NCBI GenBank assembly: GCA_964247055.1
Contig: OZ176050.1
Location: 5,332,001 to 5,396,000 of the forward strand
Reading direction: 5' to 3'
Source: Paragordius varius
Taxonomy: Eukaryota; Animalia; Nematomorpha
Length of the DNA stretch: 64,000 bases
Position numbers and translations under genes: made by a program. Positions 1-64,000 of the stretch are shown one piece after another (position 1 is the stretch's first letter; each line of letters opens with the position of its first letter). The notes under the pieces are model-generated. The model did not search any database. It was given only the letters and a program-made list of their open reading frames with translations, and was not told the DNA's origin.

Positions 1-48
1 AAAAATACCAAATTTTATTGCCCTTCTATAATGAGCTAGTCCCTTTAA

Positions 49-500
49 CACGAATTGGATTATCTATTTACCTCAGACAATAATTAAGTTGATATTTTTA
101 AAAAAATATTGAAAGAAGCGGTTTCAATTTAAATTTATGTTTCTACCCTACTAAAAATTATAGAAATAAGTAATATTTAAATAGAATTTAGTTTTGGATA
201 ATAGTTCCGTATCAACTACTTTGAGCCATTTATATTGATTCTAATCCTAAAGTTAATGCTATTTTTTATTTAAATCACTAACACTGATATAAACAGAAAA
301 AGTAGTTTATTTTGTATTTTTATACTTATGCACACATGGGATGTTGGTATTATATTTCGGTTCATTAATGTTATATAAGTGGAAATTTTTGCCAAGGTTT
401 TAATCCTTATATTTTGAAATTTTAAATTTTAAACAAGCCTGGGGTATCTAACTACCTCAATTTGAATCGAAGAACTGAAATAAATGTGTTGAATCCAATG
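49..500. mobile_element. Decayed TTAA-flanked piggyBac-like MITE (family A)
   Basis: TTAA at 45-48 and 501-504. Ends resemble the family termini CAC..AATTGG..TATCTA..TACC.CAG and GGGGTATCTAACTACCTCAATTTGAATCGAAG..AATG seen in the copies at 42849 and 54780-57053. Confidence 0.6.
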
Positions 501-504
501 TTAA

Positions 505-1035
505 AAACGCAAAAATGCCGGAGTTTCGCGATAAAAATTTTAAATATGCTAAATTTTGATATCACCTAAAATTATTTTTTACAAAGTGCATAATTTAAAA
601 ATTTTATTTTTAGCAAAATTTTGTTGAAGTGTACTCCCTATATTTTGAGACATGGTAAAAACGGTAAAAAACGCTCTAAGATAATAAAAAGACTTATTCT
701 ACATATATTTCAATGATGCTGAATATTTCTATCACCTCAGAATTTTGATTAATTCGTTCGTTATGAAAATTATGTTAAATCAATATCGTGTTTTTTACAA
801 AAGTTACCAAATTTTAAGCGATTAAACTTTAAATTTTTGAAGCAATAGTGTTCAGCATCGTCGAATTATATAGAAAAAGTGTTTTTATAATATTAAGCGT
901 TTTTATCCGTATGACGCAAAATAGTATGAATTAGGCTTCAAAAAGTTTTTGTATTTTTTTGAAAAAATTTAGCTGATATCAAAATTATGCACACAATAAT
1001 TTTTATCGCGCAATTCAGGCGTTTTTGCGTATATT
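505..1035. mobile_element. MITE-like element with ~65-bp imperfect terminal inverted repeats (family B)
   Basis: ACGCAAAAATGCC..CGCGATAAAAATT..TTTTGATATCACCTAAA (left) mirrors TTTAGCTGATATCAAAA..AATTTTTATCGCG..GGCGTTTTTGCGT (right). The internal motif CAGCATC(G/A)TCGA recurs near 25545 and 29797. Confidence 0.55.
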
Positions 1036-1039
1036 TTAA

Positions 1040-1505
1040 AAGGACTAGCTCAATTTAGAAGAGCAAAAAATTGGGGCTGTCGGAGTCTGCATCCAAAAAT
1101 TAAATTTTTTGGAAATATTGTTTCGCTTTTTATCAGAATATATGTATTTCATTAGAGGGTTTTTTGTGGACATGCCTAGATATCGACATCATTAAATTAA
1201 GTGCATACAAAAAATATTTAATGGTATATATATTCTGGTAGAAGAATGAATCAATTGTAGTGCTGGTTTTAGCCTTATGGGTGATTTAAGATATAGACTT
1301 TGATTGTAAATGATCCATATCGAAATCTCTCAAAATTTTATTCGCATTATGCCAAATAAAATTTTTTTCATGAAGGCTAAATGCTACACTCCAAAAATTA
1401 TCATTTAAAATTATTTATTTAAAATTAAAACAATATTTTTTAAAATGTTAATTTTTAGTGTCGAGAGTCTAAATTTTTGGCCCCCTCTAATATGAGCTAG
1501 CCTTC
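1040..1505. mobile_element. TTAA-flanked MITE with purine-purine termini (Kolobok-like, family C)
   Basis: Left AAGGACTAGCTCAATTTAGAAGAGCAAAAAATT; right (rev-comp) GAAGGCTAGCTCATATTAGAGGGGGCCAAAAATT. TTAA at 1036-1039 and 1506-1509. Another right end lies at 20-44. Confidence 0.5.
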
Positions 1506-2970
1506 TTAAAATAAGCGCAAAAATACCGAATCACCATAAGAAACATCTGGCAAATAATGACATATAAAAAAATATTATTGAACAAAAATGCATACTTGGT
1601 TTAAAAATTTTATTTTTTAGAAAAATTTTTTCTAACAAATGCAGATGCTAAACATTTCTAAAGGTTGTTTTGCTTTTAAAAGGCATTTCATAAAAAAACA
1701 TAATTCGGGAAAGCTGTTTTGGTTCCAGTTCCAAAGATTATTTTGGATTATTAAGTATGGATTTTGTTCCGGATTTAGGTTCAGGATCCGATTAATTTTA
1801 GTTCATGCATCCGATCCGAATGTTTTTATCTTCGAAAACAATATTGGTTCTGTATGGTTGCGGCTTTTTTGTTTACGGATCAAAGGGTACTATTTCAGCT
1901 TATATAACAGTTATCCTATTTTTTGATTAAATTTGATATTACAGCCTCAAAAACATAAGCCTGTGAGCCCCTATATTAATGTTTTGTGATAAAATTTAAA
2001 ATAATATATTATCAGTTCAACCATATTAAGAGGTAAATTGTATTCAAATGAAAAAAATGATAAAGTATGCATGAACCATCAATCGCGGTTGGTGTCTTAA
2101 AGGTTCGGAATAGTTTTAAATTATTGTAGTTCCAAACGGTTCAAAAAACTTAAGGTTCCGTTCCGCAAAGGGGTTTAGGTTAAGTCGTCTAAAAATTTTG
2201 TTTTTAAAAATTAAATTTAATATATTAGCGTTGCGAAATTTTGTTACGTCCTATCAAATTATATTAGGCCAATAACTATACATGTTAAATATGCTAATAT
2301 TCGCAGTAAATATGTAAAACCAATGTTTTACAATGATGGGTTCAGGTGCAAACTTTTCAAATAAAAATAAATCTGTCAATTTTTTTGCTAATTATCAATT
2401 AAACTTAATTGCGTACCATATGGTTTCCACATTAATTAGAATTGCACATATAGAAAAAAACTAATAATGAAAAATCTTTTTTTCTTCAAGTTTTACCGCT
2501 ATAACGTGTAAAATAATGGTAAGTGATTCTGGTTATAATGCACATTTTTGAAATATTTTTTTTATTAATGCTGTTTATAGGAGAAAGAGGGGAGGGAAAT
2601 ATACGTTTGTTATAGAGATAGTAAAAGGTTGTTGTTTTTTCTTGTGTTTCAAGCTGAAATTTCTCATTGATTTTTTGATCAATAAAATATTATATTTACC
2701 ATACACTTTATATATATATGCTGCTATATGCTACAAATATGTTTGTACTATTTTTCACTATACTGTATAATGAACGTATCTTGATCGTTAAAGGAAAACG
2801 GAATAATGTTTATAATTTTTTTTTGAAAACATCACATTTACACCTTTACAATGTTTATGAGTTAATTTTTAATGAAAATAAATCAATAATATAATTTGTG
2901 GTTTATTTTATTTAACCGATATTGTTTGCAACATTCCAAAACTATATTCGGACGCATTCCTATTCAAACA

Positions 2971-5900
2971 ATGGGTAAAAAAATGCTTGATAATTTTACT
3001 ATGAATTTTACAATTATATATACCTAAGAATGTTGAAAAGGTGTTTACCGTTTTGAACACTACATTTTTGTACACATTGATCCTTTAAAATTATCCTTAA
3101 AATTTTTTAATTACTTTTGTCTGTAAATTTAACCATTCATTCTTTTGCTATCTCAAAAATTATAAAAAAAATTGTTTTTATATGTAAATCATTTTGCATC
3201 ATAATGTATGTTTTGTATTATATTCAATAAATTAAATCTTAACGGTATAATATTATATTTAATTCTAAATTTTTTTAACGAATTCACCGTTGCTTTAATC
3301 CTCATTTTCAAATTGAATAAACTCTGGTTTTTCTAACTGACTTGTTGATTATTGGAAGTAATTATTTGTGGGCTTTTGCATCGATCTATAAAATTCCAAT
3401 AATATACGATTAAATCAACATTTTCGGCCCATTTGTATATTTTGCTAATATGGTTAACTCTGAAAATAATTTAGTTTTGTGCCCGCTCCTTTATCCTTAA
3501 AATAAAATGTTAACCACAGAAATTTTAATCACTCTTTAAATATACCGTAAATTCATAAAGTTTACAGTTCTCTAGGCAAATAAATAATTGAGTACGCCGT
3601 TTATGAGTTGGAGAGATTTTTGCTGAGAAATATTATGAAATGTATAAGATAGGAACAAAATAACGGGTTAGAAGTTTATTGGGTGATTGGATTATTGTTG
3701 TTGTTGTGTATATTATTCAATATACATGTTAATAATCAAAAAATAGTATACTTAAATCTGTATAGGCTCCAGTTCATTCTGTTTATTAACATAAATATTA
3801 TAATTATATATGGATTTTTGTTTAGATGACAGATTAGCAAAATATAATACGGCGAATGTCGAAAAAGTTTTACACCTTTATGATCTAAGCTACATACCCC
3901 AGCCAAGTGTAAGACACATAAAAATCTTCATTTCCAGTAGTCATCATGAAGGTATAATAAACTTTTATAAACCCAGGGTTTCATAATACGTTAAGATAAT
4001 ATAAAATTAGGGGCTGGTAAAAAAATTAAAAATATTTTAACCTATGTACCTGATCGAAAAGCATATAAATTACCAAGTTTGATATTTGAAATGGGGAAAA
4101 ATAATCTAAAATTCACAAAAATATGAAAAATATGATATTAACGTAAAAATAAGATTAAAAGATTTATTATAAATTGTATGATTATTTTATTAAGACCGTT
4201 TTTTTCAAAATAAGACATTTGAATAATAGATAGTGAAGCAAATAAGTATGGCATTATAAAAAAACTAATTATAAGTTTAAAAAACCCCTATTAAAAAATG
4301 TTTATTTCAACGTATTATTAAAAATCTGATTTTTACATTTTCGATGCCTCACTTTTTAAATATAATATCTAATAAAATTATATTATATATTTTAATATTT
4401 ACTAATAATTTCCAAAATATAAAGAAAATTTTACAGTTATCCCTAACATTCTGAAAAAGTTCAAGCGTTTTCTCATCTAAAAATACCAATAATTTAATAT
4501 ATACATTTTCAAGCTAAATTTGATGCAGTCCGTAAAGTTCGTTATATTATATGGTCATATATTTAATAACAAAATGTTTTTTTAATAGAATTCGAATATG
4601 AAAGGAAATTGCTTAGATCCCTTGTTCTACCCGATCTCCAAAATTTTTGCTCCCAATTCGGACATGATGTAGAATTTATTGATATGAATGAGGGCTCTTA
4701 CCAAGACCCTTATTATGATTCTCATCTTTTTGAATATTCATTCCAATGCATTAATGATTGTTTTTTGCAGAGTCGAGGCGTTTTTTTCATAGTAATATTT
4801 ATAAAATATCCTATTAATTTACTAATTTTTTTATATAAAATTAAAATAAGATTTAAAAGTTGCATTTTATGCCCTTAGATATTATAAAACTTTTTTATTT
4901 TGACTAACATTTATTATTCACTAGTTTATTTTTTGCTAACTTTACCATGTTGGTTGGCGCGCCTCTTATGTAATCATATCCTCTTTATCGATTTTTTAAT
5001 ATTTCATTTTCAAGATACATTGGTTTTATGTGAAAAGGTCCATACTTTAATAAAAGCTTCACGAAACATGTCATGGAAAAAATCTTAAGCTTGTGTCAGT
5101 TTAAAAAACAACTTATTTTTTTAATAGAAACAATATATTGCAAAAAAAGATATGAGGATAAAACAGGGGTGGCCTCATGCGGCTTTCCGAGACTGTATGT
5201 GCGCCGAGAGAAAAATCTGGAAATCCATAATTTGCAAAAATTTGCTTAAAATTAGTAAAATTGAAACTAATAATTTTTCTGATTAGGTCTACTAAATTGG
5301 CAAAAACTAGTAAAAATGTTAAATTGTGTTTGATTTTTTCATTAATACGTTTTAAACCAAAAAAATATTTATGAATGCTCATATCTATTTCAATCGCGGC
5401 CCGCCAGCTTTTTTTAAGTCAAAAATGCGGCCCGCAATGCCATTTTTGTTAGGCACCCCTGAGGTAAAACACAATAAATTGAAGATTTCAATCAAATTTT
5501 TGCGTTGAAAATTACTATATTATATAGAGTTTAAAATGCTTATTGTCAATTATAATTCCTATAATTGTATTTGCAAAATTTGTCATGTTTAAATTTTTAG
5601 GGATTAATTGGAGAAAAAGAGGGCGTTATACCCATCCCTGCTGCAATATCAGTTCCAGATATGGAAGTTATCACTGAATATATTAGGAATGATGACAAAA
5701 GTATATACATCTAATAAGTGTAATTATACAATTTACTAAGTTAATTAAACAACATCTTTTACTTCAGAATTATCATACATAACTGAAAATTACAGCGAAA
5801 ACAATGAAACGTTCCCATATTACATGTTACACGAATTGACTAAAACAGCTCCACTGTATTACAAGTAGTATTAAAAATATTTCTCAACATTATTGCCCGC

Positions 5901-8900
5901 AATTAACATTTTATTGAACAATGAATGCTAAAAAATATTTAATAATACTTACTTTAGGAGAACGCTTTCTGACGAAGCCAAATCTGATAGAAAAATGTGG
6001 GAAAACACCCAAAATGAAATACGCCATATCTTACGCGATGTTACAACAAAGGCAAAAAAGGATGAAAAGTTATCGTATACCTTTTGCCACAAGAGTGGTA
6101 TAATTTTTAATTTAATTGACAATAATAACATTATTAATAATTTTGAATTTAATATAAATTTTGTTAATTATCTAAAATGTTAAGCCAATATGTTGCATGT
6201 GGAGAAAGCCATCAGCCTATCCCAAACATCCAGCAATTGCCAGGCCATACTTTTATTAAGAGGTAAAATATTTTTGAATATAATTAAAATATATAAACGG
6301 TAAAACATGAATTTGATCTTATTAAAAAATATATATAATAGAAAATTACAAATGTTCCGACCCAAATTTAAAACAGGCCATTCAAAATCATCCTTCTGCA
6401 TTTTTTATTAAACGACCGGCAAGAATCAATCCTGACAAAACTGTTTTTGAAGTATAATATATAAAATACTTAACATAAATTTTATTGTGGTCTAATTTGT
6501 TCAATAATTATTTATTTTTAAATGTAAAGAGCAAATTCGTACAAGATGTTATTCCGGCAATCAAGGAATTGATACAGGCATCTATTCAAACCAGCGCCCT
6601 TACAAATCTTAAAATACAAGACAAAGGATTAAAAGAAGTGTACAAAGAAAGTTTGGCACATTTGGATTTTTGGAATAATGTGGTTAAGGCAAAAGTTCCA
6701 ACCTTTGCTCAGAATAATGATTTATTGCATGCTGTTAAACAACTATGGGGTTTGGCAGATCATGCAACTCCATCGCAAAATAAGAATGTCACGGAAAACA
6801 GTGCTGAAAGTTCAAGACAAAGGTTGAATATGGAAAATCAAGGATGTCCCATCATCCTGACAGGGGGTGAAGGTGTGGGTAAAACATGTGCTTTAAGTCA
6901 GATATTAGAACTTGTGAATGAAGCCTACCCCAGGGACCAATCTCATGACCGAACAGTTTTGTTGCGTTTTGCAGGCCTTACACCAAAAACAGTGAACATG
7001 TCTCAATTGCTAAGAGGAATATGTTTGCATCTTTGGTATGCTATTAATATGTCGATTAAAGGGAAACGACAACAACCATTAGAAACGATATTTAAGGATT
7101 CGCAGCATTTCAATACCTTTAATATGTTTACCTTAATTGGTCGTTTCAACGATTTGTTAAAAACTTTGGGTGAAAGTGATAAAAATCGACATATATTCAT
7201 ACTGATAGATGATTTTCACAGAATATATCAACCAAGTTCTTGGTCTATGAACTCCGGCAATAAACAAAGTATAAATCCAGATGGTAATACTGGAAAAATG
7301 GGAACGCCTGGTAATACGCCAACATCCCCTCTTAAAATATTTCCCCAGGTTCTGCCCTCCAACATTCATATTGTCTTAACTATGAATCTTAATAAATACA
7401 TAAATGATCCAAACAGTCAGGACGGCCAAAAGCTGACTTCCCTTCTTCTTGATGATTTACGTCTCAATTTCGGGTCAAACACACAAATCCTACAAATTGA
7501 CACGGTCAACTCTCGTACACTTAACCCAATGTTCGTGCAAGATATATTTTCAAATGCCTTCAAGCAAGCCAAGATTGATCAGGAACCCAGATGGATGCAG
7601 CATTATTCAACGAAAACTCAACGTGAATCAGTGGTTAATTATCCCGCGGCACAAAAAATGGTTATAAATCAAGCTTTATTAGCAGGACGTATTCCCCTTT
7701 ATGCCACACTTTTGGCTCAAATAGCGAAAGATTGGTCCCTTCGGTACAAACCAGAAGGCATTAATACCTTGCCTCTTAACATTGTTTTGCTCATAAAAAC
7801 GATATTTGACAAAATTGATATACAAACTGAGGGTACAACGTTAACTTACATCTTAAGGTATTAATCCATGTTTTTTAATATTATCCATTGTATAAAAATT
7901 TGTATAATTATCCGTATATATTATTAGCTGCCTGATATGATGGTTTTTGAAATAAATTTTTTTTTATTAAAAATGCATTTAGTTTTTTTACGTTAAAAAG
8001 TCTAATAACTATGTTAATAATTTTTTTTTAATTACTTAATAAAACTCATTATTTGATTATATTTCAACAAAACGTATTAATTTAATGTTTGTAGTGTTAT
8101 AATCAGAAATTATATTCTTACACCTTTAATCAAATTTAAATTTGTAACAGGGGTTTTTAATATGATTAATGACTAAATTTATTTATTTCCAATGATTGTT
8201 AAAAAAATTTGTCGGAAAGGGATTGAATATGGGTTCATTGTTTTTATTAAAGGATCTTATAATCGCGGATTCTAAATTAAATTTATCTTTTCCATAAATT
8301 TAATTAAATTTTATTTTTTAAAATGTCATAGGTATATCTCATCATCCCATATCGGTATAACCGAAATCGAATTACTAGACATTCTTTCATGCACGAAACC
8401 TTTGATGGAGATGTATTTTCCTGGTGTGGTTACCTTTGATTCCAGATTTCCTTATTTTATGTGGGCCCTTATTAAAAAACGACTAGGTTTAGATTTATTT
8501 TATCATCATGGGTTCATTTAAGTATCAAACTCTTACACTAGGCTCATAAAGGTGTCAGAGATAAAATACCAAAACTCTATAATTTTATCATTACTGTCAC
8601 TGGACAGTCGATTGTTAAAATGATCATCCTTAATACAACTTAAATTATTTTTTTGAGCAAAAGATTCTTTACACTTTTCATACTATGACGGTTTTAATTC
8701 ATTTTGCATCTTATAAATAGAGCCACTTCTAGATCACAAGATCATTGATGGTAAGGTATTGATAAATTGGAATCATAAAGTCATTTGTAACATGGCCAAA
8801 ATGTATTCAATTCAGAAGCCTATAGAAATGGTATACTAGCTACAATTATTTCATTAAACTTTATGAATTAGGCATAAATATAAAAAATAATCATTATAAA

Positions 8901-11900
8901 ATTAATTATAAATATATTAATATTAAAAGATGTGATTTGTATTAAAATTGGATTTAAAATAGGATATATAATTTAATAGGTGTCCAACGTTTTACTATTA
9001 AAAATAAATCTTTTTATTCGAGATAACGGTTTCAAATTATAAAATTCGTTGTTAGATACATATCATAATGGGACACAACTAGACAGCAATTCTAACAAAT
9101 GTTTAATATCCAATTTGGTAATTATCAAGTTGATGGTTATAATCAAATAATTAAATTATAAAAATCAAATTTAGAAGAAAGGTTTATCACAAAATATGTA
9201 CTATTAAGGTTGAAATTTATGATTAACCTTTATAGCAAGCAGATTGTTTTTTCACATTGGAAAATATTTGTCAAATTATTGTGAATATTAATAACAGACA
9301 CAAACGCACTGTGATATGGCAAATCTATTCCTTGAAACAATTTATTTATCCAAGGAAGCTAATACTTCAACCCTACTTCCCTCAACGACTATCCCATTGA
9401 ATTTTAGGGAGATAACAATGCAACCGCTGTTATTTAATGAATATCAGTATAACACGCGGAGGATATATGAATTATGGTATCATCTATTGTATACAGGTAG
9501 GAATTCTTTAAAATATGACTCTATTTTTATAAATAAATCGACAAAAATAAATGTTTGATAATTATAAAAATTTATCTGTTCAGGGGATTTGAAATTATTA
9601 AAATTTCATGCTTTGTGCAACTTTGATTATTTGATGGCTACATTGCATGGAGTATCTCTGGGTTACCTACTCTACATATTTGATAAAACGCTTAAACGTT
9701 TCTTGGATTACGAAATTCAAACATTGTGTGCGACACTTGTTAAATCTGTGGATATCTTAAATAAAGATCATTTACAACTTGCTTGTGAAATTATTGGGAG
9801 ACTAAGAAATGTTGACGGTAATATCATCAAGCATAATATTTCATCTCTTAATATAAACCATCTTTTAATTTAAATATAGCTGCTCAATTTCCTTTTTCAC
9901 AGCTTTTTTCAAATTTTTTTATATTAACCATTTTAATACTAAAATGTGAATTATTAGAATCATGCATTCAACAAATAGGGTAGTTGACAGCTCGCCTATA
10001 TCAAATATTGCAATAAATATGTTTACAATACAAACTTGGATATCACGTTTTAGATTACAAACACAATTTACGGTTAATTATCTTTTTTAAGGTTAAAATC
10101 TGGTCTGCTATAAGGTACATAAGAAATTATTTTATAAATACAAAAGTCATTTTTTGTGGATATTTTTATTGAATCTAGATAAAAAGTATTGCGATCCTAA
10201 ATTTATGTTTATTACGCTCTTAATACCGGAGGTAGTCAATATTTCCAATTGTATTTGCTCGTATTTTTATGCCTTTAATTAGCCAGACATGGATTGTATA
10301 TGTTAAATGTGTGCATTAGAAAACGCATATCCCTACCTCGATAATTTGGTTATACAAGCTATGGAATGGTGTGATTCCTATACACAACCTTTGTTGGTCC
10401 CACTCTCTTCATGGTTGGAAATTTCCAATCCCGATCTTTACGATATTTTTTCCCTGAATGACAACACAGCAAACTTAGCAATCCTAGCTCCAAGCAGTCA
10501 ACACATTTTGGTTTCATCGTTGAAGTCGAATAATATCGATATGTATCATTTGGCATCCCATGAATTTATTAGATCTTTTAAAGGTATGCTGCATATGTAC
10601 ATACCGGGTTTGAGAATAATAAATTTATTTTATACTTTGGCGAATCGTTAAACATTTTAATGTTTTTTTGATTTTATCAATGGATTTATTCTATTTTTAT
10701 TTTCAAATGTTTGGTCTAAAATAGGCATACAAGGGTCTGTAATTGCATTAGTCATCTCCTATAATAGCTCTTTTGTGGCATGTGCGACAACCGAAAACAA
10801 CATTAGTTTTTGGCTTATTGACAAAGAGGATGTTCATGGTACCATAAGGTACAAAGCTTTTAACATCTTAATTGGTTTCTCGATTATATTAATGTACATA
10901 GGAAAAAGCAAATATGGAGGGTATACAATTATTTTAAAAGAGTTAAAATATGACCTACCCACCGATGTCTGAATTTTATTATCTTTGCACATTTGATCAA
11001 GAATACAATAAATAACTATACAGATTCTTATATTGGTTTTACACACAACTTTGAATATTTTTTATTTAATGAGCCTTAAATGGCGAAGATAAACTTTAGG
11101 TTTAACACCAGATTTTTAGATAGTACTATAATTATTTATGAACTGGTTTTTCAATCGATAATATATAATCGAGAGAAGACAAAGCGATCGATTTTGTTTA
11201 ATATAAAACCGACATTGATTTATTTTATAACAGATTATGCAAATAAACTTGTTTGAGTTCAACAGCATAGTCTGCAAAAAATAATTTTATAAATTTTGAA
11301 GAAACTAAATTTTTGACAGATTAAAGCGTTCAGAATTCATAATCGGCACTCTAAATATGTTACAAAAATATCTCTATAATTACACTATATATCGCAACAT
11401 TCTGATTGTTTGTGTTTTTAGGCCAAATGAAAATCAAATAACCACGTTACTACTCTCATATGATGATCGTCTCATTTACTCAGGATATAAAGATGGACGC
11501 TTAGCATGGTCGTCTACAGTGAATTATCAAACGATAAAACTACTTTTAGCTCATAAAGGGCCCGTTACAGGCTTAGTTCTTAATAGCTTTGGGGAAGTTC
11601 TAGCATCAAGTCAGATAATAAAAATAATAAATTAAATTACTATTAGATCCCATATATATAATATATCAGAAATTGCAAAAATACGTCCATGTCATACCAA
11701 ATTAAACAGAGCCAAATTAGTTAGCAAAAATGTGCCAATATTTTTGACTAACCTTTTGTAAATCATAGCGCATCCATTAATGCCCCTCGTAATTTTATGG
11801 ATAAAGAGAATTTTTTGTGAATAAAATATCGTTATTTTATATACCCTCAAACCAATAATTTTTGTAAAGATTTCAAAGCCATTTTATATTTTATTTGACT

Positions 11901-14900
11901 TCTAATATTTTTGATATAACCATGATCTTTCACCCATCACTTTGATTTCAACAAAAGAGCAAGGATCTTTAGTTGCTTTAAATCGTGTTTTGAGCAGAGG
12001 GATCTCTATTTTTCACGGAGTTGGGCGTGCATACGTCATATATTTTACACCTAACACGAATTTAATTGTTTTTAGTTCCGGTTTACATAATATTGCGCGG
12101 TTCCGAACCGAATGGTTCCGGTTCTGGATTCATTGTTTTTGGGTTAAATAGCTCTGATTTTACTGTTTAACTAAATTTACAGATACCCTATTTAATAGGT
12201 GCGAATACCTGCTAAACATTATCTAAGCCAAAACATGCATGTTATTCCAAATTAAAAAAAAAATTTTTACATGATTCAAAATCAAAAAAAATTGAATAAT
12301 GCAAATATGTATTGCAATAAAGATGCTAAAATTTAATTTATGAATCATGACAGTTTTAAAAACGGCAACCGTTTAAAAAACGCTTTTGGTCTCTAACTAT
12401 AAATTATAGTTCCGTCACAGTATTCTAATTAAATATTTAGAAATTATATTAAAATTATTGCTAGACAATGAAAACCCGATATTTTATAATATTTTGTGTA
12501 AATGCCGAATTCGTAACTTAAAAAACTATTTATTCGCTTAAAAATAAATAAATGTAAAATCGATTTTAAAATAAATGCTTATATGATATATAATTATTCT
12601 TTAACAGGTTCTGAGGACAAAACTATAAAGTTATGGCTAGTTGAGAATGGTACGTTGCTTAATTCGATCGAGGATACCGGATTCCCCATACGTATGATCA
12701 AACTTTCCCATGATGATATATTTTTGGCAGTTTTATGTCAAGAATATCATATTCAAATGCGGGCATTAACGACCGGTACCTACCTCTACCGATTAGATCA
12801 CAATAAGCATGTATATAATCATTTGATATTCCCAATATTAAATTCTTAAACACAGCATTAACATATTTTTTAGCCAGTAGCTATTTAATATAATATGTAA
12901 ATTAACAAGCCCCTGACTTTTTTTGATTTTCAGAATATTTTAAAAATGTATTTTATAAATGTTATCTCAAACATTTTGTCGCCAAATAATTTTGCATAAT
13001 CGCTTAAAAAATTTCAAAAAAAACAATATGATGTAATTATTTTTAAGCTAAAAAAACGGTAATAAATTAATTTTTTATTATATATAAATATATGGTAAAA
13101 TAATATTTTATCAGACATATCATTATTGTTTTTTGATAAACACCTAATTTTCCTGGTTAAATATCCCCAACATACGCTAAAATGTGATAAGTAAAAAGAA
13201 TTAATTGTAAATTGGAATAAAAAATTTAGTAAACACATGAATTGATCAACATGGTGCACCTACGCAAGCAGAGGTTTAGCATATTTATTTATTGTGAGCT
13301 TACAATAAAAAATTTAAAGGAGTAACCTTTTTATCTGCGATTGCTGAAATATTTTCTGCATATCGGGGATAAATAAACTACAATTAATTCCTAGTGATAT
13401 TTGATAAATGAATTCTCCAAACTTTTCGCACCTCTTAAATTTTTGAACGCCCCCCTATGGCGGCATTGCTCCCCTTTTGGGAACCACTGATTTAAAGCAT
13501 TTAAGCTGATAAAGGCATTTAACAGAGTCAAACCCAAGTGAAGCCTAATTAAACTGCTTTATTGACACTGTTTTATTCAACTGACTTTTATATAGATCGT
13601 AGATATGTGCTTCACAGTGGATACAAGATTTTTGGTACTAGCGTGCAAAGATTACAAAATCTATTTGTATAATGTTACATCCCAAACACTGAACCATTCC
13701 TTAAACGGACATTTTTCATTGATTAAGAATGTTATGGTAAATAAATTTTTTATAAATTTGATTTTTATTTAAAGATATAAAATTTTGTTAAAGTTAAAAT
13801 AATATGTTTTGATACAAAAACAGGTAACTATGAATAACGATTATATTGTTTCAACTTCCCAGGATAGTGTTTACATTTGGAATATTAGAAAAACTATGAA
13901 ACAAGAAAATGTTTTAACACATAAGGGTATTATAACATGCGTTAAATTAACAAAAGATGGATCCTTGGGAATCACAGGTTTAATTTTTAATAATTATTAC
14001 CATTTGATCATCTTTTTTGATTCTAGATATTTTACGGCTTAGTATTGATTTACTTTTATTTATGGCAAACATTCATTATAATACTGTAGTCTAAGTAACA
14101 TATTAAAATTGGGTTACCAAATATATTTAAAAAAATTAAAGATATATTATAATAATAGAACTTTAAATTATTTTTCAAATATTCATCAACGTTATATTAA
14201 AAAGAAATTAACTTGTATTTTCGATAGTTTTTTTAACTGATGTCAAATAATTTTTTGGTTATTATGCTCTTGTGGTAGATTTTGAATAAAAAATTTGGCA
14301 AATAAAAGAGAATACTAGATATTATTGATTTCCGTTTTCTATTTTTAAATTTTTTTTATAACATATATTTACAATATAGCATTTCAGTCTTTTAAACTAT
14401 TAAAATTCTATGGAAAAATATTGAGTCGCCTATTTGTATTTTTACTGACAAACTTTATTTTCAAATACTTTCATTGAATGAGAGAGCACTTCTACCAAGT
14501 GTAATCCTAAGTCTTTATCGGTTTATTGGCATAAAAGCACGTTGTAAGGGAAATCCTTGTTTTATTTAAATATTTTTCATCGGCTTCAACATATTTCGCC
14601 CATCTCTCAAATAAATATTTGATGCCATGCCAGAAAAACGCTAGGTTTCAAATGTTGATAATTCACAATACCTTTCTGGTCCCATCATACACAGAGCATA
14701 GTCTTGCCGTATCGATTTAGCCTTGGTGTTAATGGGGCGGCTGGCAAGGTGAAGCCAGTCCCTTTTTATATCATATTTTAGCCACTTATCACAGGTCACA
14801 ATTTGATCCAAGATCATTTCCTTTACATGGCGCTGAAATTATCATCACAGTTCTTTGCAATTTGAAGTTCATTCAAATAGTGTGGGATTGATTTCGCGTT

Positions 14901-17900
14901 TATTGGTCTTTTCCATTGCTTGTAGGCGTCTACTGATTATTTTTATGATATATGTAATGCTTCCGATTGCCGTTGAGTTTCAGTTGGGCCATCATCCAAT
15001 AATTCTAGCATCTTCGCCGTGGTTTATCAGAGCGCTTTCTTTCATATTGTCTCATAATTTTCGAACCATATTTCACTTTTACTCATTAGAGCATGTTACC
15101 ATATGTTTCTACCAGCACACATAATTTTCGACACATATGAATGGAATGCGTGCCGCAAATGTGCTTTTTCATGCACAAAATTCGGATCACTGAATGATAA
15201 ACTTAAAAAGTTAATTGGTGGACTCAACTTGTGTGTGTGTGTGTGTGTGTGTTTGTGGTTTAATGTCAAATGAACAAAGTGGCTGATAAACGCTAAACTG
15301 CCGAGATCGCACCATAACAATTTCATATGCCAGATTATCTCATGAAATATAAAATTAATCGGTGTGTACTTTTCGCTAACATTTTCTTTTAGTTAAGCCG
15401 GTAATGACTTGTGGCCTGTTTTTATTGCAATAAGGTGTTCGCAAAATGGCCTCCCTTTATATCAAATAATTTTAAAAGTTTATTGCTTAAATTATTTTTT
15501 CATATTTATACTTCAAATTTAAATAATAACTTCATTATAATTTTTTGGTATAATTCAGGTTCCGAGGACGGAGGTGTAAAAGTTTGGAATATGGAATTCA
15601 GTGAATTGCAAGAAAAACTACCTGATCATTCTAAAGGAATTACTTGTGTAAACTTTAGTCCATCTGGGACATATATTGTATCTGGATCGAAAGATACAAC
15701 GATTAACATTAAGCAACTTTACGAGGCTAGTTCCTTCATACGATTTACGGTAAAATTATTAGAGTTTTTTTAAAACATATTATATTAATAAATAGGCTTT
15801 TATCACAAATATAAGTTTTAATATTTTTAATCCACAAATATTTATTATTATTATAGTGTTATCAATGTTTTCATTTTTAAAAAAAAATTGAGAAATGAAA
15901 ATAAGTAAATCGTCAAATTTTATCATTTTTTGCATAAACAATGACTTAATTTGATTTTTATTTAATTTATTGAAAAGAACTGAAAATTTGATGTTTTGAC
16001 CGCTTTTATATAATAGGGTCATTCCAGCTCAATTACAAACGCAGTATTTAGTCAGGATGAAAAATCTATCATTTCATCAGAGGTTAATGATATAGTGAAG
16101 GTTTGGAGAGTAGATACCGGATTTACCTTATTGAATTGTAGCGTGCCGTCGCGCGTCTTAATGGTATCGCCAAACAGCTTGTTTGCCATATCTGGAAATC
16201 GTACTAATAGGTATATTATTAAAAAAGACTAAACTTTCCTTAAGGGTTTATAAATATTTTATTTAGTACTTTATAAAATTTAATATTATTCGTTTAATAC
16301 CCAAATTTTAGTATGAAAATTTGGAACGTAGAAGATGGTTCTTTGGTAAACAGTATTACCCATAGTGCTGAGATAAGCTGTCTGTCTATAACCACTAATT
16401 CCCAAATATGTGTTACAGGATCAAAGGATGAATCTTTAAAAGTTTGGGAAGTTACAACTGGAAAATTAACACAGGTATATGGTAAAATTGTTATATTTAC
16501 AAAATTATTTTGGCAAATATTGGCATATTGCATAATTTTTTGACCATGAGTATCCAAGATACTACATATCATATCAAAAAGAGGAATTATGTAACCATTT
16601 ATGAATATAGGTATTTATAATCAATAAATGATCTTTCATAGATCAATTTATATTTTTAAATTTAGTTAAGCGTTATACGCTGACCTTATAAGGCCATGAA
16701 ATACTATAAAACAGGGGTGGCCAACGAGGTGACCGCGGTCACTTTCGTGACCGCGACAACTCAAAAAGTGACCGTCTGAAAATATTTTTTTTTAAAAAAT
16801 TTTATTGATTTTTTTCGGATAGTTGGCTACTTCTGAGCGAATTTAAATTTAAAATACAAAAAAATACGGTTTAAATTAAAAAAAACGTCTAAGAAAAGGG
16901 TGTAAAAAAATTATTTTATTAATTATAATTCATATGTTTTGGAGCATTTGCATTAAAACTTAAAATCAGTCATTTCCCTTGAATATATCAAAACTTTGAG
17001 CAAAGCTTATTCATAAATCAGAAGCATAATCGTGAAGTTAGATTTGATTTGATACACCAAAAGTAGGTTTTTAAAACTTATATTTTAGAATGAGCCAAAA
17101 AAATTTGTACAGATACAAGAAAGATTGGGAGCATGAATACTTTTTTATTATGATAAATGAAACATGCACCTGTCTAATATGCAATAGTACTGTTGCTTTG
17201 CCCAAAAAGTCAAATATTGAAAGACATTATAGATCTCTGCATCCACATTACTCCAAAAACTACCCCTTACAAACTCAAGAACGCAACATTAAAGTAAAGG
17301 AATTAAAAGAACAATTATCCGCCTCACAAAATAGCATACTTAAATACAACAAAGACTATAAAAATGCTACGATTGCTTCATTCAAGGTAGCGGAAATACT
17401 CATTCGGAACAATATGCCATTCCAAGATGATGAAATATTTAAAGAAGCCTTTATTAGCGCTTGTGATATTTTATTTGAAAATTTTGATAACAAAAATAAT
17501 ATTATGACAGCTATTAAAAGCATAAGCTTATCGAGAAATACCGTTATGCGCAGGGCTGAAGATATTAGTAATAATCTTGATGAAATTTTACATGAAAATA
17601 TTAATAACTGTATTTTTTTTCCTTGCAACTCGATGAGTCCACCGATTATGTTGGAATCGCCCAATTATGCATTTTCATTCGTATGATATTTAGTGATTTA
17701 TCTGCAAAGGAGGAATTATTAACTATAATACCGCTCCACGAACGAACCAGAGGGCAGGATATTTTTGATTCTTTTTATAAATTTATCACAGATACGAAAC
17801 TTCCCATCGTAAAACTCGCATCTATAACTACTGATGGAGCTCCAGCTATGATTGGCGTTAACAACGGCTTTATCGCTTATGTAAAAATCACAGTGCATTT

Positions 17901-20900
17901 CCCAATTCATTGATTACCATTGTATAATCCATAATCAAGTTTTATGTTCAAAAGTTTTAAAATACCATCATGTAATGAACCCCTGTTTTAAAATTGTTAA
18001 CGCCATTCGAACAAAAAGCTTGTCCCGCCGCCAATTTCGAATTTTGTTAAATGAGTGCGGCGTGGAATATGGAGAACTTTTATTACATATTGATGTAAGG
18101 TGGTTGAGTCGTGCCGCATTTTTAATTAGATTTAGGCAACTTTTACCACAAATAGAAATTTTTTTAGAGAATTCTAAATTTTCATACCCTGAATTGAAAG
18201 ATCAAGATTGGCTGCTTGATCTTGAATTTTTATGCGATATCACGGAAAAATTGCATAAATTAAACATCCAATTACAAGGAAAAGATAAAACAATAATGGA
18301 TATGATGGGTGCTTTAAAATCTTTTAAGGAAACACTAACAGTAGTAGAAACACAATTAAAAAACCGAGATTTAAAACATTTTTTTAATCTGGCAGCGGTG
18401 TCTGAAAAAATAGAGAATCTCTCTTTTGAAAAATATGCAGATGATATTGGTCTGCTTATTAATGATTTTGAAAAACGATTTTCATCTATAAATAAACTTG
18501 AAGACATCGCTATTTTTTTATCATGCCCATTTAATAATAATAATAATAATAATGTTGAATATATTGCTCAAAAACTCAGCTACTTTCTTGGTGTACCAAA
18601 TTTAGCAGAGTTGGAAGAGGAATTAATAAATGTTAAATGCGATATCCATCTAAAATCATTAGGATCAGATATATATAAATTTATAAATAAAGATAAATAC
18701 CCCCATATTTGGAAAACCGCTGCATTATTCAATTCTTTTTTTGGATCCACATATTTATGTGAATCGGCGTTTTCAATTATGAATGCTATCAAAACTAAAC
18801 AGAGGTCACAATTAACTAATAAACATTTAGAATCATGTTTGAGAATTGCTTTGACTTCATTTGAACCTAATTTAGATAAACTTTCTGAATTTTTTCGCAG
18901 TCGGGCGTTTTAAATATTTTTTCCTTTATTAAATATGGATGTTTATCGAGTTGTATTTTCGCTTAGGAAAAAGCCGATTTACTAAAAAATATGTGGATAG
19001 AATTAAAACTGATACAATTTTAATGTACTTTTATTTATGTTCAAATTATGGTTCTAAATTGGAATGCTATTTTTTATTTCTTTTATTTTTTGTATCATAA
19101 TGTATTCTCCCCTGTAATTTCAAATGCATTGTTTAAATTTTTATATTGTAAAATTTCATATAATAGAAATTTAATAAATAAATATTTTGAAGTGTTTTAT
19201 GTTGGTTAAAAAATTAAGGTAGTTAATAACCCGTTGTCTTTTAATTAAGATTATTTTTGTATTTGGTTGATAGATAAAAAAATTACAATTTTAAAATGGT
19301 TTAAACAAGTCACCCTAATCTGTAAAGCAGGTATATACATCATTTAAAGTGTTGATTGAGTTTTTTTGATAAATATTTCTGGGTGACCGCGAACTCTTTT
19401 TTTTAACAAAAAAGCCAAAAAAAAGCTCGCGACAAAAAAAGTGTGGCCACACCCCTGCTATAAAAGAAACATGCTATGTACAGTGGCGGAACCAAAAGTC
19501 TGCCCGGTGGGTTATCAAGAGCCTATTGTACTAAAGGGCCCTTTTAAAATATAACTCAATATAATTATTATCTCTTAAATGGATACTAATAGCTGTAACA
19601 TTGACAAAGTCACAAATTTATACATTTTTTGGTTTTAGGTGTTGGTTGGCCATGAGGACGCAGTAACTTGTGTTACCACAAGTCATAATAACCAAAAAGT
19701 CATCTCTGGCTCTAAAGATAAAACGGTCATTATGTGGAACATTGATACGGGTAGTACACTGAAAACATATGCTGATCATAGTTTAGAGGTTACTTGCGTT
19801 GCAATCACTCAAGATAATTCTATCATTATCTCAAGTATTTTAACCAAAGATTTTTTTTAAAATTTTAACATTTGAATAATGTTTTTGCATCTTTTCCGTG
19901 GACCAACCGTTTAAATATTAACATTAAATTACCTAAAGATTTCTTGAGGTCAACATTGCATTTTTATAGGATTTTTAAATAAAAATTGTTAATCGTTTAA
20001 TTTAGACTAGGGTTGCTTATCGGTTATAATTCGTTCATTACCAGGATGGGACTGATTACAAAACGATCAAATTTTTTTGAACATATAGGGCAATTTGAAT
20101 ATTTTTAACGGTATTAAAATCAATTAATATAGCTATTGTGTTTAAATAAGTTACAGGAATATTTTTGGTACCAATTTCCTGATTATTACCATGAATGGGG
20201 CATCTGTTTTTATTTCAATCGGTCACAATGATTCAAAATGAAGCGCATGTATTATGTTGAAAGTAGTATATACTTTTTCCAGTGAATATCGCTGGGATTG
20301 ATTTTCATTATAGTTGTACATATGTTTGATTCAGGCGGCCTATTTTATATTTTTATGCGCTATATTTTATATAAATTAAATAACATTATTCATTTTTTGA
20401 TTAAATAGGTGCTCTAGATGGTACTCTACGAGTGTGGGATAGCAACAAAGGTACCCTCATAACTATATTTGATTGTCATTACCCTGTCATGAATTTTAGC
20501 GCATCTCCTGATGCCAGTCACATTTTAATTCGGTTGAATGATCCCCATGTACTCCTCATGTGTTTGCACAATAGTCCGGCATCCGATTACAGGGCAATGC
20601 AATCTCACAGCTTGGATGAAGGTTGAATGAATATAATATTTTTCAGAAAATTGAAAATAATGATTATCATCCGACTAATATTTGCTTTTTTCAGCCATGT
20701 TATATCATAATTTTTCCCCCTAACTTTTGAGTTTATAAGGTTTTTAAATCTTAAGCCAGGAAAAAAATGTTCCATCTAACTTTTAATATAAATCATTATA
20801 GCATTTGAGCTGCTTGAGTCATTTTCGTACTTGAGCCGGTCCATTAACCAAAATGTCTGGCTCAAGGCTCTTTTACATGGTTTTTAGTGTATTTTTTGAT

Positions 20901-21792
20901 TTCAATAGCAAATTAGTAACATGTATGATAAAATTTGGTACATATTCTAATTTGTTTTGAACGGCATGTAATTGGCAAAGAAATTTTCACAATTTTAGGT
21001 AATTTTAATTTTAAAAATAATGATTATTTATGAGTATAATATAGAATGTAAAGTTGAGTGTTTTAACCATTACAGATGAAAATTTTAAAAAAAATTAAAT
21101 TACCATTAATTGCTTGATAAACGTGGTGATTATCTATACAATTGGCTCTATCTTAAGAGCATTTGTTAAAACACATGTCAGTTTTGGCTCATGTTTTCAA
21201 CACCAATTTAATGCCTTGACAAAAATTTCTTGCTATCTAACCAAATTAAAACTGTTTTCAATTTAACCTATTTTTATATTTAGTTGAACACAATGAGAAC
21301 ATATTGCCGATTAAACCAAAAGCTAATCGATACTCTTTGTATTTGGGAAAAAATCTTATTCCTAAAATCAATACGTTGAACATAACCGATCCCACTCTAA
21401 GTAATGTTAACACGGTCATGATGAGTGGTATTGGAGATCGAACGACTGGGATTATGAATACAACTAATGTTGTTGGACCACCCAGTACTAAAGGAGCCGT
21501 GAAAAAAACAAGTGCGCCCAAACTTTTGCGCAAGCAAGATTCTATGTCAAAAATCTTTTTCCAAACGCATCATCCCTTCCCATGCAGTGCTAAAATGAGT
21601 GATTTAATTCCCGAAATTAGTTCAGACATCAAGGAAAAATTATCTAATGTGGATTCAAGTGGTATGGTTGGCGGGAAACCAGGGACTGAAATGTCATCGC
21701 TCTTGTTTGGTAAAAATGCTAAAATCAATCCCGTCCTTATACAACAATGTCAGGCCAACTCATTGAAAAATATGACTTGTGTTATCCAATAG
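2971..21792 (+). CDS. NACHT and WD40 repeat protein (NWD1/NWD2/qui-1-like), ~1807 aa, 25 exons
   Basis: Frame-consistent exons: 2971-2974 (putative ATG G), 3826-3951, 4589-4791, 5601-5700, 5768-5864, 5958-6097, 6185-6262, 6342-6451, 6530-7857, 8332-8486, 8721-8830, 9298-9496, 9584-9817, 10320-10583, 10725-10848, 11422-11609, 12608-12810, 13596-13736, 13824-13977, 15559-15749, 16017-16210, 16312-16474, 19639-19834, 20409-20621, 21284-21792 (sum 5424 nt). N-terminal IKIFISS..ERKLL..VLPDLQNFC (DUF4062-like), Walker A ILTGGEGVGKT, Walker B ILIDD, many WD repeats (GSEDKTIKLW, GSKDESLKVW, GHEDAVTCV). The first exon is uncertain. Confidence 0.9.
5164..5461. mobile_element. Non-autonomous hAT (Buster-type) MITE in NWD intron
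   Basis: Ends CAGGGGTGGCC / AGGCACCCCTG. Flanks GGATAAAA vs AGGTAAAA (degenerate 8-bp TSD with central TA). The left terminus is identical to that of the 16712 element. Confidence 0.75.
14430..15200 (-). pseudogene. Decayed mariner (Mos1-like) transposase in NWD intron
   Basis: The minus strand at 14641-14715 reads NRYGKTMLCV*WDQKGIVNYQHLKPS, matching the mariner KxMLCVWWD motif. Many stops; boundaries approximate. Confidence 0.75.
15231..15251. repeat. (TG)n microsatellite
   Basis: tgtgtgtgtgtgtgtgtgtgt. Confidence 0.9.
16712..19457 (+). mobile_element. Full-length hAT (Buster/Charlie group) transposon in NWD intron
   Basis: Perfect 8-bp TSD CTATAAAA (16704-16711, 19458-19465; central TA). 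Termini CAGGGGTG..GCCA. Subterminal GTGACCGCG repeats including the palindrome GTGACCGCGGTCAC. Confidence 0.95.
17090..18913 (+). pseudogene. hAT Buster-type (GTF2IRD2/EPM2AIP1-like) transposase with three -1 frameshifts
   Basis: Zn finger CLIC..HYRSLH; LDESTD; TTDGAPAM; YHCIIH; VRWLS; FGSTYLCESAFS. Frame changes near 17620, 17878 and 17913. Confidence 0.9.
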
Positions 21793-22479
21793 GGCGTGAC
21801 AGTTAACAAAAATTATTTATAAATTTTTATTTTTTTGTTTATTAATCTATATTTTATCTTAGATACCACCATAATAGTAGTTTATTGTGATGTGCAACAT
21901 AATATATTTACACCAAAGTATTTTATTTATCCAAACTTAATATACAGTTAAATATTTTTAAACAATAAATTGCACTTGTCCATATTGTATTTTGATCATT
22001 CAATTTTGGGGCAGTTATGCTGAGAGTTTTTAAATATATATTCTAACAGTATCCATCAAATATAGCCAAATTTAAATAGGTATTCTATGGATATTTAGGC
22101 GCTATAGAATAAATGTTAATATAATATTGTAAAAGAATCACCATCTTTAGCCGCCAATTATATATTTAATTTTTGGTATCACTAAATAACTGGCATATAA
22201 AATAGGATATAGCTGAAATTTAATTTAATTTGAATCAAATGATATTTGAATGATATCTCAATTTTGGAAAAAATAAAGGTTTTAGATATCTAAAATAATA
22301 GCGATCTCAAAAAGAGTTATGATTTGCCATCCTTTATTGGCATTTTAAAACTGTAATATATCTATAGTTCAAGGGCTAAAGTTAAATTATTATATTCCTA
22401 AATACAATCAACGGTGTCTCTATTTTAATCCCTCCCAAGCTTTAGGATGATGATATAGTGCTAACTATATACTATACCA

Positions 22480-22735
22480 TTTTTCATGCAAAAACATCAT
22501 TTTTTCAACCAAACGCACCATTTTTTCAAGCAAACGCAACATTTTTTCAAGCAAAGGTAACAATTTTTCAAGCAAATGCAACATTTTTTCAAGCAAAGAC
22601 AACATTTTTTTAAGCAAACGCAACATTTTTTCAAGCAAACGCAACATTTTTTCAACCAAATACAACATTTTTTCATCCAAACGCAACATTTTTTTAACCA
22701 AAGACAACATTTTTTCAAGCAAAAACAACACTTTT
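22480..22735. repeat. 21-bp minisatellite, 12 units (left foldback arm)
   Basis: Unit ~TTTTTTCAAGCAAACGCAACA. Confidence 0.95.
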
Positions 22736-23696
22736 TTTAATATTACAAAGAATTACTATTTATTGTTAATTATAAATTATTTATTAAATTTTAAGTTAAT
22801 GTAATTTATTTTTAGCGTTGAATTATGATTTTTATCGTTTTACCATCAATATTTGATGGTAAAATTGATTTTCAAACATTTTGATTTTGCCCATAAATTG
22901 CCTTATTTATTTATATTAATTATATTTTTCTTATACAATTCGCCTAATCAAATTATTTAATTTGCACTTCAAGAGTGTCTTTGAACACTTCCAGATGGTC
23001 CTTGAACATTTCAAGTTGGTTTTTGAACTCTTTAAGTTGGTCCTTAAAATATATAAATTTTGTTTTACCCTATTTATCAACCTAATTTTCTTTATTTATT
23101 ATATATTTATCCATTTAAAAATAAAAAATTTTATTAAAAAACCACTTTTTTGCAAAATAGTTTTATTAATTGAACAAAATTATTAACTTTTAATGTTTTT
23201 AATGAAAATTAAAACTCATATTTTTTTTTTCGTGTTATAAATATCTAAAATTATTTTAAGAAATTAATATACGGTTTCTCAAAGATTAAAAGTTGATATC
23301 GATTTAAAATATGTTAAATAATAGAAAAAGGTTAAAAACAATAAAATAAATAAATTATTTTCGGTTTAATTTAATAAAAGTTAAAAACAAAACAAAAAAG
23401 TCAAAGGACCAACTTGAATTGAAGTACAACTTTAAACTTTCAAAGACACTCTTGAAGTGCAAATTAAATAATTTGATTAGGCGAAACTAAAATTGTAAAA
23501 GAAAAATATAATTAATATAAATAAATACGGCAATTTATGGGCAAAATCAAAATGTTTGAAAATCAATTTTACCATCAAATATTGATGGTAAAACGATAAA
23601 AATCATAATTCAACGCTAAAAATAAATTACATTAACTAATTTAATAAATAATTTATAATTAACAATAAATAGTAATTCTTTGTAATATTAAAAAAA

Positions 23697-23970
23697 GTGT
23701 TGTTTTTGCTTGAAAAAATGTTGTCTTTGGTTGAAAAAATGTTGCGTTTGGATGAAAAAATGTTGTATTTGGTTGAAAAAATGTTGCGTTTGCTTGAAAA
23801 AATGTTGCGTTTGCTTGAAAAAATGTTGCGTTTGCTTAAAAAAATGTTGTCTTTGCTTGAAAAAATGTTGCATTTGCTTGAAAAATTGTTACCTTTGCTT
23901 GAAAAAATGTTGCGTTTGCTTGAAAAAATGGTGCGTTTGGTTGAAAAAATGATGTTTTTGCATGAAAAAT
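23697..23970. repeat. 21-bp minisatellite, 13 units (right foldback arm)
   Basis: Unit ~TGTTGCGTTTGCTTGAAAAAA; inverted copy of the left array plus one unit. Confidence 0.95.
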
Positions 23971-24444
23971 GGTATACCACATCGTTTTTAAAGTTAATAC
24001 CTCATTTGCATGAAAGATTATGTATTATTATTATATTAAGGAATAACCTTGCAACTAACGTTTTTAGTATTATCATATTATTGAATATACTGTAAAGTGG
24101 CAGGCACTTTATGAATAAATTTATACCTCATTAAGTCACTCATATATATATATATATATAATGTATTATTTTGATATATTTAACGACGTGTATTTTGGTT
24201 ATACAATAAATATCTCCTTTTACGCGGGGTTCCTATTTACAGGTGGTAGACATGGAAAGATTAATGATCAAAATAGTAAATTATAATCTTAATGTTTAAC
24301 ACCTATGTATTAAGTTTTGATATGCCATGCTATCCTCAAATTTATTTATACGGTCTGCAATAATTTTTTAGGTATCCTTGCATTACACTATGCGCAATTT
24401 TTTTTATCTTATACATGCGAATGCTCATGATCACATCGATTGAG

Positions 24445-24832
24445 CAGTGGCGTACCGAGCATTTTCGGCGCCCGGGGTATAAAACTTTTATGGCGCCCCT
24501 CCCCCCTTTTTTTAAAAGCCAATAAAACAATTTAGTAAAAAAATACAATGTAACCTAAATACCATAGATAAGACAGCACAGTCATATAAATTTTAAATCT
24601 ATTATATATATATATTTAGATGATACTAAATTTATTCAATGGTACTAATTAGGTGAATAATAGAGTATATATTATAGGGATTATTACCTAAATTGCTGAG
24701 AAATCTCATTTGAAAGTTCTTGTTATTTTTGCATAATTAAAATTTAATATTAAAAAATCATTTAGGCGCCCCTAAATAACGGCGCCCGGGGCATGATGCA
24801 CCCCCTTGCCCCACTCCCTCGGTACGCCCCTG
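24445..24832. mobile_element. hAT MITE
   Basis: Perfect TSD CGATTGAG (24437-24444, 24833-24840). 15-bp TIR CAG(T/G)GGCGTACCGAG. Subterminal GGCGCCC repeats. Confidence 0.93.
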
Positions 24833-26480
24833 CGATTGAGTAAAAATTAATGGTGTGGACAAGGATAGATAGATAAATTACTATTGTTAAGATAATTATG
24901 GACCTTCCGTTGTGACGGGGTTTTTTCTGGCTATCAATGCATTGAAGAATATTTTATTGAACCAATCACCGGCTTTTATGTTTTTAAATTGTAAATCTTG
25001 GCTAATGTTTTTCTCCGGTGTTATTGCTGCACAACCAACACTGTTTTTACATTTGAGTTAAAATCATTACATTTTATATCCAATCATCATGATCGTAATA
25101 GCCGAGTCTAAGGATCTTGAGGTATTTGAGATTTTAGAATAATATGATACAATCATCAGCAAAATTAATAAATTTATTAATGAATTTTCGCTCGAATTTT
25201 TATTATTAGATGTGGTCCCCGCCCAAATTTTTCTGCACTTTTAAAATTAGTTCTAAAATAATGCAGTTGAACGGTAAAATAATTAAATGCTAGATTATAC
25301 TAAAATTTTTAGAAAAGTTTGGTTGAACCGTACTTCATACTTGACGAATGATTGAAACGGTCATACACTTCAAGATAATATAAAACACCTTTTCTATAAT
25401 TTCGATGATATTGAGCATTTGTACCCCTCAGAACTTTGGAAAATTTGTTTGCTTTTAAATTTGAGTTAATTTTTTCAAAAAAAAATCTCATTTAACATAT
25501 AATATAATTTTTGGACGAACGCATACTTTAATTTAATCGTATTCAGCATCATCGAGCTCTATGGAAAAAGTATTTTATTTTCATCATGCCCCTCAACCAA
25601 ATTTTGCTATTAAATTTGTGAAAAAGATATGCATTTTTTAAAAAATATTTTTTTATATGAAAATTTAGCATATTTTTACATGGCTTACCGCACAACGGCA
25701 TTTTTTCGTTTGTTTTAAGAGAACTAGAAGAGGGGAAAATTTTGGAATTTTCGGAGCCGATATCTAAAAATTAAAAATATTGTTTTGCTTTTTATATAGA
25801 GTTTATGATTCATTTTAATGATATTTTTTGGAATAGAGCATTTAGCTTTCACCAAAAAAAATATTTAAAAAAATATGCGCAATTTTGCCATTTTCTGATA
25901 TGGAAAACCTAACAAAAGTGCAAATTACTTTCTAAAATCACTCGTAAGGTCTCAAAAAGACCATGATAATTCTGATACATTTCCACTACCTACCTTAATA
26001 TATATAATAGCGATAATGAAAAAGTACAGAAATATACCTATCTTGGTAATACCATTTCGTGAAAGAATATAAAGTTAATTACTTTTATGTTTGAAAAGGA
26101 GATGTTACAAATAGTCGAATTTTTTAGATTACAACTCAAATAAAATTCACATGTTTTATAAAGTATTTTTTATAAAACCTTCAAAGGTGGTAAAAAAATA
26201 ATAATATGATGCCTTTTATTTTGCAAAATTTTTGCCTAGAAAAATATTGATCGCTACAATGCTTTAATTTTTTATGGAAAAATCTATTGCTACAGTCGAG
26301 GTCGAGTTTTGTAATATTGTTAAAAATTTGTCCATGGATTGCAATTTTTATGTCTCTTTTTAAAATAATCGTTTGAATTAAAGGGACTACCGAGTATGAA
26401 TAATATACCTGGAAGATAATATATCTATTCAAATTAGTAAACCTATAATTTGATATACTATATATTTATGTATATAAAAT

Positions 26481-26851
26481 TTATTTTTGTTCTCTTTTCA
26501 TTCCGCCCAAACACTTAGGAGATTCAGTGAATTCAAAATTTTCCTGAGGACTTTTTGCGATTATAGAAAGTGCATGTACAGTATCTTGCAATTCTTCTGC
26601 TAAGATATCATTTATAATACGGTGTCTCTACGTATTAAATACGATCAAACCTTAATCAATGACAAATCGTTAAATTTTTCACTAATCACAACAATTTTGA
26701 AATGAGTATTTGAATCTAATTTTATATTACTTAAACTTTTTGGAATATTATGCATGTAACTTTCATTTATTACATCTAAATATTTGGGCTATATTAAGTA
26801 TATAAATACTTGTAACGCTTTTAAAATTTTTTGATAAATTTTATCTCGCAT
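26481..26851 (-). CDS. BOLA1: BolA-like protein 1 (101 aa), 4 exons with three ultra-short introns
   Basis: Exons 26851-26810, 26788-26737, 26715-26651, 26627-26481 give MRDKIYQKILKALQPKYLDVINESYMHNIPKNSNTHFKIVVISEKFNDLSLIKRHRIINDILAEELQDTVHALSIIAKSPQENFEFTESPKCLGGMKREQK. BolA motifs NES..H, THF, RHR, VHAL and the BOLA1-type SPxCLGG tail are present. The true start may lie further upstream. Confidence 0.9.
26628..26650 (-). other. 23-nt intron (BOLA1 i3)
   Basis: GTTTGATCGTATTTAATACGTAG; joins LSLIK to RHRII. Confidence 0.88.
26716..26736 (-). other. 21-nt intron (BOLA1 i2), 3n and stop-free
   Basis: GTTTAAGTAATATAAAATTAG; removal restores BolA spacing H-x-x-P-x-x-S-x-T-H-F. Confidence 0.65.
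26789..26809 (-). other. 21-nt intron (BOLA1 i1)
   Basis: GTATTTATATACTTAATATAG; if retained it ends in an in-frame TAG. Confidence 0.85.
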
Positions 26852-27337
26852 ATAAAAACAGATGTTCGCACACACTAAGGCAAGGCATAGTAAGAAAAGC
26901 CTCGCATCTCATACTTCTATATGTAATATAGTAAGGTAAGTTTGTGGAAATATTGCCAAGCTTTTAGATAAAAAAATAGGATTGGAGTATCACAAATATT
27001 TCCTAAAAACGACTCATATTTGTTTTAGTTTGATTTTTTTAGCATATAATCATTATTTCGTATTTAAAAATTTTCAGCTGCAAATTTGGTCCAGTTGGTA
27101 GCTTTTTGAACAAATAAATTGTTGAAAAACTTAGTTTCTTACAAAAATTATGATAGTATTATTAATGATCCCCTAAAATCAAAATCAAAAATCTTAACGA
27201 TTACATAAAACCACTGAAGATTGCCACTTTAATATGTCAACAGTAATCAATAGATCAAACTGTTATTACTCTAATTGAAGAATAAAAATTAATATTTTTT
27301 GCCTCCAAACAAGATAATGTGGGATTTAATCAAATAC

Positions 27338-27490
27338 CTATACAGAGTGGCCATTTAAGAATGAATAATGTAATAATAAAATTGAAATAAACAGCTACAA
27401 AGAAGGAATTATTCTATAACCAATTGGATTTAAAAAATAATTATCAACAATACTTTCAAATGCGCCTCAGTCTGGATTACCACCTCTTAC
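27338..27490 (-). mobile_element. Tc1/mariner 3' end fragment
   Basis: TA-CAGAGTGGCCATTTAAG terminus; the minus strand carries GGCGCATTTGAAAGTATTGTTGA (GGHFE-like transposase tail). Confidence 0.45.
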
Positions 27491-27699
27491 AACCAATTAT
27501 ACGACGTTTCTTAGGTAATACCTTCAAATGATAAATTCATAGGTGGGTTTAACTCCCACGTTGACAGTAATGGTCAAGACTAAATGAGAATATATGGTGA
27601 AACGCTTTTATTAGCCGTAACAAAGAAGGTGTTACACTATTAGAATACTGTTCATCTATTATTAGATTTACTGCAATACCCTCTTTACAACACCAGTAA

Positions 27700-28600
27700 A
27701 TAAATTAATAAATTCAAGAAATCAATATGGGAGATTACATTAACCTCTCCAAGATAGAAAATTCATCAAACGCCCCAAAGCTCATCCAGCTAAACAACAA
27801 ATCGTAGTAATTTAACAAATTTATACCTTATTGACCATAAACCCAAAATAAATTAGGAAAAGCATACCTACGTAATGGAGAACTTCTCACAACCTATAAA
27901 TATACAGCGCTTAGCCCTAACCACCATCTGAACAGGATGATCTTTAGAACACTCCCAAATAAAACAAAATTTTTGTGGCAGAAAGGAAAAAGGTAAAATT
28001 CAAATTCGGTGGTGGTCACAATCTATGAAACATCTGGCTTAAACGTCAAAACTACAAAATATGGTAACAAACAAAAGATAAAAGAGACCTGGATATCAGA
28101 TTAAATAAAAATTGATAACAAGCCATCAATATTTCAGCTAACAAAACAGCTTTGAATTTGGCTTAAAACTTTATTAGGTTATAAATATTCTCAAGATTTT
28201 TCGAACGATAAATTTAATTAACTATAATATAAAAAACATTAAACAAGATGGCTACATCAAAGAGAAACATGAACACCTAGTAACTGCATGGACAGACGTA
28301 AGCAATGTTTGGACCTCATATTACCGAGAGGAATTTACAGAATTACAAGATTTTGAGACAATGGACCACAACAACAATTGGTCCCCGGTCATTGATAACA
28401 TACGATCTAAGAGATCCTTTAACCAAGCTGGAAAAAATAAAGCACTGGTTCATCAGCTACGACATGATCAAAGCTGTAACCCAATTTATTCCACATCAAT
28501 ATATTGAATCTCATCTTGTCAACAAATCGCTCTAAAAATTGGTCAATAGCACCATAATATTTATTTGTAAAAACAAGGGAGACATGCTCGATTATGCTCC
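27700..28600 (+). pseudogene. Possible decayed Penelope-like reverse transcriptase relic
   Basis: 28305-28535 reads ..LTKLEKIKHWFISYDMIKAVTQFIP, loosely like the PLE RT motif LVSFDVxSLFTNIP. Heavily degenerate. Confidence 0.3.
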
Positions 28601-28945
28601 CCCAGACCGCTCAAGTTGTGGGACATTCATTAAAAAATTTTGAATCTATGAAATTGAGATTAATCACTATTATAAAATCTTTTTATGCATAAAAACCAAG
28701 AAGCCGCACATTCGATGTAGTTTTTATTGTAATAAGATTGCAGAACTATATAGCCAAAAATAAAAAATTGCATCACATTTGCACAAATCTACAAGTACCC
28801 AGAAATTTTAAAATTTACACTACGATACATCAACGTAGATGAATGTATAATCAAAGTATTACAATGGTGTACATTAAAATAAACTGCTCAAATAAACATG
28901 GCACAGCAGATCCAAACAAGTTTTGGCTTCATCAAGGATCTATCT

Positions 28946-29571
28946 CAGTGATAATCAAACCGCGGCCCTATAAGTGCTTTTTTGTGGCCCTGAATTTTTT
29001 ATTTGATTACTTATTTACAGTATTAGCATTTGCATATTATATTCCATTTGCACCCTGGGAGTGTCCTTAAACTCTTCAAATTGATCTTTAAAATTTTTAA
29101 ATTATTTAACCATAGTTTCTGCATGTATTTTTATTGTTGTTTTGAACCTAATTTTCTTTATTTATCATATTTATTCATTTAAAAATAAATTTTTTTTATT
29201 CAAATACCACTTTTTTTGTTTCAAAATTTTTTTTCAATTTAACAAAATTATTACTTTATAAATATTTCAACAAAAAATTGTGATTAATAACCCAGATTAC
29301 ATATTTAATTTTACGTGTTAAAATTCTATTAATGATTAAAAATGATGTGATTTAAAAGTTTATGTTAAATGAAGAAAAAAGGTTAAAAATGATAAAATAG
29401 ATGAATGATACATAATTTGATTGATAAAAGTTAACGAAACAAAAATGTTAAAGGACCAACGGTTACTTTTGAAGTGCAAATGGTATAGTTATGTAATAAT
29501 TCTCGGTATTATATGGTGCACGGCCCTTGAAAGAAAAATTCGGCCCTTCAATTTTTTGGTGAGTACCGCAG
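28946..29571. mobile_element. Non-autonomous Buster hAT (same family as 40589-43545), containing a nested MITE
   Basis: Perfect TSD ATCTATCT (28938-28945, 29572-29579; central TA). Left CAGTGATAATCAAACCGCGGCCC; right TTTTTTGGTGAGTACCGCAG. Confidence 0.85.
29042..29485. mobile_element. TA-flanked MITE, short-TIR relative of the 22.5-kb foldback
   Basis: Termini TA-T(T/A)CCATTTGCAC / GTGCAAATGGTA-TA. The interior aligns with 22962-23460 (e.g. CCTAATTTTCTTTATTTAT..CATTTAAAAATAAA, AAAGGACCAAC). Confidence 0.75.
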
Positions 29572-29948
29572 ATCTATCTCGTTTTAATAATGTATGTGCA
29601 TCAAAAAATATAAAAACAAAGCCACCTTAAAACTTATCTAAATAGACGACATCGTGCTCACAGAAAAATCAATGAAGGTATAAAACAATACATGAAAATT
29701 ACACCTAGAAAATAATTCTAGTGAAAATTGTAATTAATACATAACTTAAATTTGATGACAAACAACCCTTTTAATCAATATAGAGGTACAAATGTTCAGC
29801 ATCATCGAATTATCTAGAAAAGTGTTTTTATAAGGTAGTTTTATACCGTATGCTTCAAAATACCATAAAATACGCTAACATAATTTTGTAAAAATATAAA
29901 TTACAAAGTATGCATTTTTCAAATATTTTTTTATATGTTTTAATCTAG

Positions 29949-29987
<39 letters not shown>

Positions 29988-30880
29988 AAAAATTCTTATC
30001 ACGATACATGCGTTTATTTTATATACCAGACCAATTTTGAAGGGTGAAAAAAATTTGATATATGCGGACTCCAAATCTATAAATCAAAATTTTATTAAAA
30101 TGTTGTTTATTTATATTAGTACATGATATATTTTTATAATATTTTTGGATTGAAGCATTTAGCTTTATCCAAAAAAATTCTCTCCAATATAATGTGTTCA
30201 AAAGTTGTCAGAATCCCTCGTATGCTTCAAAACTAAATACGCTATGATCCATTTATTAATCAGAGTATATATTTTTATTAGGATTTTATTGCACCCCCGA
30301 TTTTTACACTATGTATTAGCTGTGGTATCAGTATTAGGGGTGAAACCAGGTCAATCTAACTTGATAGTTTCAGTCTGTAAACTCGTCAATCCCCTTCACA
30401 TCAAAAGCCTTCATGGGTCATTGATAAAAAAGCTTAATTTTTTCATCATTATCTTAAAAATTATAATATCCTTTTAACATTATTTCTTTATGATTTATTA
30501 TGAATAAAATTTTAGTAAAATTTCATATTAATGATTATGTTAAAATATTATTCTAAATTACAAAAATATAATAAGGTTTCGTTTTTGTATAAATATTATT
30601 AAAAAACAGTTTTTGGGAAAAGATTGCTTATGTAAGCATATGGTAGTGATAAAGAAAATAAAACTCTTTTCCCCTATTTAACTTTTATATTTTATGGACA
30701 ACTTTACTTTACGATATACTGAAGTAAATATTTTTATTTTGCAAAGGATAAGATCCGTTTTTTAGTTCAAGTGTAACTGGTATATTATCATTATCAGTTC
30801 TCTTATATTTATTTGGTGATCCATACCTGTCGAGCAAACCGTATATCGTGCATATGATACCGATTACTTAAAGGTGCACC

Positions 30881-32923
30881 ATGCTTAAGAAATTAATAGG
30901 AAAAATTACTTTTGCTTCAACTTTATCTAATAAATCGCCTATCGATGGAATTGATTCTGTTTTAAAGTTAATAAAACATCCCAAAGATAAAGTAATTATT
31001 AAGAAAGATTTGATAGATAAAAATAATGAAATAAACTCTGTTTCTCAAATAAAGTATTTTATATAAATAATTTAGAAATATAATTGAAGGGTTTAAATAT
31101 GATCGGAAGAAAGCAATTAAGAAGGAACCTATATCAGAAAACATACTAACTGAATCTGGTCAAAAGCATACAAAGTATGTATTGAACAAGTTTTACAATA
31201 TTTCGAACTTATTCGAAGAAGAGGATCCCATCAAAACAAAGTTATCATTGCAATATATTACAGCCATATGAGACAAAAAATTGACCTATTCGGGGCTAAA
31301 CCTCTAAATATATTTCTTAAGATGAGTGGCGAACGTAAAGCAGAAGATAGTGACATATATAATGTTTGGGATGAATTGCATCAAAAAGAATTAAAAAATA
31401 ATATTAGACAAGAACCCATAAATGCCTACGAAGAAACAATGCGAAAAACCGAAGAAGGTAGTCTTTGGAAATTTCCTATTGACAATGAAATTGGTAATAT
31501 TTTAGCTTTTATTCTGATAGTTTTTTTTTATAAAAAAATAAAAAAAATACTCAGTGATTTTTTGATTAACTCAACTTTATCTGGTTGTGAATCGGTAATT
31601 TCAGATAACTTTAGGTTATTAAATTCGCTTCTCTTTACAATTTCGTGAAAAGCATTTAGATAGTTTTTGGGTTAAAAAATAATATATATATATATATATT
31701 TCAATAAATTTCTCAATATTTTGGATGTTTCTTAGACAACTTTTAAAATATTTCTATTAATCTATCCCTTTAAAACATGATTAGCTAATGATCATTATAT
31801 TTCGCAAAAGTATACCTTTATATACATTTTTTTGAAACATCTTGGGTATGCTTCATATTACCATATTTTGGGTTTAATAAAATTTATACTGGCTAGCATA
31901 ATTCGTCAAATGACAAATGCATAAATTAAACACCTCTTATATCATATTAAACATCTCGCAATGAGTAGGGATGGAAAAAATATAAATTTTACTTAAATAC
32001 TGTTTCCTAAATCATTGTTTGCCAACAATGGGATTTTAAAAATTTACTAGAATTTTGTAGTACTCAATAGTAAGAGATTATGATAATGAATGAAATGATA
32101 ATGCGGTTAACAGGTTAGAAAAAAATTTAATATTTCCTATAAGCCAAAATTAAAAATTGCATTTTTGTACCACATTCAAATAAACTCAGATACAAAAATT
32201 TAAAACACGTCAACGAAATCTTATTGCTCAATAAGAATGATACTAAATGCGAGGCACTTACATTAGCTCAAATGTCGCACTTTGAAATCTATTATTGTTT
32301 TTATGCGGTAAAGGATTTTAATTTTTTAAATAATTATCATTTATTTACTATTTTACAGCTTACCCAATATATCGCTTTATAAAATGGTTTAATTCTTATA
32401 TAATTTTTTTTGATTATCTGTATTGAAGTGGGAGCAGCGTATATTTTTTACAAACTTAAGATGCTAAAAATTAAAGCATTTACCGCATAACAAGTTTGAT
32501 TCAAATTTAACGCCTCAAGGTATCGCTTAAAATTGTAAAATCTTTATGTATAATATTTTGCTTTTAGGTATATCATTATGGGATATATGTAAATAATCGT
32601 TGACGCATTTTTTTCTATTGTATTTAATTTTATTTGACAATTATGTAAAAGAAAGATAAAAACCTTATTAGCCTGTGCATTTTTCATATTGATATTCATT
32701 TTTATAAAGGTTTTAGCTACCAAATGATATATAATTTATAAACAACTTTTTTGGTGGGCATCGCGTGTATTTTAAAATTATTTTTCAGTTTTTTGAATAT
32801 CGTGACACACTATAATTACGTAATTTATTATTGAAAATCCAATGTAAGTAACAGTATTATATATTTATTCCAGCTAATATATTTTTTGGCTATATGATGC
32901 TGAGATGTATTTTTTGAATTACA

Positions 32924-32995
<72 letters not shown>

Positions 32996-34225
32996 ATATA
33001 TTATTACACTAGATAACAAATTTTGACTTTTTTTAACTGCCATACTTGTAAATTTAAAATTTATTTCATTAAAGCACCTAAATACTATATCTAAAAAAAT
33101 TGGTTTAACCCGTTAATTTTTTTTAATTAGAGTTTATCGATAATTTTTGGCCCCGATTTAACATTTAACTTTAAATTTTTAAAATTAAAAGTTTATAGAG
33201 CCATGTGGAAAAACTGTATCTTTCGAATGGTAGTTAGTCATTTAAATCAATCTTATTAAATGTTATTTGGGTTTGTATGGTCAAAATTTCCGACCCTTAA
33301 ATAAGTCAAAATTTTTTACAGACAAACCAAAAAAAATCCTATATATTATTTTAATATCATTATTAGGGTTACATTATTGAAAAAATTTTTTTAGAAAATA
33401 ATTTTGGATCAAAATTATTATTATCAAAATTATTTTACTAGTGGATACTAAAAGTATAATAACTGTAAATTTATTGCATTGTTAAAAAAATAAAAAAATA
33501 CCTTAAACCTTGTCTTTAGTCTTTGTTTCGAAATTATAAGCTTCATAAAGGAATTTATATTGATTAGATGGTAATTTTTTAGAAAACAAAAAACTTAAAA
33601 ATAGTAGTTTTAAATGGCATAAAATAAATAAGTGTTTTAATAAAAAAAACTTTCCTGTGTTGTCTTTTTTGGTTCATTGCCATCTAGACAAAATTTGAGC
33701 TATTTTCCATTAGTTTTCAAAATATATTAATTAAGAAAAACGCTATCGCTTCGGTTTCTCGCTTACTATGTCCAATATTAACTATCGATGTAAAACTTAT
33801 TAGTTTGCATTTTATAGAGTTTTAATTACTCTTTCAAATATATTTTAAAGGGCATTTGTTGTATACTTTCAAAGAAAAACATTTTTTATTAAAATTTTGA
33901 TAAAGAGGGCACATAATTAAATAAAATAAAATTATACAAATTTCTAAGTTGGAATTATAATTTTTATTTCACTACTGTTAAAATGATAGTAAATATCATA
34001 AAATGCAAAAAACTCGAGTGGCAGAAATACTCTTTTTGTGCAGAAACGCCTTATATTAAGTATTTGCAAACAATTATTGGCTATCATGAAATGCAAAAAG
34101 TTTGTACGTAAAAAACTAAAATTCTTTATAGCATATTATTAAACATGCAAAACGGCTATTTTGCCGCTAAAACCCCTGTTTCATTTCAAAGTTTCCAATT
34201 TTATCATTAATGTTTTTTGAGGGAT

Positions 34226-34270
<45 letters not shown>

Positions 34271-35018
34271 TTTATTTAAATAGTTTTTTAATGTGTTAAA
34301 TTATCAAGTATATTTTATGTAAAATGGTTTGCTATCAACGAATACAGCAGTTTTTTAATTAACATTAAATATAATTAATATCAAAGCAGAAAAATAAACA
34401 CTCCTTTTTTATAGTTATAGTTATAATGTTATAAATGGGTTATCTCACAAAAGAGTACGTACAAAACAACGCTTCCCGTATAGAACTATATGAAAGCGTA
34501 ATAATTTATTATTAATTGAATGTAAATATTTTTTTACAAAACTTTTCAGATGTGGGGGAAGAAAAAAATGTTTCATTTCAAGATCATGTTTTTATTCACG
34601 ATTATTTCCTTGAACATTTACAGCATTTGAATTCGAATCACATTATGCATTTACCAAACCTTAAACATTTTATGGAGCTTGTTTGTGTTGGCCTTGGGCG
34701 CAATCCGCACTATACTGTTCAAGAAAAGCGTCAGATAGTTTTATGGTCTGACATATTTTGTTAAAATTGTTTAAGCCAGTACTTATATATTTTTGGTAAT
34801 ATGGACCATTATAATCTTTATTAAGCATTAAAAACAAAGTTTTGTTTTAACAACAATTTAATCCTATATATCAGAAGTATCACAATCTTTAGTTTAAAAT
34901 GTATTTACATTTATACTTATTACTTAGGTATGTCCAATACTTTGAATCAAAAAAAGATATTATTCAAGCATCCCTTGATATTCAAGAGAGTGATACTCAA
35001 CAAAGCGCAGTCATTTAA
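30881..35018 (+). CDS. MRPS31: Mitochondrial ribosomal protein S31 (mS31), 284 aa, 5 exons
   Basis: Exons 30881-31053, 31076-31240, 31264-31493, 34550-34745, 34928-35018 (855 nt). C-terminal domain LFGAKPLNIF..WDE..EEGSLWKFPIDNE..FQDHVF..HFMELVCVGLGRNPHYTVQEK..WYVQYFESKKDI matches the MRP-S31 pattern. Confidence 0.9.
31054..31075 (+). other. 22-nt intron (MRPS31 i1)
   Basis: GTATTTTATATAAATAATTTAG; removes an in-frame TAA and restores frame. Lies in the poorly conserved N-terminal region. Confidence 0.7.
31241..31263 (+). other. 23-nt intron (MRPS31 i2)
   Basis: GTTATCATTGCAATATATTACAG; restores frame into the conserved domain. A longer alternative from 31175 has the same phase. Confidence 0.6.
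32922..33002. repeat. (TA)n microsatellite (others at ~29950, ~34225, ~42625, ~49915)
   Basis: Long imperfect TA run. Confidence 0.9.
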
Positions 35019-35116
35019 TTATATTTATTCATAATTTTACCGATACATATGTCGATATAATGTTTATATTTGGAATATCATACAACAATAATAATTTTAT
35101 AGATTGTGTTTATTAA

Positions 35117-36529
35117 TCACTTTTTAAACCATTTAACACACATTTTTATTGCATTACGACGTAGGATAGAATTACCGAAAAATATGAAATATGGAAATAT
35201 ATAAAACTTAAGAAAAATCAAAAGCACAGTTATAGTGCGCAAAAAAAAGCTTCGTGGTTCTTTGTCTTTGAGAGCACCAGTTAACCAAGCCCCCCTTGCT
35301 AATGTGATGATAGCCCATGGTAAGGTGGTGAACAACATTATAACACTTATCAAATTGGTAATGAAGGTTAAATTTTGATTTCTTTCACGTATGATTCCAG
35401 CTTTATCTTCTGAATACGTTTTTAAGTTTTTCAGAGTATAATCATGTTTCATTGATTTATTTGATGTGTGCCCATCTGTGATGGACAGAGCATTTTGTTG
35501 ATGTTTTTTGTCAATATTTTCTGGCTCTGAATGAATATTCGGTTTTATGTCCGTCTGTAACGTGGTTGGCCTCTTATTGTTTATTAAACCGAAAATTCCT
35601 GATGATTTTGATGTACGACTAGGTGTAACGCTTGCTGATAAGGCCTGATGGATTTTATTGCGTTTTCGTAAAAATATTTTTCCACAAACCAAATTTATAA
35701 TAATGATTATACATGGCAAAAGATATACAATGAAGATGTGAGCGGGATCAAAAAAGTTTCGACTAAATTTTATGAGTTGACGGTTAATTTTATCAGTATA
35801 GTTGATTGGTGATAACTTTACAAATATGATTGGTGTGTGGTTTTCGAAAATTCCATTTTGTTCAATTTTACAAAAGTATCTCCAAACCTGATTCAAATTA
35901 AAAAAGAACCAAAACGGTATATTTATTGAACAAGCGAATACGATGATGATTAGCAAGATTGTAAAAAGGAAAGAATCCTTACTATATTTCGTACGATAAA
36001 AAATCGGTAATTTTATTGCAAAAACTGTATCGAACGATAAAAAAACTACCAAATAATTTAGGATAGTTATAAGTATTTGATCTATGGCCCATTGTATTTT
36101 TACCATCCATGATATTACTAATATGCCAATTTGCTTATTGACATTCAACAAGTTACAATCTTGTTTAACATTATATTTAAGGATGAAAAAAAAGTAGTAC
36201 ATTGGCCAAAATAGCATTAAACAACAAATAATTAAACATGTCATAGTTATGGATTTCAAAAAGAAACGGATTTGTATTTTGTATTGTACAGGTTTTCCAC
36301 AATCTCCCGATCTACTTCCAAGCGCCCAAAATAAAACAAAATTTCCTAGAATACCTAATGGGGCAAAAACAAGTATAATTATACTTGCTGTATGATATTC
36401 GTTAAGTTTTGAAGAAGCTAATGTATCAGTATATGCTGTAAAAGATGACATTAGGTTTTGATAAAATAAAATTATAACTACAAAAAATAATTGTTTCCTA
36501 CCACATAACAACTTTGAAAAAATTGGCAT
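35117..36529 (-). CDS. Single-exon class A (rhodopsin-like) GPCR, peptide-receptor/chemoreceptor-like
   Basis: 470-aa ORF with seven hydrophobic segments: TM1 LGILGN; TM3 end SFDTVFAIKLP (DRxxAIxxP-like); TM4 INIPFW; TM5 YLLPC; TM6 TTLPW. The start may be Met at 36451. Confidence 0.85.
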   Translation of the reverse strand: MPIFSKLLCGRKQLFFVVIILFYQNLMSSFTAYTDTLASSKLNEYHTASIIILVFAPLGILGNFVLFWALGSRSGDCGKPVQYKIQIRFFLKSITMTCLIICCLMLFWPMYYFFFILKYNVKQDCNLLNVNKQIGILVISWMVKIQWAIDQILITILNYLVVFLSFDTVFAIKLPIFYRTKYSKDSFLFTILLIIIVFACSINIPFWFFFNLNQVWRYFCKIEQNGIFENHTPIIFVKLSPINYTDKINRQLIKFSRNFFDPAHIFIVYLLPCIIIIINLVCGKIFLRKRNKIHQALSASVTPSRTSKSSGIFGLINNKRPTTLQTDIKPNIHSEPENIDKKHQQNALSITDGHTSNKSMKHDYTLKNLKTYSEDKAGIIRERNQNLTFITNLISVIMLFTTLPWAIITLARGAWLTGALKDKEPRSFFLRTITVLLIFLKFYIFPYFIFFGNSILRRNAIKMCVKWFKK

Positions 36530-37053
36530 ACCTAAATCTTTAAAATTAATTACCTCCTTTACTCCAAAAATTTTGGCTATGAATATTCATTAGACTAATT
36601 GAAAAAATATCATAATAATAGGTTAAAATTAGGTGTTTGATTTAGAAAACGTATGATTTAATTAGAAAATCAATCAATAAATACCCTTTTGCAAAGACGG
36701 ATTATGAATAAAAGTCTTTATATTTAAACGTATTATAATTTAAAATATTGAATTCCTGTTATATCTTTTGACATATTAAGTATATATATATTGAACATGC
36801 AGCTTATTGGAAGCATAACTATATGCATTGATAATATTAATTTTTTCCTTAATGAATAGGAAAATGATAATGACTGGATTAATTAAAATTATAAAATTTT
36901 AATTATGAAATAAATTTTTAACAAAAATAACAAGTACTCAAAAAAATAAAATTCAACAATGGTAACAATTACTCAAAAAAATAAAATTATTGAACATGCA
37001 GCTTGATGAAACCATAACTATATGCATTGATCAAAACAAAAAAATAAAAAAAA

Positions 37054-37136
37054 TAGCACGGGTGGGGTTTGAACCCACGCGGACATACGTCCATTGGATC
37101 TTAAGTCCAACGCCTTAACCACTCGGCCACCGTGCT
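37054..37136 (-). tRNA. tRNA-Leu (anticodon TAA)
   Basis: AGCACGG/CCGTGCT acceptor stem; A box TGGCCGAGTGG; anticodon arm TTGGA-CTTAAGA-TCCAA; long variable arm; B box GGTTCAAACCC; oligo-T terminator downstream. Confidence 0.97.
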
Positions 37137-37214
37137 TGTGATATGAGTCCTCTCGTTTAATTTTATATTTCCAAAAAAGGTTTCAAGGTTCCTTATTTTA
37201 ATTAAAATGATCAT

Positions 37215-37516
37215 ATGAGTCGCTACTGGAAGGCCTCCTCTTCTCACATTGGATTATTGTCTAAAACAATTTTAGTAAGAGATAACAAGGTAGAGGAATC
37301 TTTTCAGGCGTTAAATCGGTTAGTTTTTTATTATTATTTTATAGAATTTTAAACCAAGAAAAAATAATACCTGCAATACGAAATAATAGATATTTCGAAA
37401 AACAACGACGCATAAGATTGGCTTTTGAATTTTGTAAATCTATATATAATTATGATATGAATCGTAAAATTCAATATGCTATTCGTAAAAATCGTCCTTC
37501 TCCATGGCTTGCATAA
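37215..37516 (+). CDS. MRPS21: Mitochondrial ribosomal protein S21 (bS21m), 91 aa, 2 exons
   Basis: Exons 37215-37318 and 37345-37516: ..SKTILVRDNKVEESFQALNRILNQEKII..RYFEKQRRIRLAFEFCKSIYNYDMNRKIQYAIRKNRPSPWLA*, collinear with animal MRPS21. Confidence 0.88.
37319..37344 (+). other. 26-nt intron (MRPS21 i1)
   Basis: GTTAGTTTTTTATTATTATTTTATAG; joins ALN-R-ILN. Confidence 0.88.
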
Positions 37517-37524
37517 TTAGAAAT

Positions 37525-38815
37525 ATGATAATATTCCGTTTAAATAGAACCTGGGCTATATATCCTCCAATTAATATTGATCAACATCGTCCAAACGATA
37601 TACGACAACCATTAAATAATTATACACCTGAAACCGATGATACCAATATAAATAATGAGAATAAAATACGAGATGTTTCAGGCCTTAACCCGGATTTAAA
37701 AAACATGTTTAAGAGTAATATTGTTCCACCCAAAGCTAAATTTGATCATCATTTACGACGTAATCATGTCCGAAGCATTTATTCAAATTATGGTTCTAGT
37801 TCAAGTTTTTGTTTTCTAATGTTTAAGATGTTGACCCATCCGTGTGTTGGCCCACACTCTCTGAAATTGAAAGAAAACAAGCTGACTCGAAAATTATAGA
37901 AACTCAATATTTTGAAGAAATGCAAAAAATAAATGAAAAAAACATTAGGGTTGCCAAAGCAGTTCAGCAACGTAGATCATTGGTAATTATTATTTATTTA
38001 CCTTAATCTCTTATAATTTTAAAAATGTACATCTGCATATTTTAAGGAGACATATATGTGCATCTTAATATATGATATTATTTTCACCTTAAGTTCGTCC
38101 TTCGGCAAATTAAAGTCTCAAAATTAAACAAAATTTTTGCTTAACGTATTTCTGACATAAGTTTTTAAAAGACTTATTGTTACCATTTTTTATAATTTTA
38201 GCACCTAAAATAACACCCTCAGATTTTATCAAATAAGCTATTGACATTTTTAATGTATCTTCATAATTATGGAATTTAATTAACAATTAATAACCTTTAT
38301 TTACAGTAGAATTTAATTTTGAATTTTAACCTGGTCGTTTTTTGACTTTCTATTTTTTTGTTTTGATATTTTGCAAAATTCTAAAAAACTTATATGATAT
38401 AGAGAGCAAGACGCCGGATTCGTACATTATGCATTTTAGCGGGCGAGTTTTAATGCTTTTAAGAATTTAATTATACAGCTTATTTCAATAAAAAATGAGA
38501 AAAAATAGACTACTCTATAATTTATATTAGATTAGGGAAAACATGAAAAAAATGTCACAATACATTGAACGGTACATGGATCGGGGATCTCAAGCAGCTA
38601 CCAAACAAGATGAGGTTAAAAAACAACGCCAACACGAAATGATGGAAGAGGCCCGTGAATATTTTGGTTATAGGATTCAAACACATGACCCCAGATTTCA
38701 AAAGTTAATGGAGGAACGGGAAATGGCTCGGAAAAAAATGCAAAGGCAGGAAAAGAAACGACAACAAGAATCGCGCAAGATTGCGGCCCTTGATATCCTG
38801 AAAACTGTTAAATAA
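37525..38815 (+). CDS. GADD45GIP1: GADD45GIP1/CRIF1, mitoribosomal protein mL64, ~239 aa, 3 exons
   Basis: Exons 37525-37804, 37828-37982, 38531-38815. YGSSSNVDPSVCWPT, IRENMKKM and EEAREYFGYRIQTHDPRFQKLM match the CRIF1 pattern. An in-frame alternative ATG lies at 37504. Confidence 0.88.
37805..37827 (+). other. 23-nt intron (mL64 i1)
   Basis: GTTTTTGTTTTCTAATGTTTAAG with CTAAT branch-like motif; removal gives an ungapped match to YGxxSxVxPxxxWP. Confidence 0.88.
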
Positions 38816-38844
38816 TAATAGATTGCAATGATAATTACTGCTTT

Positions 38845-39830
38845 TTTATTTTGTTAAAGATTTACTTTTTTTCGTTAATTGGGTATTAATATTTGGTAAA
38901 GAATATAAAAACAAGAGCTATATGGTATACCATATCATATTCTTTAAAAAAGTAAAAGAATTGTGGGGGAAGGGCGCCGGAAATCTTTGATAAAAAATGA
39001 AAATACACTAACTACTTACCCTTCACTTAAAATTATTGTGTAAAAGGGTTAGGAAAATCGTAATTTTAATCTCAATTATAATTTTTTTGTTTTGATATGG
39101 GAACGATTTAAAATATGCTATATTAAATAATTATAAAATTAAATTATTTAAAAAATATATCAAAACCATTGTAAAATTTTCCACTTTTATAACATTAATA
39201 AACATATATAAATAATTTATTCAATAAAATACTTGATATTAGTTATTTTAAGCTAACAAATGGTAAATATTTAGTCAACGTGACATGTGTAAAACCGCTT
39301 TATCTATTTCTATCAATGTAAGATGTAACTTAAATAAAAAATTAAATTTAATTTTACCCTTAACACTTAATGAAGACAACATTTTGCAAATATTTTGTAA
39401 AATAAAAATGGTGTCGAAGTTGTTTCACATGTAACTTTTTTTTCAAAACAAAAATTTATTTAGATATTTTGGCATATTTATATAATTTTTATTAGGAAAG
39501 AAGCATAAATTTAAAATGGGACCGTTTCTTACACTAGTTTATTAAAAATACTAACTCAAATTTTGTCTGGGGTATATTTGGATACCCCATTTTAGGTGTT
39601 AAATAAAATTTTTATCAAAAAAAACTTAATATATAAAATTTTGCAAAAAATTAACAAAAATATTACCATTCCCCTTTAAACAATATTAATTTTCATTTTT
39701 TATCAAAGATTTCTGACGCCCTTTCCCCACACTTCTTTAATTTTAAAGAATATGTAGCTCTTGTTTTTATATTCTTTACCAAATAATAATACCCAATTAA
39801 CGAAAAAAAGTAAATCTTTAACAAAATAAA
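38845..39830. repeat. Long inverted repeat (arms 38845-39004 and 39689-39830) around a partial family-A MITE
   Basis: TTTATTTTGTTAAAGATTTACTTTTTTTCGTTAATTGGGTATT.. is mirrored at 39755-39830. Confidence 0.85.
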
Positions 39831-40588
39831 GTCTACATGACTGTACATGCATTCGTACAACCCTTAATAAATACTTTCATTGATGAAAAAGTTATGGTAA
39901 AATTATTATTTAATAAACAATATAACCATCTATCCACTTTTATTCCGGAATCGGAACCGGTAATCAGCTGATAATATTATTTTAGATATCATTTGCACTG
40001 GACGCTTGTGCTTTGTTAAATATTGTTATAAAAAATGTTGGATCAACTTAATTATCCGCAAAAGTTATCTTTTAATTCATAGATACATTGTATCATGTTT
40101 AGGCATGTATACAGAATAACGTTCTCTTTTATAAAGGTTAAAGGCATTCTGACTTAAAAATAGTGTGTTTTATAATAAAGTTAGTCAAAAGTTCATAGGG
40201 CACGAATAATATAGGAATGTATAATTAGCTTCTGTATTCAAATTCAAAATGAAGGCCAATGCGAAAAAACGATATTATAAAATTATTATTTATTTTAAAT
40301 GGAAACCGATTCTTGAGAATAATTTCCGAAAAAATAAAACGAATAATATAATTCGGCTCGTTCGAACTATTCGTCTACTAGATTCATTTATTCGCTTTCA
40401 AAGTAATTATACACAATGATTATATAATTCTAAACATTAAAATTTGAGATATTTTAGGTAAATATTTTTATGGAATTATTTACAAAGGTTTCTATATAAG
40501 ATAGGTAAATAATTTTTGTTATAATGCCCATAAAAATATTTTTTAACCCTGACAGAGACGGACAGGTTATTTTAACCTCAGTTTAGCT

Positions 40589-42610
40589 CAGCGGTACTCA
40601 CCAAAAAAATTTGACGGGCCAAATAAAATTTTTTTTTCGAGGGCCATGAATTTTATAATGGCAAATACTCCATAGCTATTTGACACATATGCACTTAATT
40701 ATACTCTAAATTAGCACAATGGTTTTTGCGGATCCCATAATCCATCTAAAAACTCGTTTTGTACCATTTAGTTTAAAAATTAAAATATTTTGATAACAAC
40801 AGTATTGGACATTAACCAATAATTTTTGACAAATTTGGTTTCGCCTCATGACAGACCAATTTTACAAAGTCGTCCATATGATCATCGGTTAAGCGATTTC
40901 TCTATGTAAGCACATTTTTTTATCTTTTCATATTTATTTGGCATATTTGCCAAAATTCTACATATCTTTCTTCCCTACGATAATCCTTGATTATAGCCCC
41001 AAATTGGAATCATTCAAAATCTACGAATTTTTCAATGAAATGCGCCTCAAAACCGAAATGTTAAGTTGCTTAATATTGGATATATCCATATGCCATGTAT
41101 TTGCAACAAGTTTTACGCAATTTTTAATATTTCTTTTGAAATCTGAATTTCATTTCATTAGATAAAAATGTTAAATGATTGTTTATTATTAAATTAATCT
41201 CCGCGGTATCCATATTTTATTCATGAATCGTTTTAAGTGTTGAAAAATATAGGAGTGTTTTACTTATAAAATCTTGTATACATATTTTAGTTTTTCTTCA
41301 TAATCAAATATATGATTAGCAAATTGGGTTATTATTTTGCTCCCTTGAACTTCTATTAAAAATACCAAGTTTATAAGTAATGTCGCAAAGGTCTAATAAA
41401 ACCGACTATTTGGCAATATTAATTTCCTCGTCAAACCTTCTGTTATCTTTTAAAAATAATAGCATGTCTTAAAATAGAAAATCTTTATTACTTTGCTAAG
41501 GAACCATCTCACAGCGGTGTACAAAAGAATATCATCAAACTCACTGTGGATATCTATCAAAAGGTTTTAACAGCGGTTTAATTCTCTGCAACGGATGTGG
41601 TTAACTATATGCACAACCGTTTTAATAACCGAATGAAGTGATTCATCTTTTACACACGAAACCAAGTTTTGCTGATGAATAACGCAGTGAAAGGATAAAA
41701 TATTTTGCAAATTATTGGTTTTTCAAAAGAGAAATAAATCCTTTGTTTATTCTTATCATTGAGAGACAGCTATCTGCGCAGATCGAAACCAATTTTTTCA
41801 TAGATATACTATACCATTATTATCGAAAAAAGTGATAATTATTTCGTAAAACATCCTTTCGTGGTATTATTCATTGGTAAAAATTTTATATATTCTTCGT
41901 TGATTATGTTGTCGTTGCAAAATCGCACGAATAGCGCACATTGAGGTGTTGAACTAATATCAGTGCTAGAATCAATAGCAATAATAAAACATTTGCAGTT
42001 TTTCAGAGCCGATAATGTATTGTTAAAAATATATTTAGACCTATCTTCAATGCGTCGATTGCATCACAAAGTAAGTTATTTAATTTGTCTCATGATTTGA
42101 TCTTTATTATGGAATTTATCAAATAAAAAAGTGCAACCATTTATTAGACATTCTTTTGTTAGTTGGGAATGGTTTTATATTTTTTCCTAAAAATTCCTGG
42201 GAGAAAGCCATGGACATAATAGATTTTTCTTTCTGGTATAATACTTCAATCTTTTTGTATTTTTCGTTTTCCGCATTCTGTTCATTTATGAGAAATTTAA
42301 TTGTAAAATGTCTTTCAATGTATTTTTGTATAATTATGTTGTCCTTGCATATAAGGCAAACAACATTATAATTTAAAACAACAAAGAATTTTTCTTGTCA
42401 TTCTTTTAAGGAGCGATTTTCATCGGATAATTTAAGTTTTTTAGCATTAGGTGTCATCATTTGAATTTATGTTTAAATATTAAGTAAAAAATAGGATTAT
42501 AATTTGAATTATGCTATAAAAACAGGTCGAAATTTAATTTCAATTTGAAAATATTTTATTGGAGTGAGTTGTAAAAAATGATGAAGGATAGCAATGAAAG
42601 GAATACATAA

Positions 42611-42655
<45 letters not shown>

Positions 42656-43545
42656 AGTTTGGGTGAAAGGCTTGCTTAAATACAAAAAAAAGAATGCAAT
42701 AAAAATTTCAAAATAGAAAAGAAATTAGAATACAGAAACAACGTGCCGCAAAATTTCGAAATCATTTTAATGTAAGGAAATTTTTCTACATTTCGAATTG
42801 AGGAAAAAATAACAATTACCAAAATTAAATCTAAAGAAAATAAATTAACGCTTGGATACAACACACTCATTTTAGTCCTTCGATTCAAATTGGGGTAGTT
42901 GGATACCCCAGGCCTGTTTAAAATTAAATTCTTTAAAAAGTATGGAAGCAATCTAAACCATGGCAAAATTTTGCACTTATATAACATTAATAAACCGAAA
43001 TATATAAAAAAATTTATTCAAAAATACTTGATATTACTTATTTTGAGCTAAAACTGAAAAGTAAAAATTTAGTCAACGTGACATGTGTCAAATTGTAATT
43101 AAAAAAATACAAAATAAACCGCTTTTTCTATTTCTATCCATGTTGGATGTAATTTATATAAGATACAAGCTTTAGTTTTACCCTTAAAATTAAATGAAGA
43201 CGATATTTTGCAAAATTTTTGTAAAAACAAAATGGCGTCGAAGTAGTTTGAGATGGAACTTTTTTTCAAAACAAATTTTATCAAGATGTTTTGGCATATT
43301 TATATATTTATCAGGATAGAAGCATAAATTTAAATTGGGACCGTTTCCTTAAATAGTTTTTTAAAAAATTCAATTTAAATTTAGTCTGGGGTATTTAGAT
43401 ACCTCAATTTGAATCGAAGTGTTAATATTAATAAGCGAAAATTCGTTTAAGTGTATTTTAAAAAAGATCAACAAAAAAATAATTTAAGTATCAATATGGC
43501 CATAGGTTTTAAAGGGCTCTTAGGGCCGCGGTTTGAGTGTCACTG
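40589..43545 (-). mobile_element. Old full-length Buster hAT with decayed transposase
   Basis: Perfect TSD GTTTAGCT (40581-40588, 43546-43553). Termini CAGCGGTACTCA / TGAGTGTCACTG. Minus-strand relics IAIDSSTDISSTPQCALFVRF (~41930-41995) and RNRLTDDHMDDFVKL (~40855-40900). Confidence 0.88.
42849..43421. mobile_element. Family-A piggyBac-like MITE nested in the Buster element
   Basis: TTAA at 42845-42848 and 43422-43425; inverted TTCGATTCAAATTGGGGTA..TACCCCAG motifs at both ends. Confidence 0.85.
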
Positions 43546-44354
43546 GTTTAGCTTAAAGTGACCAGATAGGCTGTTTTTCGCAGTACAGTACTGGGTTTTC
43601 GAAAAAAAACCGCGCCTGTACTGCGCTGACTTTTATACTGCTTTCTGAAATAATTTTTTTTATAAATATGTTTAATTATCATTTATTTATACAAGTTTTG
43701 TTTGTAGAATTCGATAGAGTACCCTTAGTTAAAATAAATAAATGGTTTTTTTGCTGTAAAAAACTATGGCCTTTAATTTTTATATTTTATTTTCTGCTCT
43801 AATTATACATGGAGTTGGGTTTTGGACCGGTCAAATCGCTTATGAATGCAGCCATTCGCGAAGTGCGGAACTATCAATATCAGACTCCAGATTTAGGCCA
43901 ACCTTTCACTCAGGGCCGCAAAAGCGACCTCAAAAATAAACAAAAAATAAATTAATATTTTAGTAAATTTATCTTTTGAAAATTCATTTTGTTTCATATA
44001 AGTTTCAGCTAAATTAAATTTATTTGAGTTTACTTTAATTATAATTATCAAACGGAAAATTTTTATATTTCCGCAACATATTATTTTTAAAATTCGTTAT
44101 ATTTGGTTTCGATATAACCTTTATTTTCTAGGAAAAAAACAACTTTTTCATGTTTTGGGGGAGGTATGCTCCTTAATTTTTTGCTTCCCTAAACTTTAAT
44201 TTTTAGCCAGTTTTCTTTTCATTCTTTTGTGCATAAACAAATTTATAGACCTATTTTGATTTTGCCACACACACACACAGACACACATAATAATTTTTTT
44301 TATTAATCCTTTTCATTCAATTTTCTTTTCCGTGCCTTTTCCTTTGAACAAAAT

Positions 44355-44510
44355 ATGGACTGCGGAAAAAAACAACTCACAATAGATACCTTGAAAGCAA
44401 TTGTAATAGTTAAAAATACAGAAAAAAATTGTAAAGCTTTTTTAGATAAAATTTCGCAAAACCATAAATTATTGGGACAATTACATAAATCTGAAAAATA
44501 TATACAATTT
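44355..44510 (+). pseudogene. hAT-like transposase C-terminal relic
   Basis: KKQLTIDTLKAIVIVK..KLLGQLHKSEKY resembles the hAT dimerisation-domain tail. Confidence 0.4.
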
Positions 44511-44892
44511 ATTATTTTTAGATATTATTGCTATTATAAAAAAATAATTATTTATTAATAATTATGTCACGTCATATACCATTGATTGGGTAGACTCAGA
44601 ACTATTTAAATTATTTTTGAATTTTACACTGTAGCAAATTCGGCATCGGAATAATTTCTATCCATTCACCTATCTTTTCTTCATCAACGCATAGTTTTAC
44701 CTGCTGTCAAATAGTAATATTTTCTAAAAAGCTATGGAACAGATTCATAAGATCGTGTATAAATGATTTTATCTGCACGGCAACATCTTATAAAAACCAG
44801 ATATATTGTTTCCCTCTATTTTTATTATCATATATTGGTAATTATATTGTTTTTGACAATAAACATTTTTTGAAACAAACATACCATTATAA

Positions 44893-45473
44893 TCTATATA
44901 TTTATAAAAATGGAAAGTAGTGGCTTGGTGATCTATTTCCGGGAAACCGGTAGATCCACTCAAATCCAAATGTCGAAAGAATATAATCATTGATGAATGC
45001 CTCGACAATAGCTTCGCCCTTTTTTTGAATTAGGCCCCCTGTTCAGGCCCACCCCGTGTAAAAAACGGGTTTTTTTGAAAACACAAATCCACAGAAATCG
45101 TGTCTTTGAGAGAATTTTCTGGAAAACGTGTTGAACCATTCAATTTAAAATATGATTTGTTTACTTATTTTCGATTGCGCCGAACATAATCGGCTCGCTT
45201 TTTTAACTAAGGCAATCTTTTTACCCGCTCCCGTAAAATGTCATTTTTCCAAAAAAATTCAAAAGTAATTGTTTGAATCTATTTTTCGCCCAAGTAAACA
45301 ATATATTAGTATGAATGCACCGTTTTGAAATTCCTATGAGATCATAGCTAATAAATAATGTTTAGAAATAATCCACATATGTGGATCATTTTATTGTCCC
45401 TTTTTTCAAATAGCCCCCCCCCCCAGCCCGAAGGACTTCCTCGGCCTGCTTAGCAGCACGAGATTTATGCTAG
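44893..45473 (+). mobile_element. Non-autonomous Helitron
   Basis: A|TCTATATATTTATAAAA...GC-rich hairpin...CTAG|T. Confidence 0.85.
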
Positions 45474-45818
45474 TATTATTATATATCCATATATATAACA
45501 TATGATATAATTATATATACATACATTTATATCAAATTTTATTGTTGGATATTTTAATTGTTTCTAATGAGCTTATAAATAGTAACGAACAATATCATTT
45601 AATATAAAACACCGAAAATCCGGTTAAAAAATAGTCAAAGTATGCTTTAATTTTGTACTGCACCAGGGTTCTAAATATCTGGTCACATTAGTTTAGCTAG
45701 TTTTTAAACCAAAATAAGGCAACAATAAGGTTTTGATAGGTTTTCCGGAATAAACACATATAAAAAAAGTGAGGTGATAGGTTGTTGGAATCGTATTATA
45801 ATGTTTTTTATATATATA

Positions 45819-46532
45819 CTAGCGTAAATCTCGTGCTGCTACGCGGCCCGAGGAAGTCCTTCGGACTTCTGGGGGGTGGGAGGTTTATTTGAAAAAAGGG
45901 ACAATAAAATGATCCACATATGTGGATTATTTCGAAACATTATTTAATAGCTAAGATCTCATAGGAATTATAAAACGGTGCATTCATATATTGATTGTTT
46001 ACTTGAGGGAAAAATAGATTTAAAAAAATATTTATACATATGATAGATACTCCTTACTCAGCAGCTATCATCAAAGAAACGCTTGACTAAAATTTTTGCC
46101 TTTTAACAGGCAATACGAAAAATCCTTCTCGAATTTTTACAGTCTCATACCTTGGGCAAAAAAATACAATCAAAAAATTATTTTTGTGGACTTTGTTTTT
46201 TTTTGAAAAAAATGGCATTTTACGGGGGTAGCGGGTAAAAAGAGGGCTTAAATCAAAAAAGTGAGTCGACTATGTTCGGCGCGATCAAAAATAAGTAAAC
46301 AAAAATCATATTTGAAATTGAATGGTCCAACACATTCTCCAAAAAATTGACTTAACTCATTTTTCACACGGGGTGGGCCCGAACTGGGGGCCTATTTTAA
46401 AAAAAGGGCGAAGCTATTGTCGGGGCATTCATTAATGATTATATTTTTTCGAAGTTTGGATTTGAATGGGTCTACCGGTTTTCCTGTACCAGATCACAAA
46501 GCCAGCATTTTCCATTTTTATAAATATATAGA
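45819..46532 (-). mobile_element. Non-autonomous Helitron, inverted second copy
   Basis: Same family with A|TC...CTAG|T on the minus strand; carries ~130 nt more sequence at ~46030-46190. Confidence 0.85.
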
Positions 46533-48575
46533 TTAGAGCGATTATTATAATTATACATAGCTTTCATAGGATGTAGATTACCTAATAAAATATTTCTTTA
46601 TTTAACTTAAAATATTTTTTACAGCGGTATATTGGATGTTATTATTTATCATATCCATATTATAACGTTCTATCGCATAATGTTATTTAAAGGCATATTT
46701 TTTAAATAAAAATTATATTTTTATACAACCAAATGTACGAAAAATGCTATTTTTAGATTCTATATAATAGCATAAAAATGAAATAACTTTCTTGATATTT
46801 TACATTACCATTCCAATATTTGTCTTACTTAATCCCTCAGTTATAAAATTATGACTTCAGGCCTTTATTTGCGACACCCCTTTTTGACGCAGTGTGCGGT
46901 TTATTTTTTAAAAAACGATTTGATATGGTGTCGATTCCATTTTTTTTGATTATTTTTATTTCGTTTATTAAACAAAAGGCAAAAATCAAAGGCAAAATAT
47001 TTTAAATTCACTTTTAATATGATCAAATAAAAATAGGGTTAGCTGTATCAAAAATAATTAAGTACCTGGAATCTAAACAACTATTTTGTTAATATAATTG
47101 TTTCGGTTGCACAAACAGGTTCAAAAATTGATTGTTATATTCAACGATATTTTAAGAAAATATCGAGGATATATTTCTAATTTAAAATCTGATAAAGAAT
47201 TAGCCCAAATTTAAATTAAATATATTGATAAATTTTGTTTTACTTAACAATTAAATCGAATGTTTTGTTCAATTATTGCGGATTTTAGTAAAAAAAATAT
47301 TTTAACAGCATATAAAACACTTCATGACTTCTTAGGGTAGTTTTATATCCCATAGCGATTTAAAAATTAATTATTTACAATTAAAGCCATTAGGCCAAAT
47401 TTAAAAATATGCTTTCTCTGGCCTTATAGGGACATAATACAAAATTTTATTTAAAAAATTTAAAATTGTAAAAAAATTTCATCGCAAACTTTTTTCCACC
47501 ATTTTTTCTTTTAACTTTATCAAATCGCTAATATAATAGGGAAATATATATATATTATGGTTAGAAAATGTAAACAAATAAATTTAGTATGTTTTAAATT
47601 GCATTCAACCAGAAAAAACTTGATATTTATTGATTTTAAAATTAGCTGTTTAGTTTAATCGTATAAAACTGTCCCAATTTTAGACTATAGAAGGAACTGT
47701 AAATATTAAGCTTTTCACCCAATACACGAGAAAAATGATTGATAATTAAATTTTAACTGAAATATCACTTAAAATAGTAGTTTATTTTCAAGATTGAGCT
47801 CAGATATATAAAATTATCCCAATATGTCATCGTGGAAAATAAGTGAAAGTCAATAAGCATTATTTGACTGAATTATTCTAAAATTAATATTTAATATGGT
47901 AAGTATATTTAATGTCGTAAGCCCTAGGAATCTTCATGGTTATACAATTTTTATTCATAAACAACACTTGTTCATCCAAAGCATTTTTTCAGGCAACATA
48001 TTTTCCATCTAAACGGAACTAAAAATGTCTTGAAATATGGCGTTTGGCTGAAAAATGGTATACTATAAAAAATTTAATATAAAGTATTTTTTTACGGGAT
48101 CACATTTTAGGGTATTTTTTACCCCAAAGTTTTAAATAAAAACCATTGTTTTGAAATTCGTTTTGATCCCTAGAACATTGATCTCCTATGTCAGATGAAA
48201 AGGCTTATATTTTTTACAGTTTTACTAACTTATAAAATCCAAAGGATATCCAAAACACGATTTTAATGAACAGCTGATTCAAAATTATAAACGATTTAAA
48301 AATTTTAAACAAAAAGTAGGCGAAAAACGAGTTTTGTAAGAGAATAAAATTTAAAATTGCCCTAGGACATAAAGCTATCTTAAAAGGTTATGAAGTAAAT
48401 ATGTGTATGCGCAAGTTAATTATACCATTTATTTATAAATTATATTATATGTCGAAGTATGATAATAAAAATACAAATGTTTGTATCAAATCAATATAGC
48501 ATGCATATAAAACACAAATTTATACACAGCCGTTTTGTGAAAGTTCTATAATTGCTGATACGTTTGTGAGAATGT

Positions 48576-49910
48576 TTAATCACCACCATTGGCCATTACA
48601 CTTGCCATAGCCTCGTCCATTTGTTGATCCACCGACATAAATTGTTCAGCGCATTGTGACCAGGATATAGGCCTTCCACCATTACTGCCAAATTGACTAA
48701 TTCTGTCTTTGCAATCCTGCTTAATTCTGGATTTCAATGAAGGAACGATATTACCGATCATGACGGCTTGACGCGTCATAGAGACCATAGAATCATGGTC
48801 CATCGGCATGGCTTGCTGTCGGGCTTGAGTAAAGCGTTGACGGACTTGAGCAAAACGCTGAGGTGCTTGGGGGAAACGTTGTTGTATAAATTGTCGACCA
48901 CGTGGACTAGAAACGAAGGCACGAACTCTTTGCTGGAATTGAGGTCGTTCTCTTATACGATCGACAAATTGCTGTCTTAATTGTGGATTCTCTTGAATTC
49001 GCTGTCTGATAACACCTCCACCACGTCCTCCGAAACCACCCTTGCTCGCTCCTCCTCCACTTCCACCGCCGGACCATCCGCCAGCCCCACCACTACCTCC
49101 GGACCATCCTCCAGCACCTCCGCCACCTCCGGTCCATCGTCCGCCTCCGGCGCCTCCCCAACTGCCACCACCACCACCTCGTCCACCACTACCACCCCAA
49201 CGTCCTAAAAAAGGAAAATAATTAATAAGTATTTCATAATTTTTGAATAAAAGCTAACTCTTTCTTCTTCACGGACAATAAACAATGTTATATATGAGGG
49301 GATTGTATTAAAGACAAATTTACTTTTATAATTGGTATATATGAAATACAAAACCAATCTTATCTCGATATTAGGTGAATGTTTGCGTACAATTTTATGA
49401 ATACCTCCAGATAATCCTCCCCCCGAACCACCGAAACCTCCTCCATCACCGCCACCTCCGGAACCGCCAAAACGTCCTCCCCCAAATCCCCCGCCTCCAA
49501 ATCCACCACTAGGTCCAAAACCTCCGGCTTGAATACCAATTGCCTACGAATATGCATATATATTATATTTTCCAACTCGGTGTAAGACTGTATGAAAATA
49601 CATTACTAGTTTTTTTTATTAATTATTGCCAGATAGCATATAAGCAAAGAGAAATATTATTGGCCTATAGTTGTTTTTTTCGCTTTTTACGGCTTTTAGC
49701 CAATAATATTCTCTCCGCTATATATGCTATCTCGCAAAATCTAATGAAAACTAGCAATGTATAATTACACCTAATTAACACCCATCAAACCAAATCAATT
49801 AAAAATGTTGCGGGTAAAAATATATGAGTGTAATTAGATGTGGTGAAGTAATACCATATATCTATTAAATATTAAATAATCTCTAGTGTATAAAATTAAT
49901 AATTTTAAAA

Positions 49911-49958
<48 letters not shown>

Positions 49959-50015
49959 ATCATCATAAATTTTAAATATTACCAGGCAGGTGAGGAAGGC
50001 AACAGAAAATATCAT
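48576..50015 (-). CDS. Orphan secreted glycine-rich protein, 266 aa, 3 exons
   Basis: Exons 50015-49983, 49543-49405, 49204-48576 (801 nt, one frame). Signal peptide MIFSVAFLTCLAIGIQA; GGF/GGW-rich tract; Arg/Gln-rich segment; Met-rich C-terminus with two Cys. Confidence 0.85.
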
Positions 50016-51699
50016 GATTAGTTAGCGGAAAAATATACGAAAATGATTATGTGCTCAAAATTTGGGTATTTATAGGTTTTTTTTCTGTAATGACTTTTCT
50101 GCATTTTTGAAGGATATATTGTTTTGAATTCTCTCAAACCAACGAGATTGATTACATTATTTAAGAAAAAAACAATATATTAATCTTATTTATATATATA
50201 TATTTATTTGGGTTTATAAAAATTCAATGTCAGGTATAAAATAATTATAAAAACAATGTTTATGCATTGTTTTATTTTGTAAGTATATTGATGAATAAAT
50301 GATGTATGTTCGAGGTTATAACTTAATTACCTGATATTTTATCTAATCTGATTGCTTTCAAGCTATTCTTTTAATTAGACACGTTATGTAAGTTTTTTAA
50401 TTATGTAGCAATTTTTCACAAAAATATGTTTTGAATGGGATAAATTTAATATTTAAATTAGTGGAAAATAACATTGAAATCCAAAGTCTTTTAATTTAAA
50501 AACAACTTTGTATAATTCTGTTCTAGTATACTTATATTATTTCTTAAGTACAATGTAATGAGTTTGATATTGGTTATTACACATATTAATTATAAATTAC
50601 CAGAAAAAATATTTTAAGCTAATTGTATAAAAGGGCCAAATTGGAATTTGACTTTGATCTAGGCGCTTATTGCAAACTTTTAAAGAAAAGTAGATTTATC
50701 GAAATTCAACTTATTTTACCTTTCACAATGCTTAAATATGTTACGATGTGAGCATATAAAAATTAATATTGCTGTTATATATAAATGCATATGAGCAGAT
50801 AATAAATATAAAATTACAAAACCAGGGCAGAAAAAGTATTGTGACAAGATAATCTACCAATCATTTACATGGCGATATAGGAATAGTAATGCGGGACCCG
50901 CTGAATTTTGCGGACGGTCCATTATTAGTCTATGACATTCTTTTGTACTGAAATTAAAATAATGCGAAAAGCATGTTGCTGATCATATTTTACTACGGGT
51001 TAGTTAGTTACTTAAGATTACAGAATAAAGTCGCACGAAAATGTAAACTCCGATTGTGGATGTCCAACTGTGAAATTGCTAGCCACATTCTCATATGCAT
51101 CACTTCCTAATACTGTCAAAATAAGATCATATAAATTATAAATCATGTTATACAATATTTTGGGAAAAACCAATACAATGTTGATACTCATAGACCCATT
51201 TTTACCATACCTTATTCAAATAAAGCCAAAAATTTACATTTTTACAGTTTTTTGGCACCAATTACAACTCAGCTAACCAAAAAATAATTGTGCTACTTAC
51301 TAGCTAGGAATCACTATTCATGGTATGTAAATCACAAATTATCAATTTAATCGAAAATCATTGGTAATATACATTTTTTTAAGCTTTCAAATTAATAATA
51401 GTTAATCGAAATTTAATACACACCCTGCATATTGACACGATCAAAATGGCCACATATTGTAAGATTATGTATCCCAGTGCGTCAAAACACTGTAAATAGG
51501 AAATCAGAGATATTTAAATATTTAATTTATTTTTTTAAAGAGAGAATGAGCATTACTTCCAAAATACAAGAGAATAAGAGTTGAAATTAAAACTTAACTT
51601 AAGATAATCAAGCTGGAATCATGGTGACTTGGATTGAGTGTTATGAATATTATCGGTGAGAATAAAAACCTGAATTTCAATCTATTTGTTTGTATTTCC

Positions 51700-52400
51700 A
51701 AGATAATAATAATAATATATAGCATGCTATTATAAACGAGTTATGCCCCTATTCTTGATCCCTAAAGTCTCTATTCTGAGCATCCCAACTATTAACTCAA
51801 GTTTGTTTCAAACCTTTTCTATAATATGATTCTACTTTGTTTGAGAATCTCTCAGTTTGGACCTCCATACAAAACATATCATGCTTTTTTGCTATATATT
51901 TTTCATCTTCCTCTTTTTATACCTAAACCATGTTTGTCATAATATCGCTTACACACACCATTTTAAAATCGCTATAAAGTTATTTCTTTTACTTTCTTCG
52001 TGACTCCACCCATCAGCCTAATTCTCATTTTCGCTACTTCAAAAACTCTATCTTTTTAGTCGCAGTTTGTTAGTTGTACATCATAATGGGCTGAATCATA
52101 CCTCTCATCTTGGGATCAATGTTTTGCCACAAACTACATTACAAATTTTTGCACACTAGCCTATTGTTTACATCGTAGGTATTTACCTTCAGCGCTCAAT
52201 TAAGATACGTTAATTGTATGCGGAAAGCCACAAACTCTGTTTTACCCTTGTTTATCCTCGATAAACAATTCTTCCAGACAGCTGATAAGCTTTTCTTTAA
52301 GTAAATCCAAACTTCTATATATAAGACTAAGATGGTCAATTATATAACATGGATTTATATATTTTTGCGATATCGCTTTCTATGAGTGTGCCAAACCAGA
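51700..52400 (-). pseudogene. Decayed RTE-like LINE 3' fragment
   Basis: The minus strand gives MRIRLMGGVTKK and QTWFRYKKRK, resembling RTE motifs MRMLRWMxGVTR and LRWFGHVxRR. Many stops. Confidence 0.45.
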
Positions 52401-52943
52401 TTTAGATTTTTTCAACTATTTTCTACATCAACATATGGAAAATTGTCGGTCGCCTTGTTTGACTTTATAGTAGGTTTAGAAGCTTACAAACAGGTCCACC
52501 ATATATTTCACTAATACATTTTTTTTATTCCAGGGCCAACGTCAATTTTCATCTTGAGTTCAACTTAAGTCATATTCAAAAAATATTTTTGTATAATTAA
52601 TAGGTTAGATATGTTTTCGGGAAGTTTTTAGCCTTTGCATTTTTTCTTTTCACCACTGAAATGGTGTAATAACAATCACTTGAGTGCAAAAATAATGGCT
52701 AATAATAATGTTTAAAAGCCAATTTTTTAATCATCTAATACTAAAATCAGCTGTTAATATCTTAACATAAAAGTTCGCCATTTTGTAAGTAAAAACATTG
52801 CATTGAAAAATGGCAAAATAAAATAAATTTTAATAGAAAAATGGATCGGGATTTTCATGGCTATTTTGGCTTTGGAGGTTCCAAGTCGTTTATTTTTTAT
52901 TATTATGTTAAGTCCTTTGTGATAAGAACTATTCACGTTCTAT

Positions 52944-54651
52944 CAGTGGCGGAACTATAAATTTTGGGCCCCTCTCAATTCAGGCTGAGGCTTCTCACAC
53001 CCCCCCAAAAAATATCTAGAAACTATATATTTTTTTGTTTGATTATGCCGTAAGTTTGATTAAAAGCATGACCAATTTGTTAGCTCTTTTCACCTGGCGC
53101 ATTACTTAGATTCGTAAAGAAAATTTCATATTAAAAAATGATAATACTTAAATGACTTGGCATCCTGATTCTAAAAACTATGCATTGATAAAAAAGTTTG
53201 CAGAATTTATCGTTATATAAGGCGCAAATGGGGGATAATTGGATGAAAAAGATATGATCGAGAAAAGGAAATTTAAAAATATTTGATTAAATTAATAGAT
53301 GATAATTAGGCAGAGTTTTTGTATAAGAAAATATGCTTTAAAATTTGGCTTCCTCGATTTTGCTTGAGCAAATTGTCTAATTTTACTTTTTTATTCCATT
53401 TGATCTCTAGTAACGATAAATTGATCAATCTTTTTTCATCCATCGTCTTTTAATATAATTTTTAATTATTTTTAACTTTGAGAGACAACGTTCCGCTCCA
53501 GCAACCGTAACTCGTAAAGTCAAATACCATAATAATGTTTTATTACCCAATATGTTTTTAAAATGTCTTTCATATATGATTCATAGAATCTGGATAGTTG
53601 TAGGACATCACAGACATTCGTGATATCGTCGATTGATGTATTTGAAAAATTATACAAATTTTTTTTTGTTTCTGTTTGTAATATGATCGTATGTGTAAAA
53701 CTAATTGTATATTAGCCATACATGATTATATATATCATTAATTAGATGGCCTATATTATATTTATCTTAGAATTTAAAAAGAAAACAGTGGCCCCTGGCT
53801 CTGAAGGAAATGCCTATTTCCTCATTGAGAAAAATATAATTTAAAAGTTAAATTGTCAAAACTACATTAAAAGTAACTATTGCAGAGTTTTAAATAATAA
53901 TGTGAATAGAATTAAATTATAATCTGATTGTAACTATTTTGATTTAATAGAGCTAAAAAATTATCTGTAAAAATTTTATTTTAATTCTAATTAAATTGAA
54001 ATACCTAACATTTTTAACAGACGTGGCCCGACCCTTCAAAATATTTATGTAACCCGCAAGGAAATCTTACAATTTACGAAATCCAACTAATTTTCCAAAC
54101 AAATTGTTTTTCCGATTTTAGTAAAAAAATGGTTTTTACAGCCTTATGTTTAAAATTTAATAAAATATTTGTGGACACCCATATATTTTGCGAATGCGGC
54201 CCCGGATCCAAAAATGAGGCCCCTCAAGCCATTTGAACTTATAATAACGAAATTCATAGCGTTTAATAATTTTACATGAAATTATAAGCTTCACTTAAAT
54301 TTTGGTATCAACTATAATGCCATTTATTTTTTTAACTATTTTCTCAGTTTTTTTTGAAAGTGTTAATTGGAGAGTATTTAAAGATTCAATGGATTAATTT
54401 TATCTAATTATAGTAAAACTGTTTATTGAGATATAGATACAAAAAAATTCATTTTCGCTTTTTCTTTCTTATCAATAAAAATTCTGTATTTTTTGTCAAA
54501 ATTATCACAATCAGGCAATCTTTATTAACATATAATGTAAATAAAAAATTATTAATTTTTGGGCCCCTCTACAAAGCCCAAAATTTAAAATTTAAAGAAA
54601 TTTAAAAGGGCCCCCCTCCACTACCCGCTACTCCCCGTAGTTTCGCCACTG
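52944..54651 (-). mobile_element. Internally deleted hAT (ZMYM1-like transposase relic)
   Basis: TSD CGTTCTAT/TGTTCTAT; TIR CAGTGGCG(G/A)AACTA. Minus strand ~53335-53535 reads LTLRVTVAGAERCLSKLKIIKNY..TMDEKRL..FAQAKSRK with frameshifts. Confidence 0.85.
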
Positions 54652-54779
54652 TGTTCTATATTAACTCGTAAGATGGGTCCTTTTTTAAAAAGCCGAGATA
54701 GAGCGGATTTTTTATATAAATTATAATTACCAAATAAAATATTTTGGCATTACTGTTAAAATTATTGGGTAAAGTTTAA

Positions 54780-55856
54780 CACTTCGATTTAAATTGGAGC
54801 ATCTAAACACCTACTAAGTTTAAATTAAAATTTTTAGAAAACTACTGAAGGGAGCGGCCCCAATTTAATTTTATGCTTCCCTAATCTCAATTATATAAAT
54901 AAGCTAAAATACCAAAATAAAATTTCGATTCGAAAAAAAAATTTGATGTCAAAATACTTCGACGCCATTTTTATTAGGGTATTAAGGCTAATATTTTATT
55001 CTAATCACATCTAACATTAAAGAAAGAGAAAAAATGGTTTATTTATATTTTTTTTCAATTTAGATAATGCACCCATGTCACGTTTAATTTTTTATCTATG
55101 GGTTTTACCTTTAACACTTGGATGAAACACATTCATTTTTGTCCTTCGATTCAAATTGGGGTAGTTAAATACCCCAGGCCTGTTTAAAATTAAATTCTTT
55201 AAAAAATATGGAAGGAATCGAAACCATGGCAAAATTTTGCACTTTTATAACATTAATAAACCGAATAAAAAATTTTATTCAAAAATACTTGATATTACTT
55301 ATTTTAATCTAAAATGAGCAATAAAAATTTCGTCAACGTGACATGTGTGCAGTAAAATTGAAAAATACTACAAAATACACCGCTTTTTCTATTTCCTTAG
55401 ATGTAATTTAAATAAAAAATTAGCTTTAATTTTACCCTTAAAATTAAATGAAGACGATATTTTGCAAAAATTTTGTAAAATCGAAATGGCGTCGAAGTAG
55501 TTTGACATGGAACTTTTTTTTCAAAACTAAATTTTTTTTGAATATTTTGGCACATTTATATAATTTTTATTAGGATATAAGCATAATTTTAAATTGAAAC
55601 CGTTTCCTTCAGTAGTTTTCTAAAAAGCCTAACTCAATAGTCTGGGGTATTTGGATACCCAATTTGAATCGAGGTGTTAAATAAGTAATATCAAGTATTT
55701 TTAATTTTTTTATATATTCCTTTAATATTATATAATGCAATTCGCCATGATCTCGATTCCTTCCATATTTTTTAAAGTATCTAAATTTAAACAGGCCTGG
55801 GGTATCCAACTACCCCAATTTGAATCGACGGACTGAAATGTATGTGTTGCTAAGTG
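54780..55856. mobile_element. Family-A MITE interrupted by a second, oppositely oriented copy (55115-55676)
   Basis: Outer TTAA 54776-54779 and 55857-55860; inner TSD TTAA 55111-55114 and 55677-55680; the host sequence resumes after the insert. Confidence 0.85.
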
Positions 55857-55984
55857 TTAAAGCGTATTTATCTATATTTGAAGCATGAATGATTTAATAT
55901 ATTTTTGAAACATACTACTATAATTTGATGCTGCTGGAAATTTCTATCAAAATTTTGTTAAAATTATTCCGCTATCAAATTTAA

Positions 55985-57053
55985 CACTTGGATACAACAT
56001 ATTCATTTCAGTCCTCTGATTCAAATTGTGGTCTTTTTGGACCCCAGTCCTGTTTAAATTTAAATGCCAAATTAAAACCATTGCAAAAATTTGCACTTGA
56101 TGCGCCCAAATATAAAATGATACATGGATAAATCTCAAGGCCAAAATTTATATGTACATTAGCTAAATATAAAAATGCAAAATAAACCACTTCTTCTATA
56201 TCACTTCGATTCAAATTGGGGTATCTAAATACCCCAGACTAAATTTGAGTTACGATTTTTAAAAAACTACTGAAGGAAACGGTCCTAATTTAAATTTATG
56301 CTTCTATCCTAATAAAAATTATATAAATATGCCAAAATTTATATATAAAATTTTGTTTTGAAAAAAAAGCTCCATGTCAAACTACTTGGACGCCATTTTT
56401 ATTTTACAAAATTTTTGCAAAATATCGTCTTCATTTAGTTTTAAGGGTAAAATTAAAGCTATTTTTTTATTTAAATTAAATCTAACATTGATAGAAATAG
56501 AAAACGCGGTTTATTTTGCATTATTTTTAAATTTTACAATTGCACACATGCCACATTGAGTAAATTTTTACCTTTCGGTTTTAGCTTAAAATAAGTAATA
56601 TCAAGTATTTTTGAATAAATTTTTTTATATAATTCGGATTATTAATGTTATATAAGTGCAAAATTTTGCCACGGTTTCGATTCCTTCCATATTTTTTAAA
56701 GAATTTAATTTTAAATAGACCTGGGGTATTTAACTACCCCAATTTGAATCGAAGGACTAAAATGAATATGTTGTATCCAAGTGATATACCAATGTTGATG
56801 ATCAATATAAAATTTTGCTTTTTCAGCGGTAGAATATACGATATTTCGCATAAATGTTGTAAAATAAAAATGGCTGCGAAGTTTTTGATATGGACCTTTT
56901 TCAAAACTTAATTTTTTAGATATTACAGCTTATTTATAATATTTATTAGGATAGAACCAAAATTTAAACTGGAACCGTTTTTTCAGTAGTTTTTTAAAAT
57001 ATTAACTTAAATATAGTTTGGGGTTACTAGATACCCTAATTTGAATCAAAATG
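55985..57053. mobile_element. Family-A MITE interrupted by a second, oppositely oriented copy (56202-56783)
   Basis: Outer TTAA 55981-55984 and 57054-57057; inner 4-bp TSD ATAT 56198-56201 and 56784-56787. Confidence 0.85.
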
Positions 57054-57683
57054 TTAACTTATATTTGATGCGAAAGATTTTTTTTTAAACGAATTTCTGA
57101 TGCAAAAATTTCAGCAGTATGATGCAGAAAAATTATTTTGGGTATAATATTGATATTATTCAGCTATAATTGTTTATCAAAAAATATCCAATTATTATTC
57201 TTTTAAAATATTTACACCATTTGGAGTAAGCATCAAAATACCATGAACCTCTTTTTACCATGATTTTAATAATATTTGAATAGTATGGATTTACCAAAAT
57301 TTTTTTTTATAAAATTATTCTAAAAAGCGTTAACGAGCAACGGCATTGCGTTTATTTTCGAAAAACTTGACTAATTGAGGGTCAAATTTAAAACCTACAG
57401 AGCCTACGTTTAAATATATAATCTTTGTCTTCTTTTAATATATTCATGACATAGTTTAACTTTATATTTAGGAATGAAGTATCTAGCTCTTACCAGAAAA
57501 TTACATGTGCGGTAATTTTGCAAATTTTAGATTGAAAGCGCCACCAAAACACAAATAACCTTGCCCAAAAGCAAAGTTTCTAATATCTTAATACATTTTT
57601 AGATCACAATATATATAATTTATTAGGTTATATCGTACCACACGGTTACATCAAGCATACAACGTTTTTGTGTGTGCCTAAGC

Positions 57684-60600
57684 ATGACTGACCGTACTTT
57701 TGAATCGCTAAAAGGCGATATTTCTGATAATACCTTAAAAGCCATAAAAGATATTGGATATGCGACAATGACAGAAATTCAATATAAATGCATTCCATAT
57801 TTATTGAAAGGAAAGTAATTATTATATTTAAATTTTAAGAGATTTAGTTGGCTCTGCAAAAACGGGTAGTGGGAAAACCTTAGCCTTTTTAGTGCCCGCT
57901 ATTGAATTGATTCATAAATTAAAATTTTTGCCCAGAAATGGCACAGGTTGTATTATATTGTCACCCACTCGTGAACTTTCTATTCAAACATTTGGGGTAT
58001 TACGTGAACTATTGAAATATCATTCACATACTTTTGGCCTAATAATGGGCGGTGCTAATAGAAAAGAGGAAAAAGAAAAATTGTCGAAAGGCATCAATTT
58101 TATTGTCGCTACTCCTGGCCGTTTGTTAGATCATATGCAAGTATATATTAAATAAATTTTTTTTAGATTGTTTTAATCTTATAATCGATTATTAAGAAAA
58201 TTTTTTTAATAATTTAGTAAATGCTCCTCTTTTTAATTAAATTTCTGGGTAGATTTTTATATTTATAAACATACAAGAAGCTAAAAAGGTATAATCATAG
58301 CTCTCAGTCAATCCAGTCCATATTTTAACTATTACCGCTAAATATATTTATCTTTTTTTTTCTGTTGCCCAATACCCTTTTTTAAAATATTTTAATTACT
58401 CTTTTACCTACCAAATTGATCTCCGAATTGTTTTTTTTTCAAGTCGCCTTAAGATTTGAAATTTTTTACTGGATTTAGTATATCTATTATTTAATTTACA
58501 ACTAGAGCCAAAATTTTTCATATTGTATATTTGTTTTAGAAAACATTTGATTTTTAAAATTGTTTTTTTTTGCAATAGAAACTTTAAATAATTTTGGGAC
58601 ATGAATTTTTATAATTTATTATATTCATATAGTTAAATTTGAAATGTCTTTCTTAATTAAAATTATCGAGAAATAAACATTACATTATCATTACTATCAA
58701 ACTAGCCTTTTTTGATTTTTACAATTTCAAGTTGGATTATAATTATTCCATTTTTTGATTAATGGATATTATGGTAAAGTGGGTGGGCGTCCGACTCATG
58801 TTTTGTGTCTATGAAGTTCAAACTCCGTAAATGCAGATTTTTTCATAATCACTATCAGCCCTTTAAAGTCTTTGTAAAGTTTTTTGGAAATAAGGAAAAA
58901 GCTATAAAATGTTAATTTTTTCCATAAATTTTGAAAATCAATAATTCTTCTAATCATAGTTTTATAAAAAATTTCTTTTTACTGTTTTATTCGCATAAAT
59001 TTAGAAGGAGGTCTTTTTCTATGTTAGAATGAATATTATCATTCATTATTATTTATCAGGGATTGATCCCGATTTAAACATTTTTTTTGTTTCCAATTCC
59101 GGTTTCACTGTTTTCGGTCAAACAGTTTTTCTGTCTATTTTTAAAATTTAGTGATAGCCCATTATTTTGATACAATGCGGATCGAATGTGTAAAATATAT
59201 GAATATAAAGATGAAATTTTATGTTGTTTTTTGAAAAAAAATCGATAAAAAACTTTTAAATATGGTGGGAAAAACGAAATATTTAACGTTTACTACCTTG
59301 TGCCAAGGAATATTGTTTAAAACAGTTTCTCTTCTAACCCCCTGTTTTTTGTTCATTACGATATTAAAAATATCCCTTAATACCATCTTTAAAATTGGGC
59401 AAACATTATAATCAAAAAAGATTAGTTTTTAATGTGATTAAACAAACGCCGGTCTTTATACATATTTCTCTTATGGGATATATTTTTAATAATCTTTAAT
59501 AATTAAAACATCTGCATCAAAAAAATTTTTATAGCAAAAAAACAATATTATTTTTACAGTATGACATAATATTGGTGGATCTTAAATAAAAAATAAAGTT
59601 GGAATATTTTTTTCCCAAGGAAATATGAAATTGTGAGGGATAAATGAATTTGTAATGAAAATATGTTATATATAGTACCCTCGCAAAATATCGCTTTTTA
59701 AGGGTAGAATTATTTGTTTTAAGGAAACACCATAAAAGCTTTATCACTCGTCTGTACAAGCTCACAATGTTCATGGATCGTAAAATTAGGATGATTACTA
59801 AAGTTTTTATGAAATTTATTTATACATAGAAATTGGCTTTCGATTTGAATATCAATAAGACTATTTAATTTTTTATTATGTTATAAATATATATATGTAA
59901 TTTCCTAAAATTAGAGTTAAGAATCTCTATATTATATAATATTTTTTGTTTTTTGGCAAATTTCAAAAAAATTTTGTTCACCAAAGACACCGACTAGATG
60001 TTTACCACTTTGAAGCATTTTTGATTTATTTATGGTATAACCTATTATTTATATGATATAGTAATTATAAAATAAGCCAAAATAAATTTATTTGTTTAGT
60101 AAAGCCTTTTATATTTAATATAACAAAATTTTACAGTCAACGCCAGAGTTTACATATAAAAATCTGCAATGTTTGGTCATTGATGAAGCCGATCGCATTC
60201 TTGACATTGGATTTGAAGAAGATTTAAAACAAATTATCCGATTGTTGCCAAGTAATTTTATAACCCCATAAAGTCAACAGGAAAAGAATAAATAATTTCA
60301 CTCTTTTAATTACCTCCTTCTTCCTTATATAATGGCGTTTCTATATATCTAAAATTATATTTATTTTGTAAGTATTATTATCAAAAAGTTTCTTTTCTGG
60401 TTTTAGCATTTTTGTCCCATTTTAAAATTTGGTTTTTTTTTTCAATTTATACCTTCGTGACTGACTGCATTTGATAATTAATTTTGTTCAAAAATATTTT
60501 AACATCCTAATTACTTATCATTAAATAGCCATATTGCATTAGCAAAAAGATAAAAGATATTCATGACTCCTAAAAAGTTTTGATTTGGGATCACAAGATT

Positions 60601-63600
60601 GACTTCAATTTTATGATTATACTAGCTTATTTTTGAATATATTATTTGTTAGAACAAAGGCAAACAATGCTGTTTTCAGCTACCATAACGAACAAAATTG
60701 AAGCTATCGTTAAATTGGCATTACAGCATGATCCACTTTATGTCGGGGTTGATGATGACAAAAAATTGGCTACCGTAGAAGGATTACAGCAGGTTAATTT
60801 TCACATACATATAATGTTAAGTTGTCATTTATCTCCTTATTTTAATTGTTACCATGTCATAATTTCATCGTTTGGCTATATCCTTTTGTAATTGTTTTTG
60901 TCAAACATTTCAATTTAATGTTTAGGGTTACGCAATATGTCCATCTGAAAAACGATTTTGTCTCCTTTACACTTTTCTTAAAAAGTATCAAAGTAAAAAG
61001 ATTATGGTCTTTTTCAGTTCCTGCATGTCAGTCAAATTTCATTATGAGCTCCTTAATTACGTGGACATCACATGCGAATGCATTCACGTATATTACATAA
61101 TTTTATAAAATTGAAACTCTAGTAGTTTAATTAAAAAAATTCTAAAAAATTAATTTATAATACAAAGGAAAAAGAGACTATCCTTTACCAAACTACCTTA
61201 TTTAAATATTTTTTATGCTTCTTATTATTATTATTGTTACATGTCATTTTTTGGTTAACTTTAATATTGTTATAAAATGTTAATTTTTATATTTCATAAT
61301 TGTTAACTTAATTTTTCATTGATGTTGTTAAAAAGTATTTTTACCATTATTTATATGCTATGAATAGTATCAAATTTTTAAATAAAAAATTGATTTAATG
61401 ATCAAGATGAAGCCAGTATATCATTATTTTAAAACGGTTTAAGATGTTTATTAAATATATATATGGCCAATCAGGGTAGAGGGTACATCAAAACAATAAA
61501 GGAATAGAGAAAACTTGTTTTTAATGAAAAAAAAAATGTTTATTAGTTGCCTAATATGTTTGACAGGGCCAACAAAAACAGATGAAAAGGAGTGATACCT
61601 TTTTCAAGTTTGTGCAAGCTGAATCTGGCATTCTGCTTTGCACAGATGTTGCTGCCCGTGGTTTAGATATACCATGTGTAGATTGGATCGTACAATACGA
61701 TCCCCCAGATGATCCAAAGGTATTTTAAATATAAATTTTTATTTTGTTGTAAATGCACTCACTACGTATTAAAATAGTTTTATCAATATTGCCATATGAT
61801 AGATACAACAAATAGCATTATTATTCTTATTATTGGTAATAGCCAAAAATGAATACAATAATTTCAAGCGGCGAAAATTTGACTCTTTAATAAATTTATA
61901 ATTATGTTCTTTTATTATTCACGATGTTAATACGAATCTTATTTAATTCCATTCGTCGCCACCCACACAATTTATACCAATACTATTAGTCTTTGCTGTG
62001 AATGCTATCTTTTAGTATTTAATATAAAACTAGCACATTTTACTACACTGTAAATTTTATAAAAGAGTGAGGTTATTATTTACACAATATTTTTTGAATG
62101 TGCCACCATATCCATGAATATGACTATGTTAAATAAGCTAATACATTGTAAAAATATGTTTCTACACCGCATGGAACGATGGTGCATCTATTATTTAAAT
62201 AAACCATAAATTAATTATAAAGCTAGATTATTCTTAAACTAGAACCCCTTATTTATCGGAATCATATATATAAATATAACCTTCTTTTTAACTGCTAGTT
62301 TTGAGTTATAATCATTTTTGTCTAATAGTAAAGTATATATTTTTTTCCATAATTTCTGACTGAAAGCATATTTAATAATTGATCTTAATTGAGTTTAAAG
62401 ATTTCTATATATATCGCTATTTATATATGTCATTTAAGGCATATAATATCATTTATTATCATTTTATAATACTTGTGCTTGTCACCCTTTTAGATTATTA
62501 CTTTGAGGATTTGATTCTAGCATTGTTTTGGCATATTATTACAGCGTACAGTTTAATGTACCTTGTTATCCGTTTTGTTATTATATTTCATAATGACTTC
62601 ATCTCCATTTAATTAAATAACTTGGGTGTTACTCACGTTTCACTATGAATCTTTCAACTTATATTTCTATGTACTTCAATATTTGCCCATGGCTTTGTAT
62701 TTTATTCATTCCTATATATTTTACATAATATATAGGAATACATACACCGAGTAGGTCGTACAGCCCGTGGATATGTCATTAACGAAGAAAAGAAAAACGA
62801 AAGTTCAACAGCACTCAAAACACAAACAGGAAACGCCATTTTAATTCTAAGACCGGATGAAGCTGGCTTTTTGTTATATCTCAAAGAAGCCAAAGTTGAA
62901 TTAAATGAATATGAATTTAACTGGAATAAAATTTCCGATATACAACAACAGGTTATACCATATTTTATCATTATTGGCTTATTATTTCGAACCATAAAAT
63001 GAAAAAAATGTCGTTAATGGGAAATCTTTAACTAAAAGTTGTTTCACGTCAGATTTTATTGTATGAATTTTCTTCTGATATAAGAATTTATTATTTTGTG
63101 TAGACTTTAAATAATTTTAATATTTTTTGTATGACTTACATATTGCTACAAATTGGTCGTTTTAATTTATACGCTTACTCTTTTTAACATTAACAAAATA
63201 TTTGTTAGTTATATTTTTAGCTTTTACCATATTTTTAGTTCGAAGAACTAATTGCATCAAATCATTATTTGCATCAATCAGCAATTAAAGCGTTTACATC
63301 TTTCATACGCTCCTATGCATCACTGAGTTTAAAAAAGGTTTTTGATGTTCAGACGCTAGATTTGGTTGCTGTTGCTAAATCATTTGGATTTACCAATCCA
63401 CCTTCTGTAGATTTAGGTAAATGCATTTTAACATTTTATAGGTGTATACTATTCCAAAAAATCAGAAAAGCGCAAAAGACTTGAAAATCCAAAACATTCA
63501 AATCCTTCAGTCAAGAAGAAAATGGGAATACTTAAAAAAATGGATCATGAAACAAAGAGTAAAAAATTTGGAAAGGGACGTTCCAAATTTTGTCGATATT

Positions 63601-63602
63601 AA
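57684..63602 (+). CDS. DDX18: DEAD-box RNA helicase DDX18/HAS1/pitchoune, ~518 aa, 9 exons
   Basis: Exons 57684-57814, 57840-58140, 60137-60251, 60653-60792, 60926-61087, 61567-61719, 62736-62951, 63239-63416, 63442-63602 (1557 nt). Q motif, [69 protein letters not shown]. Confidence 0.95.
57815..57839 (+). other. 25-nt intron (DDX18 i1)
   Basis: GTAATTATTATATTTAAATTTTAAG; removal joins [18 protein letters not shown] with no gap. Confidence 0.92.
63417..63441 (+). other. 25-nt intron (DDX18 last)
   Basis: GTAAATGCATTTTAACATTTTATAG; opens a Lys-rich C-terminal exon. Confidence 0.75.
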
Positions 63603-64000
63603 TACTATTTTAATAAATAAAACATATATTATATTTCCATAAATATTTAAAATAATGCTTAATCGCCGACACTTAACACCTTTTATAAAATAGAAGTTTT
63701 TTCAAAAATAGTCTGAATATTTTATTTTTGAAGGAGCAATTTTCGGACAATGTAAAACGATCTTATTTTTGCTCTTTATCTTGGCTTTTGGGCAAATCTA
63801 CATATATTATACTGGTCAATAGAAGATTGTTCTGCATCGAATAATTGTATATAAAATATTTTATTTATATATTGGAGTTAGTAAAAATTATACGTTTCTT
63901 CCGCTTTGGTGAATTACCAAAACGTTATGAATATAAGGCTTAAATCATTTTTCAAGCGCCATAAATTCCCTAATTTATATATATCTACGTATTAATACTT

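Follow-up and report, generated by a model that had tools for sequence, protein, structure and literature searches.

Known Short-Intron Systems

In the literature searched, animal introns of fewer than 30 nt were reported only from myxobolid myxozoans and dicyemids. Of 51 animal genomes in one survey, only those of myxobolid myxozoans and Dicyema contained introns below 30 bp, which the authors associated with parasitism and a smaller body (PMC13644364, 2026); parasite genomes often shrink partly through intron shortening (PMC13644364). Nematomorpha were unmentioned in this 51-genome survey (PMC13644364), and literature searches for Nematomorpha together with intron length found no report. Flatworms possess a longer class of microintrons, which default annotation settings overlook (PMC6530080).

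The window analyzed here, the whole stretch of DNA of 64,000 nt, carries nine segments of 21-26 nt in five nuclear housekeeping genes (Table 1). These micro-introns are very probably genuine GT-AG (U2-type) spliceosomal introns, belonging to a shrunken minimal-intron class of a nematomorph and standing at old positions. They would add a third animal lineage that splices introns of fewer than 30 bases, and of these lineages it would be the first whose genome is bulky and rich in repeats.

Table 1. Micro-introns, their host genes and one long intron of the same locus (positions within the window).
Feature	Position	Strand	Length	Phase	Termini	Remarks
BOLA1 micro-intron 1	26789..26809	-	21 nt	0	GT-AG	
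BOLA1 micro-intron 2	26716..26736	-	21 nt	1	GT-AG	
BOLA1 micro-intron 3	26628..26650	-	23 nt	0	GT-AG	
MRPS31 micro-intron 1	31054..31075	+	22 nt	2	GT-AG	
MRPS31 micro-intron 2	31241..31263	+	23 nt	2	GT-AG	
MRPS31 ordinary intron 3	31494..34549	+	3,056 nt			same pre-mRNA as the MRPS31 micro-introns
MRPS21 micro-intron	37319..37344	+	26 nt	2	GT-AG	
mL64 micro-intron 1	37805..37827	+	23 nt	1	GT-AG	
DDX18 micro-intron 1	57815..57839	+	25 nt	2	GT-AG	immediately upstream of the P-loop motif
DDX18 micro-intron 8	63417..63441	+	25 nt, or 49 nt via an acceptor 24 nt downstream	1	GT-AG	
BOLA1-type gene	26481..26851	-				4 exons, 101 aa
MRPS31 gene	30881..35018	+				5 exons, 284 aa
MRPS21 gene	37215..37516	+				2 exons, 91 aa
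mL64 (CR6_interact) gene	37504..38815	+				3 exons, 246 aa
DDX18/HAS1 gene	57684..63602	+				9 exons found, 518 aa; more exons upstream possible

Inventory, Signals and Size Classes

A preliminary description of this DNA had listed nine GT-AG segments of 21-26 nt, and each was recovered at the position given in Table 1, as a single occurrence and with GT and AG at its ends (9/9). Their removal restores the reading frame, as had been claimed, leaving all five coding sequences open from ATG to stop, and retention produces a premature stop or a frameshift in eight of the nine cases. The ungapped alignment to orthologues that had also been described was exact for eight of the nine segments; for DDX18 intron 8, the frame is kept whether 25 or 49 nt are removed. 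In all, three micro-introns have RNA support (the third of BOLA1 and both of MRPS31), and five more are supported by exact collinearity with orthologues, namely the first two of BOLA1, that of MRPS21, that of mL64 and the first of DDX18.

The five genes contain nine introns of 21-26 nt and nine of 133-3,056 nt, with none of 27-132 nt, a division that describes the 18 introns of one window; half of the introns in the window (9/18) are thus shorter than 30 nt. Eight of the nine micro-introns lie within the first 52% of their own coding sequence, and several are adjacent to each other (three in BOLA1 and two in MRPS31).

GT..AG pairs spaced 21-26 nt apart are common in the window (1,210 on both strands), so that such termini alone are no proof of an intron. 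The micro-introns had been characterized as almost pure A/T, which proved overstated, their A+T content being 0.70-0.92 (mean 0.83) compared with 0.77 in the ordinary introns. The same holds for the YTAAY-like motifs, as a YTRAY sequence with its A located 5-11 nt from the 3' end was found in four of the nine, no significant excess over shuffles (P = 0.08). The 5' signal consists of GT followed by A or T, with a G at +5 in two of the nine micro-introns. In the ordinary introns of these genes the signals are weak and A/T-rich to the same degree.

RNA and DNA Evidence

Three public runs were compared: X11, an RNA-type run; X4, a DNA-like run of the same sample; and X1, a DNA run of another sample. 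X11 behaves as RNA in that its coverage is confined to genic regions and in that it links 31493 with 34550, skipping 3,056 nt; at this junction, MRPS31 intron 3, the contig match ends at 31493 and is followed by 30 letters identical to 34550-34579. X4 and X11 are assigned to one sample, and the SNPs of X11 are common to X4.

In X11, exactly 23 nt are absent at BOLA1 intron 3 (26628), with 104.7 of 104.7 depth, and exactly 22 and 23 nt at MRPS31 introns 1 (31054) and 2 (31241), respectively, each with 132.9 of 132.9 depth. The joined forms of all three have a depth of 0 in both X4 and X1. RNA support for each of these introns (n = 3) is one assembled contig from one run, which shows that the spliced form exists, and an unspliced form could coexist with it. 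All five BOLA1 and MRPS31 segments (26628-26809 and 31054-31263) are kept ungapped in the DNA contigs, namely records 1 and 7 of X1 and records 17 and 21 of X4. The transcript check proposed in the preliminary description was therefore borne out for three of the nine segments, with exact spliced junctions in RNA and retention of the segments in DNA of the same sample.

Homology Evidence and Alternative Junctions

Some of the six introns outside the RNA evidence might use other junctions or be partly retained, in which case the true set would differ from that in Table 1. This is rather unlikely. Frame-compatible alternatives are available for DDX18 intron 8 (49 nt), the mL64 intron (17, 29 and 35 nt) and BOLA1 intron 2 (15 or 45 nt), and the homology evidence bears on them gene by gene.

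BOLA1 intron 1 contains an in-frame TAG if retained. BOLA1 intron 2 is the only micro-intron that is a multiple of three and free of stops, so that its retention would add seven residues in frame, and the X11 RNA contig terminates at 26715, the exact edge of this intron; both features favor a different junction or retention. Against them, a transcript-like contig of a relative (X6) is colinear with the spliced BOLA1 model across introns 1 and 2 and fits the 21-nt solutions of both without a gap. At BOLA1 intron 3, the match of exon 3 to the Pfam BolA profile closes at position 47, and that of exon 4 opens at position 48. In MRPS31, the Pfam MRP-S31 profile is matched at positions 158-231 on the 5' side of the ordinary intron 3 and at 234-286 on its 3' side.

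In MRPS21, exon 1 corresponds to residues 3-27 of human bS21m and exon 2 to residues 29-84, and the single residue between them is accounted for by the split codon. For mL64, a profile built from 23 full-length homologues placed the 23-nt variant first and ungapped (193.2 bits), ahead of the variants of 17 nt (183.8 bits), 29 nt (182.4 bits), 35 nt (169.8 bits) and 68 nt (141.4 bits), the first two of which thus trail by 9-11 bits. This preference weighs against another mL64 junction; in its favor, Gordionus mL64 has two annotated isoforms whose acceptors lie 6 nt apart. When single small exons of MRPS21, mL64 or MRPS31 were compared with Pfam and PDB, most had no match. MRPS21 exon 2 gave no candidate in a database of 5.8 billion proteins, which means that this database contains no RNA-derived protein of the species.

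The DDX18 intron 1 junction is crossed by 66 homologues, 48 of them gap-free, and its sole frame-compatible alternative would remove the P-loop motif, which argues against that alternative. The same intron shares its position and phase with introns in three contigs of unrelated eukaryotes (L002, L003 and L004). Searches with DDX18 exon 2 gave best matches of 78-82% identity under a length filter that shut out full-length relatives. DDX18 intron 8 lies two residues beyond the end of the CTE_SPB4 domain, and the C-terminus obtained after its removal (..KFCRY-stop) is similar to that of DDX18 from another eukaryote (..QFSRH-stop); judged from frame logic, this intron may be of 25 or of 49 nt.

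Genome Context and Nematomorph Relative

The genome had been described as that of a non-streamlined animal, and this description held: coding sequence makes up only 10% of the 37-kb span (3,735 nt in 37,122 nt), there are introns of up to 3 kb, and transposons occur, with a hAT transposase among them; one repeat stands at about 150 times single-copy depth. The G+C content of the window is 27.7%, and the published value for Gordionus montsenyensis is 26.93%. Two further loci were noted in the window. An NWD1-like gene is located at 4.6-16.6 kb, and an ORF for a membrane protein of 470 aa (35117-36529) had no exact record and no homologue among 5.8 billion proteins.

The closest relative found appears to be the nematomorph Gordionus, as judged from two genes (mL64 and MRPS21). 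Among 1.84 billion representatives, the top match of mL64 was from Gordionus sp. m RMFG-2023 (41% identity, 171 bits), the others reaching at most 110 bits. MRPS21 is 70-77% identical, and here as in Gordionus it is the immediate upstream neighbour of mL64.

The orthologous genes of Gordionus sp. m RMFG-2023 (GCA_954871325.2), in the same order, also contain A/T-rich GT-AG introns. The MRPS21 intron measures 41 nt in Gordionus and 26 nt here, and the mL64 intron 44 nt and 23 nt, respectively, both at the same position and phase. The short introns of Gordionus are of 41, 42/48, 44 and 54 nt; the third shared intron has lengthened to 548 nt here, and one Gordionus intron is missing. Regarding the ancestry of the positions, a further check that had been suggested, homologous introns were found elsewhere for three of the nine micro-introns, comprising DDX18 intron 1 in the three eukaryote contigs mentioned above and the MRPS21 and mL64 introns in Gordionus. 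On account of the lengths of these two orthologous pairs, the micro-introns look like a further-shrunken minimal-intron class.

Mechanistic Interpretation

Canonical U2-type splicing is taken as the default reading. The micro-introns are very probably removed from the pre-mRNA like other introns, in transcripts that also carry introns of hundreds to thousands of bases, and represent the local minimal-intron class, of 41-54 nt in Gordionus and of 21-26 nt in this lineage. The ordinary spliceosome would presumably be used and would recognize the micro-introns by intron definition, through a 5' signal cut down to GT and a following A or T and through a branch adenosine situated a few bases 5' of the AG, without a separate polypyrimidine tract. 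The preliminary description had instead invoked a spliceosome of unusually small footprint, for which no support was obtained. Canonical snRNAs and U2AF are reported in other short-intron lineages (PMC13644364). The orthologous introns of Gordionus, at 41-44 nt, suggest that the usual minimal-intron class has shifted in length, rather than that a new mechanism has arisen. Nor was support obtained for an undescribed system; short 5'-clustered introns of about 37 nt are already known beside kilobase introns in flatworms (PMC6530080).

Departures from canonical splicing were considered in two forms. According to the first, put forward tentatively and regarded as improbable, the lineage compressed its minimal introns, once about 42 nt long, into the narrow range of 21-26 nt after the split from Gordionus-like relatives, while keeping kilobase introns, through altered early spliceosome assembly (e.g., without simultaneous occupancy by U1 and U2/U2AF, or independently of U2AF). 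The second, which is decidedly unlikely, holds that a modified or dedicated early-spliceosome route (without U2AF, SPF45/RBM17-like, or with altered U1/U2 snRNPs) arose after that split. A polypyrimidine tract cannot fit in the micro-introns, their 5' signal is as reduced as described above, introns of 22-23 nt and of 3,056 nt share one pre-mRNA, the micro-introns form a discrete size class in which none is shorter than 21 nt, and the Gordionus orthologues are about 20 nt longer, all of which would suit a modified route. The title of a preprint reportedly announces a U2AF-independent route for human short introns (10.1101/784868), and it was counted on the same side. The signals of the ordinary introns in these genes, just as weak and A/T-rich, weigh against such a route. 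So does the splicing of introns of the same size by myxobolids, Dicyema and Stentor, with U2 snRNA and U2AF conserved in myxozoans and a functional spliceosome in Stentor (PMC13644364).

Two readings that deny splicing altogether can be set aside. The probability that the segments are errors of assembly or sequencing, or small insertions in pseudogenes undergoing decay, is negligible: chance GT..AG pairs at this spacing are indeed frequent, but contigs from two DNA runs and two samples hold the BOLA1 and MRPS31 segments ungapped, which refutes an artefact for these five, three segments are exactly missing in RNA, and after removal each of the five genes has an intact, conserved coding sequence. 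Removal at the DNA level, as with the internal eliminated sequences of ciliates or programmed DNA elimination, is just as remote although short eliminated sequences of ciliates are of similar size, being contradicted for the sequenced sample by X4, where all five segments persist and the joined form has zero depth, and also by the GT-AG ends and by positions that correspond to ordinary introns of other species.

Significance

As genuine spliceosomal introns in a repeat-rich ecdysozoan genome with kilobase introns, the micro-introns show the same extreme that is known from compact genomes, so that genome compaction cannot be its cause. The Gordionus orthologues at 41-44 nt offer a close comparison for what sets minimal intron length, and if compression through an altered spliceosome were true, the two genera would constitute a natural experiment on the lower length limit of animal introns. 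All five genes would be broken by any gene-prediction or alignment program whose minimum intron length exceeds about 20 nt, and such breakage could inflate apparent gene loss in the phylum. Published BUSCO completeness for Gordionus montsenyensis is 71.6%; under the compression reading, part of the "missing universal genes" of nematomorphs would be annotation failure at such introns.

Comparison with Known Systems

Myxobolids and Dicyema japonicum are similar to the present case in having transcript-backed GT-AG introns of fewer than 30 nt, a 5' signal close to "GTa", no polypyrimidine tract, conserved intron positions and a parasitic host organism (PMC13644364; PMC6736024). They differ in that short introns predominate (myxobolid median, 22-27 bp; Dicyema mean, 38 bp), whereas nine of the 18 introns here are of 133-3,056 nt. 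Their genomes are also small (75 Mb in Henneguya and 67.5 Mb in Dicyema), in contrast to the ecdysozoan genome with 10% coding sequence studied here, which does not share the compact, reduced character of theirs. The microintrons of Opisthorchis felineus and other flatworms likewise form a distinct short class in genes that also hold a class of kilobase introns, and are 5'-clustered, mutually adjacent and frequently devoid of a polypyrimidine tract (PMC6530080); their lengths peak at about 37 nt, with a second peak at 90 nt (PMC6530080), compared with 21-26 nt in the different phylum considered here. Ciliates (Paramecium, average 25 nt; Stentor, 15-16 nt) match the micro-introns in length range, in GT-AG termini and in mostly giving a stop or frameshift if retained, but nearly all of their introns are tiny and their genomes gene-dense, whereas in this lineage two size classes occur within one pre-mRNA.

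Gene models and positions of the micro-introns

The nine micro-introns placed in five genes by the preliminary description were found to be correctly positioned, each beginning with GT, ending with AG and being single-copy within the window. The coding models of BOLA1 (101 aa), MRPS21 (91 aa), MRPS31 (284 aa), mL64 (246 aa) and DDX18 (518 aa) run uninterrupted from ATG through stop, and the gene names are backed by BolA, MRP-S31, CR6_interact and DEAD plus CTE_SPB4 matches in Pfam and, for the bS21m identity of MRPS21, by a PDB search. The 18 introns of these genes comprise nine of 21–26 nt and nine of 133–3,056 nt, with none of 27–132 nt. Since the A/T-rich window contains many GT..AG pairs at 21–26 nt spacing (1,210 over both strands), the case must rest on RNA and homology.

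Positions of the nine micro-introns in the window
Gene	Intron	Position	Strand	Length (nt)	Ends
BOLA1	1	26789-26809	minus	21	GT-AG
BOLA1	2	26716-26736	minus	21	GT-AG
BOLA1	3	26628-26650	minus	23	GT-AG
MRPS31	1	31054-31075		22	GT-AG
MRPS31	2	31241-31263		23	GT-AG
MRPS21		37319-37344		26	GT-AG
mL64	1	37805-37827		23	GT-AG
DDX18	1	57815-57839		25	GT-AG
DDX18	8	63417-63441		25	GT-AG

RNA and DNA evidence

Among the public sequencing runs, X1 and X2 come from sample S1, and X4, X5 and X11 from sample S3. X11 is a small run (24 million letters) containing 67% of the sampled words from 37200-37990, a mostly exonic stretch. When contigs of X11, X4, X6 and X1 were compared with 26440-32000, X1 and X4 covered genes, intergenic DNA and repeats evenly, and both therefore behave as DNA; X11 gave little coverage beyond BOLA1 and MRPS31, with just low-depth patches on repeats. 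The match of one X11 contig ends at 31493 and is followed by 30 letters identical to 34550-34579, so it is spliced over the 3,056-nt MRPS31 intron and X11 behaves as RNA. Exactly 23 nt are missing from X11 at BOLA1 intron 3 (depth 104.7/104.7), and exactly 22 and 23 nt at MRPS31 introns 1 and 2 (132.9/132.9 for both), the MRPS31 transcript thus losing its micro-introns together with the 3-kb intron. At the same three sites, in the same order, the joined form was absent from X4 (depths 102.5, 75.9 and 75.9) and X1 (375.7, 2,045.6 and 316.6), and gapless X1 contigs span 26440-27054 and 31039-31515. X11 and X4 are one sample by run record, and the individual's SNPs are common to both (e.g., 30899, 30997, 31016 and 31036). 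These three segments are present in DNA and exactly missing from the RNA of the same animal. The RNA support consists of one contig per site, which proves that the spliced form exists and says nothing against unspliced RNA. Excision at the DNA level and assembly error as sources of the segments are both contradicted by the same-sample DNA run X4.

Retention would introduce a stop or frameshift for eight of the nine micro-introns. The exception, BOLA1 intron 2, is the only one both stop-free and a multiple of three, its retention adding 7 residues; the X11 BOLA1 contig ends at 26715, the exact edge of this intron, and spliced and retained forms may coexist.

Three differences from the reference (31082 and 31137-31138) occur in the X11 RNA contig and are missing from the listed X4 DNA contig; these could represent the other allele or RNA-only changes. 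In the DNA runs, the stretch 29044-29600 has a summed word depth about 150–190 times the single-copy value (X1: ~63,000–67,000 vs ~350) and is a very abundant repeat family. Public run labels disagree with sequence identity: X3, labelled as another organism, contains 56–69% of the window's words, and X6–X10, filed under the same species label, contain next to none, X6 being clearly divergent.

Homology support

The X6 contig matches BOLA1 at 26747-26783 only; its loose ends and matched part, once translated, align without gaps to the model spliced at introns 1 and 2 (22 of 32 residues identical), and retention of intron 1 gives an in-frame TAG. At intron 3, the exon 3 match to the BolA profile stops at position 47 and the exon 4 match starts at 48. 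MRPS21 exon 1 corresponds to residues 3–27 of human bS21m (E = 1.6, weak alone) and exon 2 to residues 29–84 (E = 1e-10), so that exactly one residue remains for the split codon. For mL64 micro-intron 1, frame alone permits donors at −45, −12, −6, 0 and +6; against a profile of 23 full-length homologues, the 23-nt variant scored highest (193.2 bits, gapless), followed by variants of 17 nt (183.8), 29 nt (182.4), 35 nt (169.8) and 68 nt (141.4 bits). The DDX18 intron 1 junction is spanned by 66 of 120 homologues, 48 of them gapless against the spliced model, and the sole other frame-compatible solution removes the P-loop motif. DDX18 intron 8 is the weakest case: it sits two residues beyond the last conserved domain and the frame is preserved at 25 and 49 nt alike, the downstream frame being supported by a C-terminal end like that of another eukaryote's DDX18.

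Human and yeast DDX18 proteins carry a long N-terminal extension, which the present model lacks. At 57576-57602, some 80 nt before the DDX18 ATG, there is a GT..AG segment of 27 nt that contains a CTAAT-like motif; the gene may have further exons upstream or a micro-intron in its 5' UTR.

Comparison with Gordionus and origin of the introns

Among 1.84 billion representative proteins, the top match of mL64 exon 3 was a Gordionus sp. m RMFG-2023 protein from RefSeq. Over 242 residues, the full spliced mL64 shares 41% identity with this protein (171 bits; every other homologue at most 110 bits), and an N-terminal motif common to both is missing in the four other aligned homologues. In the Gordionus locus L006 (GCA_954871325.2), MRPS21 (70–77% identical) lies directly upstream of mL64, in the same order as in the window. 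G+C is 27.7% in the window, and the published Gordionus montsenyensis genome has 26.93%, with 63.8% repeats. Because the mL64 match, gene order and G+C agree with the Gordionus data, the animal is judged, on two genes, to be a nematomorph clearly distinct from Gordionus.

The MRPS21 micro-intron and mL64 micro-intron 1 match Gordionus introns in position and phase (26 vs 41 nt and 23 vs 44 nt, respectively), and the DDX18 intron 1 site also carries a phase-2 intron in three unrelated eukaryote contigs, L002 (363 nt), L003 and L004. These matches mark no fewer than three of the nine as old introns that have since become shorter. A phase-0 mL64 intron measures 548 nt in the window and 54 nt in Gordionus; the Gordionus intron of 42 or 48 nt, whose acceptors 6 nt apart yield two annotated isoforms (256 and 254 aa; L006 3276-3323), has no counterpart in the window mL64. 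The minimal-intron class appears to have shifted from ~41–54 nt to 21–26 nt after the split from Gordionus.

The MRPS21 stop (37514-37516) falls beyond the first mL64 ATG (37504), a second in-frame ATG, preceded by TTAG, lying at 37525; in Gordionus, 14 nt separate the two genes (L006 2984-3003). This tight pairing, kept across genera, suggests a dicistronic or operon-like unit. The opposite strand carries a tRNA-Leu gene (anticodon TAA; 37054-37136, minus strand) 78 nt before the MRPS21 start codon.

Other features of the window

A single-exon 470-aa ORF (35117-36529, minus strand), by appearance a multi-pass membrane protein, had no homologues among 5.8 billion proteins and matched no Pfam family. 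A large STAND-NTPase gene (4600-16600) has AAA/NACHT-like Pfam matches, ordinary introns and downstream ORFs resembling WD40 repeats by eye; hAT-type transposase ORFs (17090-18913) adjoin it. A 35-nt intron is possible near 4544-4598.

Splicing mechanism and known short-intron systems

The micro-introns start with GT followed by A (4/9) or T (5/9), have G at +5 in two cases, follow a final exon base A in six and end in TAG, AAG or CAG. Their A+T fraction is 0.70–0.92 (mean 0.83; ordinary introns 0.77). Four of nine contain YTRAY with the A placed 5–11 nt from the 3' end, with no excess over shuffles (P = 0.08). Eight of nine lie within the first 52% of the coding sequence, and every ordinary intron comes after them in four of the five genes. 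The evidence best supports ordinary U2-type splicing via intron definition, in which the micro-introns would be recognized with minimal sequence signal and without a polypyrimidine tract; myxobolids, Dicyema and ciliates are reported to splice in the same way. Conservation of U2 snRNA and U2AF has been reported in myxozoans, and a functional spliceosome in Stentor (PMC13644364). A spliceosome with an unusually small footprint, as the preliminary description had proposed, might, with lower probability, remove these introns instead.

In a 2026 survey of 51 animal genomes, introns below 30 bp were confined to myxobolids and Dicyema, and Nematomorpha were unmentioned (PMC13644364). The word "intron" is absent from the Gordionus genome preprint and from a comparative nematomorph preprint, and no literature on intron length in Nematomorpha was found. 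With these micro-introns, a known phenomenon extends to a further lineage, the nematomorph one; new here are the RNA proof, the tested nematomorph affinity and the orthologous Gordionus intron lengths for these genes. Flatworm microintrons have a similar architecture but a length peak of ~37 nt (PMC6530080), compared with 21–26 nt here, and the distinguishing feature that matters is that the genome hosting the present micro-introns is not compact.

What the first reader, a model, noticed from the sequence alone, without database searches (positions are those of the whole stretch)
37215..38815. MRPS21 and mL64 packed stop-to-start: dicistronic mRNA or shared first exon
MRPS21 stops at 37514-37516. 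The mL64 ATG is at 37525 (8-nt gap), and an in-frame ATG at 37504 overlaps the MRPS21 end. There is no room for a poly(A) signal plus promoter. Also, TAATTAG|AAATATG places an AG at 37519-37520. Splicing the MRPS21 exon-1 donor (37319) to it gives ..ALN-R-N-MIIFR.., in frame with mL64. Three models follow: reinitiation or leaky scanning on a bicistronic mRNA; alternative acceptors giving two mitoribosomal proteins (small and large subunit) with one N-terminal targeting exon; or trans-splicing at that AG. The in-frame fit has a 1-in-3 chance of being coincidental. I know of no report of this pairing.
Basis: partly seen in the sequence, partly recalled or inferred. Interest (0 to 1): 0.8.

Follow-up and report, generated by a model that had tools for sequence, protein, structure and literature searches.

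The report
Two mitoribosomal genes packed stop-to-start
In this horsehair-worm-type genome the genes for a small-subunit and a large-subunit mitochondrial ribosomal protein lie 8 bases apart, and a distant horsehair worm keeps the layout (13 bases), so one messenger RNA probably carries both, as in known fly gene pairs; no RNA data could be had to prove it.

Summary
Observation confirmed. MRPS21 (bS21m; 37215-37516, one 26-nt intron) stops 8 nt before the ATG of mL64/CRIF1 (37525-38815, introns of 23 and 548 nt). The in-frame ATG at 37504, the AG at 37519-20 and the in-frame exon-1-to-AG junction are all there.

New here: the nearest available relative, the horsehair worm Gordionus, has the same block. 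It holds a divergent tRNA-Leu, then MRPS21, then mL64 13 nt after the MRPS21 stop. mL64 synonymous sites are saturated between the two worms and the flanking genes differ. MRPS21 is not annotated in the Gordionus record.

In Gordionus the spacer has no AG. None lies within 109 nt upstream of the mL64 ATG, and the next three AGs downstream are out of frame. So the tight stop-start spacing is conserved, while the acceptor and the exon-sharing frame are not.

Best reading (about 0.5): a conserved dicistronic unit, with mL64 translated by reinitiation. An internal start site inside MRPS21 exon 2 may add to this or replace it.

Drosophila has close precedents (mRpL53-CG33155, also 8 nt). The scan has flagged many similar pairs elsewhere in this genome; for one, COX17-DPH3, a follow-up reported the same conservation. 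New member of a known kind.

The parts
37054..37136 (-). tRNA-Leu(TAA) gene, divergent from MRPS21, 78 nt from its ATG. The same arrangement is present in Gordionus.
   Evidence: ARAGORN. The orthologous tRNA is visible in L001 at about 7497-7580.
37137..37214 (+). Putative promoter and 5' UTR of the unit. A TATA-like TTTTATATTT (about 37166-37176) is conserved with Gordionus.
   Evidence: Alignment A1, columns 27-38. The promoter function is inferred.
37215..37318 (+). MRPS21 (bS21m) exon 1, 104 nt. The start context is weak (catATGa).
   Evidence: It is 79% identical to Gordionus L001:7668-7766.
37319..37344 (+). MRPS21 intron, 26 nt, GT..AG, phase 2. The position is the same in Gordionus, where the intron is 41 nt.
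37345..37516 (+). MRPS21 exon 2, with stop TAA at 37514-16.
   Evidence: PDB bS21m match at E = 1e-10. It is 70% identical to L001:7811-7981.
37433..37451 (+). 19-nt block TGTAAATCTATATATAATT, identical in Gordionus (L001 7904-7922). It holds TATATATAA 84 nt before the mL64 ATG. It is a candidate internal promoter or reinitiation element.
   Evidence: The 9-mer occurs 0.2 times per kb in the window. The function is inferred.
37484..37495 (+). 12-nt block CGTAAAAATCGT, identical in Gordionus (L001 7955-7966), despite six-fold degenerate Arg codons.
37417..37518 (+). 102-nt stretch with no AG before the junction. Gordionus has 122 nt without AG.
   Evidence: P about 0.011 and 0.02 by synonymous shuffles, with post hoc boundaries.
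37504..37506 (+). ATG in the mL64 frame that overlaps the MRPS21 end. It has no counterpart in Gordionus.
37517..37524 (+). 8-nt spacer TTAGAAAT. The AG at 37519-20 sits in TAATTAG|A, which resembles the 3' end of this genome's mini-introns.
   Evidence: TTAGA occurs 1.5 times per kb.
37525..37804 (+). mL64 (CRIF1) exon 1.
   Evidence: It is 39% identical to Gordionus L001:8061-8381. Pfam PF10147 match is weak.
37805..37827 (+). mL64 intron 1, 23 nt, GT..AG.
37828..37982 (+). mL64 exon 2.
37983..38530 (+). mL64 intron 2, 548 nt, GT..AG.
   Evidence: The exon 3 start fits the pig mL64 alignment.
38531..38815 (+). mL64 exon 3, with stop at 38813-15.
   Evidence: PF10147 at 3.9e-12, 46.8 bits against a cut-off of 29.5. 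PDB mL64 match at 3e-4. Gordionus XP_065314755.1 is 44% identical.

Best explanation
MRPS21 and mL64 form one conserved transcription unit of horsehair worms. A TATA-type promoter beside a divergent tRNA-Leu gene drives a transcript that runs through both reading frames. The only plausible poly(A) signals lie after mL64, so the mature mRNA is dicistronic.

MRPS21 is translated as the first cistron. mL64 is translated when ribosomes that finish MRPS21, or one of the short internal ORFs ending at the same place, resume at the ATG 8 nt downstream (13 nt in Gordionus). An additional shorter mL64 mRNA starting inside MRPS21 exon 2 may exist, as in many fly dicistronic loci.

Shown: the gene identities, the spacing, its conservation, the lack of a poly(A) signal before the junction, and the lack of a conserved acceptor. 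Inferred: the single transcript and the reinitiation.
For: - Stop-to-start gap is 8 nt here and 13 nt in Gordionus, on the same strand and in the same order.
- Both have a divergent tRNA-Leu about 80 nt upstream and a shared TATA-like motif.
- The two worms are far apart. mL64 is 39-44% identical and its synonymous codons match no more than chance (20 observed against 20.4 expected; 14 against 14.3). Flanking genes are not shared. So the linkage is maintained.
- There is no AATAAA or ATTAAA in the last 130 nt of MRPS21 or in the spacer. The only AATAAA in Gordionus would cut its ORF.
- MRPS21 is not a called gene in the Gordionus record, although the ORF is intact. It is also absent from the protein collection. 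This fits transcript models that span both ORFs and carry one annotated CDS.
- The junction RNA is unstructured (z 0.5 and 0.0).
- All internal AUG-started ORFs end 4-13 nt before the mL64 ATG.
- Precedent: Drosophila mRpL53-CG33155 is dicistronic with 8 nt between stop and start, one of 159 dicistronic pairs (PMC4528330).
- Unchecked scan notes list a dozen or more pairs in this genome with gaps of 10 nt or less, or TAATG overlaps. By my recollection of the usual sizes of the named proteins, the upstream genes are small.
Against: - No RNA-derived protein of either gene is in the collections.
- MRPS21 has 91 codons, long for efficient reinitiation in the systems studied so far.
- AUGs are not depleted in MRPS21, so leaky scanning cannot help.
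- The conserved TATATATAA block inside MRPS21 exon 2, and the excess of identical codons in its last half (21 against 14.7, p about 0.009), could mean a separate mL64 promoter.
- In this species the spacer carries a good-looking acceptor (TAATTAG|A).
Confidence: 0.5

Rival explanations
1. Overlapping monocistronic mRNAs. mL64 has its own promoter inside MRPS21 exon 2 (the conserved TATATATAA at 37441-37449), with a start site about 30 nt downstream. MRPS21 transcripts simply read on into mL64. The tight packing reflects a promoter embedded in coding sequence, not coupled translation.
For: - The 19-nt block TGTAAATCTATATATAATT is identical in both worms at synonymous sites, 84 and 89 nt before the mL64 ATG.
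- The last half of MRPS21 has more identical codons than expected (p about 0.009), while mL64 is saturated.
- The exact 9-mer is rare in the window (0.2 per kb).
- In flies the downstream partner of mRpL53 also has monocistronic transcripts from an alternative promoter.
Against: - The codons involved (Lys, Ile, Tyr, Asn) are AT-favoured anyway, and the split of the gene was chosen after looking.
- Such an mRNA would still carry one short upstream ORF (ATG 37476 here, 7952 in Gordionus).
- It does not explain why the spacing stays at 8-13 nt.
Confidence: 0.2
2. Operon resolved by spliced-leader trans-splicing, as in nematodes and tunicates. A leader is joined at the AG of 37519-20, giving a capped mL64 mRNA with a 4-nt untranslated stretch.
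For: - TAATTAG|A matches the 3' ends of this genome's mini-introns. TTAGA is expected in about 1 in 100 such spacers.
- A 102-nt AG-free zone lies upstream.
- The sister phylum Nematoda uses this mechanism (general knowledge).
- Scan notes list other pairs in this genome with 30-130-nt gaps.
Against: - Gordionus has no AG in its 13-nt spacer or in the 109 nt before the mL64 ATG.
- There is no poly(A) signal for MRPS21 before the acceptor.
- There is no Rfam spliced-leader RNA in the window, which is weak evidence because such genes lie elsewhere.
- No paper in the library links nematomorphs with spliced leaders.
Confidence: 0.12
3. Alternative 3' splice sites. The MRPS21 exon-1 donor (37319) joins either 37345 (giving MRPS21) or 37521 (giving an mL64 that carries the first 35 residues of MRPS21), so the two proteins share a start codon and an N-terminal exon.
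For: - The junction is in frame here and the acceptor looks canonical.
- Fly mRpL13 and CG10602 share a first exon and 49 N-terminal residues.
Against: - In frame by a 1-in-3 chance.
- In Gordionus there is no AG before the ATG, and the next three AGs are out of frame and run into stops.
- Exon 1 encodes a conserved part of bS21m (79% identical to Gordionus). It is not a detachable targeting peptide.
- The Gordionus mL64 models start at their own ATG, with an N-terminus unlike MRPS21.
Confidence: 0.06

Closest known systems
Drosophila dicistronic pair mRpL53-CG33155 (FlyBase, PMC4528330 File S1)
   Same: A small mitoribosomal protein is the 5' cistron, with exactly 8 nt between stop and start on the same strand. 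The upstream gene is known only from the dicistronic transcript. The setting is an ecdysozoan that lacks spliced-leader trans-splicing.
   Different: The fly partner is unrelated in function; here both partners are mitoribosomal proteins, one per subunit. The fly case rests on cDNA and RNA-seq. Here the transcript is inferred from spacing and conservation only.
Nematode and tunicate operons resolved by spliced-leader trans-splicing
   Same: Same-strand genes under one promoter. In this species there is an acceptor-like AG just before the downstream ATG.
   Different: Those operons leave room for the upstream 3' UTR and poly(A) signal. Here the stop-to-start distance is 8-13 nt with no poly(A) signal, the acceptor is missing in Gordionus, and no leader is known in hairworms.
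Drosophila mRpL13/CG10602 shared first coding exon (PMC4528330 File S2)
   Different: Here the in-frame junction exists in one species only, and no junction read is available.
Termination-reinitiation on viral bicistronic RNAs (calicivirus, influenza B M1/BM2; from general knowledge)
   Same: A long upstream ORF, stop and restart codons within a few bases, and a constrained sequence in the last 40-90 nt or so of the upstream ORF.
   Different: No UGGGA-type motif was seen. Pairing to 18S rRNA could not be tested. This is a cellular gene pair.

Membership tests
bS21m / MRPS21 | Sequence similarity to solved mitoribosomal bS21m | tested here: met
   Exon 2 matches human, pig and mouse bS21m chains at E = 1.1e-10 over residues 28-83.
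bS21m / MRPS21 | Pfam Ribosomal_S21 match above the curated cut-off | tested here: inconclusive
Exons were searched apart (34 and 56 aa) and gave no Pfam family.
bS21m / MRPS21 | Intact ORF with an orthologue in a relative | tested here: met
   91 codons, GT..AG intron and a stop. The Gordionus orthologue is 70-79% identical with the intron at the same position.
mL64 / CRIF1 (PF10147) | Pfam CR6_interact above the gathering score | tested here: met
   The last exon scores 46.8 bits against a cut-off of 29.5, E = 3.9e-12. Solved mL64 chains match at 3e-4.
Dicistronic mRNA gene pair (fly type) | Same strand, with a stop-to-start gap too short for a poly(A) signal plus a promoter | tested here: met
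   The gap is 8 nt. There is no AATAAA or ATTAAA in the last 130 nt of MRPS21.
Dicistronic mRNA gene pair (fly type) | Arrangement conserved in a related species | tested here: met
   Gordionus L001 has the MRPS21 stop at 7985-87 and the mL64 ATG at 8001.
Dicistronic mRNA gene pair (fly type) | A mature transcript that spans both ORFs | not testable with these tools
No RNA-derived contig is on record.
Dicistronic mRNA gene pair (fly type) | Downstream ORF translated from that transcript | not testable with these tools
   This needs ribosome profiling or reporters.
Spliced-leader operon | 3' splice acceptor between the cistrons | tested here: inconclusive
   Present here (AG at 37519-20 in TAATTAG|A). 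Absent in Gordionus, where there is no AG from 7893 to 8014.
Spliced-leader operon | Poly(A) signal for the upstream gene before the acceptor | tested here: not met
Spliced-leader operon | A leader RNA gene, or leader sequence on mRNAs | not testable with these tools
   There is no Rfam match in the window, but leader genes need not lie here. No reads were available.
Shared N-terminal coding exon | In-frame donor-acceptor pair, conserved | tested here: not met
   In frame in the window only. All three Gordionus candidates are out of frame.

The most novel reading that the evidence does not exclude
Horsehair worms carry a genome-wide, conserved class of true dicistronic mRNAs. In this class a small housekeeping gene (MRPS21, COX17, PFDN1, STMP1 and others) ends 0-13 nt before the start of a second gene, and the second is made by termination-reinitiation after an unusually long (about 50-145 codon) first cistron. 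The process would be helped by a conserved element in the last 100 nt or so of that cistron. In this pair it would tie the output of a small-subunit and a large-subunit mitoribosomal protein together. Such hidden first cistrons would also account for some of the 'missing' conserved genes reported for this phylum.
Probability: 0.25. Interest if true: 0.75.

Novelty: new member of a known kind. Interest (0 to 1): 0.45.

Why it matters
If one mRNA really yields both proteins, the pair is a natural case of translation restarting after a 91-codon reading frame in an animal. It would couple proteins of the two mitoribosomal subunits.

It also has a practical side. MRPS21 is intact but unannotated in the Gordionus reference. 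Gene finders that allow one coding region per transcript will miss such first cistrons. Hairworm genomes score low on conserved-gene completeness (71.6% BUSCO in Gordionus). Some of that deficit may be hidden genes of this kind; this is an inference and was not tested.

Together with the other pairs flagged in this genome, the locus gives a concrete set for a long-read cDNA experiment. That experiment would also settle whether the sister phylum of nematodes has operons, spliced leaders, or neither.

Tried and rejected
- **Read laying.** Those letters were sent to no search afterwards. Rfam was run on 1-37060 and 37140-64000 only, and alignment A1 starts after the tRNA. The Gordionus copy of the tRNA was only displayed. 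It also lay in the subject of local BLAST runs.
- **Run search.** Five holders look like DNA. The guessed RNA runs hold about 1% of the words.
- **Word searches.** MRPS21 exon 2 and mL64 exon 1 found nothing. The full Gordionus mL64 found only itself.
- **Exact look-ups.** Three window ORFs and P0001 were not on record.
- **Rfam.** No match in the window.
- **RNA folding of the junction.** No structure beyond shuffles, so an IRES-like fold was dropped.
- **Leaky scanning.** Dropped because AUGs are not depleted in MRPS21.
- **Readthrough or frameshift fusion.** Dropped. mL64 is offset from the MRPS21 frame by 2 here and by 1 in Gordionus, and stops follow at once.
- **General animal synteny.** Rejected. 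There is no MRPS21 near mL64 in loci L002-L005, and L006 is a short (1,084-nt) contig that carries mL64 alone.
- **Literature.** No paper links nematomorphs and spliced leaders, or MRPS21 and dicistronic genes.
- **Dicyemid identity.** My early guess from the 21-26-nt introns was wrong. The best relative is Gordionus.
- **Joined models.** The joined (spliced) protein models were not sent to any search or fold tool. Exons were joined only inside local scripts, to compare codons.

Full report
**What is there**

The window is 25-31% G+C throughout.

MRPS21 on the + strand:
- ATG at 37215 and exon 1 at 37215-37318.
- A 26-nt GT..AG intron at 37319-37344.
- Exon 2 at 37345-37516, ending in TAA.
- Exon 2 alone matches solved human, pig and mouse bS21m at E = 1e-10.

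mL64 (CRIF1) follows eight bases later, after the spacer TTAGAAAT:
- ATG at 37525 and exon 1 at 37525-37804.
- A 23-nt intron, then exon 2 at 37828-37982.
- A 548-nt intron, then exon 3 at 38531-38815.
- The last exon passes Pfam's cut-off for PF10147 (46.8 against 29.5 bits) and matches solved mL64 chains.

There is an ATG at 37504 in the mL64 frame and an AG at 37519-20. Joining the exon-1 donor to that AG gives an in-frame junction reading R-N-M-I-I-F-R. A tRNA-Leu(TAA) gene lies on the minus strand at 37054-37136, 78 nt from the MRPS21 ATG.

**RNA evidence could not be had**

The run search found five holders that look like DNA. The guessed RNA runs hold next to none of the words.

The Rfam scans were run on 1-37060 and 37140-64000 and found nothing. 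Exact look-ups and word searches found no transcript-derived protein of either gene.

**A relative**

An exhaustive profile-free search with the last mL64 exon gave one clear best hit at 44% identity. It is XP_065314755.1 of Gordionus sp. m RMFG-2023, a horsehair worm. That genome has 26.9% G+C, like the window. This fits earlier scan notes that call this genome hairworm-like.

The Gordionus locus L001 holds an intact but unannotated MRPS21 directly upstream of mL64, on the same strand:
- Exon 1 is 79% identical and exon 2 is 70% identical to the window's.
- ATG at 7662, a 41-nt intron at the same codon position, and TAA at 7985-87.
- A 13-nt spacer ATTGGTCATATTT, then the mL64 ATG at 8001.
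- The minus-strand tRNA-Leu is also there, about 80 nt upstream.
- A TATA-like TTTTATATTT lies at a similar place in both.

Nothing else within about 8 kb is shared. mL64 synonymous codons match no more than chance between the two worms (20 observed against 20.4 expected; 14 against 14.3). So the block has been kept over a long time.

mL64 loci of four other animals show no MRPS21 nearby. One is the mollusc Babylonia and one is a short (1,084-nt) contig that carries mL64 alone.

**What the comparison says about the three models**

The spacing is conserved; the acceptor is not. Gordionus has no AG from 7893 to 8014. That covers the spacer and the 109 nt before the ATG. The next three AGs give out-of-frame junctions that run into stops. 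So trans-splicing or alternative cis-splicing at a spacer AG cannot be the shared mechanism.

MRPS21 exon 1 encodes a conserved part of the protein (79% identical to Gordionus). It is not a separable targeting peptide. The Gordionus mL64 models start with their own, unrelated N-terminus.

In this species alone the spacer does look like a real acceptor. TAATTAG|A resembles the ends of the local 21-26-nt introns. TTAGA occurs only 1.5 times per kb. A species-specific splice therefore stays possible.

**How MRPS21 gets a 3' end**

There is no AATAAA or ATTAAA in the last 130 nt of MRPS21 or in the spacer. The one AATAAA in Gordionus (7939) would cut the ORF. MRPS21 transcripts must therefore run into mL64, and most simply to its end.

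The missing MRPS21 annotation in Gordionus is what one expects if transcript models span both ORFs and only the longer ORF is called.

**How mL64 is translated**

Leaky scanning is not favoured. MRPS21 has as many internal AUGs as synonymous shuffles give (4 against 3.0; 3 against 3.7).

Every ORF opened by those AUGs ends 4-13 nt before the mL64 ATG, apart from the ORF opened at 37504, which is the mL64 frame itself. The junction RNA is unstructured. Both points suit reinitiation.

Two observations remain unexplained.
- The last half of MRPS21 keeps more identical codons than expected (21 against 14.7, p about 0.009, post hoc). There are two perfect blocks. One is TGTAAATCTATATATAATT, which holds TATATATAA 84-89 nt before the mL64 ATG. 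The other is CGTAAAAATCGT.
- Both worms avoid AG for 100 nt or more before the mL64 ATG (P about 0.011 and 0.02).

The first could be an internal mL64 promoter or a reinitiation element. I cannot tell which.

**What is known**

FlyBase lists 159 dicistronic pairs in Drosophila. One is mRpL53-CG33155, with 8 nt between stop and start. There the mitoribosomal gene is known only from the dicistronic transcript, and the partner also has its own promoter. The same source lists mRpL13/CG10602, which share a first exon and 49 residues.

I found no report of the MRPS21-mL64 pairing, nor of spliced leaders in nematomorphs.

The scan has flagged this kind of packing many times elsewhere in this genome. 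Examples are ANAPC16-RCL1, PFDN1-TMEM199, NDUFAF8-UTP6, STMP1-PET100 and MSS4-MPDU1. For COX17-DPH3 another follow-up reported the same conservation in a distant hairworm, also without RNA. By my recollection of the usual sizes of the named proteins, the upstream partner in the tight pairs is small, which fits restart after a first cistron. These notes are unchecked leads.

**Verdict**

My estimates:
- Conserved dicistronic unit with reinitiation: about 0.5.
- Internal promoter with overlapping mRNAs: about 0.2.
- Spliced-leader operon: about 0.12.
- Shared first exon: about 0.06.

It is a new member of a known kind. Its added interest is that two mitoribosomal subunits are linked and that it belongs to an apparently genome-wide class in a little-studied phylum.

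The joined protein models were never sent to a search or fold tool. Exons were joined only in local scripts, for codon comparison.

Noticed in passing
window 31268-31648 and 34516-34764 (+): Two exons of MRPS31 (mS31; PF15433, E = 6e-19 and 2e-13). This is a third mitoribosomal protein gene within about 6 kb upstream of MRPS21/mL64 on the same strand. It is not within 7.6 kb upstream in Gordionus.
   Followed up: partly
L001 7662-7987 (Gordionus OX940784.2): An intact MRPS21 gene (94 codons, one 41-nt intron) that is not among the called genes of the Gordionus record. It is a hidden first cistron.
   Followed up: yes
window 26481-26851 (-): The BOLA1-like gene read on the minus strand has three GT..AG introns of 21, 21 and 23 nt. 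Their ends (ttaatatag, aaaattag, aatacgtag) resemble the TAATTAG of the MRPS21/mL64 spacer. The orthologous MRPS21 and mL64 introns in Gordionus are longer (about 41-55 nt).
   Followed up: partly
window 36785-36835 and 36985-37035 (+): A direct repeat of about 45 nt (ATTGAACATGCAGCTT..ATAACTATATGCATTGAT), 200 nt apart, just beside the tRNA-Leu. Short internal repeats (ACTCAAAAAAATAAAATT) lie between the two copies.
   Followed up: no
window 35117-36529 (-): An intronless 470-aa ORF with many hydrophobic stretches, receptor- or transporter-like. It has no Pfam family above threshold and no counterpart in the Gordionus locus.
   Followed up: partly
window 17090-18913 (+): Two adjacent ORFs, one with a Spin-doc-type zinc finger and one with a hAT dimerisation domain. 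This is probably a hAT-type transposase gene or a domesticated copy.
   Followed up: partly
window 6485-7864 and 15411-15773 (+): A large P-loop NTPase exon (AAA_22 / NPHP3_N-like) and a WD40 exon. They may belong to one NACHT-WD-type gene spanning about 10 kb.
   Followed up: no
window 23636-24095 (both strands): ORFs on both strands across a tandem array whose unit encodes KRNIFSS-like repeats. This is probably a minisatellite rather than a gene.
   Followed up: no
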